This document shows, one piece after another, positions 1 through 64,000 of a DNA stretch of 64,000 bases. Each line of letters begins with the position of its first letter. Position 1 is the stretch's first letter. The notes beneath the pieces are model-generated. The model saw only the letters and a list, made by a program, of their open reading frames with translations. It was not told the DNA's origin and did not search any database. The DNA comes from an uncultured Candidatus Rokubacteria bacterium. Its GTDB lineage: Bacteria > Methylomirabilota > Methylomirabilia > Rokubacteriales > CSP1-6. The position numbers were made by a program, and so were the translations under genes. Where the stretch lies: assembly GCA_963789955.1 (NCBI GenBank), contig CAWBMV010000007.1, positions 1 to 64,000 of the forward strand, written 5' to 3'.

Positions 1-3000
1 ATACCCGGGGTCCTGGGCGGGATGCGCGAAGGGCGGGGCGAGGAGGAGGATCAGGCCTTCTTGCTCTAGGACGAGATACCGCGCCACCGCCTCCATTGCG
101 GCGCCAGCTCGTGGCCTGGCCGCGGCTGACGAGAGGACTGCCCACGACTGGGCCACGGAGTCGATCCGGCACACGTCGCTCGCGGCCGATCCGAGTGGCG
201 TGCCGTCGTCGTAGTAGCCACGCCGGTACCATTCCCCATCCCACGCGGTCGCCTCGAGGGCTGAGCGCAGCTGTCTCCGCCTGGCGCCGCAGTGTGGCCG
301 CGCCATCCATGTCACCCATGCGCTCGCTCACGGGGGCAAAGCGGGCTCAGCGTCGCGTACAGGAACCAGCCGAGCCACACGCTCTCGCCGCGACCGCCGA
401 TCCCGACGCGATTCATCCCGTCGTTCCAGTCACCGCTGCCGAATAGCGGCAGCCCGTGCGCGCCCGTCGTTCGGCCGCGCTCGATTGCCGCCAGGCAGTG
501 CCTGTAGAGCGTCGCGCGGCACTGACTCGGCTCGAAGCGTGCGTACCGCTCGACCTCGTCGGGCTTGAGTACCTCGCCGGCCAGGAACGAGATCTCTTCG
601 GACAGGATCGTCTCGTCTCCGGTCGCCTCGACGTAGTGTGCCGTGATGAACGGAAGCCACAGGAGGTCATCCGAGCACCGCGTTCGCACTCCGGCTCCTG
701 CCGGGGGGTGCCACCAGTGGAGGACATCCCCCGCCTCGAACTGGTGGCGGGCTGCCTCGAGGATGTGGTCTCGGCAAACGGTCGGGCGCGCAATGGACCA
801 GCGCGGCGACGTCCTGCAGCTGATCGCGAAAGCCGAATGCTCCGCTGGACTGGTAGTACCCGGTTCGCCCCCAGAGCCTGCTCGACAGCACCTGATACAG
901 GAGCCAGCGGTTGAGCATCAGATCGAGCGTCGGATCCGGCGTGCGCACGGTCACCGCGCCGAGCAACGCGTCCCAGTGCCGGTGCAGATCAGTCCACGCT
1001 GCCTCGACGGTGGCGCGGATCGCGGTACTTCGTCACGAGGCCCAGGGCCTCGTCGCGCCCGGCCGCCTGGCCGAGCAAGAAGTGCACGTGCGCCGTCGCG
1101 CCGGGCGCGAGGTCGAGGTGGACCTGCAGAGCGGCACAGGGGTCGAGTCCGGCCCGGACCGTGTTTTCGAGACCGATGCGCCCCAGCGCCGCCGGGGCCG
1201 CGTAGCTGCCGTGCCGGCCGAGGAACTCCGCGCGGTCGGCGGTCAGTCCATGGAGCTTCGCGCTCGCCGCGACGAACGCGACGCGGCTCGCGAAGTCCTC
1301 GTTCCATGGGTTCCGCGCGAGCAGGGCTTCCGACGCGGGATCGAACTCCGGGATCGACGAACGCCTGCGATCGGTCGCGCGTCGCTCCGAGCACCCACTC
1401 GAGGAAGTACGTCACCGTGACGCGGCGCGGGCGGTCCAGCCGGTTGGTCAGCGTGAGCTCGACGAGCTTGACCGGATCGTCGGGCGGGACCCACAGGCGC
1501 AGGGACTGCTCGAGCCCGTGGCTGCGGTGAAGAAAGGTGGCGTACCCTGCCCCGTAACGGATCTGGTAGGCGCCGTCGGCCGGGGCGGGCCGCGGCGTCG
1601 GAGTCCACACGGCGCCGGTCTCCTCGTCGCGCAGGTACAGCACCTCGCCCGGCTCGTCGGAGATCGGATCGTTTCGCCAGGGCGTCAGCCGATTCTCGCC
1701 GCTGTTCTCCGCCCACGTGTAGCCGCCGCCCGCCTCCGACACGACGAAGCCCAGGCGCCGATTGGCCACCACGTTCACCCACGGCGCCGGCGTCGCCTCG
1801 CCCGGCTCGAGATGGATGACGTACTCGCGGCCGTCGGCGCTGAAGCCCCCGAGCCCGTTGTCGAACAGGAGCGAGTCCGGGCGCGGGAGCGTCTCCGGCG
1901 CCGGCGACGACGCCAGGCTCGGGACCAGCCGCGGCAGCCTCGCCGGCTCGCTCCCCACACGCGCGAGCTGCTGGCCGATGCTGCCCTGGGAGCCGTCCAG
2001 CACGACGCGCGCCGCCGACAGCAGCAGGATGCGCGTCGGCCTCCGCGATCCGAGCGGACGCCACGACGAACACGCCACCCGGCCGATCTCGCCAGGCGTC
2101 GGCACCGGCCTGAGCGATCGCGCGGTCGATGTGATCGGCGGTCTCCGCCACATAGCCTTCAGCCCTCTCGTTGAGGATCACCACATCGACGGCGGTGCCT
2201 CGTCCGCGCCAGAGACGGTGTGCGCGCAGCACCGATGGCAGGATGGCCACGTCCTCGGCCGACCCGATGCGCACGAGGAGGATCGGGAGATCTCCGGAGA
2301 TCGCGTGCTTCCACAGAGAGCGCTGGCCGAGTCGGTTCCTGGCCAGAACGGCGGCGGGAGCTCGCAGAGCGTCGTGCGGGTACACGAGGAGGGAGAGCAA
2401 CGTCGCCGCCGCTGCGAGGTCCTGGGGGTCGAGGGCGAGATCGGCCACCTCGGTCTCGCTGCGCTGGCGCGCCAGCTCGAAGGTCCACTCGAGACTCGGA
2501 AGCGAACGGTAGCGGCGGGCAAGGGCCAGGACGCCCTCGCGTGAGCTGGCCGCCAGAAGGACGTATCCGAGCGTCGTGGTGCGATGCCCGGGAAGCTCGA
2601 TCTCGGCTGACAGGGCCATGATCGAATCGAGCGTCGCGCCCGTCAGCCCGGGGCCGGACAGACCCTCTCGGTCGACGGCCTCCGGCTGTCGCGCCGTCTT
2701 TCCGCGGCCCAGGAAGCGCTCGCGCGAACTTTCGTGGCCGGCCGGTCGCGCCCGCCCGGCTGGCAGCACCAGCATGTGTGCGAGCCAGGCGTCGGCCTCC
2801 CGACCGGAGCGCGGACGGCGGTGGAACACCAGGGCGTGCAGGTCCTCGAGGTACTCGCTCTCCACGAAGAGCTTGCTGAACGCCGGATGTCGCTGGTCCT
2901 CGGCCGCATCGCCGACGACCACCTCGGCGTAGCTCGTCACCGCGAGCCGCCGTCGGGACGCCGTCTGGTTCCTCAGCGTCACCAGCCGTATCTCGACGTC

Positions 3001-6000
3001 ATCGCCGGGCGCGACGCAGACCTGTTCGTGGAGCGCGATGTCGTGGGAGCGCAGATGCCTCTCGACCATGTGGGCGTGGAAGACCATCTCGCCGTCGCCG
3101 GGTGCCAGCGACCACGAGAGCCGGCGGTCGAGGTCGCGAAGGTACAGCCGGAATCCGGGGCCGTCGAGCGTGCTGTCGGTCCGCCAGCGTGTGAGGGCCA
3201 CGGCGCCCCAGTTGCTGCCGCCGCCGCCATCGGAGACGAGAACGCGGTAGCGACCGTTCGACAGCACATGGGCCTGCGGAACGCCGGCACCGGGACGCGC
3301 CGGCCACGGATCGAGGGATGCCCGCCGCGCCCGAGCAACGCGAGGGATTGCCGAGCACGCGCCGCGGGCGCGTCCTGGGCGCCGTGACGGGGCGCTCGAA
3401 GAGGAGCGTCTCCGTGGTCCGGACGATGGCGTCGGCGTGGAAGCGACGCACCATCGGCTCGCGGTGAAGCAAATTGTTTATCGCCGTCAGGATCATCCCC
3501 TGATGGTGCGCCATGAACGAGCGGACGATGGCGCGGGTCGTCCCGGTATCGAGACGCGATGCCGTGAAGTCGACGGCCTCGTAGAGGCCGTAGCGCCCCA
3601 TGACTCCGAGGTCGTCAAGGCGGTCGAGGTTCGCCATCACCGCCGGAAGCGCGAATGGCAAGGCAAGCAGCGACGCATAAGGCGCGACGACCACGTCGTC
3701 CTCCAGTCCCCGCTTGAACCCGAGGTCGGGGACGCCGAAGGCGCGGTACTGGTAGTTGTGGTGCGCGTCGAACCGGTAGTACCCCGATTCCGACATGCCC
3801 CACGGAACCCCACGCCGGCCAGCGTAGGCGATCTGGCCCTGCACGGCGGCCGCGCATGCCCGGCCCATCAAGCTGTCCGCGGGCTCGCGCAAGAGCAGCG
3901 TCGGCATCAGGTACTCGAACATCGTGCCGCTCCAGGAGAGGAGCGTGGTGGCGCCGTTCACGCGCGCAGAGCGGGCGGCCGAGCTGGAGCCAGTGCTCCT
4001 CCGGGACGTCGCCCTTCGCGATGGCGACGAAGCTGGCCAGCCGCGCCTCGGAGGCGAGCAGGTCGTAGTGGTGAGCGTCCCGACGGTCCGCGGTGACGTC
4101 GTGGCCGATGTAGAAGAGGCGTCGTCCCTCGTCGTAGAGGAAGGCGAAGTCCGTCGCCTCGAAGAGTGCCCCGGCGTGCTCCGCGAGTGCCTCAAGGGTA
4201 GAGCGCGTGCTGTGCGCGGTGGCCGCGGCCCGCGCGATCGCCTCCTCGAGGCGCTTGCCCAGGCGCGGGCCTCGGCCAGGCCGGCCACGTCGTCAGGCAG
4301 AGCGTCGAGTTGCTTCTCGAGCCGCGACAGGCCGGCGCTCACCGTCTCGCAGGCCGACGGCAGGTCGCCCAGCGTGGGATCGACGGGCAGGCATCGCTCG
4401 AACGCCTCGCGGACGTCTGCCGGCCACGACGATGGGCGGGCTCGCGCCCGGAGCCTCCCACGGAAGGCAGAGCTCGATGTCGCGCCACATGGCCTCGAGG
4501 TGCTGGGGCACCTCGGCGGACCAGATGCGGAGCTCGGCGAGCAGGTCCGGGTCGAGGCCCTCGCGGCCCGGCGCAATCACCGCGAGAAAGGCCTGGTCGA
4601 GCTCGGTGCCGCCGCGCTCGAGGAGCCGGGCGATGCCGGGCCCCCACGCCCGCCGCTGGCCCTTCATCGCGACGGCCTCTTCGCGCATCGTCTCGACGCA
4701 CGTCCGGAGAGCGGAGAACCGCGCGGCGTCCTGCCGCCGAACGCGGCGCTCGATGACCTCGGACAGGATGTCGAGCGTGTCGAGCAGCCCATCCCATCGG
4801 GCGGGCCCGATGACGGGCGCGTGGACGAGCTCGAGGCAACCCTGCTTCACGGCCAGCAGGCACGCCGCGAGGTTCCCGCTGTCCACCGTGGACACGTAAC
4901 GGGGCAACAGGGGCGTAAGATCGCGCGTGTCGTACCAGTTGTAGAAGTGGCCGCGGTGGCGTTCCATCCGGTCGAGCGTCTCGAACGTGCTTCGCAGGCG
5001 CAGCACGACGGACAGCAGACCGGCATGACCAAGGTCGTGAGCGGACAGCGTGGCCAGCTGCAGGAGGCCGATGTTGGTCGGCGACGTTCGCCGCGCGGTT
5101 TCCCCCCGCGGCTTCTCCTGGAAGTGATCGGGCGGGAGCCACTGGTCGTCCGGTCCGACGAACGTGTCGAAGAACAGCCAGGTGCGGCGCGCCAGCAGAC
5201 GCAGGCGGCGGGCATCGCTGTCCGTCAACGGCGGCGCGCGCCGACGCCGTGGGCGGCTGAGGACAGCGGCGATCTCGGGTGCGAGGAGCCAGAGGGCCGC
5301 GAGCGGAAGAGCGGCCGGGAGCGCGGCCGGTCGACAAGTCGCGAGCAGCACCAGCGTGCCGATCGCGACCATCGGAGCCGCGAACATCTCGCGCCAGAAC
5401 GATCGACGGGACTCGGTGCCAACCAGTACTCGTGCCACCCGCGCCGCCGACGTCCACTCCAGGAGGCGGCGTCCCCGGTGCAGGCGGACGAGCGTGCGCA
5501 GAATCGCGTCCGCCAGGACGACGGCACGATGTGGCAGAAGAACCACGTGCAGGATCCAGAGCGCCGACGCGGGTCGGAGTCGGAGCGCCACACCCCGGAC
5601 CGCCGGAGGTAGAGCCGCGACCCGGTTCGCCGAGAGCAGGCCGCCCATCGCCTCGGTGAGCAAGGGGGCAGCCAGCACCAGGACGGCCATCACGGTCCAC
5701 ACGGCCGGCGCGCCGGGGAACACAGCCCAGGCGAGGAGCAGGAAGCCGAACAGCGTCGGGGGAAGCAAGGTGCGTCGAAGGTTGTCGACGATCTTCCAGC
5801 GCGAGATCAGCGACAGCCGATTCGGCCCTCGCCCACCCTCGGCGCGCGGCACCCGGCGGCCGAGCCACGGGAGCAGCTGCCAGTCGCCCCGGGCCCAGCG
5901 GTGGAGACGCCGCCAGTAGCTGCGGTAGTCGGCGGGATAGTTCTCGAAGAGGACGACATCGGTCACCAGCGCCGCTCGCCCGTGGATTCCCTCGAACAGA

Positions 6001-7891
6001 TCGTGGCTGAGCACGGCGTTGTCCGGCACCCGCCCACGCAGGCTGCTGCTCGAACGCCACCGGGTCGTAGATCCCCTTGCCGACGTAGATCCCCTCGCCG
6101 AACAGATCCTGGTAGACGTCCGACGCCGCGCGCGCGTAGAGATCGAGGCCGGGGTCGCCCGCGAAGACGTGGGAGAACGGGGAGACGGCGGCGCCAACGG
6201 GCGTCACGTCGATGCGCGGCTGGAGGATCGTGTAGCCGGCGGTCACGCGACCCGTGCCCGCCTCGAGCTCGGCCCGGTTGAGCGGATGCGCGAAGGTCGC
6301 GACGAGGCGGCGGGCCGCGCCGCGGGGAAGCTCGGTGTCCGCGTCCAGCGTGATCACGAACCGGGTCGTCGGAAGGAAGCTCGGATCGCCCACGTGCCCG
6401 GCAAAGCTGGTCTCCTGATCGCCGGCGAGCAGGCGGTTGAATTCGGCAAGCTGCCCGCGCTTGCGTTCCCAGCCCATCCAGCAACCCTCGCCGGCGTTCC
6501 ACAGTCGCCGACGATGCAGCAGGTGAAACGGACCGCTGTCGCCTCGCCCGTACCGCGCATTCAGCGCGCGGACGCCCTCCTCGACCCGCCGCAGCAGATC
6601 GACGTCACCCGGCATCGATTCCTCGGGGGCGTCGGCGAGGGTGACCAGCAGCGCGAGATGGAGGTTGGGGTCGGCGCTGGCGAGCCAGTGAATCTCGAGC
6701 CGCGACATGATGCGGCGCGACGTCGTCTTCCGGCGCGAGAAGGAGGTGCGTGACGATCATGGTCCGGCAGTCGGCAGAGATGCCCTCGCGAACGTCCATC
6801 TTGGGCAGGACCCGCACGGGGAGGAAATGCGTCACGAGGCGGTTCACCAGGCTCACCGCGACGGTCGCGGCCGGGACGAGGGCCAGCACCACCCCCGCGG
6901 CGACGACGGCCGACGCGGCCCCCGCAGCGAGGAGCACCATGCCCAGCACGACCACATGGAGCACTGCGACCACGGCGATGGCCCCGAGGTACCAGGGGGT
7001 CGGATGACGAAGAAGGAGCCGCCGCCATCGCATTCCCCAGCCGGGCCGGTAGCCAACCGCCTGGCCGAGCGCCTCGAAGCCGTCGTCGATGAGGTGGTAA
7101 CCGACATGGCGGCCGCGGCCGCGCCCGTCTTCGCGCGACCGCCGGACGACCTCGCGCGCCACGGCTTCCTCCGACCAGTCGCTGCGGGCGGCCAGCTCCT
7201 CGACGACCTTGCGGTAGCGGTCACGCGTGTCGAAGTCCATGCGGGCGTAGATGCCCGCCGGATCCTCGCGCAGGATCCGCTCCGTCTCGCTGACCTGTTC
7301 GAAGAACGCCTTCCAGTCGGTGGTCTCGAGCGTGCGCAGGCTACGGATGCAGGCCGTGACGATCTGGTCGGAGGGCGTATCTCCCGTGGGTCCCTCGACG
7401 GGGAGTGCGATGGCGACGGCGGACGCCAGGGACTCGAGCAGGACGATGCGGAGGAGCACCGGCAGCGCCCAGACCTCCGCCATCGAGAGAGGGCGGACCG
7501 TCTGGAACTCCGCGGCGAGGCGCGCGGTCGTCTCCACGTCGACGTGGTGCGCGCCGGCCGTGACGATCTCCCGAGCCAGCGCGTAAGCGACCGGGAAGCC
7601 CGCGAGCTCACCGGTGGCGCTGCGCGGAAGCCGGCGCTCGAACGCCTGCGGGAACTCCTCGCGAACCAGCCGGAAGGTCCGCTCGACGACGTAGTAGTTG
7701 TCGAGCAGCCACTCCGCGGCCGGGCGATCCGCGCCCGGCGCGCCTCCCGCCAGGCGCCGGTACGTGGCGTCGAGAGTTCGCTGCGGGCCGCGCAGGCGGT
7801 CAGCGAGGCGAGCGTCATCGCCGACGGAAGCCCCTGCTGCGCTGGCCGCCAGGCGCCGGACGCGCTCGCGGGCGTCGCCGTCGGTCACCAC
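1..7891 (-). CDS. Cyclic beta-1,2-glucan synthase/phosphorylase (Cgs/NdvB-like, C-terminal GH94); split by several frameshifts and runs off the left edge
   Basis: Consecutive minus ORF pieces carry family motifs: [124 protein letters not shown] start inferred at 7891/7888. Confidence 0.9.
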
Positions 7892-7919
7892 GAGGATAGG
7901 TCGAGGCTGACGCCCGACC

Positions 7920-8924
7920 TCAGTGCCCCGGACGGCTCTGCGCCGCCTCTTCTGCGCGCGTCGGCTCGCGCCCGGCCCCGAGATCCTGGAGCACGATGAT
8001 CGGCCGGCTGTTTCCCTCGAGAAGCCGCGCCGCAACGCTGCCGTATCGCTCGAGCGCGTCGCCGGTCCGTCCGTGCGCGGAGACCATGACGAGATCGACG
8101 TCGGCCTCGTCTGCCATCGCGCGGATGGCTCGCGCTCTCCGCGACGACACCACGATGCGCGTTCCGACGTGGAGCTTCTGCTCGAGCCGGTCCCGCAACT
8201 CGCCGAGGTAACGCTCGCCTTCGAGTCGGTTCCGCTCCGTGAGGCGCGACGCTACCGCGACATCCTCTGCCGAGGGTGGCAGACGGCGAGGCATCTCGGG
8301 CTCCGGCACGACGTGCGCGAGGATCATCTCGGCGTCGTGCGCGCGCGCGAGCGCCGTGGCGAGCGGCAGGACGCACTCCGCGCGCGGCGAGCAGTCCAGG
8401 GGCACGAGGAGGCGGCGGAGGCGGACATCGCCGATCCGCTGTCCTCCGGCGGCGTGCGCGGGGACGATCAGCACCGAGGTGCGGGCGCGCGCGACGACCA
8501 TCGCGGCCGTGCTGCTGAGGGCCCATCCACTCAGCCCTCCCTCACCGTGGCTCGAGAGGACGACGAGATCGACCTGGTGTGCCCCGGCGAAGTTGATAAT
8601 CTGCTCGGCGGGCCGTCCCTCCAGCAGCTCGATGGTCGATGTCATCCGCCTCGCCTTGAGATCGCGGTCGATCGCGGCGAGCCGGCTCTGAGCTTCCGCC
8701 CGTCTCATCTCCCAGTCCACCGCATCGTGGTGGTGGCTCGTGGAGCTCGAGACGGCGGGCGTCTCGAGGACGCGCAGGAGCGTGATGCGCGCGGCGAACA
8801 CTTGCGCCACCGCGACCGCCCACGGCAGCGCGCACTCGGCGAGCTGCGACCCGTCGAGCAGTACGAGCACATGGCGGATGGTAAGCTCAGCACATCGGGC
8901 CTCGTCCTCGCTGTTCGATTGCAT
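7920..8924 (-). CDS. Universal stress protein, tandem USP domains
   Basis: Two USP repeats (VLVLLDGS...VVLSSHG; LLVPLDCS...MVSAHG...GSVA); GAGGAGG RBS before ATG 8924. Confidence 0.9.
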   Translation of the reverse strand: MQSNSEDEARCAELTIRHVLVLLDGSQLAECALPWAVAVAQVFAARITLLRVLETPAVSSSTSHHHDAVDWEMRRAEAQSRLAAIDRDLKARRMTSTIELLEGRPAEQIINFAGAHQVDLVVLSSHGEGGLSGWALSSTAAMVVARARTSVLIVPAHAAGGQRIGDVRLRRLLVPLDCSPRAECVLPLATALARAHDAEMILAHVVPEPEMPRRLPPSAEDVAVASRLTERNRLEGERYLGELRDRLEQKLHVGTRIVVSSRRARAIRAMADEADVDLVMVSAHGRTGDALERYGSVAARLLEGNSRPIIVLQDLGAGREPTRAEEAAQSRPGH

Positions 8925-8961
8925 CGCCACATCCTCCTCAACGGCCCGCTGGCGCTCGGCT

Positions 8962-9647
8962 TCAGGACTGCACGTGTCGCCCGAAGAGGTGATGCTCGAA
9001 CCATGCGCGGGCCAGCTCGGCAACCCGCTTCAGGGCACCCGGCTCTTCAAAGAGATGTCCTGCCCCGGGCACGATTTCGAGGTGGGCTTCGGCGCGCATC
9101 TGCGCCAAGGCATCCTGATTCATCTTGATCACCGGGTAGTCGTTACCGCGACGATGAGAAGCGTCGGGGCCGCGACCCTGGGTAGCGTTGGGCTCGCCAG
9201 GTCCGGACGGCCACCACGCGAGACGATGGCGCCGACAGACCGTGGCCGCTCGACCGCCGCCATCAACGCGGCCGCCGCCCCCGTGCTCGCACCGAAGTAG
9301 CCGAGCGGGACGGCGCGCATCTCGGTGTCGGCCTGGAGCCAGTCCGTGGCGGCCACGAGCCGCGCCGCGAGCAGCGGAATGTCGAAGCGGAGACGGCCTG
9401 TCCCCACGTCCATCGCCTCCTCGTCGACCGTGAGCAGGTCTATGAGAAGCGTCGCCATCTCGCCCGCACGCAAGACTTCAGCGACAGCACGGTTGCGACG
9501 GCTGTGGCGGCTCGATCCGCTTCCGTGGGCGAATAGCACGACGCCCCGCGCCCGGGTCCGGGTCGGCACGATCAGATCCCCCTGCAGCATCACCCGTCCT
9601 GCCGGAATCCTCACGGCGCGGATCGTCTCGCTCGTGGCCGTCGCCAT
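8962..9647 (-). CDS. Dienelactone hydrolase-family alpha/beta hydrolase (frameshift near 9150)
   Basis: FAHGSGSSRHSRRN and GYFGASTG motifs; C-terminus VPGAGHLFEEPGAL...HVQS* read in an adjacent frame. Confidence 0.85.
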
Positions 9648-9674
9648 CTCAACCTCCCTGGGTCGGAACACCCA

Positions 9675-9872
9675 TCACGCGAACGCGGCCTCGATCTCCA
9701 TCTTCAGCCGTCGCTCGGCTTCGGTCGCATCGTCGGCACGTGCTTCGAATCGCATACCCTTTTCGTGGCTGAGTCCTCCAGTCACGATGCCGATCGCCAC
9801 CCAGCCGACGCCCGGCACCTCGCCGATCTCGATGCTTACCTGCCGTCCGCGAATCCGCTCCGCTGTCACCAT
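9675..9872 (-). CDS. Small hypothetical protein (65 aa)
   Basis: AAGGAG RBS before ATG; protein-like composition (MVTAERIRGRQVSIEIGEV...EIEAAFA). Confidence 0.6.
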   Translation of the reverse strand: MVTAERIRGRQVSIEIGEVPGVGWVAIGIVTGGLSHEKGMRFEARADDATEAERRLKMEIEAAFA

Positions 9873-10077
9873 GGCTCGAGCTCCTTCGCCCGCCATCGTC
9901 GTCATGACGGGCCTTGCACACCGTCCGCCTCGGCCGCCGCGACCTGCTGCTGGACGCGTGCGAAACTGTCGGGCATCACCGAGATCGAATCGATCCCCGA
10001 GCGCACGAGGAACCGGGCGAACTCGGGACGGTCGCTGGGTGAGTTGGCTGCCTTTCGTCGCCATCACGCAGGGCGGC

Positions 10078-10093
10078 TGCATCGCGAGTGCCA
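10078..10093 (-). promoter_or_regulatory. sigma54 -24/-12 promoter
   Basis: Minus strand TGGCAC-TCGCG-ATGCA; boxes TGGGG-N9-CCTCA and TGTGG-N8-CCCCA at 10144-10184. Confidence 0.7.
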
Positions 10094-10159
10094 ATCCGGA
10101 TCGCCGCCATTTCGAGATGTTAGCGAACACAGGTCATCCGATCTGGGGACGCCACTCCC

Positions 10160-10819
10160 TCAGGGCTGTGGCGAGCACGCCCCAGGAGGCCGAAAGCGTC
10201 CTCGCACTGGCTGGACGCTCACCGCCCCGCACATGAATATCTGACCGTCCCGTGCGAACTCGCCGAATGATGGCTTGAGTCCACGATCGAGTGCTCGCAG
10301 TGTGGGACGGCCGATGTGGGCGAAGACGAGGCGCTTGATGCCGTGGCGCTTCGCCGCCTGCGCCGTCGCCCGGACATCCAGGTGGCCACCGACTCCGCGG
10401 GCGAATCGTATGGGCCGATTCCACGCCGCCGCCTCGGCGAACATGAGGTCGGCCCCTCGAGCCCATCGAGGGAACTCATAGAATTCCGGCGCCCATACTA
10501 CCGTGATGCCGGTCCCCTTGATCTGGTAGCCGCACGTCGGATGATTGGTGTGAACCACCGAGCGGTCCACGATGTGCAGGTCGCCACGATGGAAGGGTCC
10601 CGCATACGGGATGAGCCCGCGTTGCTTTGCCATCCTCCGGATCGACGTGATGAGCTCGCTCCGCTCGTCGGTCACGAGCCACGCGTCGAGCTTGGTTCGA
10701 GGGATCGCACCCGGTCCGCCATCGATGATGACACGCACGCCGGCGTGCGCCACGAGCAGCCCGGCCGGGGCGTATCGAGGCGACGCTTGCGCCCCGACGC
10801 CGAGTGTGACGAACCGCAC
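10160..10819 (-). CDS. Metallo-beta-lactamase-fold-like protein with degenerate metal motif
   Basis: N-terminal TLGVG, IIDGG, VVHT..GY, GGH and FAHIG elements; no HxHxDH. Confidence 0.6.
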   Translation of the reverse strand: MRFVTLGVGAQASPRYAPAGLLVAHAGVRVIIDGGPGAIPRTKLDAWLVTDERSELITSIRRMAKQRGLIPYAGPFHRGDLHIVDRSVVHTNHPTCGYQIKGTGITVVWAPEFYEFPRWARGADLMFAEAAAWNRPIRFARGVGGHLDVRATAQAAKRHGIKRLVFAHIGRPTLRALDRGLKPSFGEFARDGQIFMCGAVSVQPVRGRFRPPGACSPQP

Positions 10820-10843
10820 GCGCGATCTTCTCCTCAGCGCGCC

Positions 10844-11392
10844 TTATGGAAGGCGTGGTTGGTAGCGGTCACGGTAGATCGTCCAGGACGGCTCCAGAGG
10901 GTAGACCGCGGCGCGGCGACTAGCCTCTCGTACGTCGCGCGCCCACTCCACGGCGTCGTCGAGGCTCGCCGCGATGAGCTGCCGCGCCGACTCCGACGGC
11001 CCTTCGCGGATGGCCGCCATCGCGCGGTCGACTGTCGCCGCGATACGCGGGTGGTGGATCAGCGGACGGAGGGTTTCGAGGTCCTCGAGCGCCCGCGCGT
11101 CCTCGCGTTGCCCGAGCTCGACGAGCGCCAGGTAGAGTCGCGCCTCCCCACGTCCCGGATCCTCCACGAGCACGCGGCGCAGGACGTCCTGCGCGCCGGC
11201 AAGCTCGTTGAGCTTATAGCGGGAAATCCCGAGCGCGGTGAGGGCATCGAGCCGTTTGGTGCCGGCGACGGCGGCTCTCTCGAACTCCCGCGCGGCCTCG
11301 TCATACCGGCCAGCCTGAAATGCCTCCGCGCCGCGTGAGTAGGCGGTCGCGCAGCCGCCCAGGAACCCGCCGAGCAGGAGGGCGCCGAGCAC
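10844..11392 (-). CDS. TPR-containing lipoprotein
   Basis: Hydrophobic leader with LGGC lipobox, followed by TPR-like helices; exact start uncertain. Confidence 0.7.
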   Translation of the reverse strand: MLGALLLGGFLGGCATAYSRGAEAFQAGRYDEAAREFERAAVAGTKRLDALTALGISRYKLNELAGAQDVLRRVLVEDPGRGEARLYLALVELGQREDARALEDLETLRPLIHHPRIAATVDRAMAAIREGPSESARQLIAASLDDAVEWARDVREASRRAAVYPLEPSWTIYRDRYQPRLP

Positions 11393-11538
11393 GCGCCGGC
11401 CCGCGCGCGCGAGAGGTGGCGCGGCGCGGTCGGCACCGACGTCGACGCGCCGCCGGAATGTGCTGGTCAGCGTGTCCTTCCCTTTCCTGTTCTTGCTCGT
11501 GGATCAGCCTCGATGGGTCGACCGGCAGACACGCAGAC

Positions 11539-11553
11539 GCATCAGACGTGCCA
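11539..11553 (-). promoter_or_regulatory. sigma54 -24/-12 promoter
   Basis: Minus strand TGGCAC-GTCTG-ATGC upstream of the TPR gene. Confidence 0.6.
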
Positions 11554-11603
11554 GGCGACTTCAGCTGACATCTCACAAGGCCTTCGCCCCAAGCTGGGAG
11601 AGT

Positions 11604-11619
11604 TGGCAGGGCCCCTGCA
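11604..11619 (+). promoter_or_regulatory. Possible sigma54 promoter
   Basis: TGGCAG-GGCCC-CTGCA (GG-N10-GC) just upstream of RBS and ATG 11644. Confidence 0.45.
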
Positions 11620-11643
11620 ACGTCTGACGGGGAGGGGACTCCG

Positions 11644-11979
11644 ATGACGAGGGGCGAATTCCTCGAACAGGTCAAGGCCGCCGGCGGGCTCTCCTCCGCA
11701 AGTGGGGTGAGCGCTGGTCGAAGGCCGTGCTCACGGCGTTGATCGACTTAGCGTCGGACTCGGAAATCCGTCGGCAGTTCATCACGCAGTTGCCGGGGTT
11801 CCTCAAGACGCTTATCCAACGTATCGGCGCAGCACCGGAAGTGCACGCCTCTGAAGCCGAACACGCACTCACCTGTGTCTGGAGCGTCCTGCGCGAGGCA
11901 GTTTCCGCCGGGGGAGGTGGCCGACTTCGAGGCGCGCATCCCGAAAGACGTCGCGTCCTCTCTGGCACGCGTGGCGTGA
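11644..11979 (+). pseudogene. DUF2267-family gene, frameshifted and apparently missing its central linker
   Basis: MTRGEFLEQVKAAGGL...AVLTAL...QLPGFLK...VWSVLREAVSAGEVADFEARIPKDV read across two frameshifts. Confidence 0.65.
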
Positions 11980-12101
11980 AAGCGCTGGTGCAGCTCCCCG
12001 TCCGACGGACATTCGAAGGCTCCCCCGCCCGGCGGCGTGCGCCAGCGAGAGAGGCGGCACTGGCGCCCCAGGTGGGGCAAGGATTCCCAAGTACCTGCGC
12101 T

Positions 12102-13436
12102 GTGAGACTCGAAGGCACCCTGCTACTGCTGGTCCTGCTCGTGGCGGCCGGCCCTGTCTGCGGTCCATCCGGTTTCGCCGGCGCCGCAGAGCCTCCGACG
12201 TCGTTCGCGCGGGTAGCGGCAGCCGCGCGGGCCGCTTCGATTGTCATCCGAGCCCCCGACGCGGAAGGGAGCGCAAGTTCTGTTCCGGTGGACTTCGACC
12301 CTGACGAAGAGCAACTCGAGGGCCTAAGCGCAGGCCGTGAGCGGATCCTCGGTGGCGGCGTCATCGTCGACCCGCAGGGGATCGCACTGACCAGTGCGCG
12401 TGCCGTGCGCCTCGAGTCCGGATTCGAGGTGGCTATGATCGATGGAACGCTGTTGAAGGCCACGGTGATGGGCCTCGACCGGCGGACCGATGTGGCGGTG
12501 TTGAAGCTCCACAGCGACGCGCCCCTCCCTCATCTGCCGCTCGGCGATTCCGATCTGGTGAGGGTTGGTGACTGGGTGATCGCCGTGGGAGTGCCGGCGG
12601 GTCTGGAGGGGACGGTCAGCGCGGGCATCATCACTGCCACACCCACGCCCGAGACCTCGAGTCCGCTCGCGAACTTCCTCCAGACCGACGCGGCGATGGG
12701 CCGCGGGAACGTCGGCGGCCCCGTCGTCGCCATGAGCGGTGAGATCGTGGGCCTCGGCACGGTGCTCAGCGGCAAAGGCATCGGTTACGCCCTTCCAGCG
12801 AAAATCGTGTGGAAGGTCTATCTCGAGCTGCTGGAGAAAGGCCGGGTGAGCCGGCCGTGGCTCGGCGCGACGATGCAATCGGTCACCGCCGACCTCGCTC
12901 GTGCGTTCGGCGCGCGCGCCGGCGTCGGTGTCCTCATCGCCGACATCCTGCCGACGAGCCCCGCCGCCAGCGCCGGCCTCCGCTCCGGCGACATCGTCGT
13001 CGAGGTCGGCGGGACCGTCGTGTCCTCCCGCGCCCAGGTTGAACGCGTAATAGGTCGCCTGACGCCAGGACGGCTCGTGCGATTGAGGGTCCGCCGTGAG
13101 TCACACGAGCTCGTGGTATCGGTCAAGCTAGGAGAGGAGCCCGACGAGTGGCAGGTTGTACCCGCCCTCGTCAGGGCCAGACGATTGTTCGGCATCGACG
13201 TCCGTCCCATCACTCCCACGATGGGTGCCGTGATAGTGGACGTCGACTCCGACGGTCCCGCTGATGTCGTCGGCATCGAGCCGGGCGACGTCATCCGCGA
13301 GGTCGGTCGCCAACCCGTCCATAACATCTCCGACTTCCAAGGGATCGTCCGGACGCTGCGTGCCGCCAGCGAGGTGCTGATGCTCGTACAGCGCGCGGAC
13401 GCCGCCGTCTACGTGGTTCTTCGGACCCGCCAGTAG
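12102..13436 (+). CDS. HtrA/DegP-like trypsin + 2 PDZ protein lacking catalytic His and Ser (copy 1)
   Basis: Signal peptide, GGGVIVD, TDVAVLKL, LGDSD..RVGDWVIAVG, SRPWLG and PDZ repeats; TSARAV and GNVGGP replace TNNHVV and GNSGGP. Confidence 0.85.
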   Translation: MRLEGTLLLLVLLVAAGPVCGPSGFAGAAEPPTSFARVAAAARAASIVIRAPDAEGSASSVPVDFDPDEEQLEGLSAGRERILGGGVIVDPQGIALTSARAVRLESGFEVAMIDGTLLKATVMGLDRRTDVAVLKLHSDAPLPHLPLGDSDLVRVGDWVIAVGVPAGLEGTVSAGIITATPTPETSSPLANFLQTDAAMGRGNVGGPVVAMSGEIVGLGTVLSGKGIGYALPAKIVWKVYLELLEKGRVSRPWLGATMQSVTADLARAFGARAGVGVLIADILPTSPAASAGLRSGDIVVEVGGTVVSSRAQVERVIGRLTPGRLVRLRVRRESHELVVSVKLGEEPDEWQVVPALVRARRLFGIDVRPITPTMGAVIVDVDSDGPADVVGIEPGDVIREVGRQPVHNISDFQGIVRTLRAASEVLMLVQRADAAVYVVLRTRQ

Positions 13437-13440
13437 GAGA

Positions 13441-14595
13441 TCACGCCTGCCGACCGAGTCCCAACGACGGGCGCGAGCTCCTGAGCTCGAGCCGGTCGTT
13501 CTCGTGCAGCTCTACCCGGTAGTCGAATCGCCGGCTCTCGCGATTGATCGTGTCCCTGAGCCACGCGGCGTCTGTGCGTGAAGCACGATTCAGTCTGAAG
13601 TTTCTGATCTGCATCGGGGTGAGATAGAGCTCGAGAAGCCGGCCCGTCAGAGGGTCCACGGTCGGGAAGAACATCAGCGCGAGGTCGTCCCGGAACTCCT
13701 CGTAGCCCGTAATTCCTTCGTAGTCGTCGAGCAAGTCGCCGCACCCATAAAGAATGAGCCTTTGCTCGAATATCTCGATCGGGCGGACGTGGTGGGAGGA
13801 GTGGCCGTGGACGACGTCAACTCCCGCTCGGATGAGGCCGTGGGCGAACCGGACGTGCTCGTCCGGGACGGCGAATCCCCAGTTGCTCCCCCAGTGAAGG
13901 GACGCGACGACGATGTCGCGGGGACGCTTGATGCTCCGGACCAAATCATCGATCCCATCGATCGTGTCGTTTGACAGATCCGTCAGCAAATTCACGCCCG
14001 GCCGATCGTCTGTCGCCGCCCAGCCGGGCGGGATCCCGCTCGTCTCGGTCCCGAACCCGAGAACGATCACCCGGCCCTTGCTCGGAACCTCGATCACGGC
14101 CGGTGCCCGAGCCTCGGCGAGGTTCCGGCCCGCGCCCGCGATCCTCACGCCCGCTGTCTTCAGAGTGTCCAGCGTCTCGCGCAGACCCGCATGGCGATAG
14201 TCGAAAGCGTGGTTGTTGGCCAGGACACAACAGTCGATGGACGCGGCGGTGATGCACGGCACGTTTTCGGGATGCATCCGGTAGTGGATGCCTTTCCCTT
14301 TCCAGTAGTCATCGCTGCGAGTGATGGTTGTCTCGAAGTTCACGATCCGCGCGTCCGGCCGCCGGGTCGCGAGTTCCTGGAGCGCATCACCCCAGATGTA
14401 AGGGAAGTCCACGGGGCGCGGAATCCGGCCATTCGCCTGTTCGGCCAGCTGCACGTAGCTCTCGGCATTGCGGACGTGTGGCTCTTGAATGCGGGGATTA
14501 CCGGGATACGGAAGCACCTGATCGACGCCGCGGCCCGTCATCACGTCGCCGCCGAGGAACATCGTGAGAGCGGAGTCGATAATCGCGTCGTCCAT
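13441..14595 (-). CDS. CapA-family (poly-gamma-glutamate synthesis) metallophosphoesterase
   Basis: GGDVMTGRG, NFET, LANNHAFD, SLHWG, HGHSSHH, YGCGD motifs. Confidence 0.9.
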   Translation of the reverse strand: MDDAIIDSALTMFLGGDVMTGRGVDQVLPYPGNPRIQEPHVRNAESYVQLAEQANGRIPRPVDFPYIWGDALQELATRRPDARIVNFETTITRSDDYWKGKGIHYRMHPENVPCITAASIDCCVLANNHAFDYRHAGLRETLDTLKTAGVRIAGAGRNLAEARAPAVIEVPSKGRVIVLGFGTETSGIPPGWAATDDRPGVNLLTDLSNDTIDGIDDLVRSIKRPRDIVVASLHWGSNWGFAVPDEHVRFAHGLIRAGVDVVHGHSSHHVRPIEIFEQRLILYGCGDLLDDYEGITGYEEFRDDLALMFFPTVDPLTGRLLELYLTPMQIRNFRLNRASRTDAAWLRDTINRESRRFDYRVELHENDRLELRSSRPSLGLGRQA

Positions 14596-14631
14596 CGATG
14601 GTCCCGACTCGCCGCGAGCCTTGTCGGAGGC

Positions 14632-16653
14632 CTATTCGGCGTCGGGGACGAGATCGAGAGCGGTAAGCCAGACCGTCGCCTCGGCATCGCTCGGCGCGCG
14701 CCAGTCGCCGCGCGGCGACAGCGAGCCTCCGGAGCCGACCTTGGGCGCGTTCGGGATACAGCTTCGCTTGAACTGGCTCAGCCGGAAGAAGCGATCCAGG
14801 AAGATTCTCAGATTCGCCTTGATCTGCGCCGGCGTGTATTTCTCGCGCCACGCGCAGTGGGCAAGGAAGGCGACCTTAGTCGGCGCGTAGCCGAACCGCG
14901 ACGTGTAATACAGGTTGAAGTCTTGGAGCTCGTACGGTCCGATCACGTCTTCGGTGCCCTGGGGCGGCTGCGAGCCCGCGCCCGCTCCCGGGATCAGCTC
15001 AGGGCTGATGCGCGTCGCCAGGACCGCCGCGAGCGCCGCGCTGACCTCGGGGCCGAACTGCTCGGTCTCGGCGACCCAGCGGATCACATGTTGGATGAGC
15101 GTCTTGGGAACGCTGGCGTTGACGGCGTAGTGAGACATGTGATCGCCGACGCCGTAGGTGCACCAGCCAAGCGCCAGCTCGCTGAGGTCACCCGTGCCGA
15201 TGACCAGCGCGTCGTGGAGATTTGCGAGGCGGAACAGATGGCTCGTGCGTTCGCCCGCCTGCACGTTTTCGAACGTCACGTCGTACGCCTTCTCGCCGCG
15301 GCTCACCGGGTGTTCGATGTCCCGAAGCATCTGCGTCGCGCTCGGCCGGATGTCGAGCTCATGGGCCTCGCAGCCGATGGCTTCCATCAGCCCGTGCGCC
15401 TGCTCGAGCGTGCGCCCACCGGTGGCGAACCCGGGCATCGTGTACGCGAGAATATGGGCGCGCGGGTAGCCGAGCGTGTCCAGCGCGCGGGCGCACACGA
15501 GGAGAGCGTGAGTGGAATCGAGGCCGCCCGAGATTCCGATCACGACCCGCCGGAGCCCGGTGAATTGCAGGCGCTTGACGAGGCCCTGCGCCTGGATCTC
15601 GTAGACCTCCGCGCAGCGCTCGCCGCGCTGGGCCGGGTCCGCGGGCACGTAGGGGAACCGCGCCCATCGCCGCTCGGGCAGGAGTCGCCCGCCACGGGGC
15701 AGCTCCAGCGGAACGCCGATCGTGCGGAAGTCCTCGAGCTCGCGGTGGTGGCGCTCGATCGTCTGCCCGATGCTCGTCGTGCGCATCCGCTCCTGCTGGA
15801 GCCGCTCGAGATCGATCTCCGCGCAGACGAGCTGGGGCGTGGGGCCGAAGCGGCGAGACTCACCGATGAGATTGCCGTTCTCGGAGACGAGAGCGTGGCC
15901 GTCCCACGCGAGGTCGGTGGTCGATTCACCGGGCCCCGCGGCAGAGTAGAGATAGGCGGCGAGACATCGCGCCGACTGGCTCGCGACCAGCTGGCGCCGG
16001 TAGTCGGCCTTGGCCACGGTGACGTTGGAGGCGGAGAGATTCAAGAGGATGGTCGCGCCGGCGAGCGCGGCGTAGGTCGAGGGCGGCAGCGGCACCCACA
16101 GGTCCTCACAGATCTCGACGTGAAATGTGGCCAGAGGTTGTTCCTCGAGCTGGAAGAGCAGGCGACTGCCGAAGGGGATCCCTCCCTGGCCGCCGAGCGT
16201 GATCTCGCGCCGCAGGGCGGTGTCCGCAGGGCTGAACTGGCGTAGCTCGTAGAACTCCCGATAGTTGGGCAGATATGTCTTCGGCACGGCGCCGAGGATC
16301 CGGCCCCCGGAAAGGACGACGCCGCAGTTGTAGAGGTGATGATCGACGATCACCGGCATCCCGACGACTGCGACCAGGGGCAGGCGGGCCGAGGCGCGGA
16401 CGACTGCGACGAGCGCTGCGTGAGAAGCGTCGAGCAGGGCGCGCTGCTGGAAAAGATCCTCGCATGAGTACGCCGAGAGGCAGAGCTCCGGGAACAGGAC
16501 CGCGACCACGCGCCGTTCCGCCGCGTCTTCGAGCAAGGCGATCGCCTGCTGTGCGTTGAACGCCGGATCGGCGACCCGAACGCCGGGAATCGCCACCCCG
16601 ACCCGGATGAGGTCGTGGTTGTAGAGATTGAAGAACTCGTCCCCCGACCTCAC
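14632..16653 (-). CDS. nadE: Glutamine-dependent NAD+ synthetase
   Basis: Nitrilase domain (FPELC, ICEDLW) plus [15 protein letters not shown] and GTGDLSE. Confidence 0.95.
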
Positions 16654-16928
16654 TCGATTTTCCGCTCCTTCCGGCAGGCGATCTCACCCGGCGACGCGTG
16701 GTAGGCCTGACACTCGGGCTCACGGCCGCGCACGACGCGCCGGACGATGAGCGGCCCGTGGGTCTCGGTGACGACTGTTCGCTGGCCTTCGGGCCCCGCG
16801 TCGGTGTGGAAATAGACGACGACCCAGGCGCGGACGCGAAACGGGTTCGCCCGCTGTGCCTGGAGAATGTCCGCGGCCTCACGGAGCTTCCCGGCGATGC
16901 GCTCGTTCTGGAACGACGGCGTCGTCAC
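16650..16928 (-). pseudogene. Internally deleted HhH (PolX N-terminal-like) DNA-binding protein
   Basis: NERIAGKLREAADILQAQRANPFRVRA is joined directly to the C-terminal WVVVYF...EGQRTVVTETHGPL..RRVVRGRE segment. Confidence 0.6.
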
Positions 16929-17284
16929 CGGCGCCCGCTCCGTCGAGACGGCCGCCCGGCCCGCTCCCTGGCGACCATCTCCTGCATGAGGTGCTTGGCG
17001 CGCAGGAGCTCGGCACGACGCTTCGCGCTGAGCCCACGCCCGGCTCGGTTGATGAAGAACAGCAGCATGCGCAGGCCGGACGTGATCCCCTTCGGACTCA
17101 CGCGCGTTGACGCGAGTGTCCGCGCGATGGTCCGCGCATTCTTCGCAAACAGCCCTCGAGGTGGAGCGGTCGAGACGGTGGTAACGGTACGGACCCAGAG
17201 ACGCTTGCCCTTGCGCCGCCGCTTCGTCGGCTTTCGTACATTCCCGTGCGGTCTCGCACGGTGACTCCGCCGGGCCTGGCTCAT
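16925..17284 (-). CDS. DUF3175-family basic protein
   Basis: W..VTTVS...GLF...IARTL...MLLFFINRAGRGLS..RRAELLRAK pattern. Confidence 0.8.
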   Translation of the reverse strand: MSQARRSHRARPHGNVRKPTKRRRKGKRLWVRTVTTVSTAPPRGLFAKNARTIARTLASTRVSPKGITSGLRMLLFFINRAGRGLSAKRRAELLRAKHLMQEMVARERAGRPSRRSGRR

Positions 17285-17298
17285 ACGAGACGAATCAC

Positions 17299-17313
17299 GC
17301 AACCCGGATGCCA
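17299..17313 (-). promoter_or_regulatory. sigma54 -24/-12 promoter
   Basis: Minus strand TGGCAT-CCGGG-TTGC; TGGGG-CGATCGCT-CCCCA at 17366-17383. Confidence 0.75.
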
Positions 17314-17452
17314 CAAGCCGACATCAAGGAAAACAAGGGCTAACGCGCTGACCAAGCAGGACGGCTGGGGCGATCGCTCCCCAACTCAGAAAACGCGGGG
17401 CGCCCAGGACCCGCTCGGCGACGCGGCAACTCTTCTCGCTCTCCCTTGCACT

Positions 17453-17872
17453 TCATTTGACGAGCAGGATCGGACAGCGACAGAAGACGCCGACCTTGTA
17501 GCTGGTCGTGCCCCAGCCGGTGGCGGGGCGGCCCGGTCGCACTGTGTGCGAGCCCATGACGATCAGGTCGATCGCATCCTTGACCGCGACGCGAACAATG
17601 TCACGCGCGGGCTCGCCGATGCAAACCTCGGTATCGACTGGCACCCGCTGGGCCGCGAACCGCCGAGCGATCCGCGCAAGCTTCTCGACCGAGGCCGTCT
17701 CGAGGCGCTCGTAGAAATCGCGCAGCTCGCCGAAAGGAAGGTCGGGAACACTCTGGATCACATGCAGCAGGGTCACTCGCGCGTGCGTTTGCCGCGCGAG
17801 TGCCAGCGCGGTCCGGATCGCGCGCTGGTTCCGGTCGCTCAGATCGGTTGGCACGAGGAGGTGCTTGAACAT
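17453..17872 (-). CDS. Universal stress protein (single domain)
   Basis: MFKHLLVPTDLS...DLIVMGSH...CPILLVK. Confidence 0.9.
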   Translation of the reverse strand: MFKHLLVPTDLSDRNQRAIRTALALARQTHARVTLLHVIQSVPDLPFGELRDFYERLETASVEKLARIARRFAAQRVPVDTEVCIGEPARDIVRVAVKDAIDLIVMGSHTVRPGRPATGWGTTSYKVGVFCRCPILLVK

Positions 17873-17874
17873 GT

Positions 17875-18302
17875 TTATCCGCGCAATGGCTTCGCCCGTC
17901 CCCCGCTCGCGGTGCCTGGACGCCGGCCCGCCTCCGGGCGCGACGACCGCACCCAGGCGAGGAGCTCCTTCGCAGGCCAGGTATTGACGACGCCGGCCTT
18001 CTCGACCCGGGCCCGGCGGGCAGTCGCCGCGCCGAGCTCGATCGACGTGAGGTGATCCAACACGTGCGCATCGGTGTTGACGACGATCAAGATACTCGAG
18101 GATTTTTCCCGCGAGGTCCTTCCCCACCCCGGGGATCTCTTCGAGGCGCTCCTCGCGCGCGAGCGTCTCGACGTCCTCGGTGAGCGTCTCGAGGTTCTGG
18201 GCGGCGCGCCGGTAGGCGCGAATGCGGAACGGGTTCTCCCCCCTTGATCTCGAGGACGTCCGCCATCAGGTCGAAGAGGCGCGCGAGCTCGAAATTTTTC
18301 AT
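17875..18302 (-). pseudogene. polX: DNA polymerase X/PHP relic with a large internal deletion
   Basis: N-terminus MKNFELARLFDLMADVLEIKG..NPFRIRAYRRAA...IPGVGKDLAGKILEYL followed, in another frame, by the PHP C-terminus IVVNTDAH...ARRA...VVNTW. Confidence 0.8.
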
Positions 18303-18529
18303 CGCCCGCGCCGTCGGCCTCGGGTGATCCAGCGGTCGATCGCAAGCCATACTGCCGGGAGAACCGCCAGCACGAAGCCGTCGCGCTCCTTGACGACGAC
18401 CTTGGCAAACGCGGCCCCCGGTGTGCGGGTGACGGCGGTCTGCTCCTGCGCGGTCACCGCGCCGGCGTGGATCAAGACCTCGTACTTGGCCTGCTTTGCC
18501 CGCAGGAACTCTTCGAGCTTCGAGTACAT
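18299..18529 (-). pseudogene. YbaK/EbsC (aminoacyl-tRNA deacylase family) fragment
   Basis: YEVLIH...TAQE...AKVVVK.RDGFVLAVLPA, then truncated (76 aa). Confidence 0.65.
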
Positions 18530-18534
18530 GGCGA

Positions 18535-18945
18535 TCACCCGGCTCCGACCTCGGCCTGCGCCTCGGCCCACAACTCCTTCAGAGCCTTCGGCAGTTGGGC
18601 GAAGACGTCTTCGGCCTCGCCCGGAGCGAGGTGCTCCTTGAGCGCCGCGAAGACCGCCAGCGTCATCCAGCGCGCGTCGCGTGCGCTGCCGAGCTTCGCC
18701 TCGACCTTCTCGCGCTCGAGGAACTCCTCCCGGGTGAGCTTCATCGGCGTGCGTTCGGGCAGCTCGCCCTCTTCCCAAACCTGCTTGAGGTCGCGCGGGA
18801 GTTGGGCCAGCACCTGGTCGGCCTCGTTGGGCGTGAGGCGATCTCGCAGCGCGTGGAAGACCGCCGCCGTCGTACGCTTCGCGACGTCGCGGCTCTTCTC
18901 GCCACTCGTACCCATCACGATCCTGTAAAACGCTGCACTGCTCAT
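18535..18945 (-). CDS. DUF2267-family protein
   Basis: Internal repeat AVFHALRDRL..EADQVLAQLP / AVFAALKEHL..GEAEDVFAQLP. Confidence 0.85.
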   Translation of the reverse strand: MSSAAFYRIVMGTSGEKSRDVAKRTTAAVFHALRDRLTPNEADQVLAQLPRDLKQVWEEGELPERTPMKLTREEFLEREKVEAKLGSARDARWMTLAVFAALKEHLAPGEAEDVFAQLPKALKELWAEAQAEVGAG

Positions 18946-18969
18946 ACCGTGCTCCTCATTCCATCGCTC

Positions 18970-20424
18970 TCAGCCCTTGATGTTCCCGATCGGTGTCAGC
19001 GAGACGACCTTGCGCGAGATATCGAGACGGTCCACGACGTCCACGACCTCGCCGAGGTCCTTGTAGGCGAAGCCCGCCTCCTCCGCGACGCCCGACTTGG
19101 ACGCGGCGCGAACGACGATCCCGCGTTCTGCCATCTGCTTGAGGAGCGCCTCACCCCAGACCTGGCGCTTGGCCTGAGCACGGGACATCGTGCGTCCCGC
19201 CCCGTGCGCGGTCGAGCCGAACGTCTCCGTCATCGCGTGCACCGTGCCGACGAGAAGGGCCGAGCCGGTCTCCATCGACCCGCCGATGATCACGGGCTGG
19301 CCGACTTCTCGATAAGCCGCGGGCACGTCGGCCGCGCCGGGGCCGAACGATCGGGTCGCCCCCTTGCGGTGCACCACGAGCTCGAGCGCTTGGCCGTCGA
19401 CGACGTGGCGCTCGAGCTTGGCCGTGTTGTGGCAGACGTCGTAGATCACGCCGAGCCCGAGATCGCGTGGGTCCTTGCCGAACACGCGTCCCATCACCTC
19501 GCGCACGCGATGGGTCATCACCTGACGGTTCGCGAACGCGGCGTTGGCAGCGGCCGTCATGGCGCCGAAGTACGCCTGGCCCTCCGGCGAGCGGAACGGC
19601 GCACACGCGAGCTCGCGGTCCCGCACCGTGATGCCGTAGCCGCGCATGGCCTGGTCGAATCGCCTGAGGTAGTCGGTTCCGATCTGATGCCCGAAGCCGC
19701 GCGAGCCGCAGTGGAGCATGACGAGAATCTGGCCGGGCCGCTCGATACCGAAGGCCTTCGCCACACGCGAATCGTGGATCCCATCGTGAGGCACAACCTG
19801 GATCTCGAGGTAGTGATTGCCCGAGCCGAGCGTGCCGAGCTGGTCCCGGCCGCGGGAGACCGCGCGCTCGCTCACCTGAGCGGGATCGGCGCCTGCAAGG
19901 CAGCCGCCGCCTTCGGTCGCGTCGAGGTCTTCAGGCCAGGCGTACCCGTGCCGCAGGCACCAACGGGAACCGTCGCGCATGACTTCACCGAACTCGTCCG
20001 CGGAGAGCCGTACGAATCCCTTGGACCCCACGCCCGACGGAACCGCGTCGAAGAGCGCGTCGACGAGTTCGGTGAGCTTCGGCCGGACCTCGGCCTCGGT
20101 GAGGCTCGTTCGCAGCACCCGCATGCCGCAGTTGATGTCGAACCCGATCCCGCCGGGCGAGATGACGCCGGTGTCGGCGCGGAACGCCGCGACGCCACCG
20201 ATGGGGAACCCGTAGCCCCAGTGGCCGTCGGGCATACAGAGCGCGGCCCGCACGATCCCGGGTAGGCACGCGACGTTCGTCACCTGCTCGAACACGCCCT
20301 CGTCCATCCGGCGGAGCAGCGCCTCCGACGCGTAGATGCGCGCCGGCACCAGCATGCCCGGCTTCTCGCTCGGTGGGATCTCCCACACGCAGTCGCCGAC
20401 CGGAAGCGCCTTCATCGTCGTCAT
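18970..20424 (-). CDS. rtcB: RNA ligase RtcB
   Basis: MPDGHWGYGFPIGG, GFDINCG, GTLGSGNHYLE, HCGSRG, HNTAK, VHRKGAT, HGAGR. Confidence 0.97.
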   Translation of the reverse strand: MTTMKALPVGDCVWEIPPSEKPGMLVPARIYASEALLRRMDEGVFEQVTNVACLPGIVRAALCMPDGHWGYGFPIGGVAAFRADTGVISPGGIGFDINCGMRVLRTSLTEAEVRPKLTELVDALFDAVPSGVGSKGFVRLSADEFGEVMRDGSRWCLRHGYAWPEDLDATEGGGCLAGADPAQVSERAVSRGRDQLGTLGSGNHYLEIQVVPHDGIHDSRVAKAFGIERPGQILVMLHCGSRGFGHQIGTDYLRRFDQAMRGYGITVRDRELACAPFRSPEGQAYFGAMTAAANAAFANRQVMTHRVREVMGRVFGKDPRDLGLGVIYDVCHNTAKLERHVVDGQALELVVHRKGATRSFGPGAADVPAAYREVGQPVIIGGSMETGSALLVGTVHAMTETFGSTAHGAGRTMSRAQAKRQVWGEALLKQMAERGIVVRAASKSGVAEEAGFAYKDLGEVVDVVDRLDISRKVVSLTPIGNIKG

Positions 20425-20425
20425 C

Positions 20426-20854
20426 TCAGATGTCGATGACCACGCGCGCGCGCCAGCCTCGTTCAGACGGCTCGAGCGCGAACTGATGGAACGTCACGGC
20501 CTTGGGATCGGCGCGGAGCGCTGTGGTGGCGCGGTCGATCGGTCCCCCGACGAGCCGCGCCGACAGGCGGCAAGGTGAGCCCGCGCTCACGCGCGCCTCT
20601 ACCGCGGGGAACACGAGCTGCTCAGTGTCCTTCACGTAGATCAGCTCGGAGAGCCAGTCGTAAAGCAGGAGATCCAGCGAAGGGGCCGCGAGCTCGACTC
20701 GCCGCTCGATCGTCGTCCGGACCGTAGCCGGGTCCACCATGACCTCGGCCACCGCCCGCGCCGCCGTCGCGAAGAGATCATCGAGGTCATCCCCCTCGAT
20801 CTCCATCGCGCAATCAGCGAGAGCGACCGTCTCGAGAAACTCGTGCCGGCCCAC
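20426..20854 (-). CDS. Archease
   Basis: LLYDWLSELIY, KAVTFH and C-terminal VIDI; adjacent to rtcB. Confidence 0.9.
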   Translation of the reverse strand: MGRHEFLETVALADCAMEIEGDDLDDLFATAARAVAEVMVDPATVRTTIERRVELAAPSLDLLLYDWLSELIYVKDTEQLVFPAVEARVSAGSPCRLSARLVGGPIDRATTALRADPKAVTFHQFALEPSERGWRARVVIDI

Positions 20855-20866
20855 GGCCCCTACCCT

Positions 20867-21340
20867 CTACGCCGCCTTCACCGGGATCGCCGTGCCCTTC
20901 GCCGCCGGCGTCTTCGGCAGCTTGACCGTCAGCACGCCGTCCTTGAAGATCGCGTTCACCTTCTCGGTTTCCACACCGGCCGGGAGCGTGATGGTGCGGA
21001 CGAAGTCGCCCCACGAGCGCTCGACCCGGTGGTACTTCGCGTCTTTCTCGTCCTTCTCTTCTTTCTGCTTGTGCTTCTCCCCCTTGATGGTCAGCATGTG
21101 GTTCTCGAGCGAAACGCTGACATCCTTCTGCTCGACACCGGGGATCTCCGCCTTCACGATGAAGGCGTCCTTGGTCTCGGAGAAGTCGAGCTTAGGCGCC
21201 CAGGCGCCGGCCGCCGCGAACTCGTCCCGGCGGGGCTCGAAGAATCGGTCGAAGACCCGCTCCATGTCCTCTCGCAGCGCATCCATCCCTCTCCACGGAG
21301 CCAATGCACGCATGATGACCTCCTTCTCCATGCTCGCCAT
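20867..21340 (-). CDS. Hsp20/alpha-crystallin small heat-shock protein
   Basis: AEIPGV, LTIKGEK, ERSWGDFVRTITLP, FKDGVLTVKLPK; true start may be a few codons later. Confidence 0.95.
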   Translation of the reverse strand: MASMEKEVIMRALAPWRGMDALREDMERVFDRFFEPRRDEFAAAGAWAPKLDFSETKDAFIVKAEIPGVEQKDVSVSLENHMLTIKGEKHKQKEEKDEKDAKYHRVERSWGDFVRTITLPAGVETEKVNAIFKDGVLTVKLPKTPAAKGTAIPVKAA

Positions 21341-21504
21341 GCTCGCCTCGAGCCCGTTACTCGGCTATGACCGTGACGGCGATCCTGGTCGCAATCGGCC
21401 GATTCCCCTTTTTGCTCGACCCGCACCGTGACGAACTCACCCCCTTCACCGCCCACGCGCCGAGGCGGTATCGACGAAGTCTCCCGGCGGGCAACACACC
21501 ACAT

Positions 21505-21520
21505 AGCAACAGGGGTGCCA
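21505..21520 (-). promoter_or_regulatory. sigma54 -24/-12 promoter of the hsp20-archease-rtcB unit
   Basis: Minus strand TGGCAC-CCCTG-TTGCT (consensus); TGGGG-N8-CCACA at 21583-21600. Confidence 0.8.
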
Positions 21521-21766
21521 CGACGGGCGAGGCGAGAGTCGTTGAATTCAAACATGTCCTCGACGCGCAGGTGCAGGCATTCTGGGGCGTCACCGCCACA
21601 CTGAGGCGGGGCGGCGCCGTCGGGTCGAGGAGAGTGAGCCATGGACGAACTGGCGATTGGTGAAACGCAACACGCGGCGGGCGGTCGACGGCATCATCGA
21701 CTACTTCGGCGATCCGGCTGCCGCCCCGCCCCGGCAGAACGTTCAGCGAGCGTCATGTCGAATTCC

Positions 21767-22150
21767 TTACTGCGCGGTGAAGATGAACGCGAGCACATTT
21801 GCCAGTTCCAGCGGCGTGAGGGTCGGTCGCTCGATTCCCTTCTCGCGCATCTTCGCGCCCATCAGTGGTAGATGGTTCCACATCGCCGCGCCCAGCTCGT
21901 AGAAGCCTGCGCCGCTCTGGATGCGAGCAAGGTCCGGAGCGGCTCGCCCCTCGCTGCCGCTGCGAACCCCGTGGCATTGGCCGCACCCCTTCTTTGAGTA
22001 CACGTCCCAGCCCGCGATCAGCGCCCAGTCGGGCGCGGACGGCAGCGGCGGCTGGGACGCCTGCTGCTGGGCAGCGGCCGACACGAATAAGAGAAGGACC
22101 AAGCAGCACGCGGAGGCCGCGCGGCGGGCCCAAGGTCTCGTCGCAGTCAT
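21767..22150 (-). CDS. Cytochrome c, possibly the truncated first domain of a multi-domain protein
   Basis: Signal peptide, CGQCH, APDL, AMWNH motifs. Confidence 0.7.
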   Translation of the reverse strand: MTATRPWARRAASACCLVLLLFVSAAAQQQASQPPLPSAPDWALIAGWDVYSKKGCGQCHGVRSGSEGRAAPDLARIQSGAGFYELGAAMWNHLPLMGAKMREKGIERPTLTPLELANVLAFIFTAQ

Positions 22151-22185
22151 TTTCGAGAGGTCTCCTGTCGGTTGAGTTCTGTCAG

Positions 22186-22633
22186 TCAAGGCACGAGTAC
22201 GAGCTTGCCTATGACGCCTCCCTTCCCGAGCAGCTCATGCGCATATCTTGCCTCCGCAAGGGGAAACCGCTGCGCGATCAGCGGCTTGATCCTCTGCTGT
22301 TGAAGGAGCTCGAACAGGGCGATCAAGTCCTGCCGAAACCATGCCGGTCTCAGCCGCTTCAGCCACTGAATGCTATAGGGAAGCACCCGTCTCCGGCTCG
22401 GAAGAAACCAGCCGCCAGCAATGTACAACCCAAAGATGGCGAGTCCATGAAAGCGATGACGACGACCTGAAGCCAATCGCCCCTCACCCGCATCATGAGG
22501 TCGGGCAAGGAGACACCCGCGGCGAGCACTCTCACCCGCACTTCACCCCCTTCGGCTCGGGGCACTCCTCTTCAACCACCTGAAGTGCGTCGGGCCCATC
22601 ATAGTGGGTGACGATGATGCGCGTGTGTTTCAC
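22186..22633 (-). pseudogene. MDR/quinone oxidoreductase relic with internal deletion
   Basis: N-terminus (GPDALQVVEE..PEP..GEVRVRVLAAGVS) abuts the C-terminus (IKPLIAQRFPLAEARYAHELL..GGVIGKLVLVP); the nucleotide-binding core is absent. Confidence 0.75.
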
Positions 22634-22749
22634 GGACCTTTTCCTCGGTGTCACTCCTTTTCAGTCCGCCGGGCTGTTCTCGGGTGGCCGTCACGTCGCT
22701 CACGCGGCCACGCGCCGCTCCCGAGGCGACAGCGACCGCGGTCAGACGG

Positions 22750-22765
22750 AGCAACGGAAGTGCCA
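22750..22765 (-). promoter_or_regulatory. sigma54 -24/-12 promoter
   Basis: Minus strand TGGCAC-TTCCG-TTGCT (consensus); tandem boxes at 22820-22857 are shared with the divergent USP gene (TGGCAA-TCTCG-TTGT at 22909-22923). Confidence 0.75.
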
Positions 22766-22975
22766 CAACGGAATGTCAGCGACGATGAGCACTTGCGATC
22801 GCTCGGACGTCGGAGCGCTTGGGGCGACACCGCTACGCCTAAGGCTCCACCACCTCACTCGGGTCCACGCCCCGAGACCAAGTGCGTGATCTTCAGGCTG
22901 GCTTCATATGGCAATCTCGTTGTACCGGTGTTGGGGGAGCGGACACTGTCGACGAACGAACGAGGGAGCAACCCG

Positions 22976-23818
22976 ATGAAAATCCTGGTGGCTACGGACG
23001 GTTCGACCGGGGCCCTTCAAGCCCTGGATTGGCTGGCAAACTTTCCGATGCCTGCCGACGCGACAATCGAAGTCGTGAGCGCCTCCCGTCTGCCACTTTC
23101 AGCCAAAGCGGCCGCGGCGATGGGATGGCGTGAGTTCCTCGCCGAGAGCCAGCGCGTCGTGGACAATGCCTGTGAGCGGCTCGCGAAACGCTGGACGGCC
23201 GTGGCCGGACGGGTGCTCGACGGCGACGCCCGTGAAACCATCGTAGAGGCAGCAACACAGGGCAAGGCGGACCTCATCGTGGTCGGCGCACGGGGGCTCA
23301 GCGAAGCGGCTTCGTTCCTGCTCGGGAGTGTGTCACTCGGCGTCACCCGCGGTGCACCATGTCCGGTCCTCGTCTGCCACGGCCGGGCGCGGCCCGTGCG
23401 CAACATCATCATCGCGCACGACGGGTCTCCCGACGCTCGCCTGGCCGTCGACTACTGCTCCAGGCTCCCGTTCGCCCCGGAGGTCGCCGCGGTTCTCGTC
23501 GGCGTCGTCGAGCCGTTAGCCTGCCCGGCAACCGCGCCCGGGCTCATCAAACCAGAGCTGAGAACGCTGGTGCAGGATCATGAGAACGAGACGCGCAGCA
23601 GGCTCGCGTCCTCGCTCGGTGAGGCCGCGGACGTCTTGCGCTCCCACGTACGCGAAGTCGACATCGTGACGCCGAAAGGCGCGCCGGCGGCGACCATCCT
23701 GAGAGAGGCCGAAGCTCACGACGGCAACCTCATCGTCGTCGGCGCGCGAGGCCTCGGGTCGGAATCGGTTCTCCGCCACGCGAGGTGCCCTGTGCTCGTC
23801 GTGCAGCGGCGCGTCTAG
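22976..23818 (+). CDS. Universal stress protein, tandem USP domains
   Basis: MKILVATDGS...GARG...LLGSVS; the second domain lacks the LLLGSV segment (ARGLG-SESV). Confidence 0.9.
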   Translation: MKILVATDGSTGALQALDWLANFPMPADATIEVVSASRLPLSAKAAAAMGWREFLAESQRVVDNACERLAKRWTAVAGRVLDGDARETIVEAATQGKADLIVVGARGLSEAASFLLGSVSLGVTRGAPCPVLVCHGRARPVRNIIIAHDGSPDARLAVDYCSRLPFAPEVAAVLVGVVEPLACPATAPGLIKPELRTLVQDHENETRSRLASSLGEAADVLRSHVREVDIVTPKGAPAATILREAEAHDGNLIVVGARGLGSESVLRHARCPVLVVQRRV

Positions 23819-23827
23819 TCGACAGTC

Positions 23828-24090
23828 ATGACACACGAAATCCGTTCGGCGTCGACGGACACCACGCCCGTGGCTGGGGCCTCGGTGTTTCGATCGTGAC
23901 CCGACGCGACGATGTTGCCGGCGTGCCCGGACGCTTTGGCTGGGACGGCGCTTTCAGCACGTCGCTGTACGTGGACCCGCGCGAGGACATGGTGGGGGTT
24001 CTCATGGCGCAGTGCCGTCCCGGAGCGTTACGCCTGCCGCCGGTCGTGCTCGACTTCTGGACGTCGGCCTACCAGGCGATCGACGACTGA
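23828..24090 (+). pseudogene. C-terminal fragment of a serine hydrolase/beta-lactamase
   Basis: GWGLG...PGRFGWDGAFSTSLYVDP...DFWTSAYQAIDD; no N-terminus. Confidence 0.65.
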
Positions 24091-24164
24091 GCGACGCGTC
24101 GAGCAGGGGCGACTCAGGAGCGGCAAGCCGTTGGCCCTCCGCCGGATGCGTCCGCACGAGCGAT

Positions 24165-25298
24165 CTACGACTGAGCACGGGCCACCGCGCCCCGGAAGCG
24201 GGCCAGCGCGATCGAGAAAAACACGACGCCGAGCACGGTGATGGCGAGGAAGTCTCGCCACACGACGCCGAGCCCGGCCCCTCGATAGAGGATGGCTTGC
24301 GCAAACCGCACGAAGTGGGTCGTCGGTGCCGCCAGCATGATCATCTGCAGAGCCTCGGGCATGCTGTCCCGCGGCGTCATTCCGCCGGAGAGCATCTGCA
24401 GCGGTAGGATCACGAGGATCATCAACAGCCCGAACTGCGGCATGGAGCGCGCGACTGTGGCCAGCACGATGCCGAGCGACGTCGTCGAGAATAGATGAAG
24501 CATCGCCCCGAACAGGAATAGCCCGACCGACCCGGCGATGGGTACCGCCAGCGCGCCCTTCACGACCACCCAGAGCGAGAGAGCCGCGGTCACGAGCACC
24601 ACCGCGCCGTTAGCCCACACCTTGGCGGCCATGATCTGAAAGGGAGTCAACGGCATCACGAGCAGGTGCTCCAGCGTCCCGTGCTCGCGCTCCCGAATGA
24701 GCGCGGCGCCGGTCAAGATGACCGACAACAAGGTGATGTTGTCGATGATCTTCATCACGCCTCCGAACCAGATGCCGTCGAGATTCGGATTGAACTTCAC
24801 GCGCGTGACGAGCGCCACCTCCGGTGCGCCCTCGCTGCTCCGGCGCTGGACGAATCCGCCGACCTCGGCCATCACGATGTTGTAGATGTACAAGGCGCCG
24901 ATGAACGCCTGGCTCATCCGCGTGGCATCGATGTTGACCTGCACGCCGGGCTGGCGACCGGCCTGAACATCACGCTGGAAATTCGGCGGAATGTCGAGGA
25001 CGAACGTGTACTGTCCGGCGTCGAGCCCGCGGTCCACCTGACCCGGCTCGATCGGAACCGGAGGCAGGAAGTACGGCCGGTAGAATGCGCTCGTGATCCG
25101 CTCCGACAGGGTCGAGCGGTCTTCGTCGACCACCGCGATGGGGGCGTGGTGCAGCTCACGAGACACGGACGTGGCGGCAGTGTAGATGCCGAACGAGAAC
25201 GCCCAGATCATGAAGAACAGCAGCACCTTGTCGTGCCACACGCTTCGCAGCTCTTTGATGCCCAGGTGGACGATGGCGGCGCCCCAGCTCCGGCTCAT
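24165..25298 (-). CDS. yhhJ: ABC-2 permease
   Basis: [20 protein letters not shown] and TM helices; downstream of rbbA. Confidence 0.85.
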
Positions 25299-28045
25299 CG
25301 GGCTTGCTTCCGGAGCAGCAGCAGGCTGACCGAGAACCCGACCGGGATGACCGCCGCCAGCGCCAGAAACTCCACGCCGAGGTCGCCGAAGCCCAGCGCC
25401 TTGTTGAAGGTCCCACGGGCGATCGTCAAGAAGTAGGTCATGGGGAAGACCTGACCGATGAGGCGGCCAGCGCCCTCCAGCGACGAGACGGGATCAGTCA
25501 GGCCGCAGAACTGGGTGGCGGGCGTGAGCGATGCGATCGCCGTGCCGAACAGCGCGGCGATCTGCGTCCGGGTGAAGGCGGAGATCAGAAGCCCGTACCC
25601 CGTCGCGCTCACCACGTACAGGAACGCGCCGACGATCAACGCGAGCAGGCTCCCCTTGAGCGATACGCCGAACGCGAAGACCGCGAGCGCCAGGAGAATG
25701 AAGAAGCTCACCATGGCGATCCCCACGTACGGCAGCTGCTTGCCGAGCAGAAACTCGACGCGAGTCACCGGGGTGACGTAGAAGTTAGTGATCGAGCCCA
25801 GCTCCTTTTCCCGCACGACGGCGAGCGCGGTCAGAATGCCGGGCACGAACAGCAGCAGCAGCGCGATCGTGCCGGGCACCATCGCGTCCAGGCTCCGAAA
25901 ATCTTGGTTGTAGCGATAACGCATCTCGAGGTTCGCCCAGGCCGAATGTGGCGCCGCGCCGTCGAGGGCCAAGCGCGTCAGGTAGTCTTGGTGAACGCCC
26001 TGGACGTAGCCGCGAATGGTCTCGCCCCGGAACGGCATTGCTCCATCAACCCACACGCCAATCTCGGGCGCGCGCCCGCGCTTGACGTCGCGGCCGAAGC
26101 CGGAAGGAATCTCGATCGCGAGCGCGAGCTCGCCGGTCTGCATGCGTGCCTCGATCTCCGCGGGAGCCCGGATGGGCGCCCGACGGACGAAGTAACGGGA
26201 GCCGGCGATGTTCTCGATGTAGCCGCGGCTCGCGGCGCTGTCGTCGCGATCGAGGGCGGCGAAGGCAAGAGAGTCGACGTCGAGTGTCATGCCATAGCCG
26301 AGCACCACCATCAGCAGTGCGGAGCCGAGCAGGGCAAAGGTGAGTCGAATCGGGTCTCGCCGCAGCTCGAGCCCTTCCCGCCGGGCGTAGGCGAGCAGTC
26401 GCGCCACGCTGAAGTGGCGGGTGTGGCGCGACGACGCTGAACGCGCCGTCATCGATGAGACCTCCGGCGCCGGCCCGCCGCCCGACTCCTCGAGATAGCT
26501 GATGAAGGCGTCCTCGAGCGTGGCGACGCCGCGCGCGTGCATCAGCGCGGCGGGCGTGTCGGTCGCCAGCACGCGTCCGCCGTGCATGAGCGCGATGCGA
26601 TCACAGCGTTCGCCCTCGTTCATGAAGTGAGTCGATACGAAGATCGTGACACCATGCGCGCGCGAAAGATCGATCAGCAGCTCCCAGAACCGATCCCGGG
26701 CTACGGGATCGACTCCAGAGGTCGGCTCGTCGAGGATCAGGATTTCAGGCTCGTGTACCATCGCGACCGCGAGCGACAGGCGCTGGCGGATGCCGACCGG
26801 CAGCGCCTCGGCCAGTGTGTCAGCGTGCGCCTGCAGCTCGAAGCGCTCGAGCAGCACGGCGACATGCTCCGCCACCCGGGCTGGTGGGAGCTCGAACAGG
26901 CGAGCGTGCAGATCGAGATTCTGCCGTACGGTCAGCTCTCCATAGAGCGAGAAGCCCTGAGACATGTAACCCACGCGTCGTCGGCCTTCCCGGTCGCGCG
27001 GATCCACCGGACGACCGAACAGCCGGACTTCGCCCTCGGTGGCCGGGAGCAGACCGGTGAGCATCTTCATGGTCGTGGTCTTCCCACATCCGTTGGAGCC
27101 GAGAAAGCCGAAGATCTCGCCCCGCTCGATCCTGAAGCTGACCTTGTCGACCGCGGTGAAAGTACCGAAGCGCCGGGTGAGCCGGGTCGCCTCGATGGCC
27201 GGTTCGCCATCATCGGCCCGGCGCGGTGGAATCGTGAGCGCGCGATGGCCACGCCGCCGGTCCTCCGGCAGTAATGCGATGAAGGCGGAGTCCAGGTCGG
27301 GCATCCCCGCGTGGGCCATCAGCATCCGGGGGGTGCCGCTGAACAGGAGGCGCCCGGCGTCCATGGCCGCAAGCCAGTCGAACGACTCCGCTTCCTCCAT
27401 ATAGGCGGTGGAGACGAGCACGCTCATCGTGGGCCGCTGGTTGCGAATGCGGGCGAGGAGCTGCCAGAACTGGCGGCGCGACAGCGGATCGATGCCGGTC
27501 GTGGGCTCGTCGAGAATCAGGACGTCCGGGTCGTGGAGAAGCGCGCAGCACAACCCGAGCTTCTGCTTCATGCCACCCGATAGCTGACCGGCCAGACGGT
27601 CGCGGAACGGCGCGAGCCCGGTGCCGGCGAGTAGCTCATCGATGCGTCGGCGTCGCGCGACAGCCGGTTGATCGAACAATCGGCCGAAGAAATCGACGTT
27701 GTCGAAGACGGACAGCGGCGCGTAGAGATTGCGACCGAGTCCCTGCGGCATGTAGGCGATCCGCGACGCGACCTCGCGCCGGAACCGGCTCGAGCGCATG
27801 TCGCCGCCGAGCACGTTCACGGCGCCGCGCTGGATCTTCCGCGCTCCGGCGATCAGACCGAGCAGCGTGGACTTGCCTACGCCGTCGGGGCCGATCAGTC
27901 CCGCCAGGCACCCGGCCGGAATCTCCAGATCGAGCCGGTCGATCGCTAGCGCTTTGCCGTACCGGTGGCGGACACCCTCGATTCGGGCCACCGGTGGCGA
28001 CGGCGCCGTCATCGGCTGAGTTTGACGCGCAGGCGCTCCGGCCAC
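25295..28045 (-). CDS. rbbA: Ribosome-associated ATPase / dual ABC + permease RbbA (start may be 28012)
   Basis: Two ABC domains ([26 protein letters not shown]) plus ABC-2 membrane domain ([10 protein letters not shown]). Confidence 0.92.
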
Positions 28046-29367
28046 TCGGCCCGCGGATCTAGTCGCACGTACGCCACACCGGGGAGACCCGTCTTCACCT
28101 TCTCCACGTTCCGAGCGAGAAGATCCGGATCGATTCGCACCTTGACGCGGAACATGAGTTTCTCGCGCTCGGTGCGTGTCTCGACTTCTTTGGGAGTGAA
28201 CTGTGCGCGAGGCGCCACGAACGAGATCGCGGCCGGGATCACCAGGTACGGCGCCGCATCGAGGACGATGCGCCCCTCGGCGCCGACGATGGTGCGACCG
28301 GCCTCGTCGGTCGGCAGGAAGATCGTCATGTAGACGTCGCTCAGCTCGAGCACGGTCACCACCTTGCCGCCCGCGGGCAGCACCTCACCGGGCTCGGCCA
28401 ACCGGTACAACACACGTCCGCGGATGGGCGTGGTGAGGGTGCTATCGGCGATGTCCGTTCGGATGCGCTCGATCCGGGCGGCGGCCGCGGCGATGGCGGC
28501 TTCGCGATAGTCGACGTCGATCCGAGCCACGGTCAAGGCGGCCTCGGCCGCAGCGCGCTGCGCCTCCTGCTGCACGAGCGCGGCGTCGGCCATCTGAAGC
28601 TGGGCCTGGGCTTCCAGGAGAGCGCCCTCGGCCACCTTTGCCGCCGCGTGCTCCTGCGCGAGCGCCGCCACCGCGGTCTCGCTGCGAGTCAGATCTTCGT
28701 CGAGCTTCTGCCTCGCGATCAGGTTGCCATCGAAGAGCGACTGGGAGCGCTGCAGCTCCTTCCGCGCGAGAGCGAGCTCGCTCTCGCGCTGGGCGACCGT
28801 GGCTTGCGACTTCTCGACGCCGCTCCGGCGTTGCGCCACGGCGGCCTCGACGCGGCGGCGATCGCTCTGTCGCTGGGTGATACCGGCCAGGGCGCTCTGC
28901 ACCTCGCTCTCACGCTGCGTGATGGCAGCCACAGCGCGCCGCCTGTCCTCCCGCGCCTGCGCGGCTTGCGCTTCGGCCTCGTGCAGATCCGCCTCGACGT
29001 CACGCGTGTCCATGCTGGCGAGTAGCTGGCCGGCATCGACCATGTCCCCTTCCCTGACCGCGACGGCTGCGATCCGGCCGGGGCGCTTGGTGGCGATGTC
29101 GTACTCGGTGGCCTCGATGCGACCGTTCCCCGACGCGAAGCCGGCGGGGAGTTTGGGACCGCGAAAGCGCCCGACCACGCCCGTCGCCAGGCCCTGGACT
29201 TCCGTCGCGTACTTCACGACCAGCAGCGCGCTCAGCGCGGCGGCGACAAGTGCGACGGTGACGACGATCCATCTGGTCTGGAGTCGCACGGCAAACGGGC
29301 GTACGTCGCCTGGTGTCTTCATCCGCTGCGAAGCCCTCCCTCGGGGGATGTGCATCGTCAATGCCAT
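28009..29367 (-). CDS. HlyD-family membrane fusion protein (YhiI-like)
   Basis: [11 protein letters not shown], long coiled coil, [20 protein letters not shown]. Confidence 0.9.
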
Positions 29368-29529
29368 GGCCGGCGCACACGGTTTCTCAGCGATCTAGAC
29401 GATGCGCCGAGCCGGGACACAACCGCGCGCTAAGCAAGAGCGCGGCGTCAGTGCCTCACTTGGGGCAGCGATCTCCCAGGTCGTCCATCGCACAGTGGCC
29501 TAAGTCCCCGAACCGATTCATTCGATCGC

Positions 29530-29544
29530 TGGCACCGCGCTTGC
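29530..29544 (+). promoter_or_regulatory. sigma54 -24/-12 promoter
   Basis: TGGCAC-CGCGC-TTGC; tandem boxes CGCGG-N8-CCTCA and TGGGG-N8-TCCCA at 29441-29478. Confidence 0.8.
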
Positions 29545-29584
29545 CTCCCAGAGAGGCCGGAGGGCTGATGCGCGGATCAGGATC

Positions 29585-30908
29585 GTGGTGCTGCTGGGCG
29601 CCATGACGTTGCTGGTGGCGGCCGGGCCCGTTCCCTATCGCAAGGGCACGATTGACGCCGCCGAGCCACCCGCGTCGTTCGCGCAGGTTGCGCGAACCGC
29701 ACTGGCCGCGTCGATCATCGTACGCGGTCCCGAATACGCAGGCGGAGCTACCGAGCCGCAAGGCTCCGATCTCGCCTTCGGCGAGCTCGGAATCGCGAGC
29801 GCACGCCGTGCGCTGGGCGCAGGCGTGATCGTCGATCCCCGTGGGTTCGCTCTGGTCAGCGCGCGCGCCGTCGGTCGTGCACCTCGACTGGAGGTTGCGC
29901 TCCTCGACGGAACCCAACTAAAAGCTGACGTCGTGGGAGTCGATTTGCGTACCGACATCGCGGTCTTGCGACTCCATAGCGACGCACTCCTCTCGTACCT
30001 GGCCTTCGCCGATGCCGATCGTGTCCGAGCTGGAGACTGGATTGTCGCCGTCGGCGCGCCCTGGGGTCTGGAAGGAACGGTCACCGCCGGCATCATCACT
30101 GCCGTACCCAAACCGGGAGGCGCGAATCCCCTAACGAGCTTCCTTCAGACCGATGCGGCGCTCGGTCACGCGTTCGTGGGCGGCCCACTCGTCGCGATGA
30201 GCGGCGAGCTCGTGGGTCTGGCCACTCCACTCGGCGGCGGAGGAATCGGTTACGCGCTACCGGCGGCGACCGTCCGCAAGGTCTACGTCGAATTGCTCGA
30301 GAAGGGCCGAGTAAGCCGGCCATGGCTGGGCGCGATCACGCAACAGCTCAGCGCCGACCTCGCGCGCGCGTTCGACGCACGCAGCGCACAGGGTGTCCTC
30401 ATCGCCGATGTGCTCCCCGAAAGCCCGGCCGCCGGCGCAGGCCTCCGATCGGGCGACGTGGTCCTGGAGATCAACGGGCGCGCGGCATCATCGCGCGCTC
30501 AGCTCGAAAGGACCGTGAGTCTCCTGTCACCAGGAGCCAGCATTCGACTCAAGGTCCGTCGTGCAGCACGTGACGTCGTCGTTTCAGTCAGACTGGGAGA
30601 GGAGCCGGTCGAGTGGGAGGTGCGCCCCGATCTGATCAAAGCCAGGCGCTTGCTGGGCATCGATGTCCGTCCCGTCACGCCCTGCGATGGGTGCAGTGGT
30701 GGTGGACGTCGACGCCGACAGTCCCGCCGATCTCATGGGCATCGAGCCTGGTGACGTCGTCCGTGGGATCGATCGCAAGCCCGTCCGCAACATAGCAGAT
30801 TTTCAAACGATCGTTCGGCACATTCAGGGCGGCAGCGACGTCTTGGTGCTGGTGCAACGCGCCGACGTCGCCGTCTACGTGATCATACCCGCACGTCCGG
30901 ATCCGTAG
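29585..30908 (+). CDS. HtrA/DegP-like trypsin + 2 PDZ protein lacking catalytic His and Ser (copy 2; frameshift near 30683)
   Basis: Paralog of 12102-13436 along its length; VSARAV and AFVGGP; C-terminus lies in ORF 30663-30908. Confidence 0.85.
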
Positions 30909-30986
30909 ATCGTTTGGAGGCAACATGGGCCAATTGGCCGGTGCGAGCTCCGGCTGACGCCGCACCATCTCCGATGGGCAAGGCCC

Positions 30987-31115
30987 TCAGCCCATCTGCG
31001 CCTCCCGCACGAGCAACCCGAAGACTTCGCCTGCCTCGACGCGGACGGAGAGTCGATCGACGGCGATGAAGGTCCCGAACCGCTTGGGCAGGTCCTCGGT
31101 TTCGAGGACGATCAC
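30987..31115 (-). pseudogene. N-terminal stub of an ABC ATP-binding protein
   Basis: VIVLETEDLPKRFGTFIAVDRLSVRVEAGEVFGLL, ending just before Walker A. Confidence 0.6.
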
Positions 31116-31131
31116 GATGCGTGACGGTCGT

Positions 31132-31449
31132 TCATTTCAGCGTCGCGAGATACGCGGCGAGGGCGCGAATCTCGTCCTCCACCAACGCGAGTCGCGGCAT
31201 GTGGGCCCGCGGCTTTTGCGCGGCCGGATCGCGCAACCAGCTCGCCAGCTGGGATTCGGTGTACTTCCCGCCGATATGCGACAGATCGTAGGCGATGGGC
31301 GTTCCCGCTACGCCGATGCGGTGACAACCGTAACAGCCCTGCGAGAAGAACAGCTGCCGCCCCTCGCCGGCGCCCTCGGCCCAGACGGCCGCCGTCACGA
31401 ACCCGATGACGAGGATCATGCCGATCCCAATCATTCCCATCCAGCGCAT
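31132..31449 (-). CDS. Monoheme cytochrome c
   Basis: Signal peptide, CYGCH, WLRDP...HMP. Confidence 0.85.
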   Translation of the reverse strand: MRWMGMIGIGMILVIGFVTAAVWAEGAGEGRQLFFSQGCYGCHRIGVAGTPIAYDLSHIGGKYTESQLASWLRDPAAQKPRAHMPRLALVEDEIRALAAYLATLK

Positions 31450-31588
31450 TTGATTCGCCTCTCTGCCGATCCGCTCGAGGTTCGGCCACAGAATGCCGAC
31501 ATGGTAGCACCATGCCTCATTTCGGCCGTTCTCGCGCCTTCCGGCAGCGCTCTTTGCATATCGACGGTCAAGGATTAGGATCGTCGCC

Positions 31589-33495
31589 GTGGTCTCGCCC
31601 GATCGCAACCAGGCGCCAGTGGCGACGGTCAGCCGTCAGGTGTTCCCTTCGCTATTGACGGCGGGCCGCGGCCAGCGTCGCCTCGCCCTGATCGTCACGC
31701 TGTCCTCCGCCACAATCTTTCTCGCGGTCGTGCCGTTCGCGAAGACCCCGTTACCGCAGATCTGGGCGTTCATTCCGGTCTACGAGTCGGTACTGGTCGT
31801 CAACGACCTGATCACGGCCGTTCTGCTACTCGGTCAGTTCAGCTTCTTGCGATCCGCGTCGCTGCTGATCCTGGCGATGGGGTACCTGTTCACGGCGCTC
31901 ATCACGATCTCACACGGGCTGACGTTTCCCGGGCTCTTCCGCCCGTCCGGCCTGCTCGGGGCGGGGCCGCAGAGCACCGCGTGGTTGTACATGCTATGGC
32001 ACGCCGGCTTTCCTCTGTTCGTCATCGCCTATGCCGCGCTGAAGGCCGGCGGGCGCACGATTTCTCGCCGGCTTGCCATTCCCGCTGCCGTCGCGGCGGT
32101 GGTCGGGCTGGTGAGCAGCCTCACGCTCGTTGCGACCGTCGGCCAGGCGCTGCTTCCGGCGATCATGGAGGCCAATCACTACGCGCCCGCGATGTCCACG
32201 GTCGTCTCCGCAACCTGGCTGCTGAGCCTGCTGGCGGTCGCGACCATCTGGCGGCGGCGCCCGCACACGGTGCTCGACCTGTGGCTCATGGTGGTGATGT
32301 CCGCGTGGGTCTTCGACATCGCCCTCTCCGCAGTCCTCAATGCAGGCCGATTCGATCTGGGATTCTACGCCGGTCGGATCTATGGCCTCAGCGCGGCGAG
32401 CTTCGTGTTGACTGTCCTAATGGTCGAGAACGGCAAGCTCTACGCTCGGCTCGTCGAGATGCACGAGCGGACACGACAATTGTCCCTCGAGCACGAAGAG
32501 CGACAACAGCGGCGAGTCACGGCGATCGTCGACAGCTCGGATGATGCCATCATCGGCGAAGACCTCGACGGCGTCATCACCTCGTGGAATCCGGCCGCCG
32601 CGCGAATGTTCGGCTACCACGCCGACGAGGCGATCGGCCGCGCCATCACGCTCATCGTTCCGCCCGAGCGAATGGACGAGGAAGAAGCGGTCTTGAGCCG
32701 ATTGCGGCGCGGAGAGCACATCGATCACTTCGAGACGGTCCGCCGCACCAAGGACGGACAACTCATCGACGTCGTCCTGACGATCGCGCCCCTGCGAGAC
32801 CTCAACGGCAAGGTGTTCGGCGCGTCCAAGATCGCCCGCGATATCACCGAGCGCAGGCAGACGCAAGAGGCATTGCGTCTGAGCGAAGCAACGGCCCTTG
32901 CCTTCATTGCGTCGGCGGCCGAAGGGATACTGATCATCGACGAAGCAGGCCGCACCGTCATCGCCAACGGCCAGATCGAGAAGATGTTCGGCTACGAGCA
33001 GAGCGAGCTGGTCGGTCGGCCGATGGAAGCGCTGCTGCCGGAACGGCTGCGTGAGCGACACATCGCGCATCGCGCCGAGTACGCGGCGGAGCCGCGTGTC
33101 CGACGAATGGGACGAGGGCTCGATCTCGCGGGCCGCCGCCGCGACGGCACGGAATTCCCCGTCGAGATCAGTTTGAGCTACGTGCGTACGCCGCGCGGGG
33201 TTCGAGTGATGGCGTTCGTCACCGATATCACGGAGCGGCTCGTGCGCGAGCGTAGTGCGCGCCGGGCCGACAAGCTTGCGCTGCTGGGCACGCTGTCAGC
33301 GGGGATTGCGCACGAGCTCAACAATCCGCTCGGCATCATCAAGGGCCGGATCGAGTTGATCCTCCTCGAGGACGAGGACGAGACGCTGCCGCCGGCGGTT
33401 CGTGAGGATCTCGGCGTCATCCACCATCACGTCGAGCGAGTCATACGCCTCGTGCACGGTCTCTTGTCCTACGCCCGCCCCTCGGAAGGGGAGCG
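31589..33495 (+). pseudogene. MASE4-like membrane domain-PAS-PAS-HisKA sensor kinase, truncated before the HATPase domain
   Basis: TM domain, two PAS domains, AHELNNPL; after LLSYARPS no N/G/F boxes follow in any frame and regulatory DNA begins. Confidence 0.75.
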
Positions 33496-33640
33496 TGGTA
33501 GCCGAGCCGTCGTCGCCCGCCCGGTCCCCTGTCCCACACTGACGCCGCGGCGCGACCAGGCGAGGCGGTCGCTCCCCAGGTGTCGCCAAAACTCCGTCGG
33601 CACAAGCGATGTAAGCGGGCGATTCGATTCGTTTTCGCCG

Positions 33641-33656
33641 TGGCGGGCTCCTTGCA
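33641..33656 (+). promoter_or_regulatory. sigma54 -24/-12 promoter
   Basis: TGGCGG-GCTCC-TTGCA; box CGAGG-N8-CCCCA at 33561-33578. Confidence 0.65.
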
Positions 33657-33669
33657 CTCTCCATCGGGC

Positions 33670-34092
33670 ATGGTCGTATCGAAGACGGACCGGTCGGCGT
33701 CGTGTCTCGTGGAGACCAGGGGCAGAACCGCTCCCATTCTCATCGTCGAGGACGAGATCGATCTCCGGAACACCTACGAACGCATCCTGCGCCGGCTGAA
33801 CTTCGACGTCATCGCCGTCGAGCGGGCAAACGAGGGTCTGCGCGTCGCCGAATCCCGACCGATCCGCCTGGTGATCACCGATCTGAGGCTTCCGGACATG
33901 GACGGCATCGCGCTGATCCGCGCCCTTCGCGGATGCGCGGATCCCCCGCCGATCATCGTCGCTTCGGGGCTCGATTCCGGGGCGACCAGGCGCGCCGCGC
34001 TCGAGGCCGGGGCGACTGCGTACCTGACGAAACCCTTCTCAGTCGCGACGCTGACGGCGAAAGTCCAGGAGGTCTTGAGCGAAGGTCTCTGA
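33670..34092 (+). CDS. Single-domain response regulator (receiver)
   Basis: ILIVEDE, VITDLRLPDMDG, YLTKPF. Confidence 0.9.
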   Translation: MVVSKTDRSASCLVETRGRTAPILIVEDEIDLRNTYERILRRLNFDVIAVERANEGLRVAESRPIRLVITDLRLPDMDGIALIRALRGCADPPPIIVASGLDSGATRRAALEAGATAYLTKPFSVATLTAKVQEVLSEGL

Positions 34093-34197
34093 ACGCGTCT
34101 GAGCAACGCACGAGGTTTGCCGGCATGCCCGGACGGCCACTACGAAGCCCGCCGGCGAACCGGATGACTCCGGTCACGCATTCGGGGATCACGGACC

Positions 34198-36661
34198 ATG
34201 CAGACTGACGCTGATCACGGGCTGAGTCGCGCGGAAGCGGAGCGGCGCCTTGTCATCGAGGGGCCGAATGTCGCTGCCGGGCGCTCAACGACGCGGGCCG
34301 ATCGCTATCGCGCTCGGCGTGCTCGCCGAGCCGATGTTTCTTCTGCTCGTCGCGGGCGCGATCATCTACCTGATGCTGGGAGACATCCACGAAGCGCTGG
34401 TGCTCGTGGCTTCGCTCCTCGTGGTGTCGACGATCGCCGTCGTGCAGGAGCGCAAGTCCGCGCGAGCGCTCGAGGCCTTGCAAGAGCTTGCGAGCCCGCG
34501 CGCGCTCGTGGTCCGCGAGGGCATCCCGATCAGGATCGCCGGCGCCGAAGTCGTGCGCGGTGATCTGGTCGTCGTGTCCGAAGGCGACCGCGTGCCCGCC
34601 GACGTGCGGATCGTCGTGGCCAACGATCTCTTGCTCGACGAATCGCTGCTCACCGGCGAGTCGCTGCCTGTCGAGAAACAACCCGGCGAGACGAGCTACT
34701 CCGGGACGCTGGTCGTGAAGGGTCGGGGCCGCGGTGTCGTGGTCGCGTCGGGCCCCCGCACGGAGTTCGGTCGCATCGGCCGTTCCCTCGTCGATCTCGA
34801 TATCGAGCGCACCCATCTTCAGCGTGAAACCACGCGCATCGTGCGGCTCATCGCCATGTTCGGAATCGGCGCCTGCATCGTGCTCGCCGTCTATTCGGCG
34901 GTTGCGTTCGGTGACTGGCTCACCGGTGTGCTGGCCGGCATCACGCTGGCGATGGCGATCTTGCCGGAGGAGTTTCCGCTGATCCTCACGGTGTTTCTCG
35001 CGCTCGGGGCCTGGCGCATCGCCCGGCGCGGAGTGCTGACTCGCCACATGCCGGCGATCGAGACGCTCGGCGCCGCCACCGTCTTGTGCGTGGACAAGAC
35101 CGGAACACTCACCGAGAACCGAATGGTGCTCGTCGACACCTTCACCACGACCACGACTCCACAGCACGTCGTCGAAGCCGCCGCCCTCGCCTGCGAGCTC
35201 GATCCGTTCGATCCGATGGAGCGCGCAATCCTGGCAGCGGCGGGCTCGTCCGCTGAAACGCTTCGAGCGAAGTGGCTCCTGGAGCGCGACTACCCGCTGA
35301 CGTCAGATTTCCTCGCGGTGTGCCACGCCTGGCGCGCGCCCACCGGCGAGCGCCGTATCGTCATCAAGGGCGCGCCGGAGACGGTGCTCCGGTTGTGCGG
35401 GCTCGACGCGGGGGCGATGGAGGGTGCGCTGGAGGAGGCTCACCGGGCCACGGCGAAAGGCCAGCGACTGCTCGCGGTGGCGGAGACGACCTGGGACGAC
35501 GCGCACTGGCTCGACGACCCGCGCCGGTACCGGTTCACGTGGCTCGGATACGTCGCGCTGGCCGATCCGCTGCGCGCCGACGTGCCCGAGGCGATCGCCC
35601 AGTGCCGGGCCGCCGGCGTTCGCGTCGTCATGATCACCGGCGACTATCCAGGCACCGCCCTCGCCATCGCGCGCCAAGCGGGGATCTCGACGGAGGGCGG
35701 CGCGCTGGTCGGCACCGAGATTTCCGCCATGGACGGTCCAGGCCTCGCGCAGGCGGTGCGCCGGGTGGACGTCTTCGCGCGTATCAGGCCAGAACAGAAG
35801 CTTCAGCTGATCACGGCTTACAAGATGGCTGGTGACGTGGTCGCCATGACCGGCGATGGCGTCAACGACGCTCCCGCACTGAAGGCGGCGAACATCGGCA
35901 TCGCGATGGGCCGACGCGGGACGGACGTCGCACGCGAAGCCGCTGCGCTCGTGCTGGTCGACGACGACTTCCAGTCGATCGTCGCCGCCATGACGCTGGG
36001 TCGGCGAATCTACGAGAACATTCGCAATGCGATGCGCTATTTGCTCGCGGTCCACGTGCCGATCGTCGGGATGGCGTTCCTGCCGTTGATGTTGGGCTGG
36101 CCCGTGCTCCTCTACCCGGTCCACATCGTATTCCTCGAGTTCGTGATCGATCCCGCGTGTTCGCTCGTGTTCGAAGCCGAACCGACCGGCGCCGCCGTGT
36201 TGCGCCGCCCCCCGCGCGATCCCCAACAGCGACTCTTCAGCTCGCAGATGATCGCGGTGAGCCTCTTGCTCGGCCTCTCGGTGCTCACGACCATCTTCGT
36301 CGCCTGCTGGTGGGGCATCGCGCAGCACCTGTCGAGCGGCGCGATCCGCTCGCTGGGCTTCGCGGCGCTGGTGTTCGGAAATCTCACGATGATCCACGCC
36401 ACACGATCACGCGACCGCCTGATCGTTCAGAGCCTCCGCGCTTCGAACCCGGTCGTCTGGTGGATCACCGGCGCCACGCTCGCCGCGCTGGTCATCGCGG
36501 TCTATGTGCCAGCGGTCGCCGCCGTGTTCCGATTCGCGCCGCTCACACCGAGCTCGCTGGCCATCGCCGCCGCCGCCGGGACTGCGGGCGCCCTGTGGTA
36601 TGAGGTGTACAAGCTGGCGCGCCCGCGCCGTGCTCACCATGCGCCTGGCCATTCCCGGTAA
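34198..36661 (+). CDS. Cation-transporting P-type ATPase (type II; frameshift near 34275)
   Basis: LTGES, PEEFP, DKTGTLT, KGAPE, MITGD, GDGVNDAPAL. Confidence 0.95.
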
Positions 36662-36719
36662 GGTCTGACGGAAGGCGGCGTCGCCGTCAGCTGCAGGAAG
36701 TCGATCTAGGTAAGGATCT

Positions 36720-36872
36720 TCAGCGAGCGAGGATCGCGAGCAGCAGGGCAAGCACGACAATACACGCCGCGACGAACGCCAGGAACTTCCAGAGCGACTC
36801 CCGGACGCCATGAACCCGAGATCCGAGCACCAGCATGACGATCAGGAGCAGGCACGCGATCAAAGCTGTCAC
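36720..36872 (-). CDS. Small two-TM membrane protein (50 aa), not in the ORF track
   Basis: GGGGAG RBS, GTG start, MTALIACLLLIVMLVLGSRVHGVRESLWKFLAFVAACIVVLALLLAILAR*. Confidence 0.6.
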   Translation of the reverse strand: MTALIACLLLIVMLVLGSRVHGVRESLWKFLAFVAACIVVLALLLAILAR

Positions 36873-37017
36873 GTTGTTCTTAGCTCCCCATCTGCAACTC
36901 GGTCACCTCGAGTGGCGGCCCCGCGGAAACGACTCGAGAATCGCACGCGTACTTTGGTCCCGTGGATCGGAAAAGTCAGAGCGACGACAAGGTTGCTCAC
37001 CTCCACGTCGAGGTGTC

Positions 37018-37033
37018 TGCATGCATGGTGCCG
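37018..37033 (-). promoter_or_regulatory. Possible sigma54 promoter
   Basis: Minus strand CGGCAC-CATGC-ATGCA; tandem boxes at 37132-37169. Confidence 0.5.
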
Positions 37034-37236
37034 GGGCCGGTCTGCGAGGGGCTCGGACCGAAGGCCCCGTCGCGGCGCGGGCTTACGCCGAGCGCGGCGC
37101 TGCTCGGCGCGGCGGGTCCGGCTTCGTGGTTTGGGGCGCGGTCGTCCCGAGTGAGGACATGGGTACCCAGGTTCAGCACCGCGAATGGCTCCGGAGAAGC
37201 CCGAAAAAGGCCTTGAGCCCGTGTGGAGAGCTGCGA

Positions 37237-37264
37237 GGGGGCTACGGGCTATCCCGTAACCCCC
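37237..37264 (-). terminator. Stem-loop just downstream of tRNA-Gly
   Basis: GGGGGCTACGGG-CTAT-CCCGTAACCCCC inverted repeat; no U-tract. Confidence 0.5.
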
Positions 37265-37273
37265 CCGGAATGT

Positions 37274-37348
37274 TGGAGCGGCCGACCGGATTCGAACCGG
37301 CGACGTCCAGCTTGGGAAGCTGGCATTCTGCCACTGAATTACGGCCGC
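37274..37348 (-). tRNA. tRNA-Gly (CCC)
   Basis: GCGGCCG acceptor stem, CCAGC-TTCCCAA-GCTGG anticodon arm, GGTTCGAATCC T-loop, encoded CCA; 75 nt. Confidence 0.97.
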
Positions 37349-37383
37349 CCGGCGACTCCTATCTTACACCGACCGGTCCCGTG

Positions 37384-38935
37384 CTATTTCCCGTCCTTGA
37401 GCGACATGTTGTACGCCTGCAGCACCTCGTCGCTGCGCGCCTTCCAGTTGAGGCGCTTGGCGACGCCGTAGAGATCGATCTGCTGGTAGAGCGGCACCGC
37501 CGGCATTTCCTCGACCCACAGCTTGTTGATCCGGTGGTACTGCTCGAGGCGCTTCTTGTCGTCCATGATCGTCTGCGCCTCGTCGATCATGTGATTGAAG
37601 TCCTCGTTGAGCCAGTTCACGAAGATGCCGGGGGACTTGAAGAGCGGGACGTAGACGGTCTCGGCGTCCATCGTGCCGGTCCCCCAGCCGATCAGCCACA
37701 CCGGGCCCGCCTTGTGGACGTAGACCATGTTGTTCAGGTACGTCACGAAGTCGTACGTGCGGAGCGTGGTCTTGATCCCGGCCTTGGTCAGCTGGCCGCT
37801 GACGGCTTCGGCCACCTCGGCGTCGCGCACGTACCGGCCGCGCGGGCCATGCAGGGTGATCTCGACGCCGTTCGCGAAGCCGGCGTCGGCCAGCAGCTTC
37901 TTGGCCTTGGCGACGTCCAGCTTGATGGGCTGAAGCTTCGGGTCGAAGCCGAAGTGCATCGAGGGCAGCATGGTCGCCACGCGCACGCCCTTGCCGTCGA
38001 GCACGGTCCTGATGATCTCGTCGGCGTCGATCGCGTAGGCGATCGCCTGGCGCACGCGCTTGTCGGCGGTCGGGCCGTTGTAGGGGCCGGTCGCCTTGTG
38101 CTGCGCGTCCATCTGGTGCGAGTAGATCATGAGCTGGATCGTGCGGATCGACGGCGCAGTCGACAGGAACAGCTTCGGGTGCTTGTCGATGATCGCTCCG
38201 AGATGCGGCGGGATGTTCACGGCCAGGTCGATCTCGCCGTTCTGCAGCGCCGCCACGCGTACCGCGTCGTCCGGGATCGGGCGGAAGACCACGGTCTTGA
38301 TGTTCGGCGCCCCGCGCCAGTAGGCGTCGTTGGCCTCGAGGACGATCTCCTCGTCCTTCGACCAGCGGACGAACTTGTAGGGGCCGGTGCCGATCGGTTT
38401 CTTCGAGAGATCGGCGGTCTCCTTGCCGGCCGACTCCTTCGGCGGCAGCATCCCGCTCTGGACGAAGGTCATCGAGGCGGTGAACAGGCGGCCAGGGCTT
38501 CTTCGTGTGGACCCGGATTGTGTACGCATCCACGATTTCCACCCGGTCGATGGGCGAGAAGAACGTGGCGCCGCGGAGCTTGCCCTGCCCCTGCGCCAGC
38601 CGCTCGAGCGTGAACTTCGCCGAGTCGGCGTTGAATTCCTCACCGTTGTGGAACTTCACACCCTTGCGAAGCTTGACCTCCCACGTCGAGGGCGGCACGA
38701 ACTTCGGCATCTCGGTGGCCAGGCTCGGAACGATCTTCATATTCTGGTCGCGCTCGTAGAGCGTGTCGAGGATGTGCCGCCCGACGTTCGACGCCGGGCT
38801 CTCCGACTGGTTCGCCATGTCGAGCGTCGTCGGATCGACGCCCTGAGCGATGATGACCTTGCCGGCCGGCGCTGCGCTCGCCGCGACCGGCAGCAGCAGG
38901 ACGACGACGGCTACCACGATTTTCCACGCGCTCAT
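37384..38935 (-). CDS. ABC peptide/nickel-family substrate-binding protein (frameshift near 38490)
   Basis: Signal peptide, KLRKGVKFHNGE, PIGTGPYKF, RVAALQNGEID, DKRVRQAIAYAID. Confidence 0.92.
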
Positions 38936-38990
38936 CTCGAGCCTCCTCCGGAGCCTCTCGAACGAGAGGTTGAAATTCCTCAAGGTCCCG

Positions 38991-40457
38991 CTACTCTAGG
39001 GGTTCGCTCGCGGGCGAGTCAAGGTACGCGAGCGCCTCCTCGCGCGTGCTCACGAGCCCGAGGCTCTGGGCCTCGCGCGCGCGCTCCAGCAGGCGGCCGA
39101 CCTCGGGGCCGGGCGCAATGCCGAAGCGGGCCATGACATCTTCCCCCCGCACCAGCGGCGCCGCCTCCGCCCCGGCCCGCGCCGTCTCCTCCCATCCCCG
39201 CAGGAGGTCTCGCACGAGCGACGCCCGGCGCCAGATCGCGAGCGGCGATACCCCGGTCACCGCCGCGGCGTCCACCAGGTTCAGCAGCAACAGATCGCGC
39301 GTGTCCTCGCCGAGATCGCGGAAGAAGCGATACCGCGCGCGCGGCGTCACCCGGCCGGCGGCCGCCAGGTGCCCGGGACGCAGATGATGGCGCACGAGCT
39401 TCTCGAGCACGCCGCGGGCGCGCGCCGGGAGCCGCAGCCGCTCGGCGATCGCGCGCGCGCGCGCGGCGCCCAGCACGTCGTGCTCGAAGAATCGGATGCG
39501 GCCGTCGATCAGCCGGCGCGTCTCGGGCTTGGAGACGTCGTGGAGCAGCGCGGCCAGCTTGAGGATCTGCTCGCGCCGCACGCCGCCGCCGAGCTCTTCG
39601 GCCACGTGCGCGGCCAGCTCGTCGCCGAACGGCGAGAGCTCGCGCAAGACGCGCCAGCACCGTGTCGGCGCCGGCCACCGCTCTCAGCGAGTGCTCGAGC
39701 ACCGGGAACCGGTGCGGCGCCGGCTGCGTCGAGCCGCGCATCGGCTCGACTTCGGGCACGATCACGCGCAGCAAGCCCGAGCGCGTCGAGCCGCCGCAGG
39801 GCGCGCCCCGCCCGCGGGAGCGCGAGCATCGCCAGCAGCTCGTCGCGCACGCGCTCGGCGGCGACGCTGTCCAGCGCCGGCGCCGCCAGCGCGGATCGCC
39901 CGCACGGTCTCGTCGGTCAGCCTGAATCCCAGCGCCGCCTCGAGCCGGACGCCGCGAAGGGTGCGGAGCGGATCCTCGGTGAGCACGCGCGGATCGTGGG
40001 CCCGAAGGCGCCGAGCCCGCAGATCGGCGAGCCCGCCGGTCGGATCGACGATCGGCGCACGGCCCCGGCTCAGGAGCTCGCGCACCGGGACCGCCAGCGC
40101 GTTCACGGTGAAATCGCGGGCCGCCAGGTCGTCGTCGAGTGTCGGCGCCCGCCAGTCGGTCACGTCGAGGCAGATCCCGCGCGCGAGCACCCGCGCCGCG
40201 CCGCGCTCGGGATCGAGCGGCACGAAGGCCCCGCCCAGGCGTACCGCCACCCGGCCGGCGATGTCGAGCGCGCCCGACTCGACCGCGACGTCCAGATCGG
40301 CGGGTCCGGCCCGCCGCGTCGATGCCAGTCGCGCGTCGCGTACGGCGCCGCCGACGAGCACGGGCGACCGCGAGCGTCCGGCGGCCGCCTGCACGGCGCG
40401 CAGCAGCGCGCGCGCGGGCGGCGTGAGCGACGAGAGCGTGAAGAGGACGGCAGTCAC
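38991..40457 (-). CDS. Class II tRNA nucleotidyltransferase + HD domain, probably CC-adding (frameshifted)
   Basis: VGGAVRD, DLD, RDFTVNA, DPTGG, EDPLR; HD domain EHS...LLHDVSKP. Confidence 0.85.
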
Positions 40458-40502
40458 GGTACGAGGTCGCCGGGGCCGGCGGCCGTGAACGTCAACCACG
40501 CG

Positions 40503-41390
40503 CTATCCGAGCTCGATGCCTCGAGCTCCGATCCGGTACTCGACGATCTCGTCGCTCATCGCGCTGCCCCGGTGCTTGACGACGCAGAGCATCCGCGCCA
40601 GCCGATTGCCGACGCGCTCGCTCCCGAGCACCAGGATCGTGTTCGCGGTGGCGCCGATGTCGCCGGTCGCGACCTTGCGCGCCAGCAGATCCTCCAGCCG
40701 CGTCTCCTCGGTCGTCACCAGGAGCATGGTCGTGAGCGCCGTGTGGTCGTAGAGGTGCGAGTCGATGAACTCGCGGTGCTTCCACACCGGCAGGCAGATC
40801 TCCATCCCGAGTGTCTCGGCGTCACGGTGGATGGTCTTCCGGTAGAGCTCGTCGAAGATGTGGAACTGGATCGAGTCCGCGGGCGAATCCATCGGCTCGA
40901 CCCCGTCGACCACGATCCGCCGCGTGCCGGCCGCGCAGTGGAAATAGACGAACGGCCGCACGGTGTAGAGCGCGTGGTTGTAGGTGGCCTTCCAGCTCCA
41001 GTCGAACTCCCAGCCGCCGTCTGGTGTCGGCACCTGAAAATCGCGGACGCGCCCCACCCACTTGAGCGTGTTGGAGTAGCTCGCGTCCATCTGGCCGGGC
41101 GGCGGATACGGATCGGTCATCGGCGTGACGGTGTGCGTCCACGGCGTGAGCGACCACTGGAAGAGTCGCGCCGCGTACTCGTCGTGCTGCTGCGAGTCGC
41201 CGCGCCCGTTCAGGTCCAGGACGATGCCGCGCGCGCGGTCGGCGATCCGTCCGTGATCGGCGAACGTGAGCCCGAGGTGCGTCTTGCCGATTCCAGTGGC
41301 GCCGTACACGACGGTGAGCGTGCCGGGCAGCAGGCCGCCGTCGAGCATCGCATCGAGCTTGGGAATGCCGGTCGAGACGCGCGTGGTCAC
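40503..41390 (-). CDS. Single-domain KaiC/RAD55-like P-loop ATPase
   Basis: STGIPKLDAMLDGG, GATGIGKT, IVVDGVE, VVKHRGS. Confidence 0.85.
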   Translation of the reverse strand: MTTRVSTGIPKLDAMLDGGLLPGTLTVVYGATGIGKTHLGLTFADHGRIADRARGIVLDLNGRGDSQQHDEYAARLFQWSLTPWTHTVTPMTDPYPPPGQMDASYSNTLKWVGRVRDFQVPTPDGGWEFDWSWKATYNHALYTVRPFVYFHCAAGTRRIVVDGVEPMDSPADSIQFHIFDELYRKTIHRDAETLGMEICLPVWKHREFIDSHLYDHTALTTMLLVTTEETRLEDLLARKVATGDIGATANTILVLGSERVGNRLARMLCVVKHRGSAMSDEIVEYRIGARGIELG

Positions 41391-41401
41391 GGGCGCCGAT
41401 T

Positions 41402-42983
41402 CTACACCGAGCGGCCCTTGGTCGCGAATTGCCGCTCGTAGAGCGCGCGCAGCTCCTCGAGCGTCGTGGCCTGGCCCGGCGACTTGTCGTCGCGGATCCG
41501 CGTGATGCGCGCGAACCTGAGCGCCATGCCGGAGCGGTAGGTCGGGCTCTTCTGGATCTCGTTGTAGGCGACCTCGACGACGACCTCGGGCCGCACCCGC
41601 ACGGTATAGCCGTCGTCGCCCACCGCGAGCGCCCACAGCCGCCCGGTCATCTCGACGAATTGCGCGTCGGTGAATCCCTTGAACGTCTTGCCGACGTCCG
41701 CGAACGTGTCGCCGTCTCGGACCGCCAGATGGTAGTTGGAGAGCCACTGGCTGCGGCGCCCGGAGCCCCGATCCACGGCGATGATCACGCAGTCGACGGT
41801 CTCGGCGACCTTCAGCTTGAACCATCGCTTGCCGCGGCCGCCGGGCTCGTACGTGCTGCGCAGATCCTTCGCCACGACGCCCTCGTGACCCGCGGCGAGC
41901 GCCCGGGCCTGGAACGCCCGCGCCGCCTCCGCCGACGTGACCAGCGCGCGCTCGGCCAGGTGGCGCCCGCCGGTGACGGCGGCCAGCGCCTGCCATCGAC
42001 GGTCGTACGGCTCGTCGATCAGCGAGCGGCCTTCGGCCATGAGGCAGTCGAAGAAGTGCAGGGTCAGCGGCATCTCGCGGACGAGGCGATCCACCTCGTG
42101 GACCCGACGGAACCGCCGCATCAGCTCCTGGAACGGCAGCGGCCGCCCGACGGGATCGAGCGCCAGGACCTCGCCGTCGAGGATGAACGGCGCGCCGACG
42201 AGCTCGTGTCGAGCCGTCTCGACGACGTCCGGCAGGCTTCGCGTGACGTCGGAGAGCCGGCGCGTCCAGATCGACACGCGCTCTCCGTCGCGGTGGAGCT
42301 GGATGCGCGCGCCGTCGTACTTGTACTCGAGCGCCGAGGTGCCGCCGTGGGCCGCGAGCACCTCGTCGAAATCCTCGGTGATCTGGGCGAGCATCGGCAG
42401 GAGCGGCACGCCCGGCTGCACGCTCGCCGACGTGAGCGCCGAGGCGCCGCCGCCGGCGGCGAGCGCCGCCACCGCGGAGAGATCGCCGAGCCGGAGCGCC
42501 GCGCGCCGCGTGCTCTCGAGCGGCGCGCCGAACGCGCGCGCGATCGCCTCGAGCACGAGCCCGTCGGACACCCCCGTGCGCAGCTCACCGACCATGATCC
42601 GCTGGAGCGTCTCGCGCTCCTCCGCCGACGCCCGGGCGGCCAGGGCGCGCAGCAGCTCGTCGCGCGATTCGCCGCGAGCCGGCGCCGCCCGCCTGGGCGA
42701 TGTCATTGAACGCGGCGGCGACGTCCGCGAGCGTCAGCGGGGCTGCGGCGGCCGGGGGCTCACCCGTCGCCGGAGCGTCGTCGGCCGCCGGTAGCCAGCG
42801 AACGCCGAGCACCCGCGGGTCGGACTGCGGAAACGCGCGGCCGGTCAGGAACGCGACGGCCGTGGCCACGGTCTCGGGCGGCAGCGCGCGCAGATAGTCC
42901 GCGAGCAAGGCCAGCTTGTCGAGCCGCCCCGGGCTCGCGCGCAGCCGCCGGCAGAGATCGGAGAGCCGGGCGAGCTCGATCAT
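41402..42983 (-). CDS. ATP-dependent DNA ligase (frameshift near 42700)
   Basis: EYKYDGARIQLH, ILDGE, FFD, EGVVAK, WFKLK, ALRFARI..IRDDK. Confidence 0.93.
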
Positions 42984-43042
42984 TCCGAAAATCATTATAA
43001 GGATTCTTGACTTGCCCTCGGCCGCGGCCCTACTTTCGTTTC

Positions 43043-44990
43043 ATGCGTCGCCGCCGTGTCCTCTACGACGCGACTTCGCGCGCGGCGGCGACCGCCGCCG
43101 AAAGCCTGCGTGACGAGTTCGACGTGGCCGGGCTGTCGGTGGCGGCGGATCCGACCGCTGACGGGGCCGTGGTCATCCTGGTCGGCCGCGACGCCACCGA
43201 TCCACGCTGGAGCGACGCGCCGCTTCGCGTCGTCGCGCTGGTCGATCGTGACGACGCCGGTCCGTGGCCCGCGCACTGGTACTCCGTCCTCCCGGAAGGC
43301 GCGAGCGCGGCAATGCTCGCCCGCGTCATCGACAACGCCTTCGCCGATCTCGAGCGGGCCACCGAGATGGGGCGACTCGACCGCGAGATGGCGCGGCTCG
43401 ATCGCGAGCTCTCCGAGCTGAACGCGATCGGGATCCGGCTCTCGGCCGAGCGCAACCCGCGAGATCTGATCGAGACCATCCTGACCAAGGCGCGCGAGAT
43501 CACCCACAGCGACGCCGGCTCGCTCTACCTGGTCGAGGAAGAAGCCGACGGCACGCGCGATCTTCGCTTCGTGCTCGCCCAGAACGACTCGGTGGATATT
43601 CCGTTCCGCGCCGCGCGGCTGCCGCTCACCAGCGAGAGCGTCGCCGGACACGTCGCGCTGACCGGGGCCATCCTCAACCTCGAGGACGCCTACCGCCCGC
43701 CGGCCGGCGCGCCGTTCCACATCAACCGGTCGTTCGACGAGGAGACCGGCTACCGCACGCGGTCGATGCTCGTGGTCCCGATGCGGACGCCCGAGGGCGA
43801 GACGATCGGCGCGCTCCAGCTGATCAACTGCAAGCCCGACTTCGCGACGCGGCTCGTCCGGGGCGACGCGATCGACGGCACGGTGCAGCGGTTCACCGCG
43901 CGCCACGAGCAGCTCGCGGGCTCGCTCGCCTCGCAGGCGGCGGTGGCGATCCAGAATCGCCGGCTCTACGAGAACATTCGCGAGCTCTTCGAAGGCTTCG
44001 TGAAGGCGTCGGTGACCGCGATCGAGTCACGCGACCCGACGACCTCGGGCCACTCCGCCCGGGTCGCGAATCTCACCGTCGGCCTCGCCGCGGCGATCGA
44101 CCGCGCCTCCGACGGCCCGCACCGGCTGACGCACTTCAGCGCCGAGGAGATGACCGAGCTCCGCTACGCCGCGCTACTGCACGATTTCGGCAAGGTCGGC
44201 GTGCGCGAGCAGGTGCTCGTGAAGGCGAAGAAGCTCCTGCCCGCCGAGCTCGACCGCATCCGGCAGCGCGTGGAGCTGATCAAGCGCGGCCTGGAGCTCC
44301 GCTACGCCGGCAAGAAGATCGAGCATCTGGTGGAGAAGGGCCGGCGACGCTATGCGACTCAGGCCGCGGCCCTCGACGCCGAGCTCGCGGCCTACGTCGC
44401 CACGCTCGATCAGGGCATCGCCCGCATCGTCGCCGCCAACGAGCCGGCGGTGCTGCCGCGCGACTTCGCCGCCGGCATCGAGCGGCTGGCGCTCGACGTC
44501 TTCGAGGATCATCTCGGGAACCGCGAGAGCGTGATCACGCCCGAGGAAGCGGAGATCCTGGCGATTCCCCGCGGCAGCCTCACGCCGGCGGAGTTCAAGG
44601 AGATCCAGTCCCACGTGATCCACACCTACGAATTCCTCACGCGCATTCCGTGGACGCGCGAGTTCCGTCGCATCCCGGAGATCGCCCGCTCGCACCACGA
44701 GAAGCTCGACGGCACCGGCTATCCCGAGGGGCGCAAGGCCGGCGAGATCCCCGTGCAGTCGAGGATGATGACGATCGCCGACATCTACGACGCGCTGACC
44801 GCCGGCGACCGCCCCTACAAGAAGGGCATCCCGACCGCCGAGGCGCTCGACATTCTCGACCACGAGCGACGCGCCGGCCATCTCGACGGCGCGCTGCTCG
44901 ACGTGTTCGTCGAAGCGAGGATCTACGAGCAGGCCCTCACGCGCCCGTCAGCCCCTCAGCAGGAGACAGACGCCGCCCCAGGCGATGACG
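43043..44990 (+). CDS. GAF + HD-GYP cyclic dinucleotide phosphodiesterase (3' end uncertain)
   Basis: GAF domain, TSGHSARV, LLHDFGK, HHEKLDGTGYP, ADIYDAL..DRPYK. Confidence 0.9.
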
Positions 44991-45127
44991 GCCCCGAGCG
45001 CGACGAGCGCCCGGAGAACTTCCCGACCGGCCCGAAGACTCTGCAGATGTTGAGTAGTCCGAGCCAAAAAAAACGCGCGCGAGCTGCGACGGTGAAGCAA
45101 TGCGTACGTCACTGCGTGCGAGCTCAT
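44948..45127 (-). CDS. Small protein (59 aa) with C-terminal TM helix downstream of lexA, not in the ORF track
   Basis: GAGGAGG RBS, ATG, MSSHAVTYALLHRRSSRAFFLARTTQHLQSLRAGREVLRALVALGAVIAWGGVCLLLRG*. Confidence 0.6.
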   Translation of the reverse strand: MSSHAVTYALLHRRSSRAFFLARTTQHLQSLRAGREVLRALVALGAVIAWGGVCLLLRG

Positions 45128-45186
45128 TGCCGACCTCCTCGTGCTTTACATCGGAGGGAGCGAGCACTCCCCCGAATTCCTTGTCG

Positions 45187-45832
45187 TCAGAAACCGCGGA
45201 GTAGACCGATGACCTTGCCGAGAATGGTGACGGAGCGCCGGGCCGGATCGATGACGATCGGCGTCATCGTCTGATTCTCGGGCTTCAGCACGACGCGCGA
45301 CCCGTCGCGCATGAAGCGCTTGACGGTCGCCTCGGTCTCGCCGCCCGCCTCGGACTCCACCATCGCGACGACGATGTCGTTCGGCTGGGCCGAGTCCTGA
45401 CGCCGGACCAGCACCAGATCGCCGTCGCAGATGTGGGCTTCGATCATCGACTCGCCGCGCACGCGCAGCGCGAAGACGTCCTCGCCGCGCCCGGGTAGCG
45501 ACGCCGCGGCGATCGGCACCTCGCCCTCGCGATTCTCCTGGGCCAGGAGCGGCGTGCCCGCGGCGATCCGGCCGAGGATCGGGACCGCGTGATGTGCGCG
45601 ACCGCCTCCGGCCATGTCGGGCAAGGTCAGCGCCCGCGAAGTGCGTCCGACGCTTGGGCGCCGCTGTAGCTCGCCCTTGCGCTCGAGCGCCCGCAGATGA
45701 TCGAACGCGGCGCGCGGCGTGATCCGGAAGCCGCTCGCCGAGCTCGCGCACCGTCGGCGGCACGCCGTGCTTGGCCTGGAAGCTGCGCATGAAGCTCAGC
45801 ACCTCGCGCTGCCGGCTCGTCAGCTCACGCAT
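45187..45832 (-). CDS. lexA: LexA repressor (frameshifted)
   Basis: LTSRQREVL..PPTVRELG wHTH, IAAG cleavage site, VRGESM (Ser), ATVKRF (Lys). Confidence 0.93.
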
Positions 45833-45864
45833 CCGTCTTCTTCCTCCGTGCCGGGCAGTATCAC

Positions 45865-45888
45865 TCAACTGGTGTTGACTAGTCAACA
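45865..45888. promoter_or_regulatory. Candidate LexA operator over the lexA -35 element
   Basis: TCAAC-TGGT-GTTGA overlaps perfect palindrome TGTTGACTAGTCAACA; minus strand TTGACT-N18-GATACT. Confidence 0.7.
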
Positions 45889-45938
45889 AAAAGCGAGTGC
45901 ATCGGGAAGTCGACACCACGGGGGTCAGAACCTTGGGA

Positions 45939-46400
45939 CTACGCCGGCTCCCAGGGCTCGCAGACGGGGCAGGTCGCAAACCCCTGCTCGCGGGCCTCGG
46001 CGACGTGCTTGAAGTAGGCGCGCTCGGCCTCGGGAATCCGCGCGACCCAGGCGCAATCGCTCTTGTGAAAGAGGCGCGAGGTCCGCTGGGCGCAGTAGGG
46101 CTCGCCCGGCTCGACCGCGACGGTCGGCGCGGCCTCCACGGCCGTGCTCACGGTTCCGGCTTCGATGGGCACCGCGGTCGTCGGCGTCGGTTCGGACGCG
46201 GGGTGCGGCGCGATGATCGGATCGGGATCGTTGATGTGCAGGTTCGTCTCGACGGTCGCTCTGAACTCGTCGCTCGCTTTGCGGAACTCGCGAAGCGCGC
46301 GACCGATCATCCGCCCGAGCTCGGGGAGCTTTCCGGGTCCGAAGACCAGGAGGGCCAGCACCCCGATGACGAGCATCTCTTGAAAACCGATGTCGAACAT
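45939..46400 (-). CDS. TatA/TatB-family subunit fused to an Ada-like Zn-binding domain
   Basis: [19 protein letters not shown] amphipathic region; C-terminal FHKSDC...[15 protein letters not shown]. Confidence 0.85.
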
Positions 46401-46428
46401 CGCGGCTAGAGTAACACGCGCTCTGAGG

Positions 46429-47215
46429 CTAGCCGACCCCGACGAGCCTCGCGAGCTCGGCGAACGAGGCGACGACGACGTCCGCCGCGTCGGCCGGCGC
46501 GCCGCCGGGCGCGTAGAGCACGGTGGGCATGCCGACCGCCTGCGCGCCGCGGATGTCCGAGGGGATGCTGTCGCCGACCATCGCGGTCGCCGCCCGCCGT
46601 GAGGCCGAGCCGCTCGAGCGCCATCCGGAAGAGCGGCGGCTCGGGCTTGCCGACGACGATCGGCCGCACGCCGGCCGCGACGGCGACCGCCTGCACGATC
46701 GACCCGCAGCCCGGCAGAAAGTCGCCGCCCTCGATCGGCAGGCGCGGATCGATGTTCGGCGTCACCAGCGGCGCCCCGCGCGCGGCGGCCCGCGCCGCGG
46801 CGGTGAGACGCTCGTAGCTCAGGTCGAAGTCGTTGCCGACGGCGACCACCGTCGCCGCGCGATAGTCCTTCACGTCCACCAGCTCGTGGCCGGCGCGGGC
46901 GATCACGGCCCCCATCTCGGGCGCGCCGATCGCCAGGACCCGCGAAGGCCCGCAGCGCTCGCGGATCACCTCGCCGATGATCTCGAGCGGCGTCAGCACG
47001 TGCTCGGCGACGGTCACGCCGAGACGGTGCAGCCGCTCGCGCAGATCCGTGCCGGTGGCGCGCGAGTTGTTCGAGACGAACGCGAGGGCGCGCCCGCTTC
47101 GGTGCAGCGCGGTGAGCGTTTCGTTCGCGCCCGGATTGAGCACGTCGCCGCTCCACACGCAGCCGTCGAGGTCGAAGACGAAGCCCCGCAAGGTCGCCAG
47201 GCTCGGCGTGGGCAC
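46429..47215 (-). CDS. HAD-IIA (NagD-like) phosphatase (frameshift near 46595)
   Basis: [23 protein letters not shown]. Confidence 0.9.
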
Positions 47216-47220
47216 GATCG

Positions 47221-48396
47221 CTAGGCCTCCGCTCGGGCGAAGTCGTCGATCGCGTCGGCGTACACGTCGCGCGTCCGCTCGGCGACGCTGGCCCAGCTGA
47301 ACTGCGCCTCGACGCGGAGCCGTCCGGCGCGCCCCATCGCGCGGCCGCGCGCGGGATCGTCGAGCACGCTGCGGATCGCCGCCGCCAGCACGTCGGGACG
47401 TCCGGGCTCGACCAGCACGCCGGTCTTGCCGTCCTCCACCACCTCGAGAATGCCGCCGACCGCCGAGGCAACGACCGGCGTCTCGCACGCCATCGCCTCG
47501 AGGTTGATGAGGCCGAACGGCTCGTAGACCGACGGGCACGCGAACACCGCCGCGTGGCTGTAGAGCTGCACGACCTCGGTCACGGGAACCATCTCGCCGA
47601 TCCACAGGACGTTCGGGTGCTCCGGCAGCACTCGCTTGAGCCGCGCCTCGATCTCCGGCGTGTCGGGCGCCGACGCGCACAGGACCACCTGCACGCCCTT
47701 CGGCAGCTTCCGGGCCGCCTCGAGCAGGTGAAAGATTCCCTTCTGGTCGGTGATGCGCCCGACGAAGAGCACGTAGGGCTCGCGAACGCCCCGGCGCGCC
47801 AGCACCTCACGCGCCTCCGTTCGCTTGAACCGGTCGGGATCGATGCCGTTGTGGATGACGACCACGCGCTCCGGCTCGACCTTGAAGTGCTCGAGGATGT
47901 CGTCGCGCATGCGACGCGAAACGGCGATGACCCGGTCGGCCGCCTCCACCGCGGTCTTCTCGATCCAGCTCGAGAGCAGATAGCCGCTGCCGAGCTGATC
48001 GGCCTTCCACGGTCTGAGCGGCTCCATGCTGTGCAGGGTCACGCAGAGCGGGATCCGGTGGAGCGTGCGGATCCAGAGACCGGCCATGTCCGCGTACCAC
48101 GTGTGCGCGTGGGCCACCTGCGCGTCGACCGGGTCGCGCGCCATCGCGAGCGCGATCGACAGGGTCTCGAGCGCCGGCGCATACAGCGCCTTATCCTTGC
48201 CGGCGCCCACCCGATCCCACGGCGTGTAGCCACGGAGCGCGATGCGGTCGGTCGACTCGGTCGCGGCGCGCTCGCCGAAGCAGCGAACCTCCACCGGCAT
48301 GAGCCGGCCGAGCGCTTCGGCCAGCTGTCCCACCACGACTCCCGCGCCGCCGTAGATGTGAGGCGGGTATTCGCGGGTCAAAAGAAGGGCTTTCAC
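47221..48396 (-). CDS. glgA: GT4 glycogen synthase, actinobacterial GlgA/GlgM type
   Basis: [46 protein letters not shown]. Confidence 0.88.
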
Positions 48397-49776
48397 GAGC
48401 GGTCGGTACCCTCCGCCTGATCGTCCTCACGACGTTCGAGCTTGCGCGCGACGGTGCGCACATCGATGCCAAGGAGCTTCGCCGCCTGCGTCTTGTTGCC
48501 GCCGGTGATGCGCAAGGTCTCGTCGAGCAGTCGTTGCTCGATGTCCGCCAGCGGAGTGCCGACCAGCTCGAGAATCGCGTCGCGCGGCGGCCGCTTCACC
48601 CCCGCGACCTCCTCGGGGAGATCCTCGGCATCGATCCGGTCCTTTCGCGCGAGCAGGACCGTGCGCTCGATGAGGTTCTCCAGCTCGCGCACGTTGCCCG
48701 GCCACGCGTACGATTCGAGCCGCTCGAGCGCCTCGTTCGAGAAGCCTTCGAGCTTCCGGCCGTTCTTGGCGGCGTAGACCCGCAGGTAGTGCTGGGCGAG
48801 CACGCGGATGTCCTCGTGACGCTCGCGCAGCGGCGGCACGCGGACCGTGATGACGTTGAGGCGATAGTAGAGGTCCTCGCGGAAGCGCTTGTCCTTCACC
48901 ATGTCGGCCAGGTCCTGGTTCGTGGCCGCCACGATGCGGACGTCGACCTGGATCGAGCGCGTGGCCCCGAGGCGCTCGAATTCTCCCTCCTGGAGCACGC
49001 GCAGGATCTTGGGTTGCGTCACCAGCGACAGGTCGGCGACCTCGTCGAGAAACGAGCGTGCCGCCGTTCGCCAGCTCGAAGCGTCCTTCCTTGCGCCCGG
49101 CGGCGCCGGTGAACGCGCCCTTCTCGTACCCGAACAGCTCGGACTCGAGCAAGGTCTCGGGCAACGCCGCGCAGTTGACCGCCACGAAGGGGCCGGCGCG
49201 CCGGCCCGAGCGCTCATGGATCGTGCGCGCCACCAGCTCCTTGCCCGTCCCGCTCTCGCCCTGGATGAGGATCGTCGCGGAGCTGTCGGCGATCTGCTCG
49301 ACGAGCGTGAGCATCCGCCGGAACGAGGGGCTGGCGCCGATCATCTGGCCCTTGGCGCGGATGTCTTCCAGCTGTTTCTTGAGCGCCTTGTTCTGCTCGA
49401 TCAGGTCGCGGCGCTCGAGGGCCTTGTCGACGAGCTTGATCAGCTGCTCGCGCCGGAACGGCTTGGTCAGGAAGTCGTAGGCGCCGTCCTTCATCGCCTT
49501 CACGGCCTCCTCGACGGTCCCGAAGGCGGTCAACAAGATCACGTCGACGTCCGGCATGATCGCCTTGGCCGCCCGCAGGAGCTCGAGCCCGGTCAGTCCC
49601 GGCATTCTGAGATCCGTCACGATCAGGTCGACGCCGCCGGCCTGCACGCGCTCGAGCGCCGCGCGCCCGTCCGAGGCGAGCACGACTCGATATCCCTCGC
49701 GGGTCAGCGTGCGCTCGAGACTCTCGCGCAGCCCGGGATCGTCGTCGGCCACGAGCAAGGTCGCGGGCTCAGCCAT
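48393..49776 (-). CDS. sigma54-dependent NtrC-family response regulator (frameshift near 49055)
   Basis: Receiver domain, [27 protein letters not shown], Fis-type HTH. Confidence 0.95.
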
Positions 49777-51091
49777 CCTTCACTCGCTTGAGCGGCAGCC
49801 GGATCGTGAACGTCGCGCCCAGCGGCGCGCGGTTCCTCCAGCGAATCTCGCCGCCGTGCTCCTCGGCGATCTGCCGCGTGATCGAGAGGCCGAGGCCGGT
49901 GCCCTGGGGCTTCGTCGTGAAGAACTGCTCGAAGAGCCGCGGGCCCACGTCGTCCGGGATGCCGCCGCCGGTGTCGGACACGAAGATCTCGACCGCCTCG
50001 CCATCGAAGCGACTGCCGATCGTCAGCTCGCCGCCGCTCGACAGGGTCTCGAGCCCGTTCTTGACGAGGTTCAGCACCGCCTGGCGCAGGAGGCCGCGAT
50101 CGATTTCCATCACGGGGACGCTCGGGTCGACTTCCACGCGCAGGGTGAGCCCCTGACGCGTCGCGACCGGGCGCACGAAGTCCGCGAGCTCCTGCACGAG
50201 GTGGTTGATCGACTCTTCCTCGAAGTGCGGCCGCGGAAATCGTGCGAACGCGAGATATTCCTCGGTCAGCGCGTCGAGCGTCGTGACCTGATCGCGAATC
50301 GCGCTGACGAGGCCCGCGGCCTCTTTCATGTCGCCGTCGTTCCGCTCGCCGTCGTTCCGCTCGCGCACGATGTCCTCGAGCATCTCGGCGTTGAGCTCGA
50401 TCGCGGTGATCGGATTGCGCACCTCGTGCGCGATGCGGAGCGAGAGACGTCCCACCGTGGCCATGCGCTCGGCCACCACGAGCTCTTGCTGCGCGGTCTG
50501 CAGCCGGCTCAAGGTGCCGGTGAGCTCGTCGTTCAACCGCTCGACCTCTCCGCGCGCCCGTCGCTCCCGGTCGGCGACCAGCCCGAGCGTGACCGCGGGC
50601 AATCCGGCGAGCGCCGCGAGGATCAAGTGCGGCGTCCAGCCGACCCACGGCGGCACCAGCACCGTCGACCAGGCGTAGAGCCCGCCGGCCACCACCGAAG
50701 CTCCCAGCCCCACCCACGGTCCGAAGTAGTAGGCGTTCACCGCGACCAGGGGAAAGAACAGAAGATAGAAGACACTGTCGCCGGCGCCGGTGAGGCACAG
50801 GAGCACGAAGACCAGCAGCAGATCGATCGCCAGCGCGCCGATGAAGTACGCGCGGGTCGCGCGCGGATTGACCGTCACCAGCGCGAAGATCCCGACCTTG
50901 TACGCCGCGAAACAGAAGACGAGCCAGTAGAGATCGAGGTCGCGGTAACGGGGCCGTAACGGAAAGAAGCCGAGCGCCGCGAGACCGCCGACCATGACGA
51001 CCGCCAGGAGCACCGCGAACACGCGCTCGTCGCGCTCCAGCAACCGAAAGCTGGCGTGCCAGGGCTTGCGCTCGGCGACCATCGCGGACAT
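49769..51091 (-). CDS. Membrane sensor histidine kinase
   Basis: Multiple TM helices, AHEVRNP, NLVKNG, DTGGGI, FFTTK, GTGLGL. Confidence 0.95.
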
Positions 51092-51115
51092 CCACGCCGA
51101 CTATAGCATTGGGGC

Positions 51116-51710
51116 CTATTCGGGCCTCTGACCGCGGCGCCGTACCGCGATGGTGACCCAGATCGCCACGATGACGAGCGCCGCCAGGACCAGCCATCGC
51201 TCGACGCGGTGGACGTCCGCGAACACTTGCTCGAGCTGATCCGCGAAAAGGTACGCGAGAAAGAAGCCGAACGGGACGCTCACGATCGCCGCGCCCGTAT
51301 CGGCCGCCAAGAATTTCCAGAACGGTACGCGCGCGATGCCCGCGGTCAAGAACGCCGCGGCCCTCAGCCCCATCACGTGACGCGCGGTAAAGACGATCTT
51401 GACGCCGTGGCTCCGATACGCGGATCTTGAGCTGCTCCTCGCGAGCCGGGCTCAGGACCCAGCGGACGGGCCGCCAGCCGAGCACTCGTTCCCCCCAGTG
51501 ATGCCCGACCCAATAGAGGGCGATGTCCCCCGAAAGCACCCCTGCCACGCAGACCGGCAGCGCAATCCACCACCGCAGCACCAGTTGGTGGGACAGGACT
51601 CCCCCCGTCACGATCGGCAGCTCCTCAGGGATGGGGACGCCGAGGCCGGCGATGAAGAGGACGACGAACAGGCCGACGTAGCCCAGTTGCTCGATGAACG
51701 AAGCGACCAG
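51116..51710 (-). CDS. DedA-family membrane protein (frameshift near 51420; start approximate)
   Basis: GVPIPEEL, GVLSGDIALYWVG, F.ARH..GLR, AGIARVPFWKF. Confidence 0.85.
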
Positions 51711-51798
51711 ATCGCACCTCGGGGGCAAGATTCGGTTTCCGGAAGATGGGCCCCAGTGTATACTCCGATAGTCCTGTGCGGTCAGAAGGAGCCCTTCC

Positions 51799-52152
51799 AT
51801 GGCGGTCAAACTCTTCGTGGGCGGTTTATCTTTCTCCACCTCCAACGAGCGCCTGCGCGAAGCTTTCGCGGCGGTCGGCAGCGTCGAGTCTGCGAGTGTC
51901 GTGACCGACCGGGATACCGGGCGTTCGCGGGGCTTCGGGTTCGTCGAAATGGCGACGCCAGAGGAAGCCGAGCAGGCCATTAGCCGCCTCAACGGCACGA
52001 ACCTCGACGGCCGGACGATTCAGGTCGAAAAGGCGAAGGCCCCAGGCTCTGGCGGCGGCGGCGGCGACCGACGCGGTGGCGGCGGTGGTCGTGGTGGTTT
52101 CGGCGGCGGTGGCGGCGCCGGCCGCGGTGGCTCCCGCGGCGGTCGCTGGTAG
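51799..52152 (+). CDS. RRM RNA-binding protein with Gly-rich tail
   Basis: KLFVGGL (RNP2), RGFGFVEM (RNP1); AAGGAG RBS. Confidence 0.95.
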   Translation: MAVKLFVGGLSFSTSNERLREAFAAVGSVESASVVTDRDTGRSRGFGFVEMATPEEAEQAISRLNGTNLDGRTIQVEKAKAPGSGGGGGDRRGGGGGRGGFGGGGGAGRGGSRGGRW

Positions 52153-52274
52153 CATCGCCCGGATTCGTTAGTACGCGCGCCTCGGCCCGCGGGGCTCCGG
52201 CTCCGCAACGGCCCGCAGCGCGCAAATCCGCTAGCGTTTTTTCGCTCGAGCGCGTGGGATCGTAGTCTGCCTCC

Positions 52275-53357
52275 ATGCAGACCGTCCTGCACACCGAGTC
52301 GTCCGGCGGCCACGGCGGTCAGGAAATCCGCACGGTTGCCGAGGTACGCTGGCTCCTCGCCCACGGGTGGGGCGCGCTGATCGCCTGCCAACCCGATAGC
52401 CCCCTCCTCGCCGAGGCGCGGGCGTCGGGATTGCCGATCGAGGCCGTCCGGATGCGAAGCTCGGTCGATGTCGGCGCCGTCCTGCGACTGCGCCGGCTGA
52501 TGCGAGCGCGCGACGTGAGCCTGGTCCACACCCATAGCTCCGTCGATAGCTGGCTGGCGAGTATTGCCGCGAAATCGCTAGGCCTCCCTGTGGTCCGCAC
52601 TCGACACGTCTCGATCCCGATCGGCCGGCGGCGCGCCCTCGTCTATCGGCTGGCGGACCGCGTCATCACCAGCGCCGAGAGCGTCCGCTCGATGGTGACG
52701 GCCGCAGGCATCGCCCCCGACCGGGTCGTGACGATCTCCGCCGGAGTCGACGGTGAGCGGTTCCACCCCGGCGTCTCCGGCACGGCCGTCCGAAAGGAGC
52801 TCGGCCTGGGCGAAGCCCCGGTCGTCGGGCTCGTCGCCAACGTGCGTGGGTCCAAGGGCCACAACGTGTTCCTGGAGGCGGCTCGATCGGTGATCGCCAG
52901 CAAGCCGGAGGCGCGCTTCCTGATCGTCGGAGACGGGGTCGGATTCGACGAGGTGTCCCGGCGAGTCCGGGACATGAGCCTGGACACGAGCGTGTGCCTC
53001 ACCGGATTTCGCCGAGACATTCCCGAGGTCATGGCGGCCCTCGACGTACTGGTACTTCCCTCGATCAGATCCGAGGCGATCCCCCAGGTGATCCCGCAGG
53101 CGCTGGCGGTGGGCACCCCGGTCGTGGCCTCCACCGTCGGCGGCAGCCCCGAGCTGATCCGGGACGGCGAGAACGGCCGCCTCGTGCCCCCCGGCGATTC
53201 GCGGGCGCTGGCGGACGCGATCCTGGCGCTGCTCCGCGAGCCTGACCGCGCACGCGCGATGGCGCGGGCCGGCCAGGCGATGGTGCGCGAGCGGTACACG
53301 ATCGACGCGACGATGGCGCGGACCACTGCGGTGTACCGCGCGCTCCTCGGAGCCTGA
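52275..53357 (+). CDS. GT4 glycosyltransferase
   Basis: GGQE, VHTHSS, KGHNVF, VLPS..SEAIPQ. Confidence 0.9.
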   Translation: MQTVLHTESSGGHGGQEIRTVAEVRWLLAHGWGALIACQPDSPLLAEARASGLPIEAVRMRSSVDVGAVLRLRRLMRARDVSLVHTHSSVDSWLASIAAKSLGLPVVRTRHVSIPIGRRRALVYRLADRVITSAESVRSMVTAAGIAPDRVVTISAGVDGERFHPGVSGTAVRKELGLGEAPVVGLVANVRGSKGHNVFLEAARSVIASKPEARFLIVGDGVGFDEVSRRVRDMSLDTSVCLTGFRRDIPEVMAALDVLVLPSIRSEAIPQVIPQALAVGTPVVASTVGGSPELIRDGENGRLVPPGDSRALADAILALLREPDRARAMARAGQAMVRERYTIDATMARTTAVYRALLGA

Positions 53358-53394
53358 CCGGACGTCCGCGGCCGGTCCGGGCGGATCGCTGGAT

Positions 53395-53422
53395 TTGATA
53401 TATATGAATATTAATATATAAT
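53395..53422 (+). promoter_or_regulatory. sigma70 promoter with overlapping ArsR-type operator
   Basis: TTGATA-N16-TATAAT; 22-bp inverted repeat at 53399-53420 with one mismatched pair. Confidence 0.8.
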
Positions 53423-53429
53423 ACTTTTC

Positions 53430-53789
53430 GTGAGCACGGCGTCGTCGCCGCATCTCCAGTCGTTCAAGGCTGAATTCTTCAAGGCCCTGGCCCATCCGAT
53501 CCGTATCCGGCTGCTCGAAGTCCTGCGCGGCGGTGAGCGCAGCGTCCAGGAGCTGCAGACTCGCCTCGAGCTCGATCAGTCGATCGTCTCGCAGCAGCTT
53601 GCGATCCTGCGCGCCAAGAACATCGTGACCGCCCGGAAAGAGGGCACGACGGTGCGGTACGAGATCCGCGATCCGCTCGTGGGCGATCTGCTCGACGTGG
53701 CGCGGCGGATCTTCAACAACCAGCTGGCCGGCACCCAGACCATGCTGCGCGCGCTCCGCCAGGAGGCGCGCCGGCCGGCGCGGCGCTGA
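53430..53789 (+). CDS. ArsR/SmtB-family regulator (Rv0081-like)
   Basis: KAEFFKALAHPIRIRLLE, SQQLAILR. Confidence 0.92.
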   Translation: MSTASSPHLQSFKAEFFKALAHPIRIRLLEVLRGGERSVQELQTRLELDQSIVSQQLAILRAKNIVTARKEGTTVRYEIRDPLVGDLLDVARRIFNNQLAGTQTMLRALRQEARRPARR

Positions 53790-53792
53790 CCG

Positions 53793-54305
53793 GTGCTTCG
53801 CCAGCTCCGGACCGCGCTCCGCACGGGCATCGTCACGGAGCCGGTCACTCGCACCGGCGACCTCGAGCGAATCGGCGAGCGACTGGCCGCGGAGGTCGCA
53901 CGGCTCTTCGGCCGCTCGCTCGCGATACGGCAGGTCGACGCCGGCTCCTGCAACGGCTGCGAGCTCGAAATCGGCGGGCTCACCGGGCCGCACTACGATG
54001 TCGAGCGATTCGGGATACATTTCGTCGCTTCGCCGCGCCACGCCGACTGCCTGCTGGTGACGGGCCCGGTGACTCGCAACATGGCCGAGGCGTTGCGGCG
54101 CACCTGGCAGGCGACGCCGGATCCCAAGTTCGTGGTCGCCGTCGGCGACTGCGGGCGTGACGGCGGTCTCTTCCGAGGATCCTACGCGGTCGTGGGCGGC
54201 GTCGCCGACGTCATCCCGGTCGACGCCATCATCCCCGGGTGTCCGCCGTCGCCGGCGGCGCTCCTTGCCGGCCTGCTCGAGGCGATCGGGCGGCTCCCCG
54301 GGTGA
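53793..54305 (+). CDS. Ehr small subunit (NuoB/HyfI-like)
   Basis: AGSCNGCELE, SPRHAD, VGDC, IPGCPP. Confidence 0.9.
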   Translation: MLRQLRTALRTGIVTEPVTRTGDLERIGERLAAEVARLFGRSLAIRQVDAGSCNGCELEIGGLTGPHYDVERFGIHFVASPRHADCLLVTGPVTRNMAEALRRTWQATPDPKFVVAVGDCGRDGGLFRGSYAVVGGVADVIPVDAIIPGCPPSPAALLAGLLEAIGRLPG

Positions 54306-56213
54306 GCCGGCTCTCGTACGGACTGGTCGTGCTCTGCGGCGTCGCCGCCATGGGCCTCGGCGGCTACGGAATGGCGGGCGGCGCCGGCACGCTTCGGGTC
54401 ACCTGGCTGGTGCCGCTCGGGGGCCTCGAGCTGACACTCGATCCCCTCGGGGGATTATTCCTCGCATTGATCGGGTTTGCCGCGGTGCCGGCATCGGTCT
54501 ACGCAATGGGTTACCCCGACGGCGGCGGGCGCGATCGGTTGACGTACGTCGTCTTCGTCGTGTCGATGTGCCTCGTTCCGCTCGCCGCGAACGTGATGAC
54601 CTTCGTGATCGCGTGGGAGCTGATGTCTCTGGCGTCCTACCTTCTGGTTCTTCACGACCGAGAATCCAAGGAGTCGATCCAGGCCGGCTGGGTCTACGCG
54701 GTGATGACCCATGCAGGCCTCGCCTGCCTCCTCGCGGGCATGCTCCTGCTCGGTGCCGACGCGGGGAGTCTGCGATTCGCGGACTGGCGATCGGCGGCGC
54801 CGGCGCTGGCGCCCATGACCCGCAACGCGGCCTTCGTGCTCCTGGCACTCGGCTTCGCGGGCAAGGCGGGCGTGATCCCACTGCACGTCTGGCTGCCGCT
54901 GGCCCATCCAGCCGCGCCGAGCCACGTGTCGGCCCTCATGTCGGGCGTCATGATCAAGCTCGGGGTCTACGGCCTCCTTCGCGTGACCCTCGACTGGCTC
55001 GGGCCCGGTCCGGGCTGGTGGGGCGCCGCCCTGCTGATCGCGGGCGCCGCCTCGGCGGTGATCGGCGTGCTCTACGCGCTCGTCGAGCACGACCTCAAGC
55101 GGCTCCTGGCGTTCCACAGCATCGAGAACATCGGAATCATCCTGCTGGGCATCGGGAGCGCGGCGCTCTCTCGCGTCGCCGGTCTGGACGCGCTCGCGAT
55201 TCTTGGCCTGGTCGCGGCGCTCTATCACACGATCAATCACGCGGCGTTCAAGGCGCTGCTGTTTCTGGGCGCCGGTGCCGTCGTGCACGCGACGGGCACG
55301 CGGAACATGGAGGCGATGGGCGGGCTCATCAAGCGGATGCCGTGGACCGCCGCCTGCTTCCTGATCGGCTCGGCGGCGATCGCCGCGCTGCCGCCGCTCA
55401 ACGGCTTCGTGAGCGAGTGGCTCACGTTTCTGGCTCTCTTCCAGAACACGCGGCTCGACGCGGTCGGACAGAATCTGGTCTTCACCTTGGGGATCGCGAG
55501 TCTCGCGCTGACCGGCGGCCTGGCGATGGCGTGCTTCGTCAAGGCGTTCGGCATCACGTTCCTGGCGCTGCCCCGGAGCGACGCGGCGGCCGGCGCTCAC
55601 GAGGCGAGCCCGCCGATGCGGCTGGCCATGCTCGCCCTCGCGGCCGCCTGCGTCGCGCTCGGACTGGGACCGACGCTCGTGGTGCCGGCGCTCGGATCGG
55701 TCGCCTCTGCCGTGCTGCGAACGCCGCCGCGGGCGGCCGGTGGGGACTGGCTGACGCTTGCGCGTCTCGGGCGATTTCGCGAGCCTGTCGACGGCGGCGA
55801 TCGCTCTCGCCCTCGTCCTGTCGCTCCTCGTACCGCTCGGGGTCCTCCGGCTCGTCGGCGCGTCGCGCCGGACGCGCGACTACGAGACGTGGGGCTGCGG
55901 CCGCATCGTGCAGACCGCGCGGATGGAGTACACGGCGACCGCGTTCGCCAACCCCTTCAAGCGCGTGTTCGACTTCTTCTACCGGCCGACGAAACGCCTC
56001 GACATCGAGTTCCATCCCGGGTCGCGCTTCTTCGTCGAGCGCATCGAGTACGAGAACCCGACCCGATCGATCTTCGACGACTGGCTCTACCGGCCCGCGC
56101 TCGATCTCCTGCACGCCGGGGCGCGCGCCGTCGGAGCGCTGCAGTCGGGCAGCACGAACCAGTATCTGGCCTACATCCTGGCCGCCCTGCTGCTGATGCT
56201 GGTGCTCGCGTGA
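54302..56213 (+). CDS. HyfB/NuoL-like antiporter subunit (frameshift near 55760)
   Basis: AWELMS, PLHVWLPLAHP, KRLLAFHSIEN, LPPLNGFVSEW. Confidence 0.9.
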
Positions 56214-57154
56214 TCGCCGGCGTCGCCGTGGCCATCGTGCAGATCCTGATCGTGGGAGCCGGAGCGCCTCTGCTGGTCGGCACGCTCCGGACACTCAAGG
56301 CACGGCTCATGGGTCGTCGCGGGCCGAGCCCATGGCAGCCCTATGCCGACCTTCGCAAGCTGCTCGCGAAAGAAGCGGTCGTCTCCACGACGACCTCGTG
56401 GGTGTTCCGCGCGACGCCATACATCCTCGTGGCGACCTTGCTGGTGGCGGCGCTCATCGTGCCGGTCGTGACGACGCGGCCGCCGCTGGCGTTCGCGGGC
56501 AATGTCATCCTGCTCGTCTATCTCTTCATGCTCGGCACGTTCTTTCTCGCGCTGGCCGGATTGGACGCGGGCAGTGCATTCGGGGGAATGGGCGCGAGCC
56601 GGGAGGTGGCGGTCGCCGCGCTCGCCGAGCCGACGGTCATCATCGCGGTGTTCGCGCTCGCGCTGCGCGCGGGCACGATCGACCTCGGCCGCGTCGTCGA
56701 GCGCTTCGGTGGCGAGCCGTGGCTGGCGGCCAACCCCGCGCACCTTCTCGCGTTCGCCGCGTTCTTCATCGTCATGCTCGCCGAGACCGGGAGGCTTCCG
56801 GTCGACAACCCGGCGACGCACCTCGAGCTGACCATGATCCACGAGGCGATGGTGCTCGAGTACTCCGGCCGCTATCTGGCGCTCGTCGAGTGGGCGTCGG
56901 CGATGAAGCTGTTCGTGTTCATGACCTTGCTGGCAAACCTCTTCGTCCCGTGGGGCCTGACGGAGCCAACGGGTCTCGTTCCGGTGCTCCTGGGTGTCAT
57001 GGCGCTGGCCGCCAAGCTCGCCGTACTCACGGCGGCCGTCGCGTTGCTCGAGACGGCGGTGGCCAAGCTGAGATTGTTCCGGGTTCCCGAGCTGCTGGCG
57101 GGATCGTTCGCGCTCGCCTTTCTCTCGCTCATGGCGGTCTTCCTCGTTCGATGA
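56210..57154 (+). CDS. HyfC/HycD (NuoH-like) subunit
   Basis: GRRGP..QPYADLRKL, GASRE, ETGRLPVD, EAMVLEYSG. Confidence 0.9.
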   Translation: MIAGVAVAIVQILIVGAGAPLLVGTLRTLKARLMGRRGPSPWQPYADLRKLLAKEAVVSTTTSWVFRATPYILVATLLVAALIVPVVTTRPPLAFAGNVILLVYLFMLGTFFLALAGLDAGSAFGGMGASREVAVAALAEPTVIIAVFALALRAGTIDLGRVVERFGGEPWLAANPAHLLAFAAFFIVMLAETGRLPVDNPATHLELTMIHEAMVLEYSGRYLALVEWASAMKLFVFMTLLANLFVPWGLTEPTGLVPVLLGVMALAAKLAVLTAAVALLETAVAKLRLFRVPELLAGSFALAFLSLMAVFLVR

Positions 57155-57793
57155 CGACCGCGTCGAACCTCCTGGCGTTCCTGGGACTGGTGGTCACCCT
57201 GCTGATCGTGTGGCGGCAGAGCTGGCCGGCGCGGCTCCGGCTCTTCGCCGCCCAATCGCTCCTGCTGGCAGCCCTGGCGAGCACCGTCGGCGTGCTGGCG
57301 CAGCGCCGCGGTCTCCTGCTGGTGGCGGTCGTCGTCGTCATCGTCAAGGGGGTGGTGATCCCGCGCGTGCTCGGGCGGATCGGATCGGGGGCTCCCGTGC
57401 GCCCGATCGCGCCCGGCCGGTCCTCCGGAATCACGCTCCTGGTCGCGGGCGGCCTCGTCGTCGCGGCCTACGTCATCATGCTGCCGGTCACCACGGCCGT
57501 GGAGCTGCCGACCGAGGGAGCCATCCCCCTGGCGTTCGCGATGGCGCTGATCGGCCTCGCGCTGTGCGTCACCGGTCGCGATGCGCTGGGCCACATCCTC
57601 GGGCTTCCTGGTCTTCGAGAACGGGATCTTCGGTCTGGCGATCCTGGCGACCTACGGCCTGCCCGGCATCGTGGAGGCCGGCGTCTTTCTCGACGTGCTG
57701 GTGATCGTGCTCATCATGGAAGCCGTCGTCGTCCAGGTGCGTCGCGAGCACGACTCGATCGACGTCGACCGTCTGCGGGAGCTTCGCGGATGA
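57151..57793 (+). CDS. HyfE-like subunit (frameshift near 57600)
   Basis: QSLLLA, VKGVVIP, GFLVFENGI, ELRG C-terminus. Confidence 0.85.
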
Positions 57794-59223
57794 TCCTGGC
57801 CGCCATCCTCGGCGATCCCCCTCGTCGGCGCCGCGCTCTCGTGGCGTGCGAGCGGTCGCTGCGCGACGCGCTTCACGCGGTGACGTCGGTGCTGACGCTG
57901 GCGGGAGCCCTCACGGTCACGGTGACGGTGAATCGCGGTGAGCCCTGGTGGCGTTCGACGGGTTCCTTCGCGCCGACGCGCTCTCGGCGTGGATGATCGC
58001 GCTCATCGGTATCGTCGGCGCGCTCGCCGCGTCGGAGGCGCCGCGCTACGTCGCGCCCACGACGTCGGGCCGCTTCTATTCACTCTTCCACCTGTTCGTG
58101 TTCACGATGCTGCTGGCGGTCTCCACCGACGACGTCGGGCTCATGTGGGTGGCCGTCGAGGGCACGACCCTCGCGTCGGTGTTCCTCGTCAACTTCGAGC
58201 GGACGCGCGCGTCGCTCGAGGCGTCCTACAAGTACCTGCTGATCTGCTCGGTGGGCATCGCCATCGCGTTCCTGGGGACGGTGCTCGTGTACTTCGCGGG
58301 CATCGCAGCAGTTCGGCGACGAGGTCCACGCGCTTCGCTGGACGACGCTCTTGCGGCTCGCGCCCGGTCTCTCGCCGCGGGTCATCGAGCTCGCGTTCGT
58401 GTTCCTCGTGGTCGGGTACGGCACCAAGGCCGGCCTCGCGCCGATGCACACGTGGCTGCCCGACGCCCACAGCGAGGCGCCGGCGCCGGTGAGCGCGCTC
58501 ATGTCGGGCGTGCTGCTGAGCGTCGGCGTGTACGCGATCCTGCGATTCAAGCCGGCCGTGGACATCGCGGCCGGGCCCGGATTCGCGCGCGGCATCATGC
58601 TGGCGCTGGGCCTGCTGTCGGTCGCGGTGGCCGCCGCGTTCCTGTGGACGTCGCCCAACTACAAGCGCATGCTCGCGTACTCGAGCGTCGAGCACATCGG
58701 CCTGGTGTGCCTCGGTCTCGGCTTCGGCGGAACACTCGGCACCTCCGGCGCGCTCCTTCACATCGCCAATCACGCCCTGGCGAAGTCGATCGGCTTCCTG
58801 CTCACCGGTCGTATCCGCGCCGCGTACGGCTCGGCCGAGATCGCCGCCGTCGGCGGCCTGATGCGGGATATGCCGCGGACCGGCACGGCCTTCCTGGCGA
58901 CGATGCTCGCGCTCGTCGGCTTGCCGCCGTTCGGACTGTTCGTCAGCGAGGTGATGATCTTCGCCGCCGGCTTCGCCCAGGGGTTTCCCTTCGTCACGGG
59001 CGCCGCGCTCTTCCTGCTCGTCATCGCCTTCGCGGGCCTCCTCCGCGGAGTCCACGCGATCTGTACGGACCATCGGCGGGCGAGCCGGCCGTCGAGGCCG
59101 CCGGATGGCGCCCGGCGTTCCCATTGGCCGCCACGCTTCGCTCTGCTGCTGCTCACCGGGATCGCGTGGCCGCCGGGTCTCGGCGCGGCCCTCGACCGCA
59201 TCGTCGCGATCGTGATGCCCTGA
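57790..59223 (+). CDS. HyfF-like antiporter subunit (frameshifted)
   Basis: WVAVEGTTL, EASYKY, GTKAGLAPMHTWLPDAHSEAP, KRMLAYSSVEH. Confidence 0.88.
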
Positions 59224-59224
59224 G

Positions 59225-60816
59225 ATGCCGACCGCGATACTCACGGTGGATGCGCTGCAACACGCCGTCGTGCGGGCCGGCGCCACAAGCGTCGCCGCGT
59301 CGACCACGAGCGCGAATCCAGTGCCGGTTGCCGGCCTGGGAGATTCCCGCGCTCGCCGACGGTCTGGCGCCGCTCGGCGCCCGCTGCCAGTTCCTCGCTG
59401 CCGCGGACACACGCGCTCACCGGCGGCGACTACACGCTCGGTCTACGTCTTCGCGCCGCCGCAGCTGGCGCCGTCGGTGACGGTGCTCGTCGCAGTCCCC
59501 GGCGGCGGTGGCGCGCTTCGCCTCGCTCGCGACACGCTCGTTCGCGGCGAGCCGCTTCGAGCGCGAGATTCACGACCTGTTCGGCCTGGTCCCGGAGGGA
59601 CATCCGGATCTCCGGCGCCTCGCGCTCCATCAATACTGGCCGGACGGATATCACCCGTTGCGCCGCGACGTCGTGCCGCGTACGGACTTCGTCGACGCCG
59701 GCGAGCCGTTTCCCTTCCGGCACGTCGAGGGCGAGGGCATCTTCGAGATCACGGTGGGCCCGGTCCATGCCGGGATCATCGAGCCCGGCCACTTCCGCTT
59801 CAGCGTCGAGGGCGAGACGATCGTGAACCTCGAGACGCGACTCGGCTTCGTCCACAAGGGCACCGAAAAGCTCTTCGAGGGCCTCGCCTTCGACCAGGCG
59901 CCCGCGCTCGCCGAACGCATCTCGGGCGACACGAGCGTCGGCCACGTCCTCGCCTACTGTCAGGCGCTCGAGACGCTCGCCGGCTGCACCGTGCCGCTTC
60001 GAGCGCACCGGCTACGCGTCGTCCTGCTGGAGCTCGAGCGGATCTACAACCACGTCGGCGACGTGGGCATGATCGTCAACGACACCGGGTTCAGCTTCGG
60101 CCACTCGCACTGCTTCCGGATCCGCGAAGAGCTCCTCCGGCTCAACGAGCGCCTGACCGGGCATCGGCTGCTCCGCGGCGCGGTGGTGCCGGGCGGCGTG
60201 ACCGGGCCGATCGCGACGGCGTCGCTGGCCCAGGCGGCGGCGAGGATCGACGATCTGGTCGCCGAGTTCGCGGCGGTGCTGCGGCTCTGCCTCGACAACA
60301 CGACGGTGCTCGAGCGGCTCCAGGGTACGGGACGACTGACCTCGCAGACGGCGACCGAGATGCAGGTGGTCGGGTTGGTCGGACGGGCGAGTGGGATCGA
60401 CGCCGACGTGCGGCGCGACGCACCCTTCGCGGCGTACGGCGAGAACGGGGTGCACGTGTCGGTCTACGGAACGGGAGACGTCTGGGCGCGGACGATGGTG
60501 CGCCTGGACGAGGCGCGCGAGGCGGCGCGCCTCATTCGCGAGGTCACGGCGCGTGACGCCGACGGCGTCGCGGCGGCCCCGATCCCGCCGCTCACCGCGG
60601 GCGCCCACGCGTTCGGCCTCGTCGAGGCGTGGCGAGGACCCGATCTGGCATTGGGTGGTGGCCGACGGCCCCACGACGCTCGGCCGCGTGAAGGTCGTCG
60701 ATCCGTCCTTCCGCAACTGGCCCGCGCTCGAATACGCGGTGCTGAAGAACATCGTCCCGGACTTTCCCCTCTGCAACAAGTCCTTCAACCTCTCCTATTC
60801 CGGGAACGACCTGTAG
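59225..60816 (+). CDS. Ehr large subunit (HyfG/NuoCD-like, no Ni-binding cysteines; frameshifted)
   Basis: EREIHDLFG, GPVHAGIIEPGHFRF, ERISGD instead of RxCxxC, C-terminal NKSFNLSYSGNDL instead of DPCxxC. Confidence 0.88.
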
Positions 60817-61418
60817 GAGCTCGACGCGCTACGGCGGGCGCGCGCCGAGAAGCGGCGCATGTCGGCCATCTCGGATCGGCCCTCGGCTTCGATCACGAAG
60901 CCGGCCGGCTTCCACCGCGCGCTCGGTGTCACGATTCGGGCGGCAGCCACCGCTGGCCCACGTCCAGAGCGGCTGCACGCGGTCCTGGAACGCCGCCTTC
61001 CACGCGCGGCGAGAGCGGACGTGCTCGAGCATGCGCAATCGACCGTCGGGCCGCAGCACGCGCTTGACCTCGGCGAGCCCGCGCGCGGGGTCGGCCACGA
61101 CTGCAGAAGACCAGGCTCGCGACCACGGTGTCGAACGTGCCGTCGCGGAACGGCAGCGCCTCGGCGCTCCCCTGCACGAGCGGCACCCCCGGCCCGCGCC
61201 GCCGCGCGCGCACGGAGCGAATCCCACGCCGGATCGAGGCCGATCACGCGAACGCCCGCGCCGTACAGCGGCAGGCCGCGCCCCGTTCCGCACCCGACGT
61301 CGAGCGTTCGCCCGCGCGCGCCGCTCGCCAGCCATCGGCGCCACTCCGCGAGGCCCGTGCGCTCCAGCACCGCGCAGAGCCCGTCGTAGAACCACGGGAT
61401 CTGCTCGAGGCCGCGCAC
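60795..61418 (-). CDS. Class I SAM-dependent methyltransferase (frameshifted)
   Basis: LDVGCGTG, AEALPFRDGTFDTV, RVLRPDG, GGC..NRDT across frames. Confidence 0.85.
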   Translation of the reverse strand: MRGLEQIPWFYDGLCAVLERTGLAEWRRWLASGARGRTLDVGCGTGRGLPLYGAGVRVIGLDPAWDSLRARAAARAGGAARAGERRGAAVPRRHVRHRGREPGLLQSWPTPRAGSPRSSACCGPTVDCACSSTSALAARGRRRSRTACSRSGRGPAVAAARIVTPSARWKPAGFVIEAEGRSEMADMRRFSARARRSASSSYRSFPE

Positions 61419-62582
61419 TCAGGCCTCCGGAAAGATCACGAGGGCGCCCGTGTAGTTGTGGAAGAAGTTCCGCCGGCCGATCGGCGCGAATTCGCCGTTG
61501 CCGAAGAACCCCACGAGCGGAAACTCGCCGAGCCGCTCGCGGATCAGGCTCACGTCGTGGTCGGGGACGCCGTAGAGTCCGCGACCGCGGCCGGCGCAGT
61601 CGAAGTAGCAGCCGAAGGCCGGCCGCCGACCGTGGAGGCGCTCGGCCAGCTCGTCGAGCATCTCGCGCAGATCCTGACGTGACGCCTCGGCGTCGCGAAT
61701 CTGGAACTGCAACGTCTGCCCGATCCGCACGCGCTCGGCGACGGCGACCGCGCCGCTCGATTGATCCGCGCCGACGAGATTGCGCACGAGGAAGTCGCCG
61801 CGCTCGAGCGGCGACTTGGCAGGATCCATCGCCAGCCCGGCGAACACGCCGGCGTGGCGGATGCGCGCTTGCGTGTCGGGATTCGCGCGGATGGCTTCCG
61901 TGAGCATCTCGAGCGCCGGGCGGCTGCCGATCCGCTGGATCACGTTGCCCTCGGCGTGCGTGATGACGTAGGGCTCGCCGATCGGCGTGCAGCCCTGCGT
62001 GACGCCGATCACCGGCGCGAGCCCGGAGAGCGCGACGCCGACCAGCGCGCCCTCCATCGCGTCGGTGTTGTAGAGCTCGAACATCGGCGAGCCCGCGGCG
62101 ACCGCGCCGAGCACCGGCACGAAGCCGAGCGCGTCGTGAAGCTGGCCGAGGAGCGCCGGCGGATTGCAGCCCATCGCGTCCGGCAGCACGAGCACGCAGC
62201 CGCCCTCGGCGACGGTCGGGCCGATACGCTGGGCGAGCTCGGTGCCGAGATCGCGCTGCTCGCCCTGCCGCTCGAACGAGAACGGCGTCGCCACCAGGCG
62301 CTCGCAGCGCACCGCGAGGACCGCGACGGCCAGATCGTCCTCGACTTCGCGCCGCTCGGTGAGGATGCCGGTTCCGCTGCACCCCAGCACGACGGGCGCG
62401 CCGGTCACGCGGCGGACGGCGTGCAGCGCCTCGTGGGCGCGCGTGTGCGCGTCGCCGGTGACGAAGACCAGCGCGAGGTCGGCGCGATCGGCTCCGCTCC
62501 GCTCGAGGGCTTCGAGCGAGGCCTCGAGCGCGGCGTTGTCGGCCGCGCCGCCGACGGCGATCCCCGTTCCCGCGGCGATCAT
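61419..62582 (-). CDS. FIST N/C domain protein
   Basis: LGCSG.G, TQGCTPIG, FDCAGRG, GFFGNGE, HNYT. Confidence 0.9.
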   Translation of the reverse strand: MIAAGTGIAVGGAADNAALEASLEALERSGADRADLALVFVTGDAHTRAHEALHAVRRVTGAPVVLGCSGTGILTERREVEDDLAVAVLAVRCERLVATPFSFERQGEQRDLGTELAQRIGPTVAEGGCVLVLPDAMGCNPPALLGQLHDALGFVPVLGAVAAGSPMFELYNTDAMEGALVGVALSGLAPVIGVTQGCTPIGEPYVITHAEGNVIQRIGSRPALEMLTEAIRANPDTQARIRHAGVFAGLAMDPAKSPLERGDFLVRNLVGADQSSGAVAVAERVRIGQTLQFQIRDAEASRQDLREMLDELAERLHGRRPAFGCYFDCAGRGRGLYGVPDHDVSLIRERLGEFPLVGFFGNGEFAPIGRRNFFHNYTGALVIFPEA

Positions 62583-62623
62583 GCCTGGACTCTAACATCT
62601 TTGCTGCTACACTTTTTGGCGCC

Positions 62624-63484
62624 ATGGGCCTCAGGATCACGCAGGTCGACGCGTTCACCGACACGCCGTTCGCGGGCAATCCCGCCGCGGTGTGCCTGCT
62701 GCAGGCACCTCGGGACGAGGGCTGGATGCAGAGCGTGGCGCGCGAGATGAATCTCTCCGAGACGGCGTTTCTGGTGCGCACGGCCGACGGCTACGATCTT
62801 CGGTGGTTCACGCCGTCGGTCGAGGTCGCGCTGTGCGGCCACGCGACCCTGGCGAGCGCCCACGTCCTCTGGGAGGACGGACACCTGCCGTCGGCCCGGC
62901 AGGCGCGCTTTCACACGAAGAGCGGCCTGCTCACCGGAGATCGCGCGGGCGAGTGGATCGAGCTCGACTTCCCGGCCAAACGCGAAGAGCCGGCGCCCGC
63001 GCCGGCCGGTCTCGCCGAGGCGCTCGGCGTGACGCCGAAGTACGTCGGCAAGAATCAGTTCGACTACCTCGTCGAGGTCGACGGCGAAGTCACCGTGCGG
63101 CGTCTCACGCCGAATCACGCGATGCTCGCGACCCTGCCGGTGCGCGGCGTCATCGTCACGAGCCGCGCGGACTCCGCCGGCTACGACTTCGTCTCGCGGT
63201 TTTTCGCGCCGGGCTCCGGCGTGCCGGAAGATCCCGTGACGGGCTCGGCCCACTGCGCGCTCGGGCCGTACTGGCAGTCCCGCCTCGGCAAGAGCGATTT
63301 CGTCGCCTATCAGGCCTCGCCGCGCGGCGGCGTCGTGCGCGTGCGGGTCGCGGGCGATCGTGTGAAGCTCGGCGGCCAGGCGGTCACCGTTCTTCGCGGC
63401 GAGCTGCTCTCACGCCTAGGCGCGGTCGAGCGGCGCCCGCCCGCGTCAGCGAAGTCGGCTCACAGCCGATACAGCATCCAGTAG
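62624..63484 (+). CDS. PhzF-family isomerase/epimerase
   Basis: VDAFT..PFAGNPAAV, NLSETAF, LCGHATLA, EDPVTGSAH. Confidence 0.93.
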   Translation: MGLRITQVDAFTDTPFAGNPAAVCLLQAPRDEGWMQSVAREMNLSETAFLVRTADGYDLRWFTPSVEVALCGHATLASAHVLWEDGHLPSARQARFHTKSGLLTGDRAGEWIELDFPAKREEPAPAPAGLAEALGVTPKYVGKNQFDYLVEVDGEVTVRRLTPNHAMLATLPVRGVIVTSRADSAGYDFVSRFFAPGSGVPEDPVTGSAHCALGPYWQSRLGKSDFVAYQASPRGGVVRVRVAGDRVKLGGQAVTVLRGELLSRLGAVERRPPASAKSAHSRYSIQ

Positions 63485-63987
63485 ACGAGCACGCCGGTCA
63501 CCGACACGTAGAGCCAGATCGGAAGCGTCCAGCGCGCGATGCGCACGTGTCGTCCGAACTGTCCCCGGAGCGCCCGGTAGACCGTCGTGAGCGCCAGCGG
63601 AACGATCGCCGCGGCGAGGACGATGTGCGAGAGCAGCATCGGGAAGTACACGAGTCGGATCCAGCCCTCGGCCGTGAAGCGACGCGAGCCCGCGAGCGAG
63701 TGGTAGGTCACGTAGGACACGAGAAACAGGATCGAGACCACGAGCGCCGACACCATGCACACCTTGTGGGCGGTCACGCGCCGGCTTCGGATGAACACCC
63801 AGCCGGCGCTGAGCAGCGCGGCGCTCGTCGCGTTGAGGCACGCGTTGAGCAGCGGCAACGCGGCCACCAGCGCGCCGGCTCCGGGCTCCGGCCGGTGGCC
63901 GAGCAAGAGATAGGCGACGACCAGCACGATCACGAGCGAGACACCGCCGATCGCGGCGAGCGCCGGCCGATCCTCCGTCGTCGTCAC
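63460..63987 (-). CDS. DUF420 membrane protein
   Basis: LNACLNA, HK.CM, FLVSY..YH, H.RIARWT.PIWLYVSVTGV. Confidence 0.9.
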   Translation of the reverse strand: MTTTEDRPALAAIGGVSLVIVLVVAYLLLGHRPEPGAGALVAALPLLNACLNATSAALLSAGWVFIRSRRVTAHKVCMVSALVVSILFLVSYVTYHSLAGSRRFTAEGWIRLVYFPMLLSHIVLAAAIVPLALTTVYRALRGQFGRHVRIARWTLPIWLYVSVTGVLVYWMLYRL

Positions 63988-64000
63988 AGCGAGGTCACGA

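Follow-up and report, generated by a model that had tools for sequence, protein, structure and literature searches.

Gene content of the locus

The window is a 64,000-nucleotide stretch of contig C7 from an uncultured Candidatus Rokubacteria bacterium (genome G000). Its interval from 7920 to 60816 consists of two unrelated blocks joined at a tRNA-Gly gene (37274 to 37348), with accessory DNA that is not syntenic in congeners to the left and backbone common to congeners, at 79 to 93% identity, to the right. The genes discussed here are as follows.

7920..8924, minus strand: two-domain USP (Pfam PF00582, twice)
9129..9647, minus strand: stand-alone dienelactone-hydrolase-like protein, one frameshift near the 3' end (PDB 2O2G, E 2e-54)
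13441..14595, minus strand: CapA/PGA_cap-family protein (PF09587, E 1e-77)
14632..16653, minus strand: glutamine-dependent NAD synthetase NadE (NF002730, 990 bits, cut-off 473; best PDB match 3DLA)
17453..17875, minus strand: single-domain USP (profile match)
18535..18945, minus strand: DUF2267 protein (profile match)
18970..20424, minus strand: RtcB RNA ligase, second, regulon-type copy (profile match)
20426..20854, minus strand: archease, second copy (profile match)
20867..21340, minus strand: Hsp20 small heat-shock protein, first in hsp20-archease-rtcB (profile match)
22976..23818, plus strand: two-domain USP (profile match; weak Rv2623 match, E 2e-7)
31589..33799, plus strand: MASE4-PAS-PAS-HisKA kinase, truncated paralog of a heme-PAS kinase on contig C10
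ending at 34092, plus strand: single-domain receiver following this kinase
34250..36661, plus strand: type II P-type ATPase, within the accessory block (profile match)
37274..37348, minus strand: tRNA-Gly(CCC), right border of the accessory block
53395..53425, plus strand: operator/promoter of ArsR-Ehr, AT-rich and conserved among relatives; not of the sigma-54 type
53430..53789, plus strand: ArsR gene (best PDB match Rv0081, E 7e-20)
53430..60816, plus strand: ArsR and Ehr complex operon, outside the regulon described below

The families named in an earlier note on this DNA are all present: three USPs, Hsp20, archease, RtcB, CapA (which we take, as that note did, to be the family of Rv0574c), the hydrolase, the P-type ATPase, ArsR-Ehr, and an NAD gene. 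The window RtcB is 50% identical to the housekeeping RtcB on contig C6, and the housekeeping archease sits on contig C34. The accessory block also carries remnants of PEP synthase-like and ADH-like genes, both identified by eye, and of YbaK-like and PolX-like genes, which precede the single-domain USP. A 47-bp copy of the tRNA-Gly 3' end is found on contig C37 near 514.0 kb.

A sigma-54 regulon with a phased enhancer

How are these genes controlled? The window contains seven promoters, all falling between 10093 and 29530, in which a palindromic enhancer, TGGGGC-N6-GCCCCA, lies about 51, 62, or 73 bp upstream of sigma-54 -24/-12 sites. In degenerate form, the motif tied to these sites is TG[G/T]G[G/A]C-N6-G[C/T]C[C/A]CA.

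10079..10093, minus strand: sigma-54 -24/-12 site
10167..10184, no strand: enhancer box, 73 bp upstream of the 10093 site (15.7 bits; also recovered by a model trained on C10 promoters only)
17299..17313, minus strand: sigma-54 site heading DUF3175, a small ORF, nadE, and capA
17366..17383, no strand: enhancer box, 52 bp upstream of the 17313 site (14.8 bits)
21506..21520, minus strand: sigma-54 site, exact TGGCAC-N5-TTGC
21583..21600, no strand: enhancer box, 62 bp upstream of the 21520 site (17.2 bits)
22751..22923, no strand: divergent sigma-54 sites (22765, minus; 22909, plus) with one common weaker box at 22820 to 22837 (8.5 bits; not recovered by the C10-only model)
29352..29544, no strand: divergent sigma-54 sites (29366, minus; 29530, plus) with tandem boxes at about 29441 to 29478

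By operon membership, the two-domain USP at 7920 to 8924 would be the last clear gene behind the 10093 promoter. From their positions, the 29366 site is predicted to serve HlyD and an ABC-2 transporter, and the 29530 site HtrA. The sigma-54 wiring proposed in the earlier note holds for the 7.9- to 30-kb part of the window and does not extend to the P-type ATPase or ArsR-Ehr, the former having neither a box nor a sigma-54 site immediately before it (best box, 2.5; best sigma-54, -8.9) and the latter no regulon promoter upstream (-1.3 and -1.9). The box it had put forward, TSGGG-N8-CCCSA, fares worse; its single exact match in the window is reached by 42 of 100 shuffles, and matches with one mismatch number 15 versus 18.1 expected.

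Training on 53 promoters from relatives yields a model that detects 22 box promoters across the genome, versus 2 in the reversed genome. All but three lie on C7 and C10 (7 in the window and 12 on C10), and the regulon comprises 22 to 24 promoters in all. No contig-end overlap joining C10 to C7 was found. When retrained on the 14 promoters of C10, the model recovers 5 of the 7 in the window. Over 141 promoters, box-to-sigma-54 distances peak at 50 to 53, 61 to 63, and 70 to 74 bp, with a period of 10.5 to 11 (R, 0.58 to 0.59). A second, weaker enhancer site is also present at promoters, and IHF-like sites, searched for with what we take to be the IHF consensus, occur in 21 of the 141 versus 0.9 in shuffles. 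With rpoN present in the genome, the traits of a sigma-54/NtrC-type regulon are in place: -24/-12 promoters, a phased palindromic upstream site that is often tandem, and an IHF site. The genes served include Hsp20, GroEL, RtcB/archease, PCMT, USPs, CBS proteins, AckA/Pta, and PDH, as well as HtrA, LonB, and PolX. Among annotated members, cbb3 oxidase, hemN, and hemerythrin were not seen. No RNA record came up for window positions 17300 to 23900.

The hsp20-archease-rtcB unit, or the regulon-type rtcB, lies downstream of a box promoter in 14 of 20 relatives with either model, versus none of 20 for the housekeeping rtcB. For capA the count is 2 of 10 and for the hydrolase 3 of 6, so these two are not conserved core members. 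Might the regulon be real in the lineage and the window block simply a decaying second cluster on a tRNA-Gly island, largely silent or redundant? The block does hold gene remnants and a kinase without an ATPase domain, borders a tRNA-Gly with a duplicated 3' end, and lacks synteny in congeners. Set against this, hsp20-archease-rtcB, nadE, capA, and the USPs are intact, the window promoters score as high as those on C10, and congener G148 has hsp20-archease-rtcB and its promoter at 91% identity. We consider this reading improbable.

The candidate activator

Which protein reads the box? An NtrC-type activator with receiver, AAA+, and HTH domains is encoded on C10 at about 46350 to 47755, and it is the only one of 30 activator genes in the genome with a box promoter within 5 kb. 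The sigma-54 activator encoded in the window itself (48393 to 49776) was set aside, as its HTH is different and no box promoter lies within 5 kb of it. Of 29 orthologs of the C10 activator in relatives, 22 are followed within 400 bp by a box and promoter, and three of the seven others are cut by contig ends; G087 and G009, with weak non-orthologs at 39 to 47% identity, are left out of the count. Among family genomes, the strict box pattern is present in 21 of the 38 that have the activator versus 3 of the 35 that lack it, kin in this count not being independent. In the single-contig genome G014, neither a box within 20 kb of the ortholog nor a His-PAS match was found. Frameshifts split the activator gene in G000; they probably stem from misassembly, as argS and other core genes are also broken up and the orthologs are intact. 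Linkage and co-occurrence mark this protein as the predicted cognate binder, and it likely binds the enhancer box.

Box, activator, and sensor recur across Rokubacteria. A Gemmatimonadota record (L165) has the same layout of heme-PAS kinase, activator, box, sigma-54 site, and CBS/USP genes. The range outside the phylum is known from a sample, the best 80 of 597 stretches from a scan of genome contigs. In a literature search outside whose cover lay subscription journals and supplements, no description of the activator or box in Rokubacteria was found, and the main text of a paper on the sigma-54 regulome of D. vulgaris, taken apart from its figures and supplements, contains no USP, hsp20, or box.

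Predicted heme-PAS kinases and the signal

The activator on C10 stands beside a kinase, P0001, whose PAS domain retains the His and Met that serve as heme ligands in a heme-PAS of solved structure; the earlier note had proposed a search for heme-PAS kinases linked to a sigma-54 activator, and this pair answers it. The best match of the P0001 PAS is 10JX, the heme-bound PAS of FG214, and in an ungapped alignment His156, His159, and Met172 of FG214 correspond to His112, His115, and Met128 of P0001. An alignment-based model (pLDDT 87), used in place of an unusable single-sequence model (pLDDT 42), has the PAS fold with the proximal His, and the top 24 fold matches listed for it are all heme-PAS domains (FixL, DosP, FG214). 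The ferric distal His175 of FG214 is Gly here and the distal Arg of FixL, whose role we presume, is missing, so ligand chemistry may differ. On the strength of alignment and model, the P0001 PAS is predicted to bind heme and to sense gas or redox state.

The second PAS of the window kinase (32882 to 33238) retains the same His/His/Met heme-pocket residues, although no HATPase domain was found in this kinase. The genome has only these two His/Met PAS domains, one per regulon cluster. In the phosphotransfer region, P0001, the window kinase, and a membrane kinase are 59 to 67% identical; no other kinase exceeds 43%. Directly upstream of the activator in G000 lies the gene for the membrane kinase, whose PAS lacks such a His. 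Among the best kinase loci from relatives, 18 of 29 have a His/Met heme-PAS kinase; this is the unbiased count, since alignment A2 was made solely from PAS domains already having the His and its invariant columns provide no independent one.

Is oxygen the main signal? The same regulon and activator could answer chiefly to the membrane kinase, sensing envelope, heat, desiccation, or energy stress, with the heme-PAS kinases as accessories. In G000 and in many Rokubacteria, this kinase is encoded next to the activator and co-transcribed with it; HtrA, GroEL, LonB, PCMT, and PolX are general damage-repair genes; and the heme-PAS kinase is found in the above 18 of 29 loci rather than all. On the other hand, the heme-PAS kinase is itself directly upstream of the activator in G036, L165, L170, and L184. 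Similar gene sets, of USP, CBS, BON, Hsp20, and P-type ATPase proteins, are induced by low oxygen in Burkholderia (PMC3721108) and Myxococcus (PMC11841059). We judge a non-oxygen signal unlikely, though worth keeping in mind.

Comparison with the DosR regulon

DosR is a NarL-type regulator with heme-GAF HisKA_3 kinases (DosS/DosT). Could the window be a DosR regulon common by descent with mycobacteria, Ehr operon included, with a box related to the DosR box? The ArsR, with Rv0081 as its best PDB match, heads the Ehr operon in 29 of 30 loci, and contig C37 encodes a PRTase-hydrolase fusion, presumably the architecture of Rv0571c. In the DosR literature, archease-rtcB and CapA figure among the families listed for DosR (PMC5309233), and the half-site G4-G5-G6-A7-C8 resembles the GGG[A/G]C found here (PMC3177182). 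The same sources show likenesses of form, namely, tandem palindromic boxes, at least two kinases acting on one regulator (which here would be the case by inference), and the common families USP, Hsp20, CBS, archease-RtcB, CapA-like, and cation ATPase. They also give a spacer of 4 bp, versus 6 bp here.

The remaining evidence goes against descent. DosR consensus variants score at most 3.3 bits versus 8.5 to 19.6 for the local sites, contrary to the common box geometry proposed in the earlier note; GGGACT-N2-AGTCCC occurs 0 times in G000, and GGGAC-N4-GTCCC occurs 3 times, equal to the reversed control. The promoters are of the sigma-54 type, and the regulator is an AAA+ protein with PAS-HisKA kinases rather than NarL-type. 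A search for a DosS-type kinase in this 87% complete genome found none; there are two HisKA_3 kinases with no GAF in the ORFs scanned, one being RsbU_N-PAS and the other having its N-terminal part outside the scan, and neither is near the clusters. The NAD gene, which had been matched to pncB2, is nadE and not a PncB2-type nicotinate phosphoribosyltransferase. As for a module in common with mycobacteria, in a comparison limited to proteins with PDB entries, the one of three window USPs compared (a weak match) is no closer to Rv2623, and the one C10 CBS protein examined no closer to Rv2626c, than to unrelated family members, the CBS protein ranking Rv2626c 20th of 38.

ArsR-Ehr also drops out of the proposed module. 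The operon encodes hydrogenase-4-like subunits and a large subunit without CxxC nickel ligands, the features by which, we assume, the Ehr family is defined. The regulon box is found at 0 of 30 ArsR-Ehr loci, and Ehr shows no association with the activator, being present in 17 of the 38 genomes that have it and 20 of the 35 that lack it. Judging from sequence, this is an unrelated backbone operon with its own operator. The regulatory part of the reading by descent already fails, and the reading as a whole is scarcely credible.

Comparison with other systems

Closer parallels come from elsewhere. The report on NmpRSTU of Myxococcus xanthus (PMC11841059) describes NmpR as an NtrC-type sigma-54 activator with tandem sites and heme-dependent kinase input (here predicted). 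A USP, a CBS protein, and a P-type ATPase are among its targets, and the system is induced by hypoxia, as is predicted here. The comparison with the C10 activator is by this description and not by sequence. The sensor is a protoglobin there and a PAS domain here; a protoglobin kinase like NmpU was considered and rejected, the sole protoglobin in G000 being stand-alone. The site is GCGCA-N5-TGCGC there. The regulon here is larger, and cbb3 oxidase, hemN, and hemerythrin, which make the oxygen link plain for NmpR, were not seen among its annotated members.

The lxa locus of Burkholderia cenocepacia (PMC3721108) is likewise an accessory gene cluster associated with low oxygen. It encodes six USPs, alpha-crystallin, phospholipid-binding proteins, and a cation ATPase, and the authors of that report already noted family-level overlap with DosR. 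It differs in having an Anr/Fnr-like TGA-N6-TCA motif rather than a sigma-54 enhancer.

For the sensor, FixL, E. coli DosP, and FG214 (PDB 10JX; bioRxiv 10.64898/2026.03.15.711900) have the fold and proximal His in common with P0001. The second His and the Met of FG214 are also retained, the Met being the distal ligand in reduced FG214 crystals. FG214 differs in being a one-component transcription factor, besides the His175 change. FixL differs in signaling to FixJ and not to a sigma-54 activator. Overall, a functional analogy with low-oxygen and dormancy regulons is reasonable: in function the system would resemble DosR, Burkholderia lxa, and Myxococcus NmpR, although it is not a DosR regulon.

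Proposed mechanism and meaning

Our main reading, with a probability of about 0.62, is that the stress genes at 7.9 to 30 kb belong to a sigma-54 regulon in which a phased enhancer, the C10 activator, and heme-PAS kinases run a survival programme at low oxygen. The enhancer, sigma-54 site, helical phasing, second weaker site, and IHF-like site, read from the DNA itself, would form the platform. From linkage, the C10 receiver-AAA+-HTH protein would be the enhancer binder. Soluble P0001, the membrane kinase, and the truncated window kinase would all feed it, as their closely related phosphotransfer helices suggest. The P0001 PAS is predicted to hold heme via His112 with Met128 as displaceable distal ligand, and so to sense O2, NO, CO, or redox state. 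Induction would then occur at low oxygen, and the output, going by gene content, would be protein and RNA repair and energy saving. The likeness to DosR would reflect a common low-oxygen toolkit reused under a different regulator.

More tentatively, and as a possibility rather than an expectation, His/Met heme-PAS kinases acting through one sigma-54 activator and TGGGGC-N6-GCCCCA may constitute a conserved, undescribed low-oxygen dormancy master switch across Methylomirabilota, Gemmatimonadota, and Binatia, with the second RNA-repair ligase as a core output.

What would this mean? The window offers no evidence for a mycobacterial dormancy system outside Actinobacteria. The DosR-like gene set would instead be a portable toolkit that different phyla place under different regulators and, if the main reading is true, this would be another independent wiring of the USP/Hsp20/CBS/RtcB toolkit, after DosRST, Anr/Fnr, and NmpRSTU, with a second archease-RtcB pair tied to the stress programme. 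For the uncultured Rokubacteria, the candidate activator, the box, the regulon of 22 to 24 promoters, and a small soluble sensor domain would provide a handle on how these bacteria survive oxygen swings.

The box and its promoters

The sigma-54 wiring proposed in the earlier note is real and well supported, but the regulon is smaller within the window than was drawn there. Its signature is not the TSGGG-N8-CCCSA motif first suggested, which occurs at chance frequency. When an upstream palindrome was sought at 75 sigma-54-like sites throughout the Rokubacteria genome (G000), TGGGGC-N6-GCCCCA, here called the box, emerged 50-75 bp upstream. A strict search string for box plus promoter matches 37 of 151 genomes of the class, and its reversed form 8. 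A model (16.3 bits) was built from 53 promoters of relatives. In G000 it detects 22 promoters, of which 7 lie in the window (10093-29530), 12 on contig C10, 2 on C34, and 1 on C2; on the reversed genome it detects 2. With wider spacing allowed, the G000 count is 24. Because the pattern used to pick the relatives' training sites had been noticed first in G000, the model was retrained on the 14 C10 promoters alone; 5 of the 7 in the window are found again. Across 141 distinct promoters, box-to-promoter distances are helically phased, a second box site recurs at 19-20 bp, and IHF-like sites are enriched (21 versus 0.9), the significance of the phasing and IHF statistics being overstated by the relatedness of the source genomes.

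The outlying promoters on C34 (1119026 and 1119927) stand before a YbaK/USP gene and an hsp20-dksA pair, and that on C2 lies at 6896. Similar divergent sigma-54-like pairs lacking the box, each preceding a DUF2267-like gene, occur at window 11539-11618 and C37:520485-520528; they possibly mark a second regulon with another activator.

The candidate activator

What protein acts at the box? Most of the promoters lie on C10 in a 64-kb cluster encoding USPs, CBS and BON proteins, Hsp20, GroEL, LonB, PCMT, PDH, AckA/Pta, and P-type ATPases, together with two kinases and one NtrC-type receiver-AAA+-HTH activator. The C10 activator gene alone, among the 30 of G000, lies within 5 kb of a box promoter. 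Orthologs of its HTH, in near single copy, occur in 74 of the 151 class genomes (76 matches minus two weak ones), and 22 of 29 such loci have a box promoter less than 400 bp downstream of the activator gene. Within the family, the strict pattern occurs in 21 of 38 activator-positive versus 3 of 35 activator-negative genomes; one relative, G014, carries the activator with no box nearby. The C10 activator is thus the likely candidate regulator at the box, as far as sequence can tell.

The C10 cluster also holds, at 9478-15277 of fetched locus L002, genes for an FBPase (PF01950) and a SAM synthetase (PF01941), both archaeal-type. The SAM synthetase shares a single reading frame with PCMT and an APS-kinase-like domain.

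A predicted heme-PAS input

The earlier note had proposed looking for heme-PAS kinases linked to sigma-54 activators, and one such candidate, P0001, is encoded beside the C10 activator; its heme binding is predicted. P0001 is a soluble PAS-HisKA-HATPase protein whose PAS domain best matches PDB entry 10JX, followed by FixL and DosP. The entry is the heme-bound PAS of FG214, for which the preprint describes proximal His156, distal His175 or Met172, and an important His159 (bioRxiv 10.64898/2026.03.15.711900). With the paper's numbering offset applied, FG214 His156, His159, and Met172 align without gaps to P0001 His112, His115, and Met128, while His175 is replaced by Gly. A model of the P0001 PAS from 24 sequences has a pLDDT of 87, and heme-PAS structures are its top structural matches.

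Only two PAS domains of this type occur in G000, the other being in a truncated paralog in the window (31589-33799) without an ATPase domain. In the phosphotransfer region, these two kinases and the membrane kinase encoded directly upstream of the activator gene are 59-67% identical; other kinases reach at most 43%. Among relatives, the His and Met motif is present at 18 of the 29 best-matching kinase loci. Outside the Methylomirabilota label, a P0001-type PAS adjoins the activator at 7 of the best 80 among at least 597 loci, including Gemmatimonadota, Binataceae, and delta-proteobacterial ones. At two of these 7, L165 and L170, two boxes and a sigma-54 site precede CBS/USP genes, as also in class member G036.

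Window genes and the island

The genes listed in the earlier note, namely three USPs, Hsp20, archease, RtcB, CapA, a dienelactone-hydrolase-like protein, a type II P-type ATPase, ArsR, and the Ehr operon, were confirmed with Pfam, NCBIfam, and PDB in an assembly rich in frameshifts, core genes included. The NAD synthesis gene is present as NadE; it matches at the pathway level only, because the DosR list has Rv0573c, of nicotinamide recycling (PMC5309233).

Which of these genes belong to the regulon? Of 73 family genomes, 21 encode a window-type RtcB (at least 74% identity), and 19 of these 21 also have the activator. The gene has a box promoter within 5 kb upstream in 14 of 20 fetched loci, mostly as part of hsp20-archease-rtcB; three of the six misses have less than 1.2 kb of upstream contig. 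Housekeeping rtcB has a box promoter at 0 of 20 loci in activator-positive genomes. CapA is found in 11 of 73 family genomes (9 activator-positive), but just 2 of 10 fetched loci have the gene directly behind a box promoter; the dienelactone-hydrolase-like gene, found in 6 of 73, follows one in 3 of 6 loci. No box promoter directly precedes the window P-type ATPase gene; family members follow a box promoter in relatives G097 and G033.

A PRTase-hydrolase fusion, the architecture of Rv0571c, lies at about 521.1-522.5 kb of C37 (minus strand of fetched locus L330, 16121-17545). DUF2267, TerC, PPK2, and a second rpsD-like gene are encoded nearby, and the search for a box promoter there found none.

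Further features of the window
312-7818, minus strand: large fragmented gene with glucoamylase-like and GH94 domains, directly downstream of the first USP
11727-13436 and 29585-30908: HtrA/DegP-like paralogs, 69-77% identical in DNA, 17.5 kb apart
37274-37320: 3' end of tRNA-Gly(CCC), with an exact 47-bp copy at C37:514013-514059
45187-45979: LexA-like peptidase S24 gene in two frames
53395-53425: AT-rich operator with TTGAC-like and TATA-like elements, upstream of the Rv0081-like ArsR

The first gene, presumably cyclic beta-glucan synthase-like, may be co-transcribed with the USP. Of the HtrA/DegP-like paralogs, only the second has a box promoter.

Synteny with congeners begins at tRNA-Gly (37274-37348) and extends rightwards: four of five same-genus genomes align from about 37230 (79-93% identity), the fifth only from 43.0 kb. 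By these alignments, the block to the left is accessory. Different DNA occupies the site in congeners, and the 47-bp copy suggests that an integrated element extends between C37, near 514 kb, and the window tRNA; no integrase was seen among the ORFs scanned for it.

ArsR-Ehr lies on the backbone side of the tRNA. Its likeness to Rv0081-87, judged by sequence, is real. The operon had been counted with the rest, but a box promoter is absent from all 30 loci, and the operon is found regardless of whether the activator is present (17 of 38 activator-positive versus 20 of 35 activator-negative genomes). It has its own AT-rich operator, conserved in most of 30 genomes (L230-L259) and a candidate binding site of the Rv0081-like ArsR clade. 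ArsR-Ehr is conserved as an operon in its own right, and its position 16 kb from the island is coincidental.

Relation to DosR and other low-oxygen systems

DosR contacts G4-G5-G6-A7-C8-T9 in each half-site (PMC3177182). GGG[G/A]C, the half-site found here, resembles that sequence, but 6 bp separate the halves of the local box and 4 bp those of the DosR box. The box geometry held to be shared does not survive comparison: DosR box variants score at most 3.3 bits on the local model, and the DosR core sequence is absent from the G000 genome. The proposed search for DosS homologs also came up empty, with no GAF-HisKA_3 kinase among ORFs scanned around the HisKA_3 kinases of G000. The resemblance of the boxes is incidental, and the window gene set is not a DosR regulon.

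The low-oxygen lxa locus of Burkholderia, whose published overlap with the DosR set precedes this case, has an Anr-like motif (PMC3721108). In Myxococcus, the sigma-54 regulon of NmpR is driven by a heme kinase, as predicted here, and has USP and CBS genes among its targets; its sensor and site are unlike those described here (PMC11841059). A literature search of the main texts of openly accessible papers found none on the present activator or box.

Taken together, homology and structural modeling make a heme-PAS input to the sigma-54 regulon likely, and predicted oxygen sensing would be the key step in this reading of the regulon.

Follow-up and report, generated by a model that had tools for sequence, protein, structure and literature searches.

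A candidate sigma-54 regulon with tandem 18-bp boxes in an uncultured Rokubacteria bacterium

Introduction

In an uncultured Candidatus Rokubacteria bacterium, elements resembling the -24/-12 promoters of sigma-54 are scattered through an accessory region, most of them with a palindrome-like box upstream. Do these sites form one regulon and, if so, which protein reads the box and in answer to which signal? The window (the whole stretch analysed, 64,000 nucleotides) carries the region at positions 10,078-37,236. An earlier sequence-only reading had proposed that one activator co-ordinates the stress genes here through a shared TGGGG-N8-CCCCA enhancer. Literature searches found no regulon study of this uncultured soil lineage.

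Results

The scans cover 6.77 Mb of this assembly (G000, 87% complete), in which C7 is the contig of the window and C10, C22 and C34 are other contigs. A matrix trained on the window was used for the held-out searches (the rest of the genome and 80 public activator loci), and for window gaps from box to -24 element the scores come from a relatives-trained matrix. The latter is not fully independent because its training sites were chosen with the window-trained matrix; this touches the window gaps, box densities, simulations, second-site counts, the comparison of 30 activators and the set of 29 predicted promoters.

The box is a degenerate 18-bp palindrome with an even dyad, often doubled, the copies 19-22 bp apart. 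With the relatives-trained matrix a second box stands beside the first in 43 of 74 promoters, at an offset of 19-22 bp in all 43. The literal TGGGG-N8-CCCCA does not survive as the shared motif: it occurs just four times in 6.77 Mb and once in the window (17366..17383), the real motif being broader, and the 8-bp spacer of a 5+8+5 palindrome shows no enrichment over spacers of 4-14. Scores of 7.5 bits or more are reached by 1.0% of 18,613 non-coding 61-bp windows (relatives-trained matrix). The box is commoner in non-coding DNA, as anticipated, yet only about twofold (41.6 versus 21.6 per Mb), so the signal lies in the geometry of box plus promoter.

All ten proposed -24/-12-like elements are present (minus-strand positions had been given as left edges) and eight hold as promoters; the box distances reported for them stand to within 1 bp, except at 10093(-). 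This promoter (10078..10093, minus strand, 15.4 bits) precedes a 65-aa ORF, a hydrolase-like ORF (assigned by eye, with no Pfam match) and a tandem universal stress protein (Usp; 7920..8870, minus strand, PF00582), a predicted target. Its strong box (10167..10184, 15.2 bits) is 73 bp away and only a weak partner (~10145-10162, 5.4 bits) lies at 51 bp. The two elements that fail, 11538..11553 (minus strand) and 11604..11619 (plus strand, before a frameshifted small ORF), have no box of at least 4 bits at 20-130 bp, and their membership is not supported. A third misfit is the orphan tandem pair before HtrA copy 1 (12053..12090; 11.1 and 8.8 bits for the 12053 and 12073 boxes), which had been taken for an enhancer; the boxes exist, but no sigma-54 site is in range. 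The two htrA copies of the window are 70% identical and, judged by sequence, 12053..12090 is probably a decayed copy of the control region of HtrA copy 2.

Further along, the element at 17298..17313 (minus strand; 13.1 bits with the generic matrix, 18.9 bits with the relatives-trained one) is upstream of a predicted operon of DUF3175, a PolX N-terminal remnant, NAD synthase and CapA/PGA_cap (13441..17101, minus strand), with its box (17366..17383, 16.1 bits) at 52 bp. The predicted operon encoding Hsp20, archease, RtcB, DUF2267, small ORFs and Usp (17453..21340, minus strand, Pfam) has a promoter element at 21505..21520 (minus strand, 16.4 bits), a box at 62 bp (21583..21600, 16.9 bits) and a weak partner at 81 bp (21602, 5.4 bits). 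Two weak tandem boxes (22820..22857, 7.5 and 7.7 bits) are common to a divergent pair: 22750..22765 (minus strand, 17.6 bits; boxes at 54 and 74 bp), before Zn-dehydrogenase remnants and cytochrome c, and the imperfect 22909..22924 (plus strand, 11.8 bits; boxes at 51 and 71 bp), before a tandem Usp ending at 23818.

A second divergent pair has the tandem boxes 29441..29478 in common (13.3 and 12.3 bits, 20 bp apart). One partner, 29530..29545 (plus strand, 13.6 bits; boxes at 51 and 71 bp), precedes HtrA copy 2 (29585-30754); the other, 29351..29366 (minus strand, 15.3 bits), is a strong element absent from the earlier reading, 74 and 94 bp from the 29441 and 29461 boxes, with an HlyD plus ABC-2 transporter operon (24165..29289, minus strand, Pfam) as predicted target. 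The promoter element at 33641..33656 (plus strand, 12.6 bits) is followed by genes for a single-domain receiver and, extending to 36661, a P-type ATPase; its box at 62 bp (33561..33578, 13.9 bits) falls inside the read-through tail of a truncated kinase ORF. The last element, 37018..37033 (minus strand), is weak (9.3 bits) and precedes a 47-aa hydrophobic ORF; its box is 98 bp away and a weak partner lies another 20 bp beyond (37132..37169, 14.6 and 4.6 bits). Synteny with relatives ends at ~37230, which marks the edge of the accessory region, and a tRNA-Gly(CCC) follows (37274..37348, minus strand).

The expected spacing bias between boxes and -24/-12 sites is borne out genome-wide, where 20 of 29 pairs outside the window lie at 50-96 bp (window-trained matrix). 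It is conserved in related genomes too: in the 80 public activator loci, 90 of 117 pairs lie at 45-105 bp, against ~11 expected if uniform. Distances in these loci are phased with a best period of ~10.3 bp. Instead of the two clusters one helical turn apart described earlier, the spacing has more classes (~52, 63, 73, 83 and 93-98 bp). Within 9.6-37.3 kb of the window six promoters have a box, compared with a mean of 0.01 and a maximum of 1 over 100 Markov simulations. Box-bearing promoters make up 7/9 on C7, 11/16 on C10 and 4/255 elsewhere in the genome, with 0/280 in the downstream control. The pairing of box and sigma-54 promoter is real, and the two almost certainly function as a set, to judge from these patterns. 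Could the boxes be chance GC-rich palindromes or duplicated copies of one promoter cassette? The modest enrichment of the box alone and paralogous blocks between C7, C10 and C34 would fit, but the fixed geometry recurs across several families and phyla before genes unrelated to one another, the DNA between box and promoter holds AT-rich patches and no other conserved sequence, and the simulations fall short of the six observed pairs; the held-out tests refute this explanation, whose probability we regard as negligible. With 29 predicted promoters in the genome, 16 of them on C10, the regulon reaches far past the window and likely comprises roughly 25-30 predicted stress/dormancy operons, eight or nine within the window.

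On C10 (~46.3-47.8 kb) lies a gene for a REC-AAA-HTH8 protein with an intact GAFTGA motif, and rpoN is present in the genome. The box is found on 7/7 promoters within 10 kb of this gene and on 0/45 around the 29 other activators. At Usp loci it occurs in 18 of 23 promoters of activator-positive genomes, including eight loci on contigs other than the activator's own, and in none of 11 in activator-negative genomes. Of the 54 loci whose recognition helix belongs to one of the two commonest types, 42 have box-promoters, versus 2 of 26 other loci; an identical recognition helix without a box-promoter is seen in 7/40 loci. The earlier proposal of a single co-ordinating activator is supported by the held-out recurrence, helical phasing, tandem sites and confinement to 1 of 30 activator loci, and fits the confinement of box-promoters to genomes carrying the C10-type activator. 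From these associations, the C10 protein very probably reads the box.

Co-occurrence alone cannot tell the activator from whatever else was inherited along with the island, and the compared genomes are related.

At NCBIfam curated cut-offs the C10 activator matches none of the named families AtoC, NtrC, ZraR, GlrR, NtrX, RtcR and PEP-CTERM regulator; the best match is AtoC (459-464 bits, cut-off 714). Its gene is frameshifted in this assembly and the protein may therefore be inactive here. It is intact in most relatives, however, and 4 of 30 activator AAA domains are split in this assembly, which together favour an assembly error.

The window has a REC-AAA-HTH8 activator of its own (48393..49776, minus strand, frameshifted), which is close to the region, and RtcB-archease among the targets had hinted at RtcR. 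That either of these reads the box is very improbable and largely refuted. All 13 genomes of the same genus without a C10-type activator carry the window's activator, and their scanned Usp loci show no box-promoter; a search of 13 genomes of family f4 did not find it in 11, several of them with boxes; and the DNA within 10 kb of its gene in the window contains no 12-bit sigma-54 site. No RtcR (CARF) family match occurs in this 87% complete assembly, and the control does register in E. coli.

A DosR/NarL-type or Crp/Fnr-type regulator could instead bind the box while something else serves the sigma-54 elements. Dev boxes are likewise 18 bp, tandem and G-rich in their arms, regulon contents overlap, and the genome has 10 GerE-type and 7 Crp-type matches; none of these is on C7 or C10, however, and the box tracks the sigma-54 activator. 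In the DevR half-site test, G5 is found in 85% of boxes here, but position 7 of the 18-bp box, where DevR requires a C (C7), has this base in just 6%. Between Dev boxes and the start site there are 33-34 bp, whereas the boxes here precede the -24 element by 50 bp or more. No NarL-type regulator linked to the cluster and no box ~33 bp from a start site (predicted, in our case) was found. We consider such a regulator very improbable, and the C10 activator remains our preferred reader.

The predicted targets include Usp (first gene in 30 of 72), Hsp20, CBS, BON, P-type ATPase, acetate kinase, phosphate acetyltransferase, cytochrome c and RtcB, a set that overlaps the lxa and DosR hypoxia sets; further chaperone and protease targets are GroEL, Lon and HtrA. 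By its content, the 'stress gene set' of the sequence-only reading suggests low oxygen or dormancy instead of generic stress. Hsp20, GroEL, Lon and HtrA are compatible with heat or proteotoxic stress as well.

Two PAS-type kinases adjoin the C10 activator, one membrane-bound and one soluble with a FixL-like PAS domain. The top structure matches of the latter domain are the heme-PAS domains of FG214, FixL and DosP, with the proximal His aligned (FixL/FG214 structures PDB 8js5, 1dp6 and 10jx, E 2e-19 to 7e-16). The FixL heme pocket has a distal Arg; in the C10 PAS this position is Leu, the distal His of FG214 is absent and the Met is kept. In the window, the truncated MASE4-PAS-PAS kinase retains a FixL-like PAS with the heme-ligand His and a DHp domain (32867..33463, plus strand), and no catalytic domain was seen. 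The DHp domains of this kinase and the two on C10 form one group (130/92/75 bits versus 47 or less).

Oxygen or redox state, read from these domains, is somewhat favoured as the signal. Alternatively, the same activator and box could answer another cue, with the membrane kinase, co-transcribed with the activator, sensing envelope, heat or energy stress while the heme-PAS kinase is optional. The membrane kinase was detected in 16 of 80 activator loci; a search for a close heme-PAS homologue succeeded in only 14 of 24 genomes with the activator (and in 2 of 17 without it), leaving 10 of the 24 with no such match; chaperones and proteases are among the targets; and Desulfovibrio DVU3305 is a sigma-54 activator over a general-stress Usp/Lon regulon. 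A non-oxygen signal is nevertheless rather unlikely: a heme-PAS domain occurs in 24/80 loci with its His in all 24 alignments, the kinase belongs to the shared DHp group, and hypoxia sets typically contain acetate kinase, phosphate acetyltransferase, BON, CBS and cytochrome c.

Discussion

Overall, a single NtrC-type sigma-54 activator, that on C10, probably uses the box as its upstream activating sequence, with an oxygen/redox trigger. Activator dimers would occupy paired boxes on one helix face and, once phosphorylated, oligomerise and touch the sigma-54 polymerase across a short DNA bend. The phosphate may, less surely, come from the adjacent membrane-bound and soluble FixL-like PAS kinases, and falling oxygen or redox state is on that account the proposed trigger. 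The window region would be an accessory block beside tRNA-Gly, controlled in trans by the C10 activator.

The regulon is apparently an undescribed instance of a familiar type of switch. It yields a testable activator, box, candidate sensor and list of ~25-30 target operons for a stress/low-oxygen programme. It also suggests that phyla differ in the regulator family that governs one and the same dormancy set (Usp, small heat-shock protein, CBS, RtcB, cation ATPase): DosR, Fnr/FixK, NmpR or the C10-type activator. More tentatively, Rokubacteria and some neighbours may possess a DosR-like dormancy programme with a wiring of its own, in which a FixL-type heme-PAS kinase signals directly to a sigma-54 activator reading a Dev-box-like tandem 18-mer, with target blocks plugged in in trans as accessory islands. 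If so, the box-plus-promoter signature would mark uncultured soil lineages able to enter low-oxygen dormancy.

Comparison with known systems

DosS and DosT sense through GAF-bound heme. Like the DosR (DevR) dormancy regulon of Mycobacterium tuberculosis (PMC3177182, PMC5309233), the system described here has adjacent, helically phased tandem 18-bp palindromes and Usp, alpha-crystallin, RtcB and cation ATPase targets, but DosR is a NarL-type regulator and not a sigma-54 activator. The lxa locus of Burkholderia cenocepacia, which low oxygen activates, similarly clusters accessory genes for several Usp, small heat-shock protein, cation ATPase, acetate kinase, phosphate acetyltransferase and cytochromes; it differs in an Fnr/Anr-type motif (4-bp arms, 6-bp spacer) and candidate Crp-family regulators, the available part of that report describing no sigma-54 link (PMC3721108).

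The C10 kinase PAS keeps the proximal His and the H159 and M172 positions of FG214, whose distal His175 is Gly here (bioRxiv 10.64898/2026.03.15.711900). FixL passes its signal to FixJ, and FG214 is a regulator of the one-component type, whereas the C10 kinase adjoins a sigma-54 activator. The general-stress regulon of Desulfovibrio vulgaris DVU3305 also pairs a two-component sigma-54 activator with UspA-domain genes and a protease, and is small and local by comparison (PMC3333781, PMC4641369).

A close parallel is NmpRSTU, the hypoxia-induced oxygen-utilisation regulon of Myxococcus xanthus, with an NtrC-like activator, paired dyads upstream of sigma-54 promoters, a heme-containing sensor kinase and Usp, CBS and P-type ATPase among its targets (PMC11841059, PMC6211767). 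Its sensor NmpU is a protoglobin in a four-protein relay, in contrast to the PAS kinases here; neither NmpU nor the hybrid kinase NmpS is found beside the C10 activator, the sole protoglobin of the assembly being on C22. NmpR sites measure 15 bp, have a 5-bp spacer and stand 14-15 bp apart, compared (by eye) with 18 bp, an even dyad and sites 1-4 bp apart here. The present regulon is larger and chaperone-rich, and its annotated targets include no cbb3 oxidase, hemN or hemerythrin. Several hallmarks of NtrC-type control are seen in the sequence: -24/-12 elements facing genes, rpoN, paired dyads mostly within ~100 bp and a linked activator. The mode would be textbook sigma-54 activation, and the system likely works like NmpRSTU with another sensor and motif.

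The box motif and its pairing with sigma-54 promoters

The sequence-only reading had proposed a TGGGG-N8-CCCCA-type palindrome as the motif shared by the sigma-54 promoters of the window. The literal 5+8+5 palindrome has only four exact matches in the genome, one of them in the window, and shows no preference for spacer length; it was therefore replaced by a symmetric weight matrix trained on 13 window sites, with which the rest of the genome was scanned, the window being excluded. Promoters were scored with a matrix set by hand from the sigma-54 consensus. Rebuilt from 89 sites in related genomes, the box is an even dyad of 18 bp with approximately 14.7 bits. Each arm reads T (72%) or C, G (98–99%), G or A, G (98–99%), G (85%), C (82%) and G or A, and the central four bases are almost unconstrained. 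A second box of at least 5 bits accompanies 43 of 74 promoters and in all 43 starts 19–22 bp from the first. Counted from the −24 element, AT-rich patches, which would suit a bend, span −29 to −27 and −19 to −16. A literature search found no description of the 18 bp motif or of the regulon in the text passages covered, among them those of PMC4641369, PMC3333781 and PMC12316311; the sequence-only reading had not recognised the motif as a described enhancer.

Box frequency was compared between coding and non-coding DNA, and on its own the box is only 2-fold enriched in the latter. The co-occurrence with −24/−12 elements and the spacing bias proposed from the window recur elsewhere in the genome: with the window excluded, the box lies 50–96 bp upstream in 20 of the 29 box/promoter pairs no more than 320 bp apart, and the distances step near 52, 63, 73, 84 and 93 bp. 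Promoters of at least 12 bits have a box 45–105 bp upstream in 7/9 cases on C7, the contig of the window (training set), in 11/16 on contig C10 and in 4/255 elsewhere; the downstream control gives 0/280. Scored with the matrix from the relatives, the window has six promoters above both thresholds [simulations: mean 0.01, maximum 1]; this matrix is partly dependent on the window matrix, because its 89 sites were chosen by the latter.

Sites in the window

All ten promoter-like elements of the sequence-only reading, and the boxes, were found where it had placed them. Eight of the ten are supported as members of one regulon; 11553 and 11604, which have no box, are not. The divergent promoters at 22765 and 22909 have in common two weak boxes in correct phase; at 37033 the box is good and the promoter weak. 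No promoter was found for the boxes at 12053 and 12073, which the sequence-only reading had placed before HtrA copy 1. A promoter missing from the original list, at 29366 (minus strand), is predicted to drive an HlyD/ABC operon, and its boxes are common to HtrA copy 2. The leader of the 10093 promoter overlaps a short frame (approximately 9900–10050, minus strand) that by eye resembles the C-terminal end of a PEP-utilising enzyme.

A candidate activator

The genome encodes one rpoN and approximately 30 sigma-54 activators. On contig C10 a membrane PAS kinase is paired with a REC-AAA-HTH8 activator whose GAFTGA motif is intact. Genes for Usp, CBS, BON, Hsp20, GroEL, Lon and P-type ATPases surround the two in a cluster, along with those for pyruvate dehydrogenase, acetate kinase and phosphate acetyltransferase. 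The box is present at 7/7 promoters within 10 kb of this activator, compared with 0/45 near the other 29 activators. Within the same, presumably regulated cluster, C10:20920–25292 encodes an acyl-CoA ligase, pyruvate dehydrogenase E1/E2, an acyl carrier and an OsmC-like protein, with an archaeal-type FBPase and archaeal-type SAM synthetase fusion nearby.

Of 41 genomes searched with the HTH of the C10 activator, 24 have a match at E 1e-25 or lower; the match in G001 (7e-13) was treated as negative, and G032, first grouped with the negatives, was reassigned to the positives after the HTH search. Box presence in relatives was judged from activator neighbourhoods and from the 60 Usp loci that scored best across 40 genomes. 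In these Usp loci the box accompanies 18/23 promoters of activator-positive genomes (two loci overlap) versus 0/11 of negative ones, and eight positive loci are on a contig other than that of the activator. The median number of Usp matches per genome is 16 in activator-positive and 6 in negative genomes. Box-promoters also track the recognition helix, being found at 33/40 and 9/14 loci with the two commonest types and at 2/26 loci with others. The activator gene is frameshifted in our genome and intact in most relatives; frameshifts are common among genes of this genome and affect 4 of 30 activator AAA domains. The activator reaches no cut-off of the named activator families, and an Atlas search with its HTH returned generic HTH_8 clusters only.

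Other readers of the box were considered. The window's own activator, a separate frameshifted REC-AAA-HTH8 gene (48393..49776, minus strand), is a genus core gene present where boxes were not found, and was rejected. RtcR was rejected as none was found in the 87% complete genome; DosR/NarL and Crp/Fnr regulators were likewise tested and rejected. The C10-type activator is the likely candidate. We regard the whole as a genuine sigma-54 enhancer regulon, well supported by sequence, for which a candidate activator can be named and whose site is apparently undescribed.

Conservation in related genomes

The arrangement recurs in relatives. In C10-type activator neighbourhoods of ten related genomes nearly all pairs are again 50–104 bp apart, the box upstream; those of G020 and G022 gave no pairs. 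Among the best 80 of the 551 loci confirmed in the species collection, 90 of 117 pairs fall at 45–105 bp (approximately 11 expected) with a best period of approximately 10.3 bp, and 44 of the 80 loci have at least one such pair; this set partly shares contigs with the ten-genome set, and related genomes are non-independent samples. Most box-bearing loci carry the label Methylomirabilota; Binatia, delta-proteobacteria and Gemmatimonadota occur too, and a few labels seem to be due to misbinning. Loci L089, L091, L092 and L112 (labelled Nitrosotalea, Deferrimicrobiaceae, Verrucomicrobiia and Acidoferrum) are Rokubacteria-like with 67–71% G+C and are probably misbinned contigs rather than transfers.

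Three loci (L122, L128 and L211) place the box exactly 98 bp from the promoter, as at window position 37132, and in the first two the recognition helix is the Ile variant. At L124, L129, L131 and L138 a sigma-54 activator gene follows the box-promoter, hinting at a cascade or autoregulation. A record of Desulfosporosinus nitroreducens (L155:7434–18009) encodes a 49% identical activator together with a GAF kinase, followed by divergent sigma-54 promoters that share a weak form of the box with an AT centre (10871–10888, 3.9 bits); these promoters precede ABC, Rieske/cytochrome b and nitrous oxide reductase genes. This strain is cultured, so a relative of the system is testable there.

Genome setting of the accessory region

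The window is the first 64 kb of C7 in an assembly of 6.77 Mb (38 contigs, approximately 68% G+C, 87% complete), and named homologues of the window regulators are mostly from Rokubacteria/Methylomirabilota. Contig ends overlap other contigs at 86–96% identity (C7 right end with C28 and C29, C10 left end with C37, C2 with C36), which suggests that the assembly mixes strains.

Synteny with G011, G013 and G014 ends at approximately 37230, just past tRNA-Gly(CCC). The 7.9–37.2 kb block has 67% G+C, against 70–71% on each side, and contains several gene remnants. The tRNA-Gly 3′ half (window 37273–37319) has a perfect, att-like 47 bp copy at C37:514013–514059. Site-specific integration of an island at tRNA-Gly was not borne out: in relatives the flanking DNA failed to connect the two sites, and no integrase was found near either end. 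Adjacency of C7 and C10 was rejected, their counterparts being non-contiguous, with approximately 65 kb between them on a single G011 contig. The C37 copy adjoins more genes of regulon type, which by eye are DUF2267-like and phosphoribosyltransferase-like. A cytochrome c segment at 21768–22175 is 94% identical to G011 DNA just past tRNA-Gly, far above other island DNA, and is a possible remnant of the pre-insertion state. Elsewhere in the window, 1–7900 holds a frameshifted, cyclic glucan synthase-like GH94/glucoamylase gene downstream of a Usp operon, with paralogues on C15 and C22, and 53430–61389 an ArsR regulator gene and, after it, an operon of hyf/hyc type for a group-4 hydrogenase-like complex, before which the matrix scan found no box-promoter.

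Signal and targets

A second C10 kinase is transcribed divergently from the kinase–activator pair. In structure searches its PAS domain matches heme sensors best (FG214, FixL and DosP); the residue aligned with the proximal His156 of FG214 is kept, as are His159 and Met172, and the distal His175 is not. The window encodes a truncated kinase whose PAS domain is 61% identical to this one and carries the same His. The DHp domains place these two kinases in one group with the membrane kinase, suggesting a common partner. The heme-PAS-like domain occurs in 24 of the best 80 of 551 activator loci, its His kept in 24/24, and in 14/24 activator-positive versus 2/17 negative genomes, the other ten positive genomes giving no match with the query used. 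In a promoter set biased towards activator neighbours, 72 of 74 gave an ORF (11 without family); the first gene is Usp in 30/72, and others encode receivers, Hsp20, GNAT, CBS, GroEL and citrate synthase. The heme-PAS kinase, its distribution and the target genes make oxygen or redox, by analogy only, our best guess for the trigger.

Comparison with known systems

The 18 bp, tandem box recalls the Dev box, but the likeness breaks down at C7, which is essential in the latter, and the identification was rejected. Gene content overlaps with the DosR regulon (PMC3177182, PMC5309233) and the Burkholderia lxa locus (PMC3721108); the group-4 hydrogenase-like operon of the window is similar in kind to Rv0081–Rv0088, which are mentioned in connection with the DosR regulon. 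In M. xanthus the NmpRSTU system relays a signal from a heme sensor kinase to a sigma-54 activator, and its hypoxia-induced targets include Usp, CBS and P-type ATPase (PMC11841059; PMC6211767). Membership of NmpRSTU was rejected on sensor and motif; the likeness is probably one of a similar mode of working.
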